The notes below the pieces were generated by a model. That model saw only the letters and a list, made by a program, of their open reading frames with translations, ran no database searches and was not told where the DNA came from. Positions 1 through 64,000 of a stretch of 64,000 bases of DNA are shown piece by piece. Location: contig NC_043010.1 of NCBI RefSeq assembly GCF_006345805.1, positions 41,664,001 through 41,728,000 on the forward strand, written 5' to 3'. This DNA is from Octopus sinensis (taxonomy: Eukaryota). Made by a program: the position numbers and the translations under genes. Within the stretch, counting starts at the first letter, position 1. Each line of letters begins with the position of its first letter.

Positions 1-640
1 TCGGCTAAAAAATCTGCTAAATGCAGAGTTATTGATGTTAGCCGAGATGTTAGCCAAGAGGTTAGTGCTTGTCGTCGATACTCTGGTAGGTGAGGCACAG
101 AGATGCGCCATACTAAACAGATCCATCCACAACTTCCATCTCACGTGACACATCATAAAAAGGTTAGGTAAAGAACCTGGAATGGGCGGGGCTCTCATCA
201 ATTTAGATCAATAAAAAGCATTTGGTAGGATCGACTATTGATACCTGGCGGCTGTCTTCAAAGCGGTCGGTTTCGGGCCTATTTGCAAGGGAAAGCAAGA
301 GCGGAGAAGAAGGTACTGTGACCCAGTAAATTTGTTGAAAGGTGAGTGAATGCAATGAGAATGATTCGAGCATGCGCCAGTAGACTGGAATTTACAGATG
401 AAAGAGAGAGAGGAGTACTTACCTATAGGGCATTTGATGAGCGGATAGACTCGGGGTCAGTGGGGTTTCTTAGTTGCTCCTGGGGAATTTCATTGCTTAC
501 AATTTTATTGTTGTTATTGTTTTATTGTTTGCACGTGTTTTATGTGAACCACCGCTGTCCTTTGTTTTGTACCGTCCTTTTGTTTTGTGTGTGGCTCTTG
601 TGGCTAATAACGAAGTTATTATTATTCGACTTAAATCAGG
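1..640 (+). mobile_element. Tx1/L1-clade LINE remnant (RT fragment joined to ORF2 3' end and T-rich 3' UTR)
   Basis: Frame from 16 reads LLNAELLMLAEMLAKRL...GALINLDQ*KAFGRIDY, matching the RT at 47290-48540 (LDQSKVFDRVDHQYL); in-frame stops. Confidence 0.8.
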
Positions 641-734
641 TTTAGTCCTACTCCTGGTAAAATTATGTAGATTACCTGTAATAATCCTTCTGGTAAGTAA
701 CGGGTTACTACCTGTAGTAATCCTTCAAGTGCTC

Positions 735-1600
735 AAATCTCCAATGTTTCTAAGAGACATTAATCTTTACTGTTTCGAAGAGATAAACTTTCCCTAGAAG
801 ATCTGCAGGACATTCCAATCCAATCTCCTTCAACCATTTCTCTACTCCATTACCCACAGTTACTAAGGTACCAATTATTACAAGCACAACTTTTACAGTT
901 TTCACACATCAAATTTTCACAATTTAAAATTTATTAAGAGATTATATTTAAAAAATTTTTCATCTTTCTTTCTTTTCAATCCTTGAATCAAATGGACATG
1001 ATGAATAAATTAATAAGAAACTTCGCTTTTCCTTGTCTATTATTGTTATGTTTGGTCTATCATTTTCTAGCTTCTTGTTGTTTGAAGAGGAAAATCAAAA
1101 TTTTGTATTTATTCGACTAAAGCATTCTCTCAACTTAATGGTTACACCAAATACTTCAAGCTTCAACACCCTCATTTCTGACTAAGTTTCCAGTGCAAAA
1201 CTTTCACAGCTTGGCAATGCCTCCATTTTGTTATATTCTCCCTGAGTCAACTTGGAGACACTCTGTATCAATGTGTGCCACTGTTTCATACCAGAATCCT
1301 CACACTTTGCATTCTGCTGACACCTTCCCATATGCATATTTTCTCATTTTGTTTGTTTTAACACTTGATCTTGAGCTGCTGTAATAAGGCTCTCTTTGTC
1401 CAATCAACAAAAGCTGCTGTGTATCTAAGTAATGATACTGCCCAAGTATTTACAGCCTTCACTAGATTCGGACCGTTTAGCTTTGACTTCATTAGCTTCG
1501 TCACCCTTCTAATGTACTCCTTCTTATGTACCACTTCTTATGTGGTAGTAGTAATAGTAGTAAGCCTCAGATAGTTCCTGGTTGAGTAGACTAAAGATCA
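735..1600 (-). mobile_element. R4/Dong-like (RLE) LINE remnant, internally deleted
   Basis: Minus-strand peptides KKEYIRRVTKLMKSKLNGPNLVKAVNTWAVSLLRY, LITAAQDQ and VKVVLVIIGTLVTVGNGVEKWLKEIGLECP; same family as 35010-36305. Confidence 0.75.
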
Positions 1601-2339
1601 AAAGGGTCCCATACATAATCCGGTCTTTTTATCAAAGCTTAATTTGTCCTTGCTTTTGTAAGTCGGTAAATGGTGAGCTAAGGAAGATTTGCTTGCTATT
1701 TCTTGCAAAGTCGACTGACCACGTAAATGCTTCTTGTGCAGAAGATGTTCAAAGAGAGGATGTATTGAGAAAAATGTTCATTATTTAATGGCTGAATGAT
1801 CTTATAGGTGTAGAACCCGAGGTGGCGCTGGAAAGCGCTTATGTTTAAATGACTGCGTGCTAGATTCTGTCATCGGACAGAGAGAATTCTGAACCACCGT
1901 CTTCACACACACACACGTATATGCATGCATACTTGTATATATGTATGTAGAAGGGGCATCTACGAAGTTTCTGTCTATCAAAGTTTTCTCATCTTAGTGA
2001 ATCAGAGTCTAAAATAGAAAACACTTGTGCAAGGTACTGCGCAATGTTATGGAACCCTGAAATACGTATTTGCAAAATATAATGTTTAGCCACACAGCCA
2101 TGCTAAACCCGAATGAATGCAACTGAAAATCTTAAGGAAGACTTCCTACAAATAAAATTTTGAAACGAAGGTTTAACTGTGTTGTGTATTTCACCAACCA
2201 GTTTTGGTTCACGGATTCCTAGCAGTGAAAGGTGCCCCTAAGTGACGCATTTGACTTTCTAGAAATAGTAGCCAAATTACCCTCAAATCACACTCCACGG
2301 ATATATGAAAAGAGCATATTAGATAATGTAGTTCTAGAT

Positions 2340-2652
2340 ATCACCTTGATCACCGTGACCGACCAGGCTATCTGATGTTGCTACACATCGCTGGTCACAA
2401 TGCGCTTCGCATTGTTTTAGCCTTCAAATGACGCCACCCCGCTGGCTAAGCGAGCAGGCCAACAGAAGAAAGAGTGAGAGAAAGTTGTGGCGAAAGAGTA
2501 CGGCAGGGATCGCCACTACCCCCTGCCAGAGCCTCGTGGAGCTTTTAGGTGTTTTCGCTCAATAAACACTCACAAGGCCCGGTCTGGGAATCGAAACCGC
2601 GATCCTACAACCGCGAGTCCGCTGCCCTAACCACTGGGCCATTACACCTCCA
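2340..2652 (-). mobile_element. tRNA-derived SINE (family C)
   Basis: tRNA-like head (..gcaatggcccagtggttagggcagcggactcgcgg..ttcgattccc); further copies at 52311-52898. Confidence 0.85.
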
Positions 2653-2894
2653 CAGTTCTAGATAAATTATCTGAAAATAAGCTGAGATTGTCATCGTAGA
2701 AATGTCTTTGGTCTTAGGTCTGGTCGATCCAGACTGATCTAGGATGAAACAATAACAATGGGAGGCGAAGGTGAAGAATTTTAGAACTGTGTCTTTATTT
2801 TTAATTTACAGCGTCATCTCAGATTACTAATATGGAGAAAACAACAAAACCAAACATCTTCCCTCAAAGAAAAATATAATGTAATTTTACATTA

Positions 2895-3125
2895 TACCCG
2901 TGGGCTGCGGGATCACTCCGAAAAGCTCTATCTACGACAATTTCATGTCAATCGAAGGAGAGGGGCTTTCTCCGTCCGGGTTGCGGATCCGTGGAATAAG
3001 CTGCCGGATGAGATAGTGAAGATGCCGACGACCGCTCGGTTCAAAGTCTCTCTTGACCAGAAATGGCCTGAACTCTTTGTATGACCACCCTCCCTGTACA
3101 TAACTCCCCGTCCCCCTACATCGCT
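2895..3125 (+). mobile_element. CR1/L2-type LINE 3' end
   Basis: GLRGHSEKLYLRQFHVNRRRGAFSVRVADPWNKLPDEIVKMPTTARFKVSLDQKW*, a typical CR1 ORF2 C-terminus. Confidence 0.8.
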
Positions 3126-3404
3126 TTGCTTTTTGCTTTTTGAGCCAATAAAATTAAATTTTAAAACAATTTTTTAAAAAAAATTTACTGTTTTCGCCGC
3201 CAAATGAAGTTTCTCTCAAATCATGAAACAGAAAGCTTTGTTAGCTTCGGTAGTCGTCAACAGAGAAGGAGTCGAAGCTGAACGGAATAAACTTTAACGT
3301 TAGGGAATCCTTATTTGCGGCTTTCATGAAGAATTTTACAAATAAGAGACCACATTATGGAAACGTTTCGTTATTTCACTCCAAAAACAAGTTTTAAAAT
3401 GCAG

Positions 3405-3736
3405 TCCACACACATGCACATACACACATACACACACACACGCACACACACACACACACACGCATACACACACACACAACACGCACACACGCACACACAC
3501 GCACACAACACGCACACACACACAACACACTCACACACGCACGCACGTACGATGGCATACACACACCACACACACACACACGCATGCATACACACACCAC
3601 TCACACACATACACACGCACACACACACACACACATACGCGCACGCACGATGGCATACACACACCACACACACACACACACACACATACACGATTCAAGA
3701 TTTAAAAATATACAATATGTGTGTGTATGTGAGCGT

Positions 3737-3768
<32 letters not shown>

Positions 3769-3790
3769 CTATGTGCGTGCGCGTGCGTGT
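3405..3790. repeat. Compound (CA)n/(TG)n microsatellite
   Basis: Direct reading; source of the HT/VC-repeat ORFs. Confidence 0.95.
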
Positions 3791-4097
3791 GTAAATGATA
3801 AACGGCGATTAAGTTTCCGGGAATGCTTCTCGTTTGATTGGCCTTTCAACCGGTAGCAGTAGCGAGTTGAAAATAACTGATAAAGAATGATTGATAGTGA
3901 TATGTCTGCACTTATGTCAGACACCGGGAGAGGTCCGTTTTGAAATACTCGAAGAAGAACTCAGATATGCACAGACATGCTGAACGAGTTCACTTTTTAA
4001 AAAGTTGAAGATTGAGATTGGATGGGGGATGACAAAAGTTACAGCATTCTGATCCATTCCTAAATGTCTTAACTAAAACTGCCCATATCTCTTTTCT

Positions 4098-4313
4098 CTC
4101 TTTTACTTGTTTCATTGATCTGACTGCGGCCATGCTGGAGCACCGCCTTTAATCGAGCAACTCGACTCCGGGACTTATTTATTCTTTTGTAAGCCCAGTA
4201 CTTATTCTATCGGTCTCTTTTGTCGAACCGCTAAGTAACGGGGACATAAACACACCAGCATCGGTTGTCAAGCAATGCTAGGGGGACAAACACAGACACA
4301 CAAACACACACGC

Positions 4314-4344
<31 letters not shown>

Positions 4345-4510
4345 TACGACGGGCTTCTTTCAGTTTCCGTCTACCAAATCCACTCACAAGGCTTTGGTCG
4401 GCCCGAGGCTATAGTAGAAGACACTTGCCCAAGGTGCCACGCAGTGGGACTGAACCCGGGACCATGTGGTTGGTAAACAAGCTACTTACCACACAGCCAC
4501 TCCTGCGCCC
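4098..4510 (-). mobile_element. tRNA-derived SINE (family B, internal CA/TA microsatellite)
   Basis: Near-identical to 38960-39367, 42995-43386 and 51333-51750; head gcgcaggagtggctgtgtggtaagtagc..ggttcagtccc. Confidence 0.9.
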
Positions 4511-4672
4511 ATGATGCTGACTATCACACTTTGGTCTCTCAATTTTCAAATATACCTTGGAAGCTGTTTATGGTATTTTCCAAGTGCGACGACAGAATGA
4601 GCTCTTTTATTCGGGCAGTGACTTACAGAGTACTTTGTAAGCCTTTTATGTAGCTTATTAGTATATTGGTGG

Positions 4673-4909
4673 AAGGCGGCGAGCTGGCAGAAACGTTAGC
4701 ACGCCGGGCGAAAAGCGTAGCCGTATTTCGTCTGAACCATCGTTACGTTCTGAGTTCAAATTCCGCCGAGGTCGACTTTGCCTTTCATCCTTTCGGGGTC
4801 GATAAATTAAGTACCAGTTACGCACTGGGGTCGATATAATCGACTTAATCCGTTTGCCTGTCCTTGTTTATCCTCTCTGTGTTTAGCCCCTTGTGGGTAG
4901 TAAAGAAAT
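4673..4909 (+). mobile_element. tRNA-derived SINE (family A, Meta-like core) with 17-bp TSD
   Basis: ggcggcgagctggcagaaacgttagc..gttcaaattcc..gtcgactttgcctttcatcctttcggggtcgataaattaagtacc; tattagtatattggtgg on both sides. Confidence 0.9.
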
Positions 4910-5145
4910 ATATTAGTATATTGGTGGTGAAAACGTTAGCGTAATATACGATGCTCTTTATGACAGGAGACCCTATATTTCTGCAATTGGTTGTCAGCTC
5001 CTATCTCTTTATGCTTGTCATTAGAGATATTTTTTTTATGTAGGTGTACCTCGCATTAAGGGTGATATTATTGGTTACATTGCTGGTGAAATTTATGGCC
5101 GCCAGTAAATGTTTCCCGGTTAGAGATAAGAAATATATTAGTATA

Positions 5146-5669
5146 CTAGCAGTATCGCCCGGCGTTGCTCGGGTTTGTAAGGGAAATAACTATATAAGCA
5201 TTTTAGTGAGTTATAGCAAAAAAATAGCAAAAAAATGCATTAAAAATGGAATAAAAAATGATGGTAATTTTGGTGTCTTCAAGCCATGAAGTCGTTGTTC
5301 TAAAAGAACGCTGGTCTCCTTGACAATGCTTTACGACGTTGATTTCCTTACACTCCCTTCCCCACAGCTTCACGAGGGAGGGAAGAAGGGAGAGAAGCAA
5401 CACAGGTGCAGGTGTGACCATGGACGCCAACTCCGCCGCCATCGACACACGAAACAATATGCGTTAAAATGTAAAAAAAAATAATGTTAAATTATTTTTA
5501 AAATCGTAGACTCATCGTAGACGCGCACTAATACCCAGACGGGCTCGATATGAATCACGACTATAAGATACCCGAATTTGGTTAAACTGCACCGCAAAAT
5601 GTGGGAGTAGTTAGGAATGTAAATCGTAGGAGACAGACACTCACACAACTACAGTTTTATATATATAGA
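5146..5669 (-). mobile_element. Non-autonomous Helitron (524 bp)
   Basis: Minus strand starts TC, ends CTAG, has subterminal hairpin cccgagcaacgccggg, inserted between A and T with no TSD. Confidence 0.9.
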
Positions 5670-6398
5670 TTGGTGGTGAAAACGTTAGCGTAATATACGA
5701 TGCTCTTTATGACAGGAGACCTATATTTCGGCAAGTGATCGTCAGCTCCTATCTCTTTATGCTTGTCATTAGAGATATTTTTTAAATTTAGGTGTACCTC
5801 GCATTAAGGGTGATATTATTGGTTACATTGCTGGTGAAATTTATGGCCGCCAGTAAATGTTTCTCGGTTAGAGATAAGAAATGTTTAGCACCACTTTTTT
5901 GTTGCTCCTGGATACACCATATAACGTTTCACAACCTGATGTTTTTAGAGCAGTTACAGATGGTAAATACATGATTCCTTCTTAGTATCTTCTATGCAAC
6001 AGTGCTTTGCTGAAGTAATCTGCAGCCTTATTAAAAATGGAATTAATAAAGTACAACAGAGACGCATAATCACTCACACTAGATACCTCTGATCTTCAAT
6101 AAATTTAGTAAGTCGGGACTGCATTCGTTGTATAGCGACTGTGATGTGAAGGTATATGAGCCGGTGCACATAGGTTTGCTTGCAGATGTGTTTGTTTATG
6201 CACAAGTGAACGAGTATTCTTATTGGTAGCTTATGTATCTTAGTCTCCGCTCTCTCCAGAAAATCGAAATGGCGCGAAGCTCGAAACGCAAGGAAAAGAA
6301 TTCTGTATGTGTGTAAGTTTGTGTGTGTGTGTGCGTGTTAATATATGCAATTGTATAAAGAAAGAAGTAATCACAAAAAATTGCGATGTCTATTATAT

Positions 6399-6444
6399 TT
6401 TATTAAACATAAACAGTACTTGGAATAGGTGTCAGCTCTTTATT
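6399..6444 (-). terminator. Two AATAAA polyadenylation signals downstream of the PAN-gene stop
   Basis: tttatt on + at 6439-6444 and 6399-6404, about 140-185 nt 3' of the TAA at 6587. Confidence 0.45.
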
Positions 6445-6586
6445 AAACACACTGCTATAAACTTGTCCTGTATTCAAATTAGTCAGCACAATCTGAAAAT
6501 AATAATAATAATAATAATTTAACAAGTGCTTCATGATTCACTGGAAGGTCTTTCAAGGAAATTATTTACAAAGATTTTGTTTCGCA

Positions 6587-6682
6587 TTATATTTGGAAGA
6601 GGTGAATGAGTAGCATGACAGACAAAATGCCATGCGGTATTTTATTGAGTCTCTTCACATTCTGCGTCGAAGTATCATTATG
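6587..6682 (-). CDS. PAN-domain gene, putative terminal exon 7 (phase 0): HNDTSTQNVKRLNKIPHGILSVMLLIHLFQI*, GPI-signal-like
   Basis: Acceptor ctattttcag|; phase matches the exon 6 donor; polar spacer then hydrophobic tail; AATAAA follows. Confidence 0.55.
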   Translation of the reverse strand, partial: HNDTSTQNVKRLNKIPHGILSVMLLIHLFQI

Positions 6683-6849
6683 CTGAAAATAGACGCTAAA
6701 TCGTCTCACCACTTTAAAAGCCACAAATTTACACACATGTTGAAATCGAGGGAACAAGCTAACGGCAATTAACAACAATATAGATAGCCCTGGATTAGCT
6801 AATTTCTGGATTTGCCCAATGGCTTTTCCTCATCAGCAGGGCATACATA

Positions 6850-8110
6850 CAGGAAATAAATGAGATATTTATACATACCCACAGGAAAGTAATCTAGAAT
6901 CGGATAAATTCTTTGGTTAAAATAATCCAATGTAGCAGTGACATGGGTATGGAATTTGGGAGTTCCAAAAGCTCAATGGTCAGTATGAAAAGTGGGAAGA
7001 AAGCTGTCACCGGAGAAACCATGAGGGAACCAAGAGATAGTAGATACAAGTATTTGGGGATTTTAGAATTCAACACTGAGCAGTTGCAGTGGTTAGATAA
7101 AGTGCGTCCATTCTCAGATGAACTGATGAAGAAATTTAAAAGTTGGATAGAAAGACGAGAAAGTTAATGATATTGTATGGAGTTTTACATCCTGAAGGAA
7201 ATATAAATAGAATGTATAAGAAGAGAAAAATGGTTGTAGAGGTTTAATCATTGTTGATTATTGTATAAGGAGTTGAAGGAGAACTCTTGCAGAATATTTG
7301 GTAAACATCGGCGAAGAGTTGCTGCGATATGTAGCAGAAGATATGTGTTTAAATGAAAATGAAATGCATAACCAATGAGCGGGAGAGAAGAGACAAGATC
7401 TTCTGGAAATAAGAATGTGTGGTCAGTTTGAAAGAGATACACAGGAAATCAAGAGTAAAACTTCACGGACAAGACTTAAACAAGGTGTGAAAGCCTTATA
7501 ATTGAAGCACAAGACCAAGTTCTTGTTACTAGTTCGGTAAAGTATAACATCTACAAAATTTCCAACACCCAAAAATGCAAACTATGAAAAAAGGATGTGG
7601 AAAAGTTTTGGACAAAAAGAATACTAGCGCCTCCGTGATAAAATCTGTATTTCCATTGGTTTTTATATCGTATATACCAATACGAAATAAAAAAAAATGT
7701 TATGGACATGAGGCTAGTAAAGTAATGCAAGAGGATGAGAAAGAAACGATATTCTGAGATTATAATTTTCAGACTGATAGAGTAATTGAACATAGCCGAT
7801 CGGACATGATCGTATTGGACAAGAAAGACAAATACTGTCATATCATTGACATGCCAAATAACATGAATATTGCGAGGTTGAAAAAAACCCACTAAGTACT
7901 CCGAACCGAAAGTACAGATTGCAAAACTGTTTGTAATGCGAGAGGGTAATGTAAAAGTGATAACAGTTGTTATAAAGGTATTAGGGTCAACCCTATTGAA
8001 ATTTCGAAACTTCTTAAAGCGGTTGGGAATTCCATGCAAGATCATACAAAAATCAGCCTTGCTAAGTACTGCGCACATTTGAAGGAATGTATTGTTGTCT
8101 TAAGTCCTTG
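6850..8110 (+). mobile_element. R4/Dong-like LINE, decayed RT 3' half plus RLE
   Basis: YKYLGILEF, EAQDQ, CK motif, PDMIVLDK, VITVVIKVLG..ALLSTAHI; many stops and frameshifts. Confidence 0.8.
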
Positions 8111-8876
8111 TGACGTGACAGATTACTAAATACTCCGGTGCATTTTCCATCTACAATGCATGACAAAGTTAGTAATTTTTGGGAACAGGGTAAGTCAATT
8201 ATATTGACCCCAATACTTGACTGGTGCTTATTGACCGGTCCCGAGTATTAATATTGTTCTACCTGTATTTAACAGAAATTCACTGGCGTCTTAAGTGAAA
8301 TAACGCAGCAATTACCACAAAGAATATTTACTCATATTTCGATATTTTTCAATATAAATAGAAAAACAAAAATTTTTTTATCATTGTGACACATGATATA
8401 ACGAAAAAGAGATCTTTTCGGTTTGAAAGACAGTTTTTAACATAATTTCTAGGTAACTAAAAATTTTTAAACTTCGTATACTGGTAGAATGTGTTTATAA
8501 AACATCTTTTTTTCTTGGCTTATTGAGAAAATTCTATAGTTTGTAAGATATTTGTTGATTTTTTCTTCAATTTCTGCAATTTCAAACAATCAATGACGGC
8601 CATTGAGGTAAAAAAACACTCTGTGCCGTATGAATATGTCCCTCGTTTAAAAAACAGATTGGGTTTATTTACATTTGTGAAAAAAAAAAGATACCCTTCC
8701 CCCACCCCTAACCCTAAGTCTAACCCTAACTAACTCTAACCCTAAAACAGATCGAAATGCAATAGATTGATATTAGGGTCATAATTATGGGTGACAATTT
8801 CATATGACACCGCTAGAAAAAACTCCCGTTCAAACCGAAAAGATCCCGAAAAAGAAATATTGTCATTCATACATAC

Positions 8877-8997
8877 CAAGCTAACTTCTAGCCCAATGCA
8901 ATTATCATTTACATCTATTTGTTGCAAACACCAAAGTAAGAAACTTTTCAATCTTCCTTGTCTTGTCAACATTTGGAAAGTGAATGTATCAACAACA
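8877..8997 (-). CDS. PAN-domain gene, putative exon 6 (phase 2-0): VVDTFTFQMLTRQGRLKSFLLWCLQQIDVNDNCIGLEVSL
   Basis: Acceptor atttcttttctag|, donor TTG|gtatgt; only the phase-2 frame is open, matching exon 5. Confidence 0.5.
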
Positions 8998-9394
8998 CTA
9001 GAAAAGAAATATAAATCTCATCATGAAATATAAAAATAGGGGTCCTGCGTTATTTGCTTGAATCATAGCTATGTGGAGAAAGTGATACAGTTTGAAATTT
9101 TCTATGTATTACGTATCATATGTGAAATAAAAGTCATCACAAATTTCTTTCTGGAATGTTATTAACAAACTTCCACCGAAGTATCTGTCGCGAATAATAT
9201 TCTTCAGGTTAATATTTTACTTTTTGCGACAAATTCTACAACCCACAAACTAATTCAATTCTTGACCAAATCAAATGCGGTTAAGTTCATTTAAAAGGGC
9301 CATTTCATTTCAAGCTATTGCAAATGAAACTCACAATAAAATGTGTGCTCAAAAATGATTTAGTAATGCATAGATGCAACTTCTAAGCAGTATA

Positions 9395-9610
9395 GTTCTT
9401 TTATTCTTTTATTCCTTTACCTGTTTCAGTCATTTGACTACGGCCATGCTGGAGCACCGCCTTTAGTAGAGCAAATCGACTCCAGGACTAAAGCCAAGTA
9501 CTTATTCTATCGGTCTTTTGCCGAATCTCTAACTTACGGGGACGTAAACACACCAGCATCGGTTGTCAAGAGATGTTGGGGTGGGTGTGGACAAACACAG
9601 ATACACAAGC
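9395..9610 (-). mobile_element. SINE family B, 3' half
   Basis: Identity with 4098-4300; a short 5' head of the same family reappears at 12030-12069. Confidence 0.85.
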
Positions 9611-9619
9611 ATACACACA

Positions 9620-10101
9620 CACATATATATACATATGCATATATATATACATACATATGCATATATATACATATATATACATACATATGCATATATATAC
9701 ATATATATACATACATATGCATATATATACATATATATACATACATATGCATATATATACATATATATACATACATATGCATATATATATACATATATAT
9801 TCATACATATGCATATATATATACATATATATTCATACATATGCATATATATACATACATATGCATATATATACACATACATATGCATATATATACATAC
9901 ATATGCATATACATATACATATATACATATGCATATATATACATATATATATATATAGATACATATGCATATATATACATACATATGCATATATATACAT
10001 ATATATATATATATACATATGCATATATATACATATATATACATGCATATATATACATATATATACATATATACATATGCATATATATACATATATACAT
10101 A

Positions 10102-10137
<36 letters not shown>
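9620..10137. repeat. TA/CATA/CATATG compound minisatellite (about 30-bp unit)
   Basis: Repeated atacatacatatgcatatatatacatatat. Confidence 0.95.
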
Positions 10138-10141
<4 letters not shown>

Positions 10142-11261
10142 CTTGTTATCAGTCGTAAGACACTTGTTGTTTTCACCGTTAATGCTTCTGTATTTCATGT
10201 TTCTGTATTCCATTATTGTTTTTTGTTTTTTTATATCTGTCCCTTTTGCTGTCCTGGTGTTCGTATGCATTCGATCCTTCTTCCAGGAAATCTACGCTTC
10301 CAGCTTAGTTTTTCTTGGAGGGCTGGCCGTGATCTAGTAATCTCAAGATTAATCAGCCGAAATTACTACGATGATCCGGTTCTTGACTGAAGACTGAGGG
10401 GTTCGAATGTCCTGTCCATGTTTATTGCATCGTCTTCTATGAGTTATACGTTCTTGTCCATGTTGTATTTTTCTACATACCTTAACATATATTCCAGGCG
10501 CCCCGTACCCCCTTTATCATTAATGTGAACACATATTCTTAATAATTGGTACGACTCTCTGTTTGTCTCTCTCTCTCTCTCATTTTTACTTTCTCTCTAT
10601 TCATCTTCTCTTTCCTCTGATCCTTTGGTCTAGTCTTCCACTACCCTCCTATTTCTTTGTCTCGCTCTGCACTCACAGGTCATTCTTCGACACCCATCCC
10701 TTCTCCTCTCTGATTCCTTCTTTCTCTCTCTTCTCTCTTTGTTGCGTTTTGTCCCCCTTTTCTCTCTCTCTCTTTCTTTTCTTTTCCCTCTTCTCTGTCA
10801 CGTGACTGTTGGCCGAAATCTGCCTTTCAGCTCCTGACCCTCGTCGTGTTAACATCGTTGTTCTTCGTCCGCCGCTATAAAGGCTTTTTCCAATGCGCCA
10901 GAGAAAAAATTTGTTTGCTTGTTATCAGTCGTAAGACACTTGTTGTTTTCACCGTTAATGCTTCTGTATTTCATGTTTCTGTATTCCATTATTGTTTTTT
11001 GTTTTTTTATATCTGTCCCTTTTGCTGTCCTGTTGTTCGTATGCATTCGATCCTTCTTCCAGGAAATCTACGCTTCCAGCTTAGTTTTTCTTGGAGGGCT
11101 GGCCGTGATCTAGTAATCTCAAGATTAATCAGCCGAAATTACTACGATGATCCGGTTCTTGACTGAAGACTGAGGGGTTCGAATGTCCTGTCCATGTTTA
11201 TTGCATCGTCTTCTATGAGTTATACGTTCTTGTCCATGTTGTATTTTTCTACATACCTTAA
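10138..11261. mobile_element. Non-autonomous element with two 348-bp direct repeats (pLTR/TRIM-like) inserted in (TA)n
   Basis: 10138-10485 and 10914-11261 show one visible mismatch; ~430-bp non-coding core; (TA)n on both flanks. Confidence 0.8.
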
Positions 11262-11281
11262 TATATATATATATATATATA

Positions 11282-12025
11282 CGGTTGTTTATTTGACCCC
11301 CCACGAGTGATAAACTTAATCACTGGCTTAAATTCTGCTAGCTCTCTTTCGATTATATCCTTTCTGAAAACGGCAATGGCGTCGAGGGTCCTAGAGTAGG
11401 TCTTCAAAACCACCGTCTTAATTTCAAGTTCTTTTAACTTTTTTTGGGGTGGTATAATTTCCCACTCCACCAACTTTTCATTGTTATTTTCCCATGTTTT
11501 TTTTTTTAAAAAGTCCAAAAATACAGTTCCTAAAATATAAAATAATTAAGGAAAAAGAAGGAAGAGGAAAAAAGACCAAACAAAAAGGAAGGAGAGAATT
11601 TTTTTTAATAAAAGATAGCTGAAGAAAAAGCAACAGTTCAAAACACAGCAAAGGCCCCTCGGTACTCCAGGCCAAAATTTAAACGCAATTGTAAAACAGT
11701 TAAAAAATCATTCCAATTTTCTTCTCATTGGTACTCCTTGACAAGAACAATGTTGTTGAAACACTATTTTCAAACAAAATTTTGCGGCAGGATACGCCCA
11801 CCAAACCAATAGTTTTCGCAATTAAGTGAAAAAATATTAACTCAGCTACAGGTAGACTAGAATCCAGTGAGGCCTTCTTGTTAGTAAAAAATAATTGCGA
11901 CAGACAACAGAGCCCCACTAGACACAAAAGATCTTACCTTACGGCTGAGTTTCAAAAATCTTCAATTGAAGACGACTTCAAAAGCACGTCTAACAGTGGC
12001 AAACATAACTCTGTCTCACCCATGC
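11282..12025 (-). mobile_element. Probable LINE (Tx1/L1) 5' UTR and ORF1 N-terminus
   Basis: ORF ..KTVVLKTYSRTLDAIAVFRKDIIERELAEFKPVIKFITRG, truncated at (TA)n; family assignment is inference. Confidence 0.45.
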
Positions 12026-12681
12026 ACAATGGTAAGCAAGCTACTTACCACACAGCCACTCCTGCGCCTATATTGTCTTATTTTTTTTCACTATTTTTGT
12101 TTTAATGGCTCTTTTTAAAAATCTCAAGGGGAGGAATTTAATTCTGTAAATCTAAATTTGACAGTAAACAAATAAGCAAGCAAACAAACAAACAAACAAA
12201 CGAAGAATCAAATTTATGGAGCAACAAGTGGTTAAATTTGAATAAGAGAAACGTTCCAATTTATCTTGTAACTATAAAAGTACGTTCTAATCTACCTCAT
12301 TTCTGCTCCACGCTAAGGCAACTAATTCAAAAGAAGCCCCCCACAAAAAAAGTAGTGAAAATAAGAGCCTATAATGGTAAACAGTGGTGGGGGTGTGGTC
12401 GTAGCTATGTGCGTTTGTTGTTTGTGATAGCTATACTTGTTTGTTGTTGGTATTTATGATAGTGTTCGTGGCGGTGACTACAATCATTCACAACCGTGAC
12501 GAATGCATTAAATTGTACAGCATTTTTTCAAAACAATTTTGATTCATAAAAATAATTCATTTTTTTCTCCATTGGCACTTTATTACTTACAAAATTATCA
12601 CCAGCTTCTTCATAACAATACCTTATCAAGATAATCACCACGGCAACAACACCAAACTATTACAGAACATATGCTTGTATG

Positions 12682-12740
<59 letters not shown>

Positions 12741-12775
12741 CGGAAATAAATAAACGTGTAAAAGAATATATAGAC

Positions 12776-12842
<67 letters not shown>

Positions 12843-12961
12843 GGAGTAAACACATAAATGTGAAACAAGGTGGAAAAAAGAGTACTCAAATACCAGTGGT
12901 AGAGTAATATGCTTTATTTAAATATATATATATTATATATATATTATATATTATATATATA

Positions 12962-13004
<43 letters not shown>

Positions 13005-13007
<3 letters not shown>

Positions 13008-13200
13008 TTTTATGCTTTTACATGTTTGAGTCATTTGACTGCAGCCATACTGGAGCACCGACTTTAGTCGAACAAATCGCCCCCAGGACTTATTCTTTGT
13101 TACCCTAGTACATATTCTATCTCTCCCTTTTGCAGAACTGCTAAGTTACGGGGACGTAAACACACCAGCATCGGTTGTCAAGCGATGGTGGGGGAAAAGC
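13005..13200 (-). mobile_element. SINE family B, 3' half
   Basis: Similarity to other copies in the window. Confidence 0.8.
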
Positions 13201-13250
13201 TCCCGCCATATATATATATATATATATGAGAGACCAAAGTGTATGTACGC

Positions 13251-13313
<63 letters not shown>

Positions 13314-13442
13314 CTAGTAGCATAAATAACCCGCGTTGCCCGGTATAAAGGTAATAATGAGTTTTCATTAAAAAATTTGATACAATCTGATACTCGACTG
13401 AGGAAAGAAAACTTTGGATGACCTGTTCTTGTTTTCTTTGTA

Positions 13443-14830
13443 TCGTCTATCTGGATGAGAAATATGGAAACACCTTCTCCACCTATATCCAGAACAACTG
13501 GAAAAGATACCTCGACGACTGTTTTATCCTCTGGGATAAAAGTATAGAGAAACTTGAGGAATTTAAAATACTATTAAATGGAATAAATGATAATATACAA
13601 TTCACGATGGATCATAACGAAGAAGAATTACCATTTTTAGACATCCTCATTAAGAAAACCGGCAACAAAATAGAGACAGATATCTATTATAAACCGACAG
13701 ACTCCAAACAGTACCTACCCTTTGATTCATGCCACCCACGACACACTAGAATAAATGTCCCTTTTTGTTTAGCTAGAAGGATTTGCACCATAATATCAGA
13801 CACAAACACCCGACACACACATCTCCAGGAACTTAGAACCACACTCACAAATAGAAACTATCCACAGCCCCTAATAGACAGTGCAATCCAACGGGCACTT
13901 AAATTAAGTATAGAAGACCTGAGACAAACAAAACCAAAAAAGAAAGAAGAATTAAAAACCCTTCCCTGCATCTCTACACACAACCCACTTAACAATGAGG
14001 CCTTCAGCACCATACTACAAAGCACAGCCCTACTAAAGGGAGACCCAAAGATGAACCGGATCCTCGAAACACACACCATCATTAAAAGTAAATGGCAACC
14101 AAAATCCTTGAAAAGGATTTTAAGCCAAGCTAAACTGCACTCAACATCAACCACAAAACCAGCAGTTAGAAAATGTGGAAGGCCCAACTGCGGAATCTGT
14201 GTCATCTTGGTAGCAGGTTCAGAATTTATACCAGAACAAGGCCATCAGTTCACCATTAGAACAAACTTCCCCTGTGCATCAGAAAACTTAATTTACGTCT
14301 TAACATGCGCAGGCTGCAATAGGCAATATATAGGCCATACGAAAAATAGCTTACGTAAAAGGATGGCGGTGCATAAATCACAAATTAGAAACCCTGAATA
14401 CCGGAAAATACCGGTCAGCGGACACATAGATAGATGTGCTGCAAATGAAAATCCGAAATTTACAACTTACCCACCTTTACAAATTCAGTGACAGCGTAAC
14501 CTTCACTCAACGCTAAAACAAAGAACTTTATTTCATCAAAAAATTTAGACCAAGTTTGAACACCCTGGGCTAGGAATATTAAAACAAAACATTGGTCTTC
14601 CGAAAAAGGAAAAACGAAATTCTACCACAACCACTACGACGGCTCCCACTAGCACTACTACTACAACCACCGTGGTCACTACCATTAATGCTACGATCAA
14701 CAGCCCCCTACTGCTACCACTGCTGCTACGGCCACAGTGAGAGAATTAAAATAGTGGAGGTGGGGGGAATTACAATTTCTCAGATCCTTAAACAGTCACC
14801 CCCCGCTGGCAGTGGTATGTCTTAGGGAAG
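13443..14830 (+). mobile_element. Penelope-like element, 5'-truncated (RT C-half plus GIY-YIG endonuclease)
   Basis: 357-aa ORF: RYLDDCF, LPFLD, SCHP, CxxxxCxxC, LIYVLTC..QYIGHT..RMAVH; frameshift near 14470, then PSLNT. Confidence 0.95.
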
Positions 14831-14864
14831 GAAGAATTTATAAAAAGATTTTTTTCTCTGCGAG

Positions 14865-15170
14865 CAGATCTGATTTTGATTCGTCAAAAAATTGATGACG
14901 TTTTACCTCCGTGGTCAAGCTTGTCGCCCTACTTGGTTGGTTTCCTTACAAGATACAGTTATGGGTCAGATCTGATTTTGATTCGTTAAAAAATTGATGA
15001 CGTTTTTCTTCCGATGTCAAACTAGTCGTTCTGCTTGGTTAGCCACCTTACAGGACACAGTTATGGGTCAGATCTGATTTTGATTCGTTAAAAAATTGAT
15101 GACGTTTTTCTTCTGTGGTCAAGCTTGTCGTTCTGCTTGGTTGGTTTCCTAACAGGATACAGTTATAGGT
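14865..15170. repeat. 3 x 102-bp tandem repeat
   Basis: Units start cagatctgattttgattcg at 14865, 14967 and 15069. Confidence 0.95.
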
Positions 15171-15551
15171 CTTTTCCTTATATTCGTTGAAGCTGGGTAT
15201 ACTTCTCCACTACACTCGACAAAACAGTAAGGAACGACTATGGACTTTTTCTATTATACTCTTTATAATATAATTGATAAGGTTCGCCTTTTTAAGAACA
15301 TGGATTCTATTGAATGTATATAGCATGGATTCTATTGAATGTATGTAACAATTATGAACTGTTCCATTATACTGTTTATTATAAATTTTTTTGATAAGGT
15401 TCGTTATTTCAAGAACCGAAACATGTAAAATTAAAATTTATCTAATATAGTGGCGTTTTCAAACTTCTTTTTTACAAATATATACCCACTCGTATACGAT
15501 CTACTCTTATTATAAATATATAAAAAAAATGTATGTATATATATATGTATG

Positions 15552-15597
<46 letters not shown>

Positions 15598-15599
15598 AT

Positions 15600-15830
15600 T
15601 GGTAAAAACGGTAAGATAACAAAAGAAAGAAAGAGACCTCAATATTATGTAAACAGAGCAAATTTATCTGTAAAATAATATGTGACAATTATTCAATAGC
15701 CACGATAAAACTCTGAGTTTCGGATGCCGAGGTGGAAATCCACAACACCATCTCTTCGGTTATCTCATATTTTGAGGATGCAATTTCCTCGTAAGGGATT
15801 GATAATAACAATCCAAATGCCAACTGACTT
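15600..15830 (-). mobile_element. Penelope-like 3' fragment next to (TA)n with a decayed hammerhead motif
   Basis: Minus strand ccgaaga-gatg..catc-cgaaactc at 15712-15762. Confidence 0.5.
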
Positions 15831-16448
15831 TATCAATAAATGGAAAGAAAGTTCCTCAATATATATGTATAAACAGTCTAATTAATTATAAAGTTAACAA
15901 AAGAAAATGGATGACAAAAAATGTAACAGCTACTTGGTTACATTTGTCTTTATCCCATCTTCCTCCCATAAACTTTTATAAATATATTATAAATATATTT
16001 TTCAAACGCATTTGATGTTTTAGCAATATTTCAACGATCAATATTAGCTAAATTTCAACGATCAATATCTGATCACATGAACTCCGCGTCCTAGTAAGCT
16101 GTTTACATTCGAAATTTTCTAACCACAGTCACCAAATTAGTTACTTCGTAATTCAAGATCGGAAAATATACTTACTTTTCTCTGAAGATACCCGGCAATA
16201 TATGGTTTATTACATCTATAATTGTTCGAATGTGGATGATTCAAACATACCGTGGGATCGAAACATGTGTAGGATGTTTTTTCGGATTAGTTTGGTTGTT
16301 TTGTTGATCCGGTTCTTTTTATCCTTATTCTTATCGGTATCACTTTTACTTTGCATTACTTTTCCGTTGTGACACAAATAAAATGAACCAAGTATCTATT
16401 ATATTTTTCTTCTCCATTTTCTTATACATATATACATATATATATACA

Positions 16449-16531
<83 letters not shown>

Positions 16532-16546
16532 ATATATATATATACA

Positions 16547-16578
<32 letters not shown>

Positions 16579-16860
16579 CATATATATATACACATAGAGA
16601 GAGGGGGAGAAAGGAGAGACAGAAAAAGATGCAAACTCGCACACATATATCCATACATTCATTTTACCCCTGCCTACATACATGCCAGGATTCCAAAGTT
16701 ATTTGACAACTTGTAGAAGGTACGGCACAGTAGGATTGAACAAGGAGCTGCGTGGTGTGAAGCGCACTTCTTAGCCACTTCGCCATGCATGCCGATTGTG
16801 ACATCGTAATTTCATAAGATATATCACCATACATACTCAGATTTTAAAAAATCTACTTAC

Positions 16861-17005
16861 ATTTGTTGTCCTCCATCGTTTGATACAACAGAATTTCTTC
16901 GTGTGTCAAATACAAAAATTGTACGAGATTGTATTTGTACAAGAATGCCATATTTCATAATAACATCAGACGTTCTGAATAACTGCAGCTTCCAGGAGGT
17001 CATTA
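16861..17005 (-). CDS. PAN-domain gene, putative exon 5 (phase 1-2): MTSWKLQLFRTSDVIMKYGILVQIQSRTIFVFDTRRNSVVSNDGGQQ
   Basis: Open 47-codon frame from acceptor tatatttcaaag| (weaker AAG) to strong donor AT|gtaagt. Confidence 0.45.
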
Positions 17006-17214
17006 CTTTGAAATATAACAGGTAAAATAGCAAAATGAATTAACAACTAGAAATTTAAAGAACTAGACAACAAATAAGATTACTTTCAATGTGCACCACC
17101 TTCTCCTTCCCTTAGAAGATTGGAAGAAATATCTGAACCCATATTGGCTAAAATATTCAAAAGTTTAAATGAAAAAAATTCAGATGTCAATATACAACGT
17201 TATCCTTAAAGACT

Positions 17215-17532
17215 CCGCCGGTTACGACGACGAGGGTCTCAGCTGATACGATCAACGGAACAGCTTGCTCGTGAAATTAACGTGCAAATGGCTGAGCATT
17301 CCACAGACACGTGTACCCTTAACGTAGTTCTCGGGGATAATCAGCGTGACACAGAGAGTGACAAGGCTGACCCTTTGAAATACAAGTACAACTCATTTTT
17401 GCCAGCTGAGTGGACTGGAGCAACGTGAAATAAAGTGTCTTGCTCAAGGACACAACGCGTCGCCGGGAATCGAACTCACAACCTTACGATCATGAGCCGA
17501 ATGCCCTAACCACTAAGCCACGCGCCCTCACA
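17215..17532 (-). mobile_element. tRNA-derived SINE (family D)
   Basis: Minus-strand head gtgagggcgcgtggcttagtggttagggcattcggctc..gagttcgattcccgg, then ccttgagcaagacact core. Confidence 0.85.
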
Positions 17533-18065
17533 TACAACGTTATAAGAGGAACAGGAAAGCCGAAAGAGAATGCGTGGTCTCAGACAGTTTCCAGACCATA
17601 TTTGTCGGAATTGCATAGGATTCATAAGGACCAATAAAAATTTATGTATGAGGATAAGCAAACTAAAACTGAGAGCTGTAAGCTGTTTTACAGGCTTTGG
17701 GAACAACAGAGTTCTTTTGGAAGTACCAAAAGATTTCTCGACCTTTTTACACAAGTTGGTCTATACAAGTCAAATGTGGCAATGAATTATAAGAATCTAG
17801 TGCCACAAGAAAGGAATATACTGAAATTAATCTGTTGTATGTTCAACAATAATTTTCGGAAAATTCTTGAGCATTGCGAACCTATATTGAAAGATAGCTG
17901 CGATAAGCGTTACTTACAAAAGACTTCTAAACATTGTATGCTATAGAACAGTTGTTGAAGTATCAAGGCGCAGGGGGGAAACAGCTGTATTACGAACTCG
18001 ACCGACCTATGTGCAAAAAAAAATAAACGATGATATTTTGATAATCATAATAATGTAATATAAAC

Positions 18066-18128
18066 CTTCTCCATTCTGTAAGGAAGACTGTGTTGTAGGT
18101 AGTATTGGATTTCCTGTTGACTGCTTTC
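18066..18128 (-). CDS. PAN-domain gene, exon 4 (phase 1-1 S/T/P linker): GKQSTGNPILPTTQSSLQNGE
   Basis: Acceptor ttttatatttgcag|, in frame with exon 3; donor AAG|gtttat is weak; read-through alternative ends at 18007. Confidence 0.65.
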
Positions 18129-18524
18129 CTGCAAATATAAAATAATTTTAATTTCAGATTTCATTTCCAACGGACAAAATAGGATTCAGTAGGTATTATT
18201 TTTAAAGTCTGGTCTCTTAGGCTGAACTGCTATGTTACGGTGATGTAAACAATCCAATATCGTTTGTCAAGCTGTACAAACATAAACAAGAAACGTACAC
18301 GCGTACCTCCACAGACACACGTACAGGCACACACATATGATTAGTTCATATTAGTCCGCAAGGAACATAATGGCTATTATAGTAGAAGGCACTCAGGTGT
18401 AAAAGTACACGAGTTAGGTTTCTGTCTGTACTTCTTGCAGAAGTTACATGATTTTATTGAAATATTCATGCATAAATTTATGTGCTTTTATATATCCTGA
18501 AAATATTTTCGATGCCTCAGTTTT

Positions 18525-19059
18525 TTAGGATTCAAGAGGCATTGTGTTTATCAACTATCTTCAGAAGAGCCACACCATCAATGGAGTGTATCTATGCCAA
18601 CTTGTAGAGGCAGTTACAAAAAGCTATCAAGACCAAACGACCTGGAAAACTGACGAAAAGGATCTTGTTTCATCAGGATAATACTGAAGCACACAAGTCC
18701 TGGCTTCCAGTGGTTGCTGCCCGTGTCTATGTCTTTGAACTAATTGATCGGCCTCCATTTTCTACTGATTTATTTCCCATCTGACTATCATCTGTACCCA
18801 ACAGGAAAAAATAGTTGGCTAGGAACCAGTATAGTAGTGATGGTGACGTCATATCTGGTGATGGTGACGTCATATCTGCAGATGATGACTTTTTGGACCA
18901 ACTGGATGAAAGCTTCTTCACCATTAGAATCCAAGAACGGCAACACCAGTAGGAGAAGTGCGGGGACTGCAAGAAGGACAATGTGCAAAAATAAATCTCG
19001 TTTGGTCACATTCCATGAGAGTATCTTGGTAATCCTATGAACTTTTCAGTTGACTCCCG
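18525..19059 (+). mobile_element. Mariner transposase 3' remnant with right TIR
   Basis: AIKTKRPGKLTKRILFHQDN..PPFSTDLFPSDYHL; ends gaacttttcagttgactcccg|TA. Confidence 0.9.
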
Positions 19060-19335
19060 TAAAATAAAACGAACTTCATTGTAATTCAATGATGTTACAG
19101 CCTTAAAATTTATATAAAACAAATAGTCCCATTATTTGACAAGAATTATTGAAATGGCGAATTTTTAGCATATTGAATTTACGAAACTCTATTACAAAGC
19201 GTCAAAGTCTGAAGATTACTAATGATTAAATAGGAAAATAGTTTTAACAAAAGGCAAATATCGCTTAAAACTGAATACATATATACCTGCATGCATACAT
19301 ACATACATACATACATACATACATACATACATACA

Positions 19336-19369
<34 letters not shown>

Positions 19370-19469
19370 CACATATACGCACTCATATACATACATACAT
19401 ACATACATACATACATACATACATACATACATACATACATACATACATCGTAAAGTCAATACCACCATG

Positions 19470-19720
19470 ACTGATATCCAATCTACAGTGGAGAAGGCTA
19501 GCCACTGGATTTGGTTAAAAAGAGACGATGAGCGATGGCTAGAAGTATATTGAGTTCTTCATAACCAGCTGATCTAGCAAGCGGGGCCTCATATCAGTGA
19601 GGGGGGCCGGTGCGCATTGATGCCGTCGAGAGGTAGGCCCCGAAACGGCGCGCATTCTCTCCTGATGACCCCATACACTTGTTAGCTTCCGGTATACGGA
19701 GCTTTTAACTGGTAGCACTT
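19470..19720 (+). mobile_element. Hero-like LINE 3' end
   Basis: TVEKASHWIWLKRDDERWLEV* plus 3' UTR, comparable to the end of 58500-60125. Confidence 0.6.
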
Positions 19721-20424
19721 GCATGTGCAAGTTGTTTGCAAGACATCATACATACACACATATAAATACATATATATATATGTACGTACATATATGTATG
19801 TATATGTATGTATTTATGTCAAGTGGCTCTTGAGCACTACTGGTACCATGTAATTCAGTACAATCTGTTACATGGTCGGGTCGTCGGCGACCAAACTAGC
19901 AACACTACCAAGCATGCTTGGTGAGGAAGGTGATTGTTGGACACCCAGCGGGACAATAAATAACACCCGTCAAAAGCTAGAAGAACTACAGTGTAATCAA
20001 CGGCCATTTAACAACATGTGTTTGTGGACATGTGTGTGGAGTGTTTGTTTGTGTGTGTGTGTGTGTGTGTATGTGTGTGTATTGTATATATTGTATTTCA
20101 AACTGTATGTGTGTATATTGTATATATTGTGCTTTAAATTGTATTTATTATATCTCAATTCTTATTCTTATTTTTGCTCAATTGTATCTTAATTTTTAAT
20201 TTTGTTTTATTTTACCCCCTTTTTTGTATGATAAATAGTAAGGGGTGGATAGAGCTCCTTTGTTTACCCAAGCCTCGGTGAAAGCAGTCTATCCAGGAGA
20301 AGGTAACTATGAATTTAAATACTTCACTTCTGTCTTGCAGTTAGCCTTTGACTGGGCAAAAAGCGGGAGAAAGGCACTGATATGAAACCTGCGACGGCAA
20401 ATGCACCCAATAATGCACTGTATG

Positions 20425-20482
<58 letters not shown>

Positions 20483-20523
20483 ATTTGTATACAGAAAGAG
20501 AGAGAAGTGAGAGAAAGCGCGCG

Positions 20524-20588
<65 letters not shown>

Positions 20589-20636
20589 GATATAAATAAA
20601 TATTTAGCTATAAATACAAGGATATATAAAATATAC

Positions 20637-20867
20637 CTTTAAGTTGATAACTGCTCCATCTTGAGTTTTTGGCTTCAAGATTTAATTGAGAAAACGTCAG
20701 ATTACTCAAGAGACACAATCCATCTGTTTGGCAAAAGGTAAATGATGAACACAGTGCTTGTTTCAGACAAAATAATTTGCATTCCTGTAGAGTGGAGTAG
20801 AATCTCTGGGTCGAGTATTTTTCGGCAAATGAAGCGCCCAAAATAGACATAATTTTTTCTTTGTTGT
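20637..20867 (-). CDS. PAN-domain gene, exon 3: PAN/Apple domain 2 (phase 1-1, 231 nt)
   Basis: ..STLQECKLFCLKQALCSSFTFCQTDGLCLLS..; acceptor ttttataacctag|, donor AAG|gtatat. Confidence 0.9.
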
Positions 20868-21270
20868 CTAGGTTATAAAAGAAATGTTTATTTAAAAAAA
20901 AATGTTTTCATAAAATATAACTTTAATTTCTATACGTTTTTCAAAGCAATAGTTTATAAGCTAATAACAAGTCAAGCTGGAAATAGATAAAACAATTTCA
21001 TTTAATTAAGTCGATGTAATTTAATAAGCAAAGAGGCTGGTCCATTCTTTCATAATTTAGTCTGAACAGAATGCTGTTGCTGTGAGTGATACTCACAGGT
21101 TAGCCTCAATCGAGCAAATCTATGACTAAAGTTATTCCAGCCATAAATCACCCAAATTTTAGAGGTTTCTCAGAAGGAAAGGTGTTAAGGGATATTGTGG
21201 CTGTTAGTTTTAGAAAATCAACTTGTCGGCTCATGAGTTTGGGAACAGTGCTTTTCCTATTCTTCTAGAC

Positions 21271-21471
21271 CAGTGCTTTTCAAACTTTTTGCTGGAGCAG
21301 AACCCCAAGAAAACATTCCACTGGTTCGAGGAACCCCTGTGCAATAATTTAATAGTCTTATGCACACATATCTGCACAGGAGACTTTAAAATTACTGCCG
21401 ATTTTAGCAGTTTTGTAACTTCTTGCGGAACCCCTGGACTGTACTGGCGGAACCCTGGTTGAAAACCACTG
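21271..21471. mobile_element. hAT (Charlie-like) MITE
   Basis: TIRs cagtgcttttcaaac / gttgaaaaccactg; 8-bp TSD ttctagac / ctctagac. Confidence 0.85.
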
Positions 21472-21924
21472 CTCTAGACTAAGTAACTTGAACGCATGGA
21501 AATCGACATCTTGTTCAGTACTTAGAATAGTTGTTGAATTTGTTCTGGAATACAATTTTCTGTTATCTTTACCTTTTTGTTGTCATAGTATTACATACAA
21601 TACAATAAAGTGTCGAAAATGTCCACTGTCCAACTTCGACCTGCTCACTAACAACATACCGCTGCATCCAATGAATGTTTGTCTTAAGTTTTAGCGAAGC
21701 AATATCACTGCACTACATTTGACATCAATTATTGTATTCACCATACACTCCTTTCAAGCGTACAGAAATTAACTTTACTTTGACATCAATTCTTTAAGGT
21801 GAATCAGCAAAAAAAACTGCATTTAAGCATGCACACCTCCGCACGTATGTATACATGCACATGCATATCTGTATGTATGTATGTATATATATATATATAT
21901 ATGAATTTTTTGTGTAATCAGATA

Positions 21925-23960
21925 AAAAAAACAAGGCTGTATAGATATTAGAGCATTTATAGATAGAAGGTCTTACAGCTGTTTCTAGAATATTAATTAA
22001 TAGTAATTAATATCCCTTCATCGGAGACGGTGTGAGAGGAAAAATTAAGTCATAGTTAGTTTCGATGTGATATAAATAGAGAGTGAGGTGGAGGACAGAA
22101 AATAGATGTAAGATATGTATGGGTATTGAGTTCATAAATCTGTTTTATAGGCATAATGGTATATATGTGTATTATTAAAGGCGGCGAGCTGGCAGAAACG
22201 TTAGCACGCCGGGCGAAATGCTTAGCGGTATTTCGTCTGCGTTACGTTGTGAGTTCAAATTCCGCCGAGGTCGACTTTGCCTTTCATCCTTTCGGGGTCG
22301 ATAAATTAAGTACCAGTTACGCACTGGGGTCGATGTAATCGACTTAATACCTATGTCTGTCCTTGTTTGTCCCCTCTGTGTTTAGCCCCTTGTGGGTAAT
22401 AAAGAAATAGATATATATGTGTATTATTCCAAAGTCCGTTGAGTAAAATCCAAAAGTCCCACAGAGTTTAATATGAGTCCATCCAATGTAAAGTTAATAA
22501 GCAATGTAAGCTTCTCTTAAAGTTGGTCCTTCCCAGTAGGGAATTTATATAGAATGTAGCATACCTTTATTTTCGAGGCGGTGGGAGAGAGACGGGAGGA
22601 GGAGATGAGGTCATGGATAGTGGAGGACAGTCTGTTGATAGTAGGCGTGGGTTGGTGGGAAGAGGGCAATAGAAGGAGGTGTCTTGAAGTTGGCGGAGAG
22701 CTTCAGCTTTGAAGAGGCCTGCACGCCACACCACCACGGCTCTACCCTTGTCAGCCGGTTTTATGATGATGTCTTTGCGGTGTTGGAGACATCGGTGGGC
22801 TGGGAGTTTGGCCGAGGAGATTTTAAAATGTCAGGGACACCAACGAAAGTTAAACCGGTCCACAACACGTTGGCAGATGCTTGCAAAAGGATTGACTGCT
22901 TGGAACTGGCCTGGTGCTGGTGTCCGGTGGGATGGTCGCCGGCCCAGGTCGGTGAAGCAGTCCTCTTCTTTAGATGCAGGTGGAGTGTTGTTGAATAGTG
23001 CATATAGTCTGACGCGATGCACAAAGCTATGAATATCAGCACGGGTCTGAAATTCGTTACTAGATAGAGTGAAGAAGGTGAAGCACAGACCCTTACTAAG
23101 AAGAGAGCGCACCGCCTCAGAGAGGAGAAGAACAATAGACTGAAGTGGGTAGGATGGATGAATTAGATGTGGGAAGGGTGGTAGGGGTAGTGGAAGGCTG
23201 GGAGGCAGTGGAAGGCTGGGAGAAGCGAGAGGAAGAGTAACTGCATGGGAGGGTTGGATTAACGGAAGGGTTGGGGCGACGATGAGGGGGAGTGTATCAG
23301 GAACGAAGGGGTAGAGGAGGGGGTGTATGTAGTGGCATGGGGTGTGTCAGAATGAAGGAGTGAGTAGAGTTTATGTTGTTTAGTACGAGGGAGTTACTCA
23401 TGGAAAAGATGATTTAAATTGATTATAAAGCTTAGAGTGGAATGTGCAAAGGAAGGTGAAAGACAGGAGAAAAAGGTGGAATAAGCGAGAGGGAGAAGGC
23501 GGTCGAGGGTGTGTATTTTGGAGAGATTAGAACGCATGGTGGCAACGCATAAGCAACGCCTGAGAAAGGAAACGCGTTTAGAGAATCGTCTTTTTTTGAA
23601 AATCAGTAGGGAAAGATTAATAGAGGGTTGAAAGTTGCGGAAAGAAAGCGTGAAAAGGTGTCTCTTTAGGCGGTAGTGAAAATGGAAGAGGAGAGATTTG
23701 CAATCGGGCTGTCTGGAAAAAAGGAGAAAAAAGAAAAAGAAAAAGAAGTAAAGGAGAGAGAAAGGCAAAGTAATGATATACGGAGTATAAAAGTTCAAAA
23801 AATTCAAAAGTCGTGAAGAGCAGAAAAAAGGAAGAAAGAAGAGAAAGGAGAAGAAAAGAAGAAAAAACGAAAAGAAGAAGAAAAGGAGAGAGAAAGGCAA
23901 AGTAACAAAGTTCAAAGAAGTTCAGGCGTCGTGGTATGTTGGAGCGATTTTTCATCAACG
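21925..23960 (-). mobile_element. Penelope-like element, internally deleted (N-terminal ORF plus 3' end with hammerhead motif)
   Basis: SLLSKGLCF..NEFQTRADIHSFVHRVRLY and RVSFLRRCL, typical PLE N-terminal motifs; hammerhead-like motif at 21970-22028. Confidence 0.75.
22179..22408 (+). mobile_element. SINE family A nested in the PLE
   Basis: Near-identical to 4673-4909. Confidence 0.9.
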
Positions 23961-24867
23961 TGAAATTCGTAAGTATATCCAGTGGTAAATCGGGTGGAGT
24001 GTTGGTAAGTAGATGAGAGGTGCAAAATGTTCAGGCAGTAGTTGAGATATGTAGGTCCAAAGAGAAGGAGGTTAAAGCAGGATAAAACTGGGGTGTCGAC
24101 TGTGAGCGTATAATATATAGTTAAAATTTACAGAAAAACAAAAGACGAAGACAGGTGTATAAACAACAACCAGGTGCATTAGTTTGACGCTCGGGAAAGT
24201 GAGAAAGTCTTTTACGATTCGAGCCAACGCTTTTCAACAGAAAGGAACACGAGGAAATAAACAGAGAGAGAATAAAAATAAAGAAAAACATGTGGATTTA
24301 GCGATCAAGCATGGCGACTGATTTGGAAAAAAGTTTGAGAGGGGAGGTACAAAGAAGGGGAGATAATAAAGTATTGGTGATCCCAAAACGAAGTTGAGCG
24401 TGCGTGTGTATGTATGTGAGAGTGTGTGTCGAATTTAATAATTAGATAACTTAATAGGTCTAATAAAATTTGTCTCAATTTAATACATGAATATAAATAC
24501 AGAAAGGTTTTCAATAGACATACAATTAAGATTGCTTTATAGTTTCATCCTTAATAGGAATTACATTACATAACTATTGTACAACTATTGTACAGCATGC
24601 TCACTGAATGGATCATTATTTATCTAGCGGTATTTCATCTACCTTTATGTTCTGTGTTCAAATTTCTCCGGGGTCGACTTTGCCTTTCATCCTTTCTGGG
24701 TCGATAAATTAAGAACCTGTTGCGTACTGGGGTCGAACTAATTGACTAATTTCAGGCCTTGCGCCTAGAGTAGAAAAGACTATTCATCTAATGGTACAGA
24801 CAAATACATACATAGGCAGATAGACAGCTCCGTAAAGTCAAGGAGGGATTGGATTAAGCTTACTTAC

Positions 24868-25119
24868 ATTTAATAAGTTGGTAATAGTTATAACCATTTA
24901 CTGGTACCAAAGATTCAGTTGCGGCACTTGTTGGATATATCATACATTGATTCAATTCTTCGTTGAAAACAAATGAGTGACATGTCGACCAACTCAGACA
25001 CCAGTTTGCACAAGCGCTACTATAAGTACCAGTGATATTAATTTCAGTGATTGTTTGAGATTCACTGCTAGATAACTTTGCAGATTGTACTTCAATAAAC
25101 CATTGTCCAAGTTGATAAC
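24868..25119 (-). CDS. PAN-domain gene, exon 2: PAN/Apple domain 1 (phase 1-1, 252 nt)
   Basis: ..YSSACANWCLSWSTCHSFVFNEELNQCMIYP..; acceptor tttttttgcag|, donor AAAT|gtaagt; absent from the ORF track because it has no upstream Met. Confidence 0.92.
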
Positions 25120-25556
25120 CTGCAAAAAAATAGTTATATTAAAGATCAGAAGAAATAGCTTTTTTTCCTCTTTTTAGTTGAATATAAAGGTACTCAAAAA
25201 CTTAGTAACTGGTGAGAAAAGTAATTTAGCTGTCATTGAAGGCTAACGGATAAAAGTCTTCTAAAACACTTTAAGATAATTCTTTTCGTGGGAGAGTTCA
25301 ACATTAGTCTTCTAAATCATAACATTAATAAAAACAACTGCATTCAGAAACCTTGTACAGCTAAATTTATTCCTTCCGCATGTACTGCAGCATATTATTA
25401 GCATAAAGCAATTGTTGATATTGAATTATATTAGTGCAAGCATCAATAGATGGATTCCAAATAACCTTAAGCTATAGGAAATTGTAAAGTATTTAAAATA
25501 TACACAGCACTAAATTTACTTAATAGCATTTATTAAAATTACTACATAGTAAGTAT

Positions 25557-26480
25557 TAGGGGTACGGAAAAGTAATGTCACATTTCATGAAATGTGTTCA
25601 AAACAGCATAAAACAAAATAAATATATTTATTCATTCAAGTATAATCGCCATAGTTTGCAGTAACATTACGCCACCCCGGAACCAGTTTTCTGATAAGTT
25701 GGGAAAAAAATCAGGTTCTTTAGAAGAGAAAAATATTTGAAGTATTGTTTCGGCATCATGCATGCTTCTGAAAGCTTTTTCACTGTTAAAGTACCCTTGT
25801 GACCTGAATATCTTATCGTGCTTGGTCTGCTGAGCAGGAAGGGAGAGTTAGTTTCACAGTCTATTGAATTTATATTTTCTTGGATTATCTTTGCTGAAGG
25901 GGTTTTGCATTATCATATTGCTGGATGACTCCCTTTCTGTTATCTGAAGCTGGTTGATTTTTGAGCAAAACTTGTTAACAATTCAATTCCGCTTTTTAGC
26001 TTTTTAGCTTTTGTTCCAATAATTCTAAGTGAACAACATTTATTGCATACCACTAAACGCACAGCAAAATCTTCTTTGAGCATTGGAACTGGAATTTGTA
26101 TTTTGGTTTATTCTATCCATTTCCCATTGCTTGTTGCAATTCGATTAAGAAAAAAATGTTTGTTCATTCTTGACAAGCAATTTGTTGCAAATTGTTGAAC
26201 ACACTGCTTTATTCTCCGTTGACAGCTCATAAAGCTTCTACTTTCCTTTTCTATACACTTTCTCAATCTGCTTAACATGATGTTGCAAGGTTTATTACGC
26301 TTCCAGTATAAGCCCCCGATACTTTGACGCGGATCTTCTTCAATTACTATTTTCACCGTGTCGTTATTGAGAACAGTTGGTCTTCCTGATCGAATCGGCC
26401 CATCCAAAAGGTCGAAATAACTGTTTTTGAATTTATTAAACCACTATTGACATTTCTGAACACCATTAGGATATACTGTA
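25557..26480 (-). mobile_element. Decayed mariner-like transposon
   Basis: TIR-like ttaggggtacggaaaagtaat after TA; RSGRPTVLNND..EEDPRQS and RIAT..KWI fragments. Confidence 0.7.
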
Positions 26481-27219
26481 TGTATGTTTTTCCTTGAACG
26501 TGTTGCATTGTTGCCCTTAAAAAATTCATGAAGCATGCAATTCCGAATATTTAGCTTGCTAAATTAATTGTCTTCTATGGGCAATAAGATCCAGATTAAT
26601 GTTTGACCATTAACTCTATGCTGATTGGTTAATTGATTACAAGGACATCTTTTGTCGGCTTGCAAACTATTTGTGGTGTGATGTCAAACTATTTGCTTGC
26701 AGACACAGCATTACTTTTCGATACTCTTAATAGTAACTTTACTCTAAGTCAACGAAAACTAAGAACAGTAAATAACAGTTTGTATAACATGGATAAGAGA
26801 ATAGAACTGCAGTTCAAAAATTATCAAATTAAAAGAAAAATAATGTTCAAATTTTAAAGCAATGGCCGCACTTAAGTACTACAACATAACTACTGACTCT
26901 CTCAATTCACCTTTGTTTAAACACTGATGTCTTATTTAGGCAAAATATGAACTTTGAGCGAAGTAAACTCAAATTTAAAACATACATCATAATGATAATT
27001 ATTTCGCTAACCCCAAAGGAAAATTTGATTTCAGAACCCAGAGATAAGACTATAAAACGAACCTATACTAACACTATAAACTCACGTCCAACTAATTGTT
27101 CTATTGTTATTATTTAATAATTTAAAAGAATAGAAGTTTAAAGGCACAGTTTCAAGATTATAAACAACGTGGAGTGAACTTATTTTTACAGTATCAATGT
27201 TGCGCTTTCAAGATAAATA

Positions 27220-28270
27220 CAGGGGTTGGACAAAATAGAAACACCTTAAAATTTCAAACAAATTTATTTTAATATGGGATAGGACCACATTTGGTAGTAA
27301 TTACAGCTTGAATTCTGCGACGTATGGACTCATACAAAGTTTGAATTGGTTCCAAAGGAATTTTTGTCCATTCTTCAGCTAAAACAGTCTCCAGTTCTTG
27401 TAGTGGTGGTGGTGGAGGATATCGAATCCTTACTTGTTTTTCTAAAATGCACCATAAATGTTCAATAACATTGAGATCTGGGGACTGGGGTGGCCAGTTA
27501 AGATGTTCAACTTCACTAGAATGTTCCTTGTGCCATTCAGTAACAACTTTAGCTGTGTGAATTGGTGCATTATCATCTTGAAAGATTGCGTTTCCCTCCG
27601 GAAACAGTTCCGCAACTATAGGATGAATTTGATCAGATAAAATGCTTAGCCTTGACTATTAATTCTGCCATGAAGGGGAACCACTGGGCTAGCGGATTTC
27701 CAAGACATAGCCACCCCCAGATCATCACAGCTCCTCCTCCATGTTTAACAGTTGGAAGAAGGTAGTCTGGGTCAAATGCTTCTTTTGGCTGTCAACACAC
27801 GTGGTCGGGAATAAGTTAAAGGATGACTCGTCCGAGAAAATAATATTCTTCCACTGCTCTAGGGGCCAATTCTGTAGGTTTTTACTCCACTCTAAACGCT
27901 TTGCAACGTTTGTTTTTGAAAGCAGTGGTCTTCTGATTGTAGCCCTCCCGTGAAATCCGGCTTTGTGTAACTCCTGGCAAACAGTTTTTGTAGAAACTGG
28001 ATAATATTGGGTTCTGTACTTTTGTGATCCTCTCTAACAATTCGCATAAGAGTCCGACGGTCCCTATCTGAAAGTTTTGGTTTTCTTCCGGAGTTTTGTT
28101 TCGAAGAGGAGGTTTTTTCCCTCTTTCTCAAATGCTGTCATTACTTTCGAGACAGTACTTCATGATACACCAAACATTTTCGTTACGCTAGCGCCTGCCA
28201 TACGAGCACTAACAATTTGATCTCTTTGAAAGTTCGATAGATCTGTCATTTTAATGAATTTTAATTACCT
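27220..28270 (-). mobile_element. Tc1-like (DD34E) transposon, frameshifted, one TIR
   Basis: SGRKPKLSDRDRR, DESS, FQDDNAPIH, SPDLNVIEHLW; TA|caggggttggacaaaat at 27220. Confidence 0.92.
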
Positions 28271-30772
28271 TTTTCTTGTGATATCTGAAAAGAAACAGCA
28301 ATTTTAGCAAAACATATTGAGCAACACTAATAATAAATCAAAATGCATAAAAATAAACTGGTACCTATCTTATCGACCCCGAAAAGATGACAGGCAAAAT
28401 CGACCTCGGCAGTATTTAAAGACGGAATTTAAAACTCAGAATGTAGAGAGGGACGAAATACCGCTAAACATTTTGCCCGGTCCTCATTTGAAAATATTAA
28501 CAGAACAATTCAACCACTAACTTCCTTGCCCAAAATGTTTTAAACTAACTAAAATAGAAGACTTCTAGAAAATTACTTTACAGAAACATTTTTGTTATGT
28601 TATATTGGGAAATGTTTCAAAAATAGAACCTAAGCTTTAGAAAACAAAGATTCGTCTTCACAAAAGACGAATCTCTAAATTATGTTTTATTTCATGCCTT
28701 AGCTGCCTTAGTTTAGAACTGATATCAAAAGCGAGCAAAGTACAGTTGCTGTTGTCTATCTGATCTGCAACTTAACTTAATTATTCTTATTTATGAAACT
28801 GGTTGCATTACGTTGCAGAAGCTCACAGTAACATTTTGATTTCAAATTTTACTACTGGTATTTAAGGCACTATTTTGTGTAATGATTTTAAAGGGTTTCG
28901 TTATCATTTTTATCTGATGCAATGAACTACCAAATATTTAAAACCCGTTCTTAAGAAACACGTGAAATATCTCACTATGAACATAGAAACACTTTTCTAA
29001 AGTAACCTTTACTGTATTTGTAAAAAAACATTCACCTCAAGCCTCTGTAGTAGTTATAAACCGGACTATTTAATATTGGCTTATCAACAATTAATTGATA
29101 AGGCACGTATAATGTAAACATTAACATACTAAAACAAATAATAAATCAACAATAGTCTTATCGATCTATATGGGATTTTATGTCCATTTTTTGTTGTTGT
29201 TTTGCAGATAATGGTTCATTGGCATGAGGAAAGCAGAAAGTAATTGTAAGAGAACACGTGTGATTGCGTTTTCTTCAGTGTTTTAAAACGTCCACTCTAA
29301 CAATGACAAAATATGTTATTAATTGCTTAAAAATGAAAAAAATCTGGTTAATTCTTGGCTAACTTATGATATGAATGAAATGAAAAGGCTAACGTTTTTT
29401 TCTACCTTAAGTACAATTGAGTAATTTATTATTTAAGATGCATTTTTTAAATGGTACCCACGAACTGGCTTTCCCCGTTGTTTTTCAATTCCAGTTCACA
29501 GTTGGTCAATGTTAAAATGTACAACATTATATGATGCCATTAATATTTTTACTTTTTATTGGCATAGTGTACTTTGGATAATACTAAAGACAGTAAGGTG
29601 TAATCTGGAAGAGAGCTTTGGTTCTTATAGCCGATTATGTTGCGGCTCCAACGATGATTTGTCTGAAAGAAGATGCGTAACCAGACCAGGATATCGCCTC
29701 TTAAATAGAACTGAAATTGAGTTGTGTACTTAACATTACACAACTTTCTAAAGTGATTTCTACTTGAACTAATTTGTAACGAAATAAATACGAAAAGACA
29801 CCTATAAGACATGGAAAATACATGACGACACTCCTTTCACCTAAACCCCAGAAAAATTAAGAAATATCACAGTTCAAATTCTGTTATATTAATAACACAA
29901 TTTTGTTAGGTAACCGTGTGTTGGCGATTGTTAGTGTTCAGACTCATAATTCCTATTGAGTAGGCCGACAATTAAAGGTATTTCAGGTGTGGCTACCTCG
30001 TCTTTTTAAGGGCATCCGTTATTACATTATCCAATATATTTCGTAGGATACGATATAAAGGACATTTGGCCTGGTCCATAATCGTTATATTGAAGTGAAA
30101 TGCTAGTTCGTAGACATTATTAAAAAAAAATACTTTTATTGAATACTTTATTGAGTAAACCTTAGAATAAAACGCATTAGAACAGTTCAATCAGCTTTTA
30201 GGCGTGTATTTTATATTGAACTCTAAACTCTGCTATTATCTATTGTTGCACGACGCATGACGAGTAGACAGAGTAAATACATAATAATGAATAAAATCTC
30301 GAAATGTTATAGAAAACAAAGTATTATTTAAAGATAAATGGTACTTGTATCCAATAATCAACTGAAATAGTTAAAATATTTAAGCGCATTTACTAATTTT
30401 CTTTAAACTCAGTCGTTTAGAAAATACTTACATAGAATACAATTTAAGTAAAGTGATAAGACGAATTTACTGTGCAAAAACATATATTTCAAGGCATAGC
30501 AAATGTCATCAGTGCTCATAAAAACTACATTGCTTTAAGGAAAATGCTCCAAGCTACAGTAGATTTTCAAATGATTTAATAATCATGAGTGTAGAAATTT
30601 TGTCTGCAATTATACTTGAAAATACTCGATACTCCGTAGTCATAAAAAAATAAATAAAACTAAAATCTAAAATTTCTAGACCAATACAGTACTTTGATAT
30701 AAGTTTCATGAATAAAAGACGATTTATTGTATCATGTTAAATTGATGGAAAATATTGAGTTCATATACATAC

Positions 30773-30845
30773 CTTGAATGATTTCTAAAATTTCCGCTAT
30801 GCCTATTAAAATCAAGAGCAGGTTATTGCTGAAAAAGTATGCCAT
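30773..30845 (-). CDS. PAN-domain gene, exon 1: signal peptide MAYFFSNNLLLILIGIAEILEIIQ(G)
   Basis: ATG at 30845, hydrophobic core, phase-1 donor CAAG|gtatgt in frame with exon 2. Confidence 0.75.
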
Positions 30846-30944
30846 TGTTTGGAAGTTAACATTCACCGTCTTTGCTTTGTTAATATTGACTAGTATTCTC
30901 CTTATAGAAGTTTGTACTACTGAATATTATGGGAATATTGATAC

Positions 30945-31143
30945 TGTATACAGCTTGCTTTTATTTTCCAACGTGTGTTTATTTACCAGACTAGGTTAAT
31001 TGCGAATTTAATAAACCTCACATATTCTTTTTGATGAATGGCATGAAGCCCTCGCAGGAATCGGGTTTTGCCTAGGCAACAGCACATATCGTAAAACACT
31101 CAAATATTGAACAAGAATTTGAAATAAAGTTTCTTCTTGTTCC
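30945..31143 (-). pseudogene. Decayed PAN/Apple exon upstream of the ATG
   Basis: SIFECFTICAVA*AKPDSCEGFM-(frameshift)-HSSKRICEVY; TAG at 31074-31072, 2-nt loss near 31041. Confidence 0.6.
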
Positions 31144-32982
31144 ATATATATATATATGTATATATATTTATGTATATATATATGTATATATATATATATG
31201 GAACAATACGAACTAATATTTACCCTTCTTAGCCATATTATTCTATATATGTAGCAATGCAAATACACTGAATATGCTGGTATGTACGTGTGATTGTGTT
31301 TTAGTAGAGCTGTTTGAACAAGGTTGTGTACATTTGTTCTTTTGTAATAAATAGTCCAGTATGAATTTGTTTAAACAAAGATTCTTAAGACATTTTATGG
31401 ACTTCGCTATGTATTTTGTTGGTTGACTATGTTTTAGAGAGTACTTTCATCCAGTCAAATACGTAAAGCATTTCTGACACTAATACTTAGAAATTGGATT
31501 CTGTTTATTTTAGGATTTGAAAATTAAAACCGTTCTACTTCTCTTTAGTAGATTCTCTCAGATGCTTTCGTTTTTACTTTATATATCTTCTATTTCTTTA
31601 ATACTCGCTATGTCTAATGCAGAGTAAAGTGCTGGACAAAGTAAATTTCAGTAACTAATTTCCTGTTGAGCTACAGCCTTCACTCCTTTGTAACAATAAA
31701 CTGAATAGCAGAGATGAACTGCAACTGATTCAAAATTATACACCTATCCAAAGAAAATTCCTGGTCTAGTGTGAGAAATAGATATACACTCTGTTCTGAC
31801 GTTTAAAGTCAGAGAGTTGAAAAGAACAATTTTGTAGCGGACTAAATGCCACATATTTTAAATACTGAGTTCAAATCCTGCCTCAGTTGATTATATCTTT
31901 CATTAATTTGCCAGCAGCACTATACTATGGACATCAACGTATTCTATAGACAGTTAGAAAGTGCTCAGCGTTTGAGAACAAATGATACTTGTTCTTATTT
32001 CGGAGATGGGATAGGTCTAGCTTATATGTTTTAATGAACCTCAGGAGAAGAGCGGAAGAAAGTTAGGAAGAGTCGAGGAGATAGGAATGTGAACAAAATA
32101 CTATAGAATTTCTCCAAGGGTAATGTTCATTTCCTTAGTGCAGAGTCGAACAACCAAAGGCTTAAAGGTGATGATCTCCATAAGTTTTCCTGATATTTTG
32201 TCATGTTTCTGTTAATTCTTGAGAGAGTGAAAGAGAGAGAGAGAGAGAGAGAGTGGGGGAGAGAGGGGGAGAGAAAGAAAGAGAGAGACAGTAAGAAAAG
32301 AGAAAAATCTGATACTTCTCAACACTAAAACACAATTAAGTATTTCTATTGGGAAAACCAATCATAGCTTTGTTATTCTGGATAAACTCGATGGTCTTGT
32401 GGAAAGTGTCTAACCAGATTCAGGTGGCCCGAGTTAAAAAGATCTGCCATTATTGATTTTTCATTCGGTAAAGAGACTACAAATAAATTGCAGACAATCA
32501 GGAACTATCTCTGATTCTAATCGAGATCTAGCGTAGTGGGTCAGCTGTAGGTACTATGTATTTTTTCGGGTGGTGGGTCAAACTGAAGACGACTTAATGG
32601 AAATTATATTTGACGACACCATTTTAGGGATATTTGCTTATGCAGTTGTGTTAAGAAAAACTGAATTCACAACCCATTGTTATTTAGAAGTTTTTCTTCT
32701 TACTAGATCAAGTGGAAAGCTTTTCAACCTCTCCAAATATCAAAATTCAGTAATGACATTCAAGGTAGGTCTTTACTGAAAATGCTAGTCAAATATACCA
32801 GAGCTCTCTACCTTTCCCAGCGTCTTAAGCCAGGTGTGCAAAGATTTCGATCTGAGCATCAGCCTTGGAAATATGCAGGTGAATCTAAATAAAGACGAAA
32901 CTTCCTTAGAACCCTTTATCCCAATCCGGATCGTTGCTACCCCTGAAAACTTGTTTGTCAACACGCGCAAAGAAACATAGCC

Positions 32983-33100
32983 TTCTTCTTCTTCTTCTTC
33001 TTCTTCTTCTTCTTCTTCTTCTTCTTCTTCTTTTTCTTTTCTTCTTCTTCTTCTTCTTCTTCTTCTTCTTCTTCTTCTTCTTCTTCTTCTTCTTCTTCTT
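32983..33100. repeat. (CTT)n microsatellite
   Basis: Direct reading. Confidence 0.95.
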
Positions 33101-33104
33101 CCCT

Positions 33105-33400
33105 TCCTCCTCTAAGATTGATGTTGCAATACCAGGCTATTCGAAGATGAAATGTAAGGAAACAGAAAAGAGTGAGAAATACCAGCCACTGCGGGACGAG
33201 ATAGGAAAGTTATGGGGCATAAGGAAAGTAATAGTGATACCGGTGGTAAGTGGAGCATTAGGAGCAGTTTCCAAGAGCTTTGAAAAGCATATTAAGAATA
33301 TTGGAGCTGCTGTCAGACTCGAGATGATCTAGGAGACAGCATTGTTGGGTACGGCTCGCATTCTAGGAAGAGTATTGTCTCTGAGTCACAAGAGAAGGCA
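33105..33400 (+). mobile_element. R4/Dong-like LINE RLE C-terminus
   Basis: IDVAIPG..EKSEKYQPLRDEIGKLW..IPVVSGALGAV..ALLGTARIL. Confidence 0.9.
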
Positions 33401-33527
33401 CTACTTGAAACCTTTGATGGTTTGTTATTGCCTGCTTTCAAGTAAAGAACAATCGCAAATAGAACAGCGAGAATCAAAACAACAACAACAACAACCACAA
33501 CAGCAATAATAATATTTTAAAAGGTTT

Positions 33528-34109
33528 GACGTAATTCTTCACAATGGTAAACAGACAAGACGAAGAGTGCTATACGATTGCAATAAATATTTTATTGGTT
33601 GATATTTCGACAGCAATCTTATCTTTGTCGAGTTCTAAATAAGAAGTGATAAAAATTCAAAATTATAGAAATTCAAATTTAAAGTATGAACGAGAGCAAC
33701 CAGCGCCCACACGCTGAATGAATGACATCATCAGTCTTTAAGTTTTTTAACTGATAGAAATGTCGATTTCTCAATTTCTGATTCGTGTTTCAATGGTCCA
33801 AAATTCATTGACCCTGGATTGGTCTCAACACTGGCGTCTAGCGAAACTAATAGGGCTGACAAGCCAACTGTAAGAAGGAATAGAATGCAGTAGCTGTAAT
33901 TTACATTACGACTTTTTCTTAGACACCCGGCTGCTTTGGTAACTTCCAAAATTTCTATATGTTCTAATTTTTGTTCTGTGTACCATAAAATTTATCACTT
34001 CAATCTACTTGATTTTGATATTTCAAAACGATAGACGTAACTCTTCACAAAGGCAAACAGAGAAGACGAAGAGCGCGATGCGATTGCAATGGATATTTTA
34101 TTGGTCGAA
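33528..34109 (-). mobile_element. Old direct-repeat-bounded element containing a 2A-like ORF
   Basis: ~76-bp diverged repeats at 33528-33603 and 34034-34109; ORF ..LLVSLDASVETNPGS. Confidence 0.4.
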
Positions 34110-34110
34110 A

Positions 34111-34208
<98 letters not shown>

Positions 34209-34225
34209 TAATAATAATAATAATG

Positions 34226-34256
<31 letters not shown>

Positions 34257-34270
34257 TAATAATAATAATG

Positions 34271-34313
<43 letters not shown>

Positions 34314-34335
34314 TAATAATAATTATAATAATAAA
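34110..34335. repeat. (GAT)n(AAT)n microsatellite
   Basis: Direct reading. Confidence 0.95.
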
Positions 34336-34932
34336 TGCCCTGATACAGTACCAGGCAATGGCTCTCGTGGCTTCTGATCTTTACTGATTTGAAGTGTTAT
34401 CATGTACATTATTTTGTCTTGGTATAAAAGATGAGCTACAGCAAATATTCTGCTCGAAACCACAGATTTGCTGTCAGTTGTTTGACCATAACCGGTTGAG
34501 CATGTCCCTTAGTTGCTGACGAAATGTGCATCTCTGATCACGAGCAGAAGTAGTGGGGGAACATCATAGCCATGTGTTGAAAGGGATTCTTTGGGGTGTG
34601 ACTAATTCACCTCTGGAAACATGGGTGTTCCGTTCAACATCCTTAAACAACCCTTATTCAGGGACCTTTTGAGCGGGATGGGTTACTCGACCAGAAGAAA
34701 ATTCTAACTGGCCCCCACCTGCAAGGTCATGTGCTGTTTATCTTGATATGAAATCACCATGTCGCGCGCATATGGTTGTGATGCATGTGCCTAGTGTACC
34801 CTTATCAGACGGGTAGTCATGATGGGTATACTGGACTTCATATATTTTATCCTAGTGTCACTTTGATGGCATTCACTGCTCTCCTACTCAATAATGATGA
34901 TGACGATGATGATGATGATAATAATAATAATA

Positions 34933-34976
<44 letters not shown>

Positions 34977-35009
34977 TACTTTCTTGGCACAGGAAGAAAT
35001 ACTACTAAG

Positions 35010-36305
35010 GGAACATAAAGGATGTAGGAAGAGTTGTAAGAGTATCAAGGATCACTTGGTCATCGATAAAACAGTTTTGAGTCATTGAAAAAACATCATA
35101 CAAACATGTCTGTGGCTTGGATTGACTTTAAGAAGGCATATGATATGATACTTCATTCTTGAATCGTTGAATGCTTGCAGATGTTTGGTGTTACTGACAA
35201 CACCACAAATTTTCTAATGCATAGCATGGAAGAGTGGAAAACCAAATTGTACTCAAGTAACGTATTTCTTGGAGAAGTTAATATTAAAAGAGGAATCTTC
35301 CAAGGTGACTCGTTTTCTCCCTTACTATTTGTAATTGCACGAATACCCAGAACAATGACACTTGAGAAAGAAATGCCCATCATTGAACCATCTTTTGTTT
35401 ATGGATGACCTGAAATTGTTTGGGAATGTGAAAATAGATAGATTCCTTAACCAAAACAGTCCAGAAGTGTGGTAGGGATATTGGTATGGAATTTGGGATT
35501 ACTAAATGTTCAGTGCTTAATAAGAAAAGAGGAAAGAAAGAATCCTGCAGGGGATTGCGGTTACCATCTGTAGAGTCCATGGGTGAACCCGACGGTAGTG
35601 TGTATAGATATCTAGGGATTTTGGAGCTGGATGACATTCTACACAGATAAGTGAAAGTGAAGGCCAGTGAGGCATATCAAAAAACGATGAAGATGGTGTT
35701 GAAATCCAACCTGAATGCCAAAAATTTGGTTACGACAATGAATATCTGGGCAGTTGCCGTGGTCAGATATAGTGCGTCCATTCTCAAATGGACTAAGGAG
35801 GAAATATCAACACTGGATAGAAGGACGAGAAAGTTGATGACGCTGCATGGGGCGCTACACCCTAAAGCAAACGTAAACAGATTGTATATGAAAAGAAATA
35901 ATGGTGGCAGAGGACTAATTAGTCTAGAACATTGGATAAGGAGTGAAAGGAGAACGCTTACCGAGTATTTGATTTAATAGTGATGAAGACCTGCTGAAAT
36001 ACGCTGCGCAAGATATGGGTGTAAATGCAGATGAAATGGTGGGCAAGGAAGAGTTTAATCAAAGAGCTGAGAAGAGAAAAGAAGACCTTGAAATGAGAAT
36101 GCATAGACAGTTTGAAAGGAATACATAGGACGTTAAGCATCGTGGGCATGGCTTGAGCGAGGTGATTTGAAGCGTACCACCGAAAGCCTGATCATTGCTG
36201 CACAAGACCAGGCTCTCGCTACCATTTCAGTGAAGTATAATATCTGTAAAACTTCCGACACCCAGAAATGCAGACACTGTGGAAAGAGCGTGGAAAATGT
36301 GACAG
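35010..36305 (+). mobile_element. R4/Dong-like LINE RT region, decayed
   Basis: WIDFKKAYD, KRGIFQGDSFSPLLF, FMDDLKLF, YLGILE, GGRGL, ESLIIAAQDQAL, CRHC. Confidence 0.92.
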
Positions 36306-37115
36306 GGAAGATGTGCGAAGTGGAGGGACTGGATTGGGGTCGCCGGAAGGCTCGGAGAATGGTGCGTTGGATGAGTAGGATGGAAGAGTGGTAGGTAAGG
36401 GGAAACGGAGACGGGTAAGGGTGGGGCAGGTACGAGGAGACAGCGCAGATCGTGCCCGGGAAAGAGTAGTGTGGATAATGGTGAGGCAATATCTATGTAG
36501 GATGAAGTGGCCAGCCATGAGTTGATATTGAGTCTCAAATCCATAGTTGTCGCTGCAGAGCCTGCGTACATGGGGGAATTGGGAGTAGGGGATGGAGAGC
36601 TTGATGTGGGTAGGGTGGGAGGAAGAGAAGTTAAAGTAGGAGTGTGAGTCAGTGCAGTTGAAGTGGATGAAGGTGGTGAGAGCGGAGCGGTGTATGCTGA
36701 CAGAAATGTTGAAAATGTTGAAAAAGGCGGCGAGCTGGCAGAAACGTTAGCACGCCAGACGAAATGCTTAGCGGTATTTCGTCTGCCGTTACGTTCTGAG
36801 TTCAAATTCACCGAGTCGACTTTACCTTTCATCCTTTCGGGGTCGATAAATTAAATACCAGTTACGCACTGGGGTCGATGTAATCGACTTAATCCGTTTG
36901 CCTGTCCTTGTTTTCCCCCTCTATGTTTAGCCCCTTGTGGGCAATAAAGAAATAAGAAATGTTGAAAATTTCAACGGAAGCGTTAGAGATCGTGCAGGAG
37001 CATTCGAGGGCAGGATGGAAGGATTGAACAAAAGAGAGGAAGGAGTCCAGATTTTTGCGGGAGAGTGAGGTCGCGCCGATATAGCCATCGATATAACGAC
37101 CCTATAGCTCGGGAG
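36306..37115 (-). mobile_element. Penelope-like RT fragment, decayed, with nested SINE A (36725-36955)
   Basis: Minus-strand PMYAG / SYIDI-like motifs; SINE flanked by aaatgttgaaa duplication. Confidence 0.5.
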
Positions 37116-37299
37116 TGGGACCAGTGAATTGTATGTATGTATACATGTATGTTTATTCATTAAGAATTAGTATTAACTTAAAATAACCATCTGTGAATCA
37201 TACTTGATACAAAGGCATCATTGACAAACAACAGCTCTTATGGACTTGTTGTGTTTAAAACATTACATATTGATGGGGGAGACAAATATCATCCCAGTA

Positions 37300-37478
37300 G
37301 CGACCAATGAGAACGTCAGATGCATTTCGGTCAATGGAGACTTATCAACGACATGTAGTCACAAGCAGCAACATGCCTAGGCACGATTTGTCACCGCCAA
37401 CATACAGGCAAGAGTGAATTCAATATTCGCTGGTATTACGAATAACCGCCCGGTGGAATAGAAATACGTTAGGTATGT
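37300..37478 (+). promoter_or_regulatory. Candidate promoter and non-coding first exon
   Basis: GACCAATGAG at 37302-37311, about 20 CpG in 340 bp, donor TAG|gtatgt at 37473. Confidence 0.3.
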
Positions 37479-38536
37479 GGCTGGTAGTGCGTGCACGTCA
37501 CTTATTAGGTCGAAATAAACCGAAATGCCTCTACCGTTCGTGCAAGACACTACTATGACAATTTTCGTCTCTCTCCGATATATGGTGTCATTTTTAAATG
37601 CAGCATATTCATAAAATATGTTATCTCGGGGCGAGGACTGTAACTTACCTTTCAACGATATTTACGTTAAATATGATTTATAGATGCCCCCCCTCCTCTC
37701 AGTTTGTCTATCTGTCTCCATATCTCTCTTATATATCTATATATGTATACATACACGCATATATAAATACATACATGTATAAATACACACATGCACTCAC
37801 GCACGCGAGCACGCACATATACGCATATATATATTCATGCATGCATGTATATATATATGTGCGTGTTTGTTTTCGTCGCTCTATCTCCCCATGCATCATT
37901 CAAGCCACCTTGATTTGCCTGTTTACGAAACTATCAAATTAAACATATCTCTATTTATCGATCAGTACACCCATTCATTCTATCCATCCGTGCCATCTAT
38001 TCATCCATTTAATCAATAAAGCAATTATAAATCGCATGTCTCAATTCTTTTGTGTATAGTATGATATATCATAGAATGACTTGTAATGCTTTAAAAATAT
38101 TTTTCTCCAGAGGCATAAGCAATGTCATGAAATCACTTGGTTACTATTGTGCTCCAATTTCATTTCATAACTGCAAACCCGTGTATAATTTTCGTATTAA
38201 TGTCACCTAAAATATAATCAATATCAATACCTTATTCAGTAGCATGCATTTTTCAGCACCAATTAATCGACACAAAAGTAGAGTACTTAAATAATTCGTC
38301 GTAGATTAACATTCATGCAATAAATATGATGTAATATGATATAACAAACACCTCTGTTTATCTTTTTCTCCGTACTGAAGACATCGTACCAGATGAAAAT
38401 TGTAATTAAGCAAAAAATAAGGCTTCAGTTGTTGAAACGAAAGGAAAATCTAAACTAAGTAAACAATATAAGTAATACACATTTCATTTCTTTTACTTCA
38501 CTAACGATAATATATGGATTCTTAGTAAGGCATATA

Positions 38537-38617
<81 letters not shown>

Positions 38618-38663
38618 ATGTGTAGTGCGTGTATATATATGTGTGTGTTTATGTACGTGTGTA

Positions 38664-38720
<57 letters not shown>

Positions 38721-38959
38721 GTCTGTCTATCTACTTATCTATCTTAGAACGCCGAATAATGTCTTAAGAGGTCCTCTGATGTTGGCAATTACTGGATACA
38801 AGCAGAGACATAACTCGTAGTAAACGATAATCGTCTGTTATGGGGGCCGCATGTGTCAGATCATGTGATTTTAGTCCAATAATACTATATTTGTTCCACG
38901 TCCTCGCGTTGTTGTGTTTTCTTTGTGCTTTCATGTTTGGATTAACTATATACTCTTTT

Positions 38960-39366
38960 TTCCTCTTTTACTTGTTTCAGTCATTTGACTACGGCCATGC
39001 TGGAGCACCGCCTTTAGTCGATCAAATCGACCCCGGGACTTATTCTTTTTTTTTGTAAGCCCAGTACTTATTCTATCGGTCTCTTTTTGCCAAACCGCTA
39101 AGTGACGGGGCCGTAAACACACCAGCATCGATTGTCAAGCAATGCTAGGGGGACAAACACAGACACACAAACACACACACATACATATATATATACATAT
39201 ATACGACAGGCTTCTTTCAGTTTCCGTCTACCAAATCCACTCACAAGGCATTGGTCGGCCCGGGGCTATAGCAGAAGACACTTGCCCAAGATGCCACGCA
39301 GTGGGACTGAACCCAGAACCATGTGGTTGGTTAGCAAGCTACTTACCACACAGCCACTCCTGCGCC

Positions 39367-39367
<1 letters not shown>
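38960..39367 (-). mobile_element. SINE family B, full length
   Basis: Identity with other copies. Confidence 0.9.
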
Positions 39368-39430
<63 letters not shown>

Positions 39431-40264
39431 CTGGGGTCAAATGTACTGAAAACAGCGGTAACACCTAAAAGCAAATTCAAAACCTAAACATTTTGTTTTT
39501 GCGTAAAAGTTTTGTTTTTGTTTAGCTCATATGATAGGACTCCCCAAGACAAGTGGCATGGGGCTAATCTTTTCAAAAAATATTCAAAATAAAAAAAAGT
39601 TATTATATAAGCTAAATGTGCCAAAAGTACGTTTTAAACGATTTTCAAGTAATATCGTTACTTATTACAGTACTAAGACGACGGGCTGGCAGAGTCGTTA
39701 AGACGGAGGGTGATAGCTTCGCGGCATTTCGTCTGTCTCTATATTCTGAATTCAAATTCCGCCAAGGTCGTCTTTGCTTTTTATCTTTTTGGTACTCGAT
39801 AAAATGAGTATCAGTTGAGCACTGAGGTCGATGTAATCAACGTCCCCCTGCTTCCGGATTTAATGGCCTTGTGTCAAAATTGGAAGCCAATATTGCAAAA
39901 TGTTTGATTCAATTCAGCATTTCGGTATCTTGCGAAGATCTACCTCATATTCATAGAATACACTATATTGTAATAAATATCATTCACACACGGCAGTGTG
40001 TGAATAATATTCTTAAGGTTAGCATTTACTCACTCGCGACCCCTTCTAGACTTTGTCACTAATTCAGTTTTTTTTTTTACCAAATTTGATGATGTTTATA
40101 CATTTTTAGACTGGCCACCTCTTAAGCTACATTTTGAGCTATAAAATTTGAATTTGGTTCCGTAGAAAAAAAGTTGAAATTTCAAATATATGAGGTAAAA
40201 AAAAGGGAGAATGCCTGAAATCGACTTGAGGGATATACACTCGACGCTGCATACATACTTTCGT

Positions 40265-40309
<45 letters not shown>

Positions 40310-40493
40310 CACACATACACACATGCACAATGCACACACATACATGCACTTTCATATAAGTAACTTTTAAAACGCCCATGAAGGGAAACAAAGGTGAGAG
40401 TGACGAATACGTAGCTTTAAGGAGAGAGGGGGTAAGTTGACAACAATTGATGACAAGTGGACTCTTTTCTGCTGTCCATCGTAAATAAACACT

Positions 40494-40539
<46 letters not shown>

Positions 40540-40599
40540 ATAATAATACATACGTCCATACATACATACTCCCTTCTTTGGATCTTTCCTTTTTCTATG

Positions 40600-40632
40600 T
40601 TTCTGATAAAGAGCTCCGCTCGAAACGTTAAA
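40600..40632 (+). ncRNA. Decayed minimal type-I hammerhead motif (PLE-derived)
   Basis: ttt CTGATAA a gagc tcc gctc GAAAC GTT aaa. Confidence 0.45.
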
Positions 40633-42029
40633 TCCTCCTTCTTTCCTTCCTTCCTGAGCGTCCAATAATACTATATTTGTTCCACGTCCTCGCGTTGTTG
40701 TGTTTTCTCTTTGTGTTTTCATGTTTGGATTAACTTTACATACATACATACGTACTTATGTTACTAAGGTTTAAAGTTTAATAATTTTTACCTAATCAGA
40801 AAATAGGATTTAGAAGCTGGCATTTCCTGCATGATAGTTGTCTATCACAAAATGAAATCAAAATCATTATACGAGGAGGAATTTATATTAAGCAAACGAA
40901 AGCAAAGCATTACGACGCCCTAAGTTGTAAGAACTTCTGAAGTTTTAATCAGTGTTTTGTTTGATTTTAAACTTTTAATTCAATATTATAGTAGAATTTA
41001 GATTATTATTTCTTAGCTTAAACTGGACAAGGTTTTTGCTTTCAGATAGTATGATTGGATTTTCAGAGTAGCAGGATTTAGATTATTTATCTTCAGGGAA
41101 GTTGACAAGAACAGTAACTGAATTGCAGGCTATATTTTTATTTTGCATGAATTTCAACTAACAAACTAACTTTGTCCTGACAAGGGCAGGTGGCTCTTCC
41201 TGCCTTACGGTGAATGCATTGACTATTTTTGCATTAAAAAAAAATTTATATTAGCAATGGCTTTACTATTCATATGACCAGATTCTCTTCTTACTATATA
41301 GTTGATATATTCTCATACATCTTCTTGCTAGCTCTTCTTACTATATATAGATATAACTCATTTATTTCTTGATTTTATAATAAAATTAGTATTACAATAA
41401 TATTCAATATTATATAGAAATTTATTTTTCATAATGTATTTTCGCATTTTCATTTTTGGCGCGTTTGTATTATGCACTTTGTTTCAATATAAAAATTTTG
41501 TATACAGTGAAGATATAGAATATAATTTTTATTATTATTATTATTAATTATATAGAAAATAAATATACAGGCAGGTTTCATTTAATTCAAATATTTTTGA
41601 ACAAAAGAATATTTATTAGTTTTATTGCATTGGCTTGAAAAAAGTGGATTACAATGAAAAATGCGGGCGCATGTATGTTAATATTCTTAAATTATTACAC
41701 CTGGAAAACTACAGAACAAGATTCCTGCTGTAGAATTTGCCTAATTCGTCACATATAAAGGAGACTAAAAAGTACTTAAAATTAAAATTCTACTATACTT
41801 GAAATATTGCAACCGAGAATACCACATTTAAAAAATTAAATTTGAGATAATTTATTTTATTTATAATGAGGATCTAAAAAACAAGTAAATTCTTAAAAAC
41901 ATGGTACAAAGATAATCAAAAATAAATTTAAACAATTTAAAAAAAAAATCATGCCTTTTGAAATATACAATTAAAATAGTCATTTTATTTAATTATAACA
42001 ATAAAATATGGAATTGTTAATAATATTCT

Positions 42030-42246
42030 TTCATTCTTTCCTTTGTTTCAGTCATTTGACTGCGGCCATACTGAAGCACCGCCTTTAGTTGATCAAATCG
42101 ACCTCAGGACTTATTCTTTGTAAGCCTAGTACTTATTCTATCGGTCACTTATGCCGAACCGCTAGGTTACGGAGACGTAGACGCACTAACATCGGTTGTC
42201 AACCGATGGTGTGAGGGACAAACACAGGCACACAAATATATACATA

Positions 42247-42291
<45 letters not shown>

Positions 42292-42435
42292 TACGACGAC
42301 CTTCTTTCAGTTTCCGTGTATCAAATCCTCTTACAAGGCTTTGGCCGGCCCGAGGCTATAGTAGAAGACACTTGCCCAAGGTGCCACGCAGCGGGACTGA
42401 ACCTGGAACCATGTGGTTGGTAAACAAGCTACTTT
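42030..42435 (-). mobile_element. SINE family B
   Basis: Similarity to other copies. Confidence 0.85.
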
Positions 42436-42609
42436 ATTTCATGAAATATTTGCCTTACGGCATTACAAAGATGGGACAAACAAGGACAGACAAACATAAA
42501 AATGGTGAAGTTGCTTTAATAGTTCGAATGATGAATTATGTTTAAAATCTCGATTAAAATATGGTAAAAAGTTTAAAAAATTTGGTTAAGTTACATTGCC
42601 ATATGCAAT

Positions 42610-42990
42610 GAGTTACCTGAAGGAAAGGCATCCGACCACCAGGGTAGAACCTTTGCTTTCTTTCCGGAGCTCCACTTACTTGGTGCCCATCACTTCCAGT
42701 TGTCTTACCACAAGCTTCCATCTTTTTTCTGGAATCTCTCTCGTGACAGGTATATCTTCTCCAGCCTGATCTTGCTACTGAGGTGGTAGCTAAAAAAAGT
42801 TTACCAACCCCTGTCTAGATACAAAGGTATCCGTCCCTATTCCTTTCACACGCACCTTCCATACTGTTTCTTTTAATATGGCTACCACGCAGAAAGAAAC
42901 AGGCTTTTCTCTCCCCGCTAAGGGAAGGAAGCGGCACAATCTCGATGAAGGACTTAGTCGATAGCTGTACTCTTCTCATCGACGACAACA
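42610..42990 (-). mobile_element. Tx1/L1-like ORF2 3' end remnant
   Basis: ..REIPEKRWKLVVRQLEV.., comparable to 290-480. Confidence 0.45.
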
Positions 42991-42994
42991 GTTG

Positions 42995-43386
42995 TTCTTT
43001 TACTCTTTTACTTGTTTCAGTCATCTGACTGCGGCCATGCTGGAGCAACGCCTTTAGTCGAGCAAATCGACCCTAGGACTTATTCTTTGTAGGTCTAAAA
43101 CTTATTCTATCGGTCTTTTATGCCGAACCGCTAGGTTACGGGGACGTAAACACACCAGCATCGGTTTACAAGCGATGTTGGGGGTGGGGGACAAACAAAC
43201 ACACGCGCACATACACATATATATACATATATACGACGGGCTTCTTTCAGTTTCCGTCTACTAAATCCACTCACAAGGCTTTGGTCGGCCCGAGGCTATA
43301 GTAGAAGACACTTGCCCAAGGTGCCATACCGTAGGACTGAACCCGGAACCATGTGGCTGGTAAGCAAGCTACTTACCACACAGCCA
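42995..43386 (-). mobile_element. SINE family B, full length
   Basis: Identity with other copies. Confidence 0.9.
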
Positions 43387-43789
43387 ATAATATATATAAT
43401 ATTATTATTTTTTCTGTCAGTAATTGAAACAGAATAAGGTGAACTGGTCCTCTCCAATGCCAAAGTCAGCAATCTCATTAATCTCAAGTAGTAATAAATG
43501 CATTTGACCTCTACTGGCCACATGGGCGTGACGCTTCTTTTGTTTCCTGTTCGCACAGGAATGCAAAGCCCCATGGTTGATCTACTTCTTTACCATCTGT
43601 CGAACCTATTTACAGACCTGTGGAATTTGGTCTATTCCCCAAGCTGCTTCTCTTTCTCCTACTATCCCCGCCAACCCTCACATATTGAAGACAAATGTCG
43701 AAACTAAACAATATTTAGTAGTACCACACAGTAGTAGGAGCAAAGATGGCAGACTTAACTAAAAAGCGGTTTTACTGTTGCCACTAACT

Positions 43790-44600
43790 ACTATACTACT
43801 CTACCTGTGTAAACTGTGGGTGTGAGAGTATGATATCTACTATGTATATTTCCTATTTAGTATTGGGGAAGTTTCATGTATAAGGACGTACTCCCGTATT
43901 TGTCTGACAGTTGGGCCTTTTAGGTGCTTGGATAAATGCGGATGTCAAGTTGACCCAAGTTGTCTCCATGTTGGTCTTTGGCATGTTGGTAGAGTATGGA
44001 GAACTGTTCTTTGTCATCATATTTTCTCAGATGTTCATTTAGTCGTTCCGCAATGCTCCTAGATGTCTCCCCTATATATGTCATGTTCATGTCTTTACAA
44101 GCACATAAGTTGTGATATGACGGAGTTCTCTGGCTTTTTAACAATCTTAATGTTGAGTTTGGCCTCTTTCAGAGCTTTTCTAAATCTACGGGCTAGTTCT
44201 CCATGGGCTGTGGCCTCTACAAACATTACTCCTTGATATTTGTCAGTTTTGTACGACGTGTTCTCTCTGTTTGCTTTGTCACAAGTTCTTTGTATCCTAT
44301 TCCATTCTTTGTTTCTATATCTAGGCCAGGTACCACTGGTATCATTATGTATAATGTTATCTAATTTCTTTCTAGCCCACCTGTATACTCGAACCCTATC
44401 TTTCAGATCATACCCAGAGAACTGCATGCGGTGCATGAAGTTCTGTATATGTTTTTCCGTTTCATAAGGTTCGCATAGTGGAGATATATTGTTCATTATT
44501 CTAACTAAGTTTGCTATCAGTGTGTTAATTTTCATGTTGTGTGGCAAAGCTGAGTTCTTGTGAACAACATATTTTGAAGTTGAGGAACTGCACTCTATTG
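43790..44600 (-). mobile_element. Penelope-like element 3' part (thumb plus GIY-YIG)
   Basis: PHNMKINTLIANLVRIMNNIS..FSGY..; MTYIGETSRSIAERLNEH. Confidence 0.9.
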
Positions 44601-44692
44601 TTCACAGTCTCTAACCAAGTTTTAAGAAATAATATGGCCATATTATATCCAAGATTTTAAAGGTTTTCTTCTGTTATAAAATCTGCATTGGC

Positions 44693-44985
44693 GCAGGCGT
44701 GGCTGTGGTAAGAAGCTTGCTTCCTAACTACATGTTTTTGGGTTCTGTCCCACTGCATGACACTTTGGGGAAGTGCTTTTTACTATAGCCTCGGGCCGAC
44801 CAGAGCCTTGTTAATGGATTTGGTAGACGGAAACTGAAAGAAACCATCATCGCTTGACAACCGATGTTGGTGTATTTATGTCCACGTAACCTAGCGGTTC
44901 GGTAAAAGAATCCGACAAAATAAGTAGTAGGCTTACAAAGAATAAGTCCTGGGGTCGATTTCTTTTACTAAAACCCTCTAAGCGG
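44693..44985 (+). mobile_element. SINE family B, older copy
   Basis: Similarity to other copies. Confidence 0.8.
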
Positions 44986-45628
44986 TACTGTTCAATTATG
45001 AACAAATCCATATCTTAAAAGAGGATATAAGAGCTCTACCTACTCCAAGAGACTGCAAAGAATATGGCTAAAGGACTGAGCATTAAGAAGGTCTGTAAAT
45101 CTTTAATGATAACAATCCTAATCGGGAACTGGAGGTAACAAAAAAATTACTAGAGTAATTCATTATGGGTTCAGTTCCTGAGTTGTAAAAAGAAATTGCT
45201 TGTTGTTAAGGTCAAACAATTTCGGCTAAGTTTGTCATCACTACTGAAGCTGATGCTGATGATGATGATATACAAGGCAGAAATTAGTTCCCCTCTTCCT
45301 TAATTGAATTCCTCTGCACCACCTCCTATCAGTGTACTTCTTTTATGGTGAGCACAAACCTGCTGCAATATTGCTCCATTTGTATTTAATGCTTAATACA
45401 TTTCTCTTCAAATATTTTGAAGTAAATATGTGCGAGTGATGTGCGAGTTTGAAAATTGTTATTTTTATGCACAAAACTATTTTTTCGAAAATAATTCAGC
45501 CCGAACGCACCTCTATTTATAACATGAAAGTCCATGGGAAAAAAAAACCTTGTTAAGAATTCTATTCAAGGACAAGATTTTCTGAAGCGCAATACTTCCG
45601 TATCGCAGGAATGCCTGCCTTGTGTATA

Positions 45629-45823
45629 CAGGGTGCGGCAGAAATAACTCGCACATTTGAAAGGTTGACAAAAGGAAAAAGAAACATTTTACTATTGCTT
45701 AAACAAAGGGTTACAGCTTTTGTTCCTTAGCTAAATGAAAACATCATTGGCACTTGCATAAGTTCATTAGCAACACATAGGTGAAAGTTTAAAATGTGCG
45801 AGGTAATTCTGCCCCCGCCCTCA
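45629..45823. mobile_element. Tc1/mariner-type MITE
   Basis: Imperfect ~30-bp TIRs cagggtgcggcagaaataactcgcacattt / aaatgtgcgaggtaattctgcccccgccctc; TA on the left flank. Confidence 0.7.
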
Positions 45824-47289
45824 TGTATATTTTTTAATATCAATTAGGTTTTAACCTTTCGTAGCGATGATCAATCAACTGTGCAGTTTTATTAGTTGTG
45901 TTATTGTCAATAACTGTCTGGCGTCAGTGATTTAAAAGCATTCAAGAAAACACTTGTTCTTAGACTCTTTTGATTACAGCTATGAGGCAACAAAATCTAG
46001 TTACGACGTAAAATAATTGCACACATCTCCCGCACTGCGGTAGCTTTGCGTTCATGAAAATCATCTTATAAAGTAGGATTCCGTAATAAGAATTATTTTC
46101 ACACTGATTTCTATGAGATGAATTGAAGTGTACTCCAGTGGAATTAATTTATGAAAAAGAAAAAGTTCAAGTTCTTCAACTTCTAATTAATATTTTTACC
46201 ATAGTCTTCATAGAAGTATAATGTAATTCATAGGCATCTCAAACTATCTTCATTGAACGTTATATAAGCTGTTTTACAAGGTTAAAGTTTTAATTTATAG
46301 CGATTTTCCTAAATTTTTTGAACAAAAATACTTTTAAAACAATTTGATGAGCCAGGTACATAGAAACATAATGTAAATAACGTGCCTCACGAATAATTAG
46401 CTTCATAAATGCACAATTTTAGCTCCACACATCAATGTTTGACTATATTTGTCGTTGAATACGTCATATATAACCTTACTCCAAACTCTAGTACACAAAA
46501 GAATAAAACTACAAAGAAAAGAAGCCAAGTGGAACAGAAGGTGTTGTCATATTTCAGTATCATTATCTTCAATATTTCGTTGGATGTATCTATACTGGAA
46601 GTTGTTAGTTCGTCACTTGTACATTTATCTCTCAAAAGGGTTACGAAATGTCGAATAAACTTCATCAATTTGTTGAGCCATTAATATATACTGAAAAACC
46701 CAGTAAAAATATGGATATAAGATATACAGGGAGACGGCACAAAATTCAATGAACTTGCGACTTTTGAAAGCAATGCTCTAGTATTCCTTGACCGTGATGG
46801 CTAAAATAAAGTTAAAAGTCAAAGAAAGAAAGGACAAATGTCTAACTGCTTATTATGCGCTCTGTGTGGTAAAATACTAGGCAACAATATTGATTTGTTG
46901 AACAGAATCCTAGAGATGTTGCTAAGAAATAGATTGATTAGTAGTTTTTTTTCCTTCCTTTTATTTGCTGTATATTTATCATGTAGCAGTGAGTGTGTGT
47001 ATATATGCGTTTATGCGTAGAGTCGAGGCAAAAAGGTAGTCACTCTGTATATAAGTATATATGTGTATGCATGTCTCTATGCATATTTACATACATACAT
47101 ATACATACATACATACATACATACATACATACATACATACATACATACATACATACATGACCCCAGTCTAATGATTGAAACGAGTAAAAGGTAATATATA
47201 TATATGTATATATATCGTGAAGTATATTTGCCCCCTAAATGTGACTGGATAACTTATCGCGAACAGGTAAAGCGTTCCTGTAGCACTGC

Positions 47290-48540
47290 CAGGTCAGGGA
47301 TTTTTGGAAGTCATCCAACTACCCCGGCCTGAAAGTTTTTTTGAACAGGTTTGCAAGTTGGTTCTCATCGAACCCCAGAGCCCCTCCTGGGACGTCATCG
47401 TTTTTTGCCTCTACCAGCCCTCTATAGAACACCGAGGTGGTATTCCCGCTGCCGGCCTTGCCCGTCTTGTGGATCAGCCATAGTGCCTGACAATACTCCT
47501 TCTGCCATAAAGTCAGGTTACGTCTTTTAATGAAACCGGGTTTAAATCTCTCCAAAGAGGCCGGTCGCGGCAAGAACTCCTCCGCCAGCGGACTCCACAC
47601 CTTATCACCTTCCAGGTGGAACGAGAGATGTCTCAGCCTCAACGCATGTCTGCACATCATCAGCCAGGGCATTCCCAGTCCACCCTTCAACGGTTCCTGG
47701 CAGCAAACGGAGCACCTCACAAGTGGCGACACTAGACGATATCAGCTTATTCCTCCAGGTGCCGAAGCACAAACCGATGGACTTGTCCTTGTTAACTTTT
47801 GCCCCTGCCATCGCTTCGTATCCTCGAGAGCATCTTCTACACGAGGTAGCTGTGTTTCGTTGGACACGATGAGGGTGACGTCATCCGCATAAGCAGAAAC
47901 AGACCTACCGCATCCGATTTCATTTGGGTTACCTCCTAACTTCTCCAACTTCCACAATAATGGCTCAAGAGCTAAAGCGTACAGAAGCGGAGAGAAGGGA
48001 CACCCTTGACGAACAGAACACTTGATCGAAAACGGCTCCGTTAGGTAACCGTTTATCTGGACCGCTGTACATAGTGGAGATCCACCCGCGTAAGCCAGGG
48101 CCCAGCCCAGCCGCTTCGAGGACCGCCCCAGGTACTGATGGTCTACTCTATCGAACACTTTACTTTGGTCTAAATGGACCAATGCTCCTCATTTGCCGGC
48201 TAATTTTCCAACCCTATCTAAGGTGTAGCGGAGAAGGTGAAGAATATCCTGGATCGACCTGCCTGGGATTGCACATGTCTGTGCCTTCCCGACAAGTTTC
48301 TCCACGACAGCCGTCAAACTTTTTGCTCAGACCTTGCCTAAAATCTTTAACTCTACATTAAGTAGAGTTATGGGCCTATAATTACAGATACTATCCCCCT
48401 TGCTCGGGTCTTTCTGGACCAGCGTCACAACTCCCCGGCTCACAGAACAGAGAATTCTCCCAATCTGTTGCCAGTTTGCATAGACACCTGCCAGTATCTC
48501 CCCGAACAAGTCCGGCATACAACGATAAAACTCATTGGGC
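47290..48540 (-). mobile_element. Tx1/L1-clade LINE RT, frameshifted
   Basis: NYRPITLLNVELKI, LDQSKVFDRVDH, VRQGCPFSPLLY, AYADDVT. Confidence 0.95.
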
Positions 48541-49079
48541 AGACCATATATATATATATGTATATATATATGTATATATATATGTATATATATATATATA
48601 AAAATGTGTGTGTGTATATACATATACATACATACACACACATATATATATATTCACAAATAATGCATTCATTGGTAGCCTAGTTAATTTGTTACTTCGT
48701 GCGGTGGAACTTACAACAGAGACCAGTGAATACTAGTGACTGCCGGTTGCCAGAGCATCTAGAATGGTAATCCAACGATTAGCTATGCAGTTATAGGATC
48801 GCTTGTCTAAATCAAACTACTAACTTTCTTACAATTATTAAATGGTAATACATATAACTTACACTCTTAGGCAATTAAGGCATTATCTATAACTTCAATA
48901 AAATACGAGATGCATTTCAGAAATTTGAGACTTTTAATGGAGAGGCAGTTATAAACTTCATAGATTGCTCTAATTTTATTATATCATTATTATACCTCTA
49001 ATAGCCTGAGCTGCCAACTTTTTTTATTATTCAAGATTGAAAGAGACGGCTGTAATAACACTTTGAATATATATACCCT

Positions 49080-49275
49080 AGTAAAAACTGCTCGTCACAG
49101 CTGATTAGTTTGTATAATTCAGTTGCGAAGTGAAGATAATCTGGAAGCTGGCCATGCAGTAAAAGTTTGTGTTAAACTGGGCAAAAACGCTACAGAAACT
49201 TATGAGATATTCCAAGTTACTTATGGATTAACTTGTATGAGCTGAGCACCTGGTTTTCACTGGAACAAGAAGCCA
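49080..49275 (+). mobile_element. Mariner transposase N-terminal remnant
   Basis: HAVKVCVKLGKNATETYEIFQVTYG..CMS. Confidence 0.75.
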
Positions 49276-50640
49276 GGAAAAGCAAATACACCGAGTGTTT
49301 CCTTCTTGTTAATAGATAATATCTATCGATTTCTAAAAAGGATTCGGTATAATCTGAGAAAAATTGGACTACTAGTTTTAGCAAGTCGAATGACCATGTA
49401 GGAGTCCCCTCCTTGGTCCCTGATATTCTATTTCACTACTCACTCAGATGATTCTAAAGGGATGACGTGAGTGCCAGATAAATAAATATGCATTGAAAAG
49501 GATTCTGGATTGATTCTGAATTTGTGATTTATTCCTTATTGGGATCTAAATGAATTTTCTATTTTTACATGAAATAACATGTCAGGACAAAACTGTGCAC
49601 CGAATCCTGATACAAGGTTATAGCTCACTCAACCATTAAATCAGCGACTCGGTCGATTGAAGTCCCAGCTTGTAGGTCGTAAAACTTAAATTAATCGATA
49701 ATGGGGATCAATGGCAGATAACATATAGCGTATGTGTGTATGTGTGTGTGTGTGTGCATACACGTGCAAACATGTCTGTGTGTGCGTGCACGAATGTCTG
49801 TGTACGCATGCGTATCTGCTATAGTTTCTGAAAGATTGTGTACAGAGTTAGGAGAAACAAACATTCGTTGTTTACGAAGATATATTATATAGCAACAAGG
49901 TATTATTTGCCTAGAAACGTATCTATGTGATTGTTGTGGATCGCATGTCAGAAACAAGGTAGTGCTTCACTGAAAAGACTACTAAAATGATTCAAATTAA
50001 AAGTTCGAGTTGTACTTAGCTCACGAATGACCGTCAGTTATTATTACATCACCTTTTCATTAACAGGTGATGGATATCCTGTTTAAAGATAGAGAAAAAT
50101 ACATAGCGATCTCATGCGACATAACAACCGCACCCAAAATATTCACAGTGTTCACTCATTAGAAAAGTAAAATACATGCCCATTCAAACTTTATGTAAAA
50201 CTCTGAAAAAGTGACTGAACTGCTTTAGCAAACCGAGTGAAACGTTCCTTGAGGTAAGTCATTGATTGAAAATTACCGCACTACGTGCAGAGTGGCTGAA
50301 TATTTTCAGACACAACTAATCTCATAGTATTTTAGATGCAATCTGGAGTCTTCCCCACATGTTGTTTACTCGGCTTCACTCAAATGACTTGGATCCACAC
50401 GAGCTGTGTCAATGTGAGCGAAATTCTAAATGATGCAGCTGTATGTATGTATGTATGTATGTATGTATGTATGTATGTATGTATGTATGTATGTATGTAT
50501 CCGTTTATCTGTCTGTATATATATATATATATATATAGTTGAAATTATAGAAAAACAAAAGACGAAGACAGGTGTATGAACAACAAGCAGGTGTATTACT
50601 TTGACGCTCGGAAAAATGATAAAGTCTCTTGCGTTTCGAG

Positions 50641-50729
<89 letters not shown>

Positions 50730-50952
50730 ATGTATATATATACATACATATACACAGATACACAAAACATGCACACAGGCACACACACCTGTACACATAG
50801 ACACACGCACACATATACACATATATACATACACATATGTATGTATATATATATATATATAATATATTATATATATATATAATATATATATATTATATTA
50901 TATATATATATATATATATAATATATATATATAATATATTATATATATATAT

Positions 50953-51002
<50 letters not shown>

Positions 51003-51027
51003 ACATATATATTAGTATGCCATGTTA

Positions 51028-51064
<37 letters not shown>

Positions 51065-51332
51065 ATATATATTAGTATGCCATGTTAATGTTGTGCAATT
51101 TCAAATTTTCCACCAGACTCTGCGTAGTAATTGTGAATCTTTATTATCTTCTATCTTATCGTCTGAATTAATAATTATTGTGTGAATTATTAATTCAATA
51201 AATCTTATATTATGTTGATGTTTTATATTTTGCCTGTGTATTTATGTATATGAGCATTTTTGAATATATTTAAATACCTACGAGTTTTATCTTATATCAT
51301 ATCGACGTTTTATACATATTTTTATATCTATC

Positions 51333-51495
51333 TGCGCAGGAGTGGCTGTGTAGTAAGTAGCTTGCTAACCAACCACACGGTTCCGGGTTCAGTCCCACTG
51401 CGTGGCATCTTGGGCAAGTGTCTTCTGCTATAGCCCCGGGCCGACCAATGCCTTGTGAGTGGATTTGGTAGACGGAAACTGAAAGAAGCCTGTCG

Positions 51496-51559
<64 letters not shown>

Positions 51560-51750
51560 TGTGTTTGTCCCCCTTGCATTGCTTGACAACCGATGCTGGT
51601 GTGTTAAGTCCCCGTCACTTAGCGGTTCGGCAAAAGAGAACGAAAGAATAAGTACTGGGCTTACAAAGAATAAGTCCCGGGGTCGATTTGCTCGACTAAA
51701 GGCGGTACTCCAGCATGGCCGCAGTCAAATGACTGAAACAAGTAAAAGAA
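51333..51750 (+). mobile_element. SINE family B, full length
   Basis: Identity with other copies. Confidence 0.9.
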
Positions 51751-52121
51751 TAAAAGAAAGGAAGAATCTGTATATATATATTTATGTATTTATATATTTA
51801 TAATGCCAACGTATTTTCTAAATATTTTTTTTAATATTTTAAAATATTTGCGTATTTTTAAATATTAAATATTTATATGTTCATATACTTGTATGATTTA
51901 GTGCTGTATTATCTGGAACTTTATTTTTGATTTATTAATATCCAGTGAATGTGCACATATATATTGAATAATCTATTGGGTAATAGGTCATGTTCCTCTT
52001 GTTTTTCGCTGGTATTGCCAACATTGAAATCATAAATTGGAAATTAGCTCAATTAGAGCACTTTATTTCTAGACTGTTTCTGAGTATTGGTAATATATAT
52101 ACATGTATATACATATGTATT

Positions 52122-52152
<31 letters not shown>

Positions 52153-52167
52153 ATATATATATATAGA

Positions 52168-52251
<84 letters not shown>

Positions 52252-52252
52252 A

Positions 52253-52299
<47 letters not shown>

Positions 52300-52310
52300 C
52301 ATACACTTAT

Positions 52311-52898
52311 GTGGAGGCGCAATGGCCCAGTGGTTAGGGCAGCGGAATCGCGGTTGTAGGATTGCGGTTTCGATTCCCACCAGGGGGTGGGGTGACGATC
52401 CCTGCTGTACTCTTTCCCTAAAACCTTCTCTCACTGTGATCACGGTGATATATACATAGCGATGTGTAGCAACATCTGATAGCCTGGTCGGTCACGGTGA
52501 CCGACCAGGCTACCAGATGTTGCTACACATCGTTGGTCACAATGTGCTTCGCATTGTTTTAGCCTTCAAATGACTCCACGTATACATATATATGTATATA
52601 TCACCGTGATCACCGTGACCGACCAGGCTATCAGATTTTACTACACATCGCTGGTCACAATGTGCTTCGCATTGTTTTAGCCTTCAAATGACGCCACCCC
52701 GCTGGCTAAGCGAGCAGACCAAAAGAAAGAGTGAGAGAAAGTTGTAGCGAAAGAGTACAGCAGGGATCGCCACCACCCCCTGCCGGAGGCTCGTGGAGCT
52801 TTAGGTGATTTTGTTCAATAAACACTCACAACGCCCGCTCTGGGAATCGAAACCGCAATCCTACAACCGCTTTTCCGCTGCCCTAACCACTGGGCCAT
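52311..52898. mobile_element. Tail-to-tail inverted SINE family C copies with a foldback junction
   Basis: Plus copy from 52311, minus copy ending 52898; 34-bp stem 52460-52532. Confidence 0.85.
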
Positions 52899-52938
52899 TG
52901 TATATATGTATGTATATATATATATATTATATATATAT

Positions 52939-53051
<113 letters not shown>

Positions 53052-53244
53052 TATATATATATAATATTATATATATATATATAGGCTCGAAGGCTCGAAA
53101 CGTTAAAGACTTGTTTTATTTATATTTCCTGAGCGCCATACTAATACAATTGTTCGTTTGTTTTCCACCTGCCTTCGTCTTTTGTTTATTTTCATAAAGC
53201 TTCCCGTTATATATATTATATATATATATATATATACATATAAA

Positions 53245-53460
53245 TTTCTTTACTACCCACAAGGGGCTAAACACAGAGAGGACAAACAAGGACAGACAAA
53301 CGGATTAAGTCGATTATATCAACCCCAGTGCGTAACTGGTACTTATTTAATCGACCCCGAAAGGATGAAGGCAAAGTCGACCTCGGCGGAATTTGAACGT
53401 AGCGGCAGACGAAATACTGCTAAGCATTTCGGTCGGCGTGCTAACGAGTCTGCCAGCTCG
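53245..53460 (-). mobile_element. SINE family A
   Basis: Reverse complement of 4673-4909. Confidence 0.9.
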
Positions 53461-53485
53461 CATATGTATATATGTATATATATAT

Positions 53486-53596
<111 letters not shown>

Positions 53597-53624
53597 CATA
53601 TACATATATATATATATTATATAT

Positions 53625-53656
<32 letters not shown>

Positions 53657-53728
53657 CATTATATATATATATATATATATATATACGTGTGTGTGTGTGT
53701 GTGTGTGTATGTGTGTGTATGAATGTAT

Positions 53729-53774
<46 letters not shown>

Positions 53775-54508
53775 CAGACAGGACAGAGACAGACAGAGAA
53801 CGAGAGAGAACGCACGTACACACACACGCACACACAGACACACACAAACGCACACATACATAGTCTTTAGTGTTTGCCTGTTTGATGTATGTCAAAAGAA
53901 AAAAACCTGATCGCTGTAAATATATCTTCTCTTCCCTTCAACCAATGCAACAATAGTTTTCATTGTATTTTTTATAAAACTGTCAGAGCTAGTAAAAAGA
54001 AAAAGGAAAATAAAAACAGACAACAGCAAACAAAGGATTTAGGCTGTGACATACTCTAAGAGTAAGACACATTTATTTTTAGAATATTTCCTAAACCACG
54101 TTTTATTTGCTTTATTTTTCTATAATATTATATTACTTATTACGTAATTTATAGAAAAATCTTTCCGTGAATGAGTTTCCGGTTTTTGTCATGAATTTTC
54201 AAGCCTAATATTATTTGTTAAGAAGTTCTCTATTATGAAAAGGAATTTAAAGTATTTATTAGAAGTTACGTCTCAAAAAATATACGATATATATAAAATG
54301 TTAGAAATGATGTTTAGAAGGATATTAGAAATGTCCTAGTGCAAAAAGTTATATTTTATAACATGATATCATCTATCCATATAAATGTGAATTTTCCCGA
54401 AAAATTCCAAGTCATAATTTCTTATCGTTTATAAAACAATTAATTGTCGATTGAATATTTAAAATTAGGACAGACACACATACACATGCGCACACACACA
54501 CATATATA

Positions 54509-54542
<34 letters not shown>

Positions 54543-54598
54543 AATGATATCTATTATCTATCTATCTATCTATCTATATCTATATCTATATATATATA

Positions 54599-54663
<65 letters not shown>

Positions 54664-54704
54664 TACATACATATATATATATATATATAGTATTAATAAA
54701 AATC

Positions 54705-54920
54705 TATAAATTCAACAGGTCTCAGTAAATACATTTGGGACCGTCAATCTAGATCTATTAAATATAAATTAACTTGGGAGATTATTTGTAGGGCTAAATC
54801 ATATTGTATAGGGAGTAATTATTGCTCATTGTGTAATAATGAATTCAAAGAAATATTATTTAATAACAATTATGTGCTGGTAAACCCATTGGAGGAACGT
54901 AAAATTTAATTGTAAACATA
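54705..54920 (+). mobile_element. Penelope-like GIY-YIG C-terminal remnant
   Basis: TGLSKYIWD..TWEIICRAKSY..CSLCNNE..LVNPLEE..CKH. Confidence 0.8.
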
Positions 54921-55537
54921 CATGAAATTACCTATATAATAGGTTTAGCTAATAAATAAATGATTATATAAATTTATTAAGGTATATTAATCATAGTAAT
55001 ATAAATTAATTTAAATATAATATATATATTTTACATATTTATTATTTAGACTTTAAATTTATGATAAATAGTCATTTAAAATTAAATGTTAACATAAATT
55101 TATTTACCTGTATAATACGTTTAACTTATTTTTCCATATGTACAAAACATTATTTCTTTCTATGTTATTTATTTCTTGTAGATATAATTTAATAGTATTA
55201 GAATATAATTTACTATATTATTATATATTATATTAATATATTTGAATAATTTTAAACTTAGATATTTCCTAATACATAAATGATTATATATAATTTTATT
55301 AAGACCTATTAGTTATAGTAATATAAATTAATTTAATATTATATGTATATTTTACGTAATAATTATTTGAAACTTAATTTATAGTATACAGTCATTTATA
55401 GTTCTTTTGTTATTCTATTTTTCTTTAATTCATGAAGCTTGAATATCTTTCGTCTTTTTCACTTATAAATATTTTTCGTCATTTTCATTGATAATTTTAT
55501 TCTATTTTATTTTTACACAGCGTCTTCACGAGTTTAA

Positions 55538-55920
55538 TCTCTCTATATATAAAACTGAGAATGTGTGTGTGTGTGTCTGTCTGTCTGTCTGTGTGCTTCC
55601 CTAAAACTTGAGAACTACACAACCAATTTCATTCAAATTTTATACATGTCTTAATTAGGGTCCAAGGAGTGTCATGAGCAAAAAAGTTTTTTAAACTTCT
55701 TGCCTAAGGCGAGCCCATAGCAATATCATAGCTTCTCCACTATGAATCCCTAAAACTTGAGAACTACACAACCAATTTCATTCAAATTTTACACATGCCT
55801 TACTTTGTAGTGTCATGGGCAAATAAATGTTTAACTTCTTGCCTAGGGCGAGCCCACAGCAATATCACATCTTCTCCACTATTTCAGTATTACGTGTTAA
55901 AAGTGAAAAAAAAGCATCTC
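55538..55920 (+). mobile_element. Non-autonomous Helitron 5' part with internal duplication
   Basis: A|TC..tatatataaaactg start like 5146-5669; cctaaaacttgagaactacacaacc repeated at ~55600 and ~55749. Confidence 0.7.
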
Positions 55921-55964
55921 TCTATTGTATGTATAGTCACTCGAAGAACTCAGAAAGGCAAGAA

Positions 55965-56820
55965 ATAAAACCCAACTGACTTCCAGACGCTGTGCAAATA
56001 GGTATTGGCAGGAAATCTGTCAGAGTATCATGTCAGCTGCTGACAGTGGCGACACCCGTGGGATGTATGCCGATTTGAAGAAGGCCCTCGGTCCATCCGC
56101 AACCAAGTCAGCCCCTCTGAAATCAACTACTGGAGATCTCATCAAGGACCAAAGCAAGCAAATGGATACATGGGTGGAGTACTACCAGGATCTGTACTCA
56201 CGGGGTCCACGGTAGCTGAGGTTGCAATCGAGGGTGTCAAGATCTTTCCAGTCATGTATGAACTTAACAGTCTGCCATCTATAGCAGAGCTAACCAAAGC
56301 TATTGACTCTCTAGCAAGTAACAAGGCTCCGGAAAGAGACCTCATCCCCTTAGAGATCATCAAAACTGGCAAAAACACCATCCTGCTTCGGCACCTTCAT
56401 GAGCTTCTGTGTCAGTGCTGGGAAGAGGATACAATCCCTCGGGATATGCGGGATGCTAACATCATTACGCTTTACAAAAACAAAGGTGACCGTGGTGATT
56501 GTAACAATTGCCGTGGAATATCTCTTCTAAGCACTGTTCGAAAGGCCTTTGCTCACATTATCCTGTCCAGGCTACAACTGCTTGTTTCTCGAATTTATCC
56601 AGAATCGCAGTGTGACTTTAGAAGAAGCAGATCAACTATTGACATAATATTCTCCATACGCCAACTTCAGGAGAAGTCCAGAGACCAGAAAATGCCATTA
56701 TATTTGCCTTCATTGATCGGACAAAGGCCTTTGACTTGTTAAGTAGAAAAGGTCTCTTCATCCTGCCCCAAAAAATCGGATGTCCACCAAAGCTGAGGAT
56801 CATCAGAGCTCGCTCTGGGC
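55965..56820 (+). mobile_element. RTE-clade LINE fragment
   Basis: KAPERDLIPLE, DANIITLYKNKGDRGDCNNCRGISLLS, PESQCDFR, RQLQEK, KAFD. Confidence 0.95.
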
Positions 56821-57344
56821 GCCATTGGACTGACTGTCCAAGGCTACGACACCACAGTCAGCGCTATTGGCTAGAAAGAAAGAAAGAAAGAATTTCAATT
56901 ATATATAGTGAACTATAGCGCGAAGGCAGCATAAAAAAAACAACCCTTCGTCAGTTGTTGGCAGTTTTACCTACTCCGCATTGCAACGAGATGCGTCTTC
57001 ATCAAAGCAATTGCTCCCCTAAAGCAAATTAAATAAAATTTGAGATACGTGGAACGTCAAAACTGCAAACAAAAACAGGACAGTGAAAACATTCGGTATG
57101 GGCTGTTTAACTCTAACGAGGTGAAGTGGTGAACGCTGGAGAAAAAAAGCTTTGGCAAGAGACAGACAAGAATGCGTCTTATAGTTATAAGCTGAACGAG
57201 AAGATAAAGAATTACGTTTAGAAATAGAGATCTATAATTATTGAGGTGCTCCAGCATGGCCACAGTCACGTGACTGAAACAAGTAAAAGAGTAAAGAGTA
57301 ATATATATATATATGTATTACAAATGAAAGACAGAAGATGGAAT

Positions 57345-58420
57345 ATACAAGAATTTATTGTTAAATACGACAATTGTTTCGACACATCTAGCATCGATCC
57401 CTCTTGAGTGGGACACTCAACAACTGGTTCAGGAGCATCCGGTAGCGCAGATGCATCTTGTAAGGTGATAAATAAATAAAAACAACTCGTTAAAATGACT
57501 ATTCCACAATGTAGCTTACCGTTTTGTAGAGAGAAAAACAGCTAGACGGAGGAAAAACCTTCATATATATAGAAGATCAAAAATAAAATTGCGGATGACA
57601 AAAAGAGAAACGATCACGTAATCCAGCGAGAAAAGTATTCAAAATAACCATTAACAGATATGGATGTATAAACGCCCTCGGGCAAGCTGCATAGCACGAG
57701 TACACATGCTCACACAAGCATCATCAAAATGTGAGCATACGCACACGCGAGGTTTGGTGCACTCCTGATCACAAAAGGAGCTAGTTATTTACTTGGTGTT
57801 TATAAGAATGGGGAGGTTAAAAATGAACGTAAGTCATCCATACCTTAAAGTAAATTAAATTACATTAAGTTAACGGTTACTCAAAGTTCATTCTCACTGC
57901 ATTGTGCAAAAATACATTTATATGAATGCAGGCATCTCGATAGTCGTTCAGAAATTCTATTAAGTATCTTCTCGTTAGTCTACAGAATAGACAGGTTTCC
58001 TCGGAGCTGAGACGGCATCTCCTGGAAATTATATTGTATGGTTTTGCATGTCTAATTATGGACCAATTAATGTTGTGCTTCGTTTTACTTTCCTTCACTC
58101 GCCATATAAAACCTGCCAAAGATGTTGAATGTTTCTTATTGACTGACTTAAAGCTGGCAACATGGTTACGATAACGATTCTTAAATGAATCAGCTGTCTG
58201 CCCATTGTAAACATAGGGCCCTCCCCCTTGTGTGCACGGTACATTTATATATAAGCTTTGTACACATACAGAAATTTATCAAAGGACATTTTGATTTATT
58301 TCTGCATGAGCATTTATCGTATTTATTTGTATATAAGGCAATTCCGACTCCATTTATCGGCTTTGTTATCGTGCTAGCTGTACTTTGAGTATTTCTACTG
58401 CTACAAATTGGTCGAAGCTG
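57345..58420 (-). mobile_element. Penelope-like element 3' part (GIY-YIG plus 3' UTR with decayed hammerhead)
   Basis: CSCRNKSKCPL..C..LIYKCTV, LAGFIW..NWSII..AKPYN..RC; GAAAC-AATT-GTC at 57365-57412. Confidence 0.8.
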
Positions 58421-58499
58421 ATATTTATCAATGCGGTCATTTTTGATAACACTTAAATGAAGATCCTCTTTTCCATTCAAGTTGGGGAATGTAACTTTG

Positions 58500-60125
58500 G
58501 CCTAGAACTGATTTCATTAGACGCAATCCAACGATCATCAGATATTTCGAGCCTGAAACGTAACACCTTCCCGTTTTCGCCTCAATTCTCCCCTCTTGCT
58601 CTGTAACCAACAAGAGCATCTTTCTGCTGCCTCTCCCATTTCAGGCACAGATAACTTTTGCTCTCTTCCTCTCGTTCCAATACTATTGATCCTTCTCCAT
58701 TTGACTGTGCCGGGAGTCCCCAACAGCTAACTTCCACTTAGAATATCCATGATTGCCGTCCTTCGAATATCCGTGGTTGCAACTATAGAATATTCATGAT
58801 TGCCGTCCTTCCTGCAATCCCGCTGAAGATTCTCGTACTTGACACGCTACCATTCAAAGGCTTAATCGCAAACCTCTTCGCACGGGACTATGAGCTCGAT
58901 CAAGATTTTCTTTGCCTTTTCTGATCACAAAACTACATCTGGCCTCAGTGTTGTCTGGATGACCGGGAAAAACTAGCCTCTACTTTTATATACCATAATT
59001 GAACTTCATGGTGTAGACTGTTTGTAATTTTTGCTGTCCTCATCGCCTTCTTTCCTTCCTTCACAAACTTGATTGCTTATGTTTTTCATCCTCTTGATGG
59101 TGTCTGTTGAGTCCTGTTTTAGGGTGTAATCGAGAGTTGCAAGAACCTTATCATGGCTCCTCTTGTATCTCATTTGAGTAAGTGCTATTTTGTATGCTGT
59201 CAAGATGTGTGCCAGAATGTCCAATCTTTCTCAAAGTCTACACAGCTGGTTCCTTTCAAACCCCATCTGCACAAGTTTTTTGACGTTAGGAGTATGTCAT
59301 ACATCGCCCACATTAGGAAGGCGGTGCAGAAATGTCCCGGTCTCCACAGGTCTATTCATGTGACCTTCTTGGGAGATCCCATTTAGTCTAGGCTTCCTGT
59401 GATACCAGTTTCACAGCTCCTAATCTTCATCTTTCTTCCTCATGGTGTCATACTTCTGCCTGTGTCATGGCTTCCTTGGTATTTGCCTTCTTCCATCGTT
59501 GTAAATGTGAAGAAAAACTGAAACCCTGCCGTCTCGTCCTGAGCTTGTAATTCTAATGATATCGCGTAGTGTCAGCATGTTTTCAGTCTGTGCGACTATG
59601 GTGCCGGCTACCCACTTGCACTCTGAACATGTAATGATACTTGGATGTCTGACAAGTTCATTCTATATCATTACAACTCTAAACTTCGCTACCTTGAATC
59701 CCTCCATTATCGGTGACAGAGAAAGTTGGAGCTGTCCAGGTCTCATGTATAGGCCTATTGAAGTGCGACTTGTAGAGACATCCAACCACCTTCGGAGATA
59801 TTTGTTTATTACTCTTTCCACTCTTTTTAGTCTAGTCACTGGAATCTCATAGACAGTCAATAACCGCAGAAGTCTTGTGAGCAGACCTTGTTGATAGAGT
59901 CATGCCTTGTATTTTCCTGGAAGTCCTGGTATTGCCATCTTTTTTCAGTCACCCTTCTGCCTGCTTCTCAGTATCAATGGTATTCTGTTAGAAAGTGAAT
60001 TGTTAGACATTCCCAAGGCATTTGATTGGATTTTCTTCTGTTGATTGAATAGATTCTCCTTGCACTTGGTACTGTTAAATGATTTGAACCTTCTGATCAT
60101 CATACGCCAAGATTTCGCAGACTCA
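58500..60125 (-). mobile_element. Hero-like (R2 superclade, RLE) LINE 3' half, decayed
   Basis: LAHIL..KIALTQMRYKRSHDKVL, TTLRPDVVL..KILIELIVPCEE, RRWLDV. Confidence 0.85.
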
Positions 60126-60227
60126 TTTGGCTTATTTTTTTATTCTAGCCTATGTTGTCATGTATGCAAGTGAAGTCAAGTACCCATTGCCCCTGCACAT
60201 AGGTTGTGGTTATCACACACACGCACG

Positions 60228-60267
<40 letters not shown>

Positions 60268-60458
60268 ACACACACACACACACACACATATCTATATATC
60301 TATATCTATATCTATATCTATATATATTTACTAACGCATTTATTTTTGTTTTACATGTTTACTTTCATATCAAGAAGAAGGAAACAAGCAGCGACAAGTA
60401 AAGAAAATTGGAAGAAAAAAATTACAACGGAACTGAAATCTAAAATATATCCTTCGGA

Positions 60459-60705
60459 ATGGATGGGCTCCATCGTAACAACCTGTTCGTTAAATTCTTT
60501 CACGTAACGTTCCTTCTCGCCGTAATCATTATTAGTTTACAAATAACATCGATTAGAGCGCAGAGCGAGAGTAACAAAACATGGGGTGATTTTCCAGATG
60601 CTTCAACCAATCTTCCACCATTAGAGTATTCATTCGAAGGACTAGGTGCTTATTTCAAATTCTCAAGATCATTTGTTTACAACTCTTTGAAACTTGATCC
60701 TCTAG
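60459..60705 (+). CDS. PROM1: Prominin-like glycoprotein, first coding exon (signal peptide plus N-terminal extracellular start)
   Basis: Signal peptide, then KTWGDFPDASTN..EGLGAYFKFSRSFVY..DPL, resembling the prominin W..P.TN..G.G..F..F.Y..P motif (recalled, not searched); phase-1 donor TAG|gtaagt; TACTAAC at 60329 and acceptor AG at 60373-60374. Confidence 0.75.
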
Positions 60706-60711
60706 GTAAGT

Positions 60712-60761
60712 ACTACAACTACTACTACTACTACTCTACTACTACCACCACCACCACCACC

Positions 60762-60808
<47 letters not shown>

Positions 60809-60821
60809 AACTACTACTACG

Positions 60822-60865
<44 letters not shown>

Positions 60866-60885
60866 CACTACTACTACTACTACTA
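60712..60885. repeat. (ACT)n/(ACC)n microsatellite at the 5' end of the intron
   Basis: Direct reading. Confidence 0.95.
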
Positions 60886-61089
60886 AAGCTTAGACTTCCT
60901 CAAGATTTGTAAAAACGACGAAATGCAATTTGTATGTCGTGAAAATGGTGGATAGCCTTTTGTTGTTTTCAATTCACTTAGTAATGTGAACAAGTGTTGT
61001 GAGCAATGTTAATAATAGAGAAAGGCAATTACAAATGATATCCGTTTGGGCCTCTCTGAAACTGTCTACAAATCACAATGAAGCCTTTC

Positions 61090-61500
61090 CTTGTTAGACA
61101 CATGATATGTACGTACGTGTGTATGTATGTATGTACGTACGTATGTATGTATGTATGTATGTATGTATGTATGTATGTATGTATGTATGTATGTATGTAT
61201 GTATGTATGTATGTATGTATGTATGTATGTATGTATGTATGTCATTGTTTAGTATTATTTCAAGATTTCTTGCCAATAAAAAGAACAGGATTCTAACCTA
61301 GATTCAAGGCGTCTTCATTGAAATTTCAACATCAACAAGAGGGTAATTTTGTTTGAATGTATGTATGTATGTATGTATGTATGTATGTATGTATGTATGT
61401 ATGTATGTATGAATGTATGTATGTATGTATGTATGTATGAATGTATGTATGAATGTATGTATGTATGTATGTATGTATGTATGTATGCATGTATGTATGT
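61090..61500. repeat. Two (GTAT)n microsatellite blocks
   Basis: Direct reading; (CATA)n blocks also at 19290-19445 and 47090-47157. Confidence 0.95.
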
Positions 61501-62419
61501 GTGTATATGTGCAGATTTGTATGTTTTGCTTTATGTATGTATTCTCATGCATATAGTTGCATATCTAGACCATGCTCTTATATATTTAAATGCTAAACTT
61601 TTGGAAAGTTTCACAGATTTTTACAGTTTCAGCCAGCGATGGAATGGATCTGTAGTCTTCGAATTAGCTTTCTCCTTTCTGGTTTTGAGAATCCTAATTT
61701 CTGGTTTTGAGAATCCTAATTGCTGCCATAATTGTAAACTTTATCATATTTTTCAATACAGACCTGTTTGTTTTACTTGCTGTTGATGGATGGCATGTGA
61801 TTTGCTAAATAGCGTCACAGAGAAACTGTTTGCTTGGAATATACATCTGCGATACTGTATTTTATCAGTGACAATACACCTGGCTCAAGACGAAGTAGGA
61901 CAGCTATGGTTTTGGTTATGCTCTCTACAACTTTAGTAAATCGAAGGGCTTCTAGCATTCACGAGTAGGGAAAAGAGTTAAGACCAGGTTCCTACTATGC
62001 TGCTGCACCTCTGGCAATACAGTTCTTGTTTATGGACAATTGCTCAACACACTCTGAAACACCCTTCTTCTCAGTTGCTTGTTCTGTTGTGATGACATTA
62101 TTTACACAAATAGTCTTGGAGGAATAAGTTTAAAGAGGTTATATAAATTTTATACATTAAGTTCAGGCATGCAGTTAGCCGGTAATTCTGTTTTAGGAGA
62201 CCAGTTTCATTTCTGCCAGAGTTAACCAGTGTGGTATACTAATATACCCATAGAGAGTTTGTTTACATAAGATAGAGCTGGTAAAGGTCATCTTCTTGTA
62301 TCAGTATCTAACAATCAAGTTTTACTTGGCGCATTTCCACTCTAAAGTTTTTAAATTACTCTCGCAGGATCATCCCTATTGACGCAGAATGCATTGGTTA
62401 TAATGCAGAAATAATAGTT

Positions 62420-62878
62420 AATTTCCCGAAAAATTTCTTATTTACTTTTGCAACGGTTTTGTGATTTTGTGGTTGCTAACGGCTTTTTTTTCTGGTTCCT
62501 TCGATACTGGCTCTTTGGTTCACCAAGTGGAAAATTTCGCTTCAACCCATGCAAGTCTTTATTTTCCGTGAAAATTTCTTATTTACCTTCTCATCGTCAT
62601 ATTAAGAAATATAATTTCCGTTACCCATTGTTTTCTATCTTCTGCACCCGAGTATTTCTGTATATGTATATAACCATGCCTAGAAGGAAAGTGTCAAATT
62701 CGTCTACAATATCAAGGTCAGCCTAAATAATGTCCCTAAGTGTACGGATTTAAGTGAAACTTTTGAAGTTACTTCTGACAGTAAATTATGAACTTACTTT
62801 TATCAGTAATTCTTCCCCCCCCCAATAAAAAAAAACACAAAACGTTGCAAAAGTAAATAAGAAATTTGTAGGAAAATT
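62420..62878. mobile_element. MITE with ~33-45 bp TIRs
   Basis: aaatttcttatttacttttgcaacg(g)ttttgtg at 62431-62463 and its inverse at 62836-62867. Confidence 0.75.
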
Positions 62879-63035
62879 CAACGAAGTGTATGGATTGAAG
62901 TGAAATTTATTAAATTACTTCTGTCAGTAACTAATGTATGAAATTACTTTCATCAGTAATTGTGAACTTCTTTCTGTAAGTAATTTGTTGTTATTGTTTT
63001 GTAAATAGCGATTGAAAACTTAGTGAAAACAATAC

Positions 63036-63104
<69 letters not shown>

Positions 63105-63734
63105 GAGCACTAGCTTGTTAGCTAGTTTAGTTAGACAAATAAGATAAATGTAAAGAAGATATAGACAGATAGATACTGAGATAGATAGATAGACAGATGT
63201 AGGCATATAGATGGATAGAAATGGACAGACATATAGACAGAGAGATATAGACGTCATTGACACTAGAAAACGAGGTAAATATTCTAAAAAACTTTCAAAG
63301 ATGTGAATGTTAAATAAAAAGCAATATTCTTTATTTTTAATTTAAAAAATCAAATGAAGAGCCTAACATATGTCCGAGGTTAAATTATTCACGCATCACG
63401 AGTATGGAAGCAATTGGTGAAGCCGTTTTCGCGTGAAAAATGAATACACACATATCTCTATTTTATATATTAGAGGAGATTGTGATAATGTTTTTGATAA
63501 ATGGGTGCAAGGGAGACAACAAATTTCTGACAGTTACTTAGCAACGTAACCCAGTAACGGGTATTTTCTGCCCCCAGGGGCCCCATTACTTATCGTAAAA
63601 AAAATTAAGTGCCTAAAACAACCCCTAGAACATAAGTAATGTATGTTCACAGTTTGGAGAAAATCAGTTGAAAAACGCGGCCTTTATAATATTTTACACA
63701 TACACACACAGAACGGGATTTATATTATAGGTTA

Positions 63735-64000
63735 TACATTTTGAACTCATACCTGGTGTTACTCAGTTCGTTTGGGAGTGGGATCAGTACTATGCAAAAG
63801 AGTAATAGGGAGAGTGAGTTACCCTGAAAAATGCCTAATTTGATGTTGATGCTGTTGGATTGGCTTATCCCATTACTATGGTTTAGAAGGAGATGTGCAT
63901 TCCACTTGGTCATGCTACCTTGTTTTTGGTAGAAGGTGTATTGTTCCTTCAGCCAGCCGGGCAGGTATTTGCTCTGGGTTCTGGATGACACCAGTCAGGG
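63735..64000 (-). mobile_element. R4/Dong-like LINE RT fragment running off the window
   Basis: INIKLGIFQGNSLSLLLFCIVLIPL. Confidence 0.85.

What the first reader, a model, noticed from the sequence alone, without database searches (positions are those of the whole stretch)
6587..30845. Hidden 7-exon gene: signal peptide, 2 PAN/Apple domains, linker, unknown module, GPI-like tail (326 aa)
Seen in sequence: seven minus-strand segments with GT-AG sites chain in frame with intron phases 1,1,1,1,2,0 (73+252+231+63+145+121+96 = 981 nt). They end in a hydrophobic tail followed by two AATAAA; sequons NIT, NLT and NDT are present. Established: the C-x3-C-x5-C-x2-F-x-F-x6-C core is the short 4-Cys PAN/Apple fold, which binds proteins or glycans and is typically encoded by phase 1-1 exons. 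Inference: a lineage-specific GPI-anchored cell-surface protein with an architecture I do not recognise (no protease, ZP or lectin partner). Exons 1-3 are strong; exons 4-7 are less certain.
Basis: partly seen in the sequence, partly recalled or inferred. Interest (0 to 1): 0.8.

Follow-up and report, generated by a model that had tools for sequence, protein, structure and literature searches.

The report
Annotated octopus two-PAN secreted protein gene
The region holds a real seven-exon octopus gene for a small, probably secreted protein with two PAN domains, but public databases already annotate it and the proposed GPI membrane anchor comes from a wrongly chosen last exon.

Summary
The window is Octopus sinensis chromosome CM016872.1. 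The finding is RefSeq gene LOC115219223, "uncharacterized protein", isoform X1, 324 aa. The RefSeq exon, its acceptor and its stop/AATAAA are conserved in all three species.

Each PAN domain passes the Pfam PAN_1 cut-off on its own. All 12 splice sites and all exon lengths are conserved across the three octopuses. dN/dS between O. sinensis and O. bimaculoides is 0.35 (P = 4e-4), and 0.26 for the C-terminal module. That 118-aa module has no Pfam, PDB-sequence or fold match. An exhaustive HMMER search of 1.84 billion proteins found no relative outside Octopus.

Best reading: a probably secreted, glycosylated, soluble PAN-type binding protein with an Octopus-restricted orphan C-terminal domain. 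Its ligand and tissue are unknown. The gene is already known and uncharacterised. Interest is low to moderate.

The parts
30773..30845 (-). Exon 1 (73 nt): ATG at 30845. Encodes MAYFFSNNLLLILIGIAEILEIIQ(G), the presumed signal peptide. Donor CAAG|gtatgt, phase 1.
   Evidence: Identical in O. vulgaris. Splice site conserved in O. bimaculoides. Hydropathy of LLLILIGI is 3.5.
24868..25119 (-). Exon 2 (252 nt, phase 1-1): PAN domain 1, with Cys61/65/71/83 and sequon NIT at aa 52.
   Evidence: Pfam PAN_1 30.5 bits, E = 3.4e-7, scanned alone. omega 0.24 against O. bimaculoides.
20637..20867 (-). Exon 3 (231 nt, phase 1-1): PAN domain 2, with Cys138/142/148/160, the lineage-specific extra Cys154, and sequon NLT at aa 164.
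   Evidence: Pfam PAN_1 27.3 bits, scanned alone. In Logan contig L001 the exon is 89.6% identical and the upstream intron 76.8%.
18066..18128 (-). Exon 4 (63 nt, phase 1-1): linker GKQSTGNPILPTTQSSLQNGE.
   Evidence: Matches RefSeq X1/X2. Splice sites conserved in three species.
16861..17005 (-). Exon 5 (145 nt): first part of the orphan C-terminal module (VMTSWKLQLF…SNDGGQQI).
   Evidence: No differences from O. vulgaris. Single copy.
8877..8997 (-). Exon 6 (121 nt): middle of the C-terminal module (VVDTFTFQML…CIGLEVSL), with Cys278 and Cys288. Skipped in isoform X2, which shifts the frame and ends the protein in ILC*.
   Evidence: O. bimaculoides isoform X3 ends soon after exon 5 in a way consistent with the same skip; its junction was not mapped.
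6403..6492 (-). True exon 7 (90 nt including the stop): IVLTNLNTGQVYSSVFNKELTPIPSTVYV*. The stop TAA (6405-6403) overlaps AATAAA (6404-6399).
   Evidence: The acceptor, reading frame and stop/AATAAA are conserved in O. vulgaris and O. bimaculoides.
6587..6682 (-). It is intron 6 sequence in the annotated models and is not part of the gene product.
   Evidence: 5 of 96 differences and an in-frame TAA in O. vulgaris. The same TAA, a second stop and no acceptor in O. bimaculoides.

Best explanation
The region is the single-copy Octopus gene LOC115219223. It has 7 exons over 24.4 kb on the minus strand (30845-6403), and its CDS is 975 nt. It encodes a 324-aa extracellular protein made of four parts: an N-terminal hydrophobic leader, inferred to be a signal peptide; two tandem four-cysteine PAN modules of the plasminogen/HGF N-domain type, each on one phase 1-1 exon; a 21-residue Ser/Thr/Pro/Gln linker; and a 118-residue C-terminal module predicted to be beta-rich. 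The module has two conserved cysteines and no detectable relative outside Octopus.

Shown: the exon structure, the PAN membership by HMM, the conservation of the reading frame and splice sites in three species, purifying selection on all parts, and the absence of a hydrophobic C-terminus.

Inferred: the protein is secreted and soluble. It is N-glycosylated at NIT and NLT. By alignment to the HGF N domain it is disulfide-bonded C61-C83/C65-C71 and C138-C160/C142-C148. It acts by binding an extracellular protein or glycan through its PAN modules, with the orphan C-terminal module giving a second binding or self-association surface. A predicted isoform that skips exon 6 would remove the second half of that module.
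For: The 185-aa query made from exons 1-3 matches RefSeq XP_029645218.1 (X1) and XP_036364795.1 (X2) at 100% identity, and exons 1-7 as mapped translate to X1 in full. Pfam PAN_1 scores 47.3 bits for exons 1-3 and 45.5 bits for full-length X1, and each domain alone is above the cut-off. The core cysteines align with the HGF N domain. The O. bimaculoides ortholog XP_014770156.1 is also 324 aa with the same tail. All 12 GT/AG sites and all exon lengths are conserved in O. sinensis, O. vulgaris and O. bimaculoides. NG86 omega is 0.35 overall (36 of 61 changes non-synonymous against 79% expected, P = 4e-4), 0.26 for the C-module (P = 0.003) and 0.36 for the PAN domains. There are no indels in 975 nt, while the flanks have indels. 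Against O. vulgaris, exon divergence is 0.6% and intron divergence 1.2%. In a fourth octopod, exon 3 is 89.6% identical and the intron 76.8%. The real tail has a maximum hydropathy of 1.0, and the highest-scoring 19-residue hydrophobic windows all lie in the leader.
Against: No transcript or junction reads could be examined, so expression rests on the Gnomon models of two species and the O. vulgaris annotation. The signal peptide could not be scored: no SignalP is available, the n-region has no positive charge, and O. bimaculoides has an Arg inside the hydrophobic core. The leader evolves at omega about 1. The AF2 models have low confidence, pLDDT 33 and 54, so neither the PAN fold nor the C-module fold is confirmed structurally. 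The ligand, tissue and function are wholly inferred from the family. Divergence in the 150-nt intron flanks against O. bimaculoides (6.5%) is no higher than in the exons (6.3%), so nucleotide conservation alone does not mark the exons at that distance.
Confidence: 0.8

Rival explanations
1. One reading: a GPI-anchored cell-surface protein whose last exon is 6682-6587 and ends in a hydrophobic GPI signal.
For: In O. sinensis the segment has a good acceptor (tattttcag|CAT), is open in phase 0 and ends in GILSVMLLIHLF, mean hydropathy 2.4 over 12 residues.
Against: It is absent from both RefSeq isoforms, from the O. vulgaris model and from the three O. bimaculoides isoforms. O. vulgaris has 5 of 96 substitutions (P = 0.007 at the intron rate), an in-frame TAA, and NDT changed to DDI. 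O. bimaculoides has the same TAA plus a second stop, and its acceptor is missing. The hydrophobic stretch is only about 12-14 residues. 147 alternative chains show that such open segments are common here.
Confidence: 0.03
2. The C-terminal module is a degenerate bacterial-type cadherin-like / Big_9 (Ig-like beta-sandwich) domain, not an orphan. This is compatible with the main explanation.
For: The exhaustive phmmer search gave two non-octopus hits, P0005 (E = 1e-5, 7 stretches) and P0006 (E = 2e-4, 4 stretches). Both are built of Big_9/Cadherin_4 repeats. The motif G-x-V-x-I-x(4)-F-x-F-D…VDTFTF aligns with the repeat's G-x-V-x-V…F-x-Y-D…VDxFTY. A repeat HMM built from those two proteins scores 15.7 bits on the module, and 0 of 2000 shuffles reach that score; the best shuffle scores 7.3.
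Against: The significance comes from summing the same weak match over many repeats of one protein. A single repeat gives about 16-31 bits, which is not significant across 1.84 billion proteins. The Pfam Big_9 and Cadherin_4/5 models give no hit even at E <= 10. Only model positions 40-91 of 101 are covered, and too few residues lie N-terminal of the match to complete a domain. The HMM test is post hoc. Foldseek finds no Ig-like match, although the model is poor.
Confidence: 0.15
3. Exons 5-7 are not really translated: either a Gnomon ORF extension over a non-coding 3' part, or a decaying gene. Only the two-PAN part would be functional.
For: The module has no relatives outside Octopus and no domain hit. 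Both RefSeq species also have predicted isoforms that end soon after exon 5. No Logan transcript-derived protein was found in the cluster.
Against: omega is 0.26 for aa 207-324, with 11 synonymous and 11 non-synonymous changes against 78% non-synonymous expected (P = 0.003). There are no stops or indels in three species. Exon lengths and all splice sites are conserved. Exons 4-6 show 0 of 329 differences from O. vulgaris (P = 0.018).
Confidence: 0.05

Closest known systems
RefSeq LOC115219223 (O. sinensis XP_029645218.1) and its ortholog LOC106869122 (O. bimaculoides XP_014770156.1; UniProt A0A0L8HR65, 'Apple domain-containing protein')
   Same: It is this gene. The window's exons translate to X1 exactly, and the ortholog is 90% identical (31 of 324 differences) with the same seven exons.
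   Different: Both database entries are automatic and carry no function. No paper mentions them.
PAN module of the plasminogen / hepatocyte growth factor N-domain type (Pfam PF00024)
   Same: Both domains exceed the PAN_1 cut-off. There are four core cysteines with the C-x3-C … C-x11-C arrangement, aligned with the HGF N-domain cysteines, and an F-V-F strand follows the third Cys.
   Different: Sequence similarity to the solved HGF chains is not significant on its own (E = 0.12-0.9). There are no kringle or protease domains. The loop between Cys2 and Cys3 is shorter, 5 residues against 9.
Apple domains of factor XI / prekallikrein and of apicomplexan micronemal proteins (e.g. Toxoplasma MIC4)
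   Same: Same superfamily, tandem arrangement and extracellular binding role. MIC4 chains appear among the weak PDB hits.
   Different: From my own knowledge, apple domains proper have a third disulfide that joins the N- and C-termini. The octopus domains have only four conserved cysteines. The matches are not significant (E = 0.5-1.5).
Invertebrate PAN-containing extracellular matrix proteins (PAN+ZP proteins such as Drosophila NompA and C. elegans LET-653/NOAH) and leech antiplatelet protein (a single PAN domain that binds collagen); all recalled from memory
   Same: They are secreted invertebrate proteins that use PAN modules to bind matrix or ligand.
   Different: Pfam finds no ZP or other domain here. 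The leech protein did not appear among the PDB sequence hits. The C-terminal module is unrelated to any of them.

Membership tests
PAN/Apple superfamily (Pfam PAN_1, PF00024) | Profile HMM score above the curated gathering threshold for each domain | tested here: met
   Exon 2 peptide scores 30.5 bits and exon 3 peptide 27.3 bits against a cut-off of 21.4. Exons 1-3 together score 47.3 bits and full-length X1 45.5 bits.
PAN/Apple superfamily (Pfam PAN_1, PF00024) | Four conserved core cysteines (two disulfides) in the spacing C-x3-C-x(5-9)-C-x11-C | tested here: met
   Cys61/65/71/83 and Cys138/142/148/160. All eight are retained in O. bimaculoides, and the four of PAN2 also in Logan contig L001. 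They align to the HGF N-domain cysteines. Disulfide pairing is inferred, not shown.
PAN/Apple superfamily (Pfam PAN_1, PF00024) | PAN fold: a central helix packed on a beta-sheet | tested here: inconclusive
   The AF2 single-sequence model has pLDDT 33, which is too poor to judge.
Apple domain in the strict sense (FXI / prekallikrein type) | Six cysteines, with a third disulfide linking the N- and C-termini of the domain (from established knowledge) | tested here: not met
   Only four conserved Cys per domain. The fifth Cys in PAN2 (C154) is Arg in O. bimaculoides and in L001.
GPI-anchored surface protein | C-terminal hydrophobic GPI signal on the translated product | tested here: not met
   The conserved annotated tail IVLTNLNTGQVYSSVFNKELTPIPSTVYV has a maximum hydropathy of 1.0. 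The hydrophobic tail exists only in a non-annotated segment that carries stops in two sister species.
GPI-anchored surface protein / secreted protein | Cleavable N-terminal signal peptide | not testable with these tools
   No SignalP is available. The hydrophobic core LLLILIGIA is present (hydropathy 3.5 over 8 residues), and G-I-A|E is a possible cleavage site. O. bimaculoides has Arg at position 15.
Bacterial cadherin-like / Big_9 Ig-like domains | Match to the family HMMs over the whole domain | tested here: not met
   No Pfam hit at E <= 10. A home-made repeat HMM covers only positions 40-91 of 101 at 15.7 bits, and the test is post hoc.
PAN+ZP cuticle/matrix proteins | Zona pellucida domain C-terminal to the PAN modules | tested here: not met
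   Pfam finds no ZP domain or any other domain in aa 186-324.
Functional protein-coding gene | Reading frame and splice sites conserved, and dN/dS < 1, between species | tested here: met
   omega 0.35, P = 4e-4. All 12 splice sites and all exon lengths are conserved in three species.

The most novel reading that the evidence does not exclude
The 118-aa C-terminal module (exons 5-7) is a genuinely new, Octopus-restricted protein domain kept under purifying selection. It was joined by exon shuffling to two ancient PAN modules, giving a lineage-specific secreted binding protein with a role in some octopus-specific extracellular interaction.
Probability: 0.4. Interest if true: 0.35.

Novelty: already known. 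Interest (0 to 1): 0.2.

Why it matters
It matters mostly as a check on the scan. Reading raw sequence recovered six of seven exons of a real gene and the correct domain family. Chaining GT-AG open segments did not identify the terminal exon and produced a false GPI anchor. Biologically the gene is a small, uncharacterised, apparently Octopus-restricted secreted PAN protein with an orphan C-terminal domain. It could be a modest candidate for studies of lineage-specific genes in cephalopods. Nothing here points to an unusual mechanism.

Tried and rejected
- tblastn of both PAN exons against the window found no further PAN exon or paralog.
- Pfam on the C-terminal module, with either tail, gave nothing.
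- The word-indexed homolog search with the C-module returned only O. vulgaris.
- The exhaustive HMMER search gave only Octopus proteins plus two bacterial repeat proteins. These were followed up and judged a weak lead.
- AF2 on full-length X1 gave pLDDT 33. AF2 on the C-module with a three-sequence alignment gave pLDDT 54. Foldseek against PDB gave a best E of about 1 and TM <= 0.34, which is uninformative.
- The PDB sequence search gave only non-significant HGF and MIC4 hits.
- Literature searches for the locus and accession numbers, PAN + octopus, and apple domain + cephalopod gave nothing. A broad PAN/mollusc search gave nothing relevant.
- An attempt to identify the species behind the Logan contigs (SRR11869384 and others) hit an unrelated paper.
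- O. sinensis and O. vulgaris are only about 1.2% diverged in introns, too close to prove constraint on their own. O. bimaculoides was needed.
- There are no tRNA or Rfam hits in the window.
- The third homolog search was not spent, because the exhaustive search had already answered the lineage question for the C-module.


Full report
**What is at the coordinates.** On the minus strand the ATG sits at 30845. Exon 1 is 30845-30773, exon 2 is 25119-24868 and exon 3 is 20867-20637. Their translation is MAYFF…SSYQLK. It holds the stated C-x3-C-x5-C-x2-F-x-F-x6-C core twice, plus the sequons NIT and NLT.

**The gene is already annotated.** A protein search with exons 1-3 returned 100%-identical RefSeq proteins: "uncharacterized protein LOC115219223", isoforms X1 (324 aa) and X2 (257 aa), from Octopus sinensis. 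The window lies on chromosome CM016872.1 of assembly GCA_006345805.1, at about 41.66-41.70 Mb. No other gene is called within 10 kb. The same 90% cluster holds the O. bimaculoides ortholog LOC106869122 with isoforms of 324, 283 and 260 aa. UniProt names it "Apple domain-containing protein". No paper in the library mentions either locus.

**Exon map.**
- Mapping X1 onto the window gives exon 4 at 18128-18066, exon 5 at 17005-16861, exon 6 at 8997-8877 and exon 7 at 6492-6403.
The finding gives no coordinates for them, so identity is inferred from the lengths.
- X2 skips exon 6 and reads the same last exon out of frame, ending in ILC*.
- The true stop TAA (6405-6403) overlaps AATAAA at 6404-6399. 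A second AATAAA lies inside the exon at 6444-6439.

**Was the chain more than chance?** For exons 1-3 it was: two independent PAN HMM hits sit in splice-bounded open segments. For exons 4-7 it was not.

**Comparative test of the last exon.**
- The O. vulgaris locus (L005, OX597827.1) and the O. bimaculoides locus (L007, CM046614.1) were fetched.
It has an in-frame TAA, and NDT has become DDI.
- O. bimaculoides has the same TAA and a second stop. The sequence upstream of the segment does not align and offers no acceptor.
- Two of the three species carry the stop. The open frame in O. sinensis is therefore most simply a lineage-specific accident.
- The acceptor ttattattttcag|ATTGTG, the frame and the GTTTAATAAAAT end of the RefSeq exon are conserved in all three species.
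The highest-scoring 19-residue hydrophobic windows all lie in the leader.
- The GPI anchor is therefore not supported.

**Is the whole ORF a real coding sequence?**
- All 12 splice sites and all seven exon lengths are identical in the three species.
- The O. vulgaris DNA encodes an intact 324-aa ortholog.
- Between O. sinensis and O. bimaculoides there are 61 substitutions and no indel in 975 nt, giving 31 amino-acid differences.
- Nei-Gojobori omega is 0.35 overall. It is 0.24 for PAN1, 0.49 for PAN2, 0.53 for the linker, 0.26 for the C-terminal module and about 1 for the leader.
- The deficit of non-synonymous changes is significant for the whole CDS (P = 4e-4) and for the C-module alone (P = 0.003).
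- Against O. vulgaris, exons differ at 0.6% and introns at 1.2%. Exons 4-6 have 0 differences in 329 nt (P = 0.018).
- Four Logan genomic contigs from an unidentified further octopod carry exon 3. The exon is 89.6% identical and the upstream intron 76.8%, with omega 0.39.
- One caveat: the 150-nt intron flanks are no more diverged than the exons against O. bimaculoides, 6.5% against 6.3%. The argument therefore rests on the substitution pattern, the frame and the splice sites, not on raw identity.

**Domains.**
- Pfam PAN_1 scores 47.3 bits for exons 1-3 and 45.5 bits for full-length X1.
- Each domain alone passes the 21.4-bit cut-off, at 30.5 and 27.3 bits.
- The nearest solved sequences are HGF N domains and Toxoplasma MIC4 apple domains. 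Their E-values are not significant (0.12-1.5), but the four cysteines align.
- Each domain has only the four core cysteines, so they are PAN modules of the plasminogen/HGF type and not six-Cys apple domains.
- Cys154 in PAN2 is an extra residue specific to O. sinensis and O. vulgaris. It is Arg in O. bimaculoides and in the Logan species.

**The C-terminal module (aa 207-324).**
- It has no Pfam hit with either tail.
- In the word-indexed search its only homolog is from O. vulgaris.
- In an exhaustive HMMER search of 1.84 billion representatives it found only Octopus proteins and two bacterial Big_9/Cadherin_4 repeat proteins, at E = 1e-5 and 2e-4.
- That similarity is a G-x-V…F-x-F-D…VDTFTF strand motif repeated over many copies in the targets.
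- A repeat HMM scores 15.7 bits over 52 residues. This is above all 2000 shuffles, but the match is partial and was chosen post hoc. I treat it as a lead only.
- AF2 gave pLDDT 33 for the full protein and 54 for the module, which it models as mostly beta with one helix. Foldseek against PDB found nothing better than E of about 1.
- Exons 4-7 are single copy in all three loci, so they are not repeat-derived there.

**Most likely function.**
- Shown: the gene structure, the PAN membership, the constraint and the lack of a membrane-anchoring segment.
- Inferred from the PAN family: the protein enters the secretory pathway through its hydrophobic leader, forms two disulfides per PAN module, is glycosylated at N52 and N164, and is released as a soluble protein that binds an extracellular protein or glycan.
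- The conserved orphan module, with its Cys278/Cys288 pair, would give a second interaction or self-association surface.
- The ligand, tissue and biological role are unknown.

**Verdict.** The gene exists but is already in RefSeq and UniProt, and the most distinctive claim, the GPI anchor, is wrong. What remains mildly interesting is an Octopus-restricted, constrained C-terminal domain of unknown fold.

Noticed in passing
window 13418-14491 (+), inside intron 5 of the PAN gene: A 357-aa ORF on the opposite strand with a Pfam GIY-YIG match (25 bits, cut-off 22.6). It looks like the endonuclease end of a Penelope-like retroelement; that assignment is inferred, not tested.
   Followed up: partly
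window 47742-48182 (-) and 56170-56742 (+): Reverse-transcriptase fragments: RVT_1 at 50.1 bits, and at 20.9 bits (below cut-off). They are probably decayed non-LTR retroelements upstream of the gene.
   Followed up: partly
window 27746-27889 (-), intron 1: The peptide WSKNLQNWPLEQWKNIIFSDESSFNLFP resembles, from memory, the Tc1/mariner transposase core. Pfam gave no hit on this 48-aa piece.
   Followed up: partly
L005 (O. vulgaris OX597827.1) 10001-33422; corresponds to window 25119-24868: The O. vulgaris annotation CAI9732977.1 (193 aa) uses a GT inside exon 2, after …NITG, joined to exon 4. This removes both PAN cores, although both PAN exons are intact in the O. vulgaris DNA. It is either a mis-model or a minor isoform.
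   Followed up: partly
window 8877-8997 (exon 6); L007 47906-48026: O. sinensis X2 skips exon 6, which shifts the frame and truncates the C-terminal module. O. bimaculoides X3 (260 aa) likewise ends soon after exon 5, consistent with the same skip, but its junction was not mapped. O. bimaculoides X2 reads exon 6 in a shifted frame.
   Followed up: partly
window ~20745 (codon for Cys154 in exon 3): PAN2 has a fifth, unpaired cysteine in O. sinensis and O. vulgaris. It is Arg in O. bimaculoides and in the Logan octopod, so it is a recent change that could allow intermolecular disulfides.
   Followed up: partly
L007 10001-10073 (O. bimaculoides exon 1): O. bimaculoides has Arg at position 15, in the middle of the presumed signal-peptide core (LLLILIRIA). 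The leader evolves at omega about 1.
   Followed up: no
window 22001-24000: Locally high GC (0.44) and strong GC skew (+0.41) in intron 2. The stretch 23815-23896 is a purine-rich (GAA-type) low-complexity tract on the + strand.
   Followed up: partly
window 22307-22381 (-) and 53271-53345 (+): The same roughly 25-aa translated motif ([23 protein letters not shown]) occurs twice in opposite orientation, so it is a dispersed repeat of unknown type.
   Followed up: no
window 9529-10390, 20400-20600, 52100-53900: Long compound microsatellites (TA/CA/TATG-type and CT runs) that create spurious 100-250-aa ORFs in several frames.
   Followed up: no
That is as conserved as the coding exons, and the reason is unknown.
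   Followed up: no
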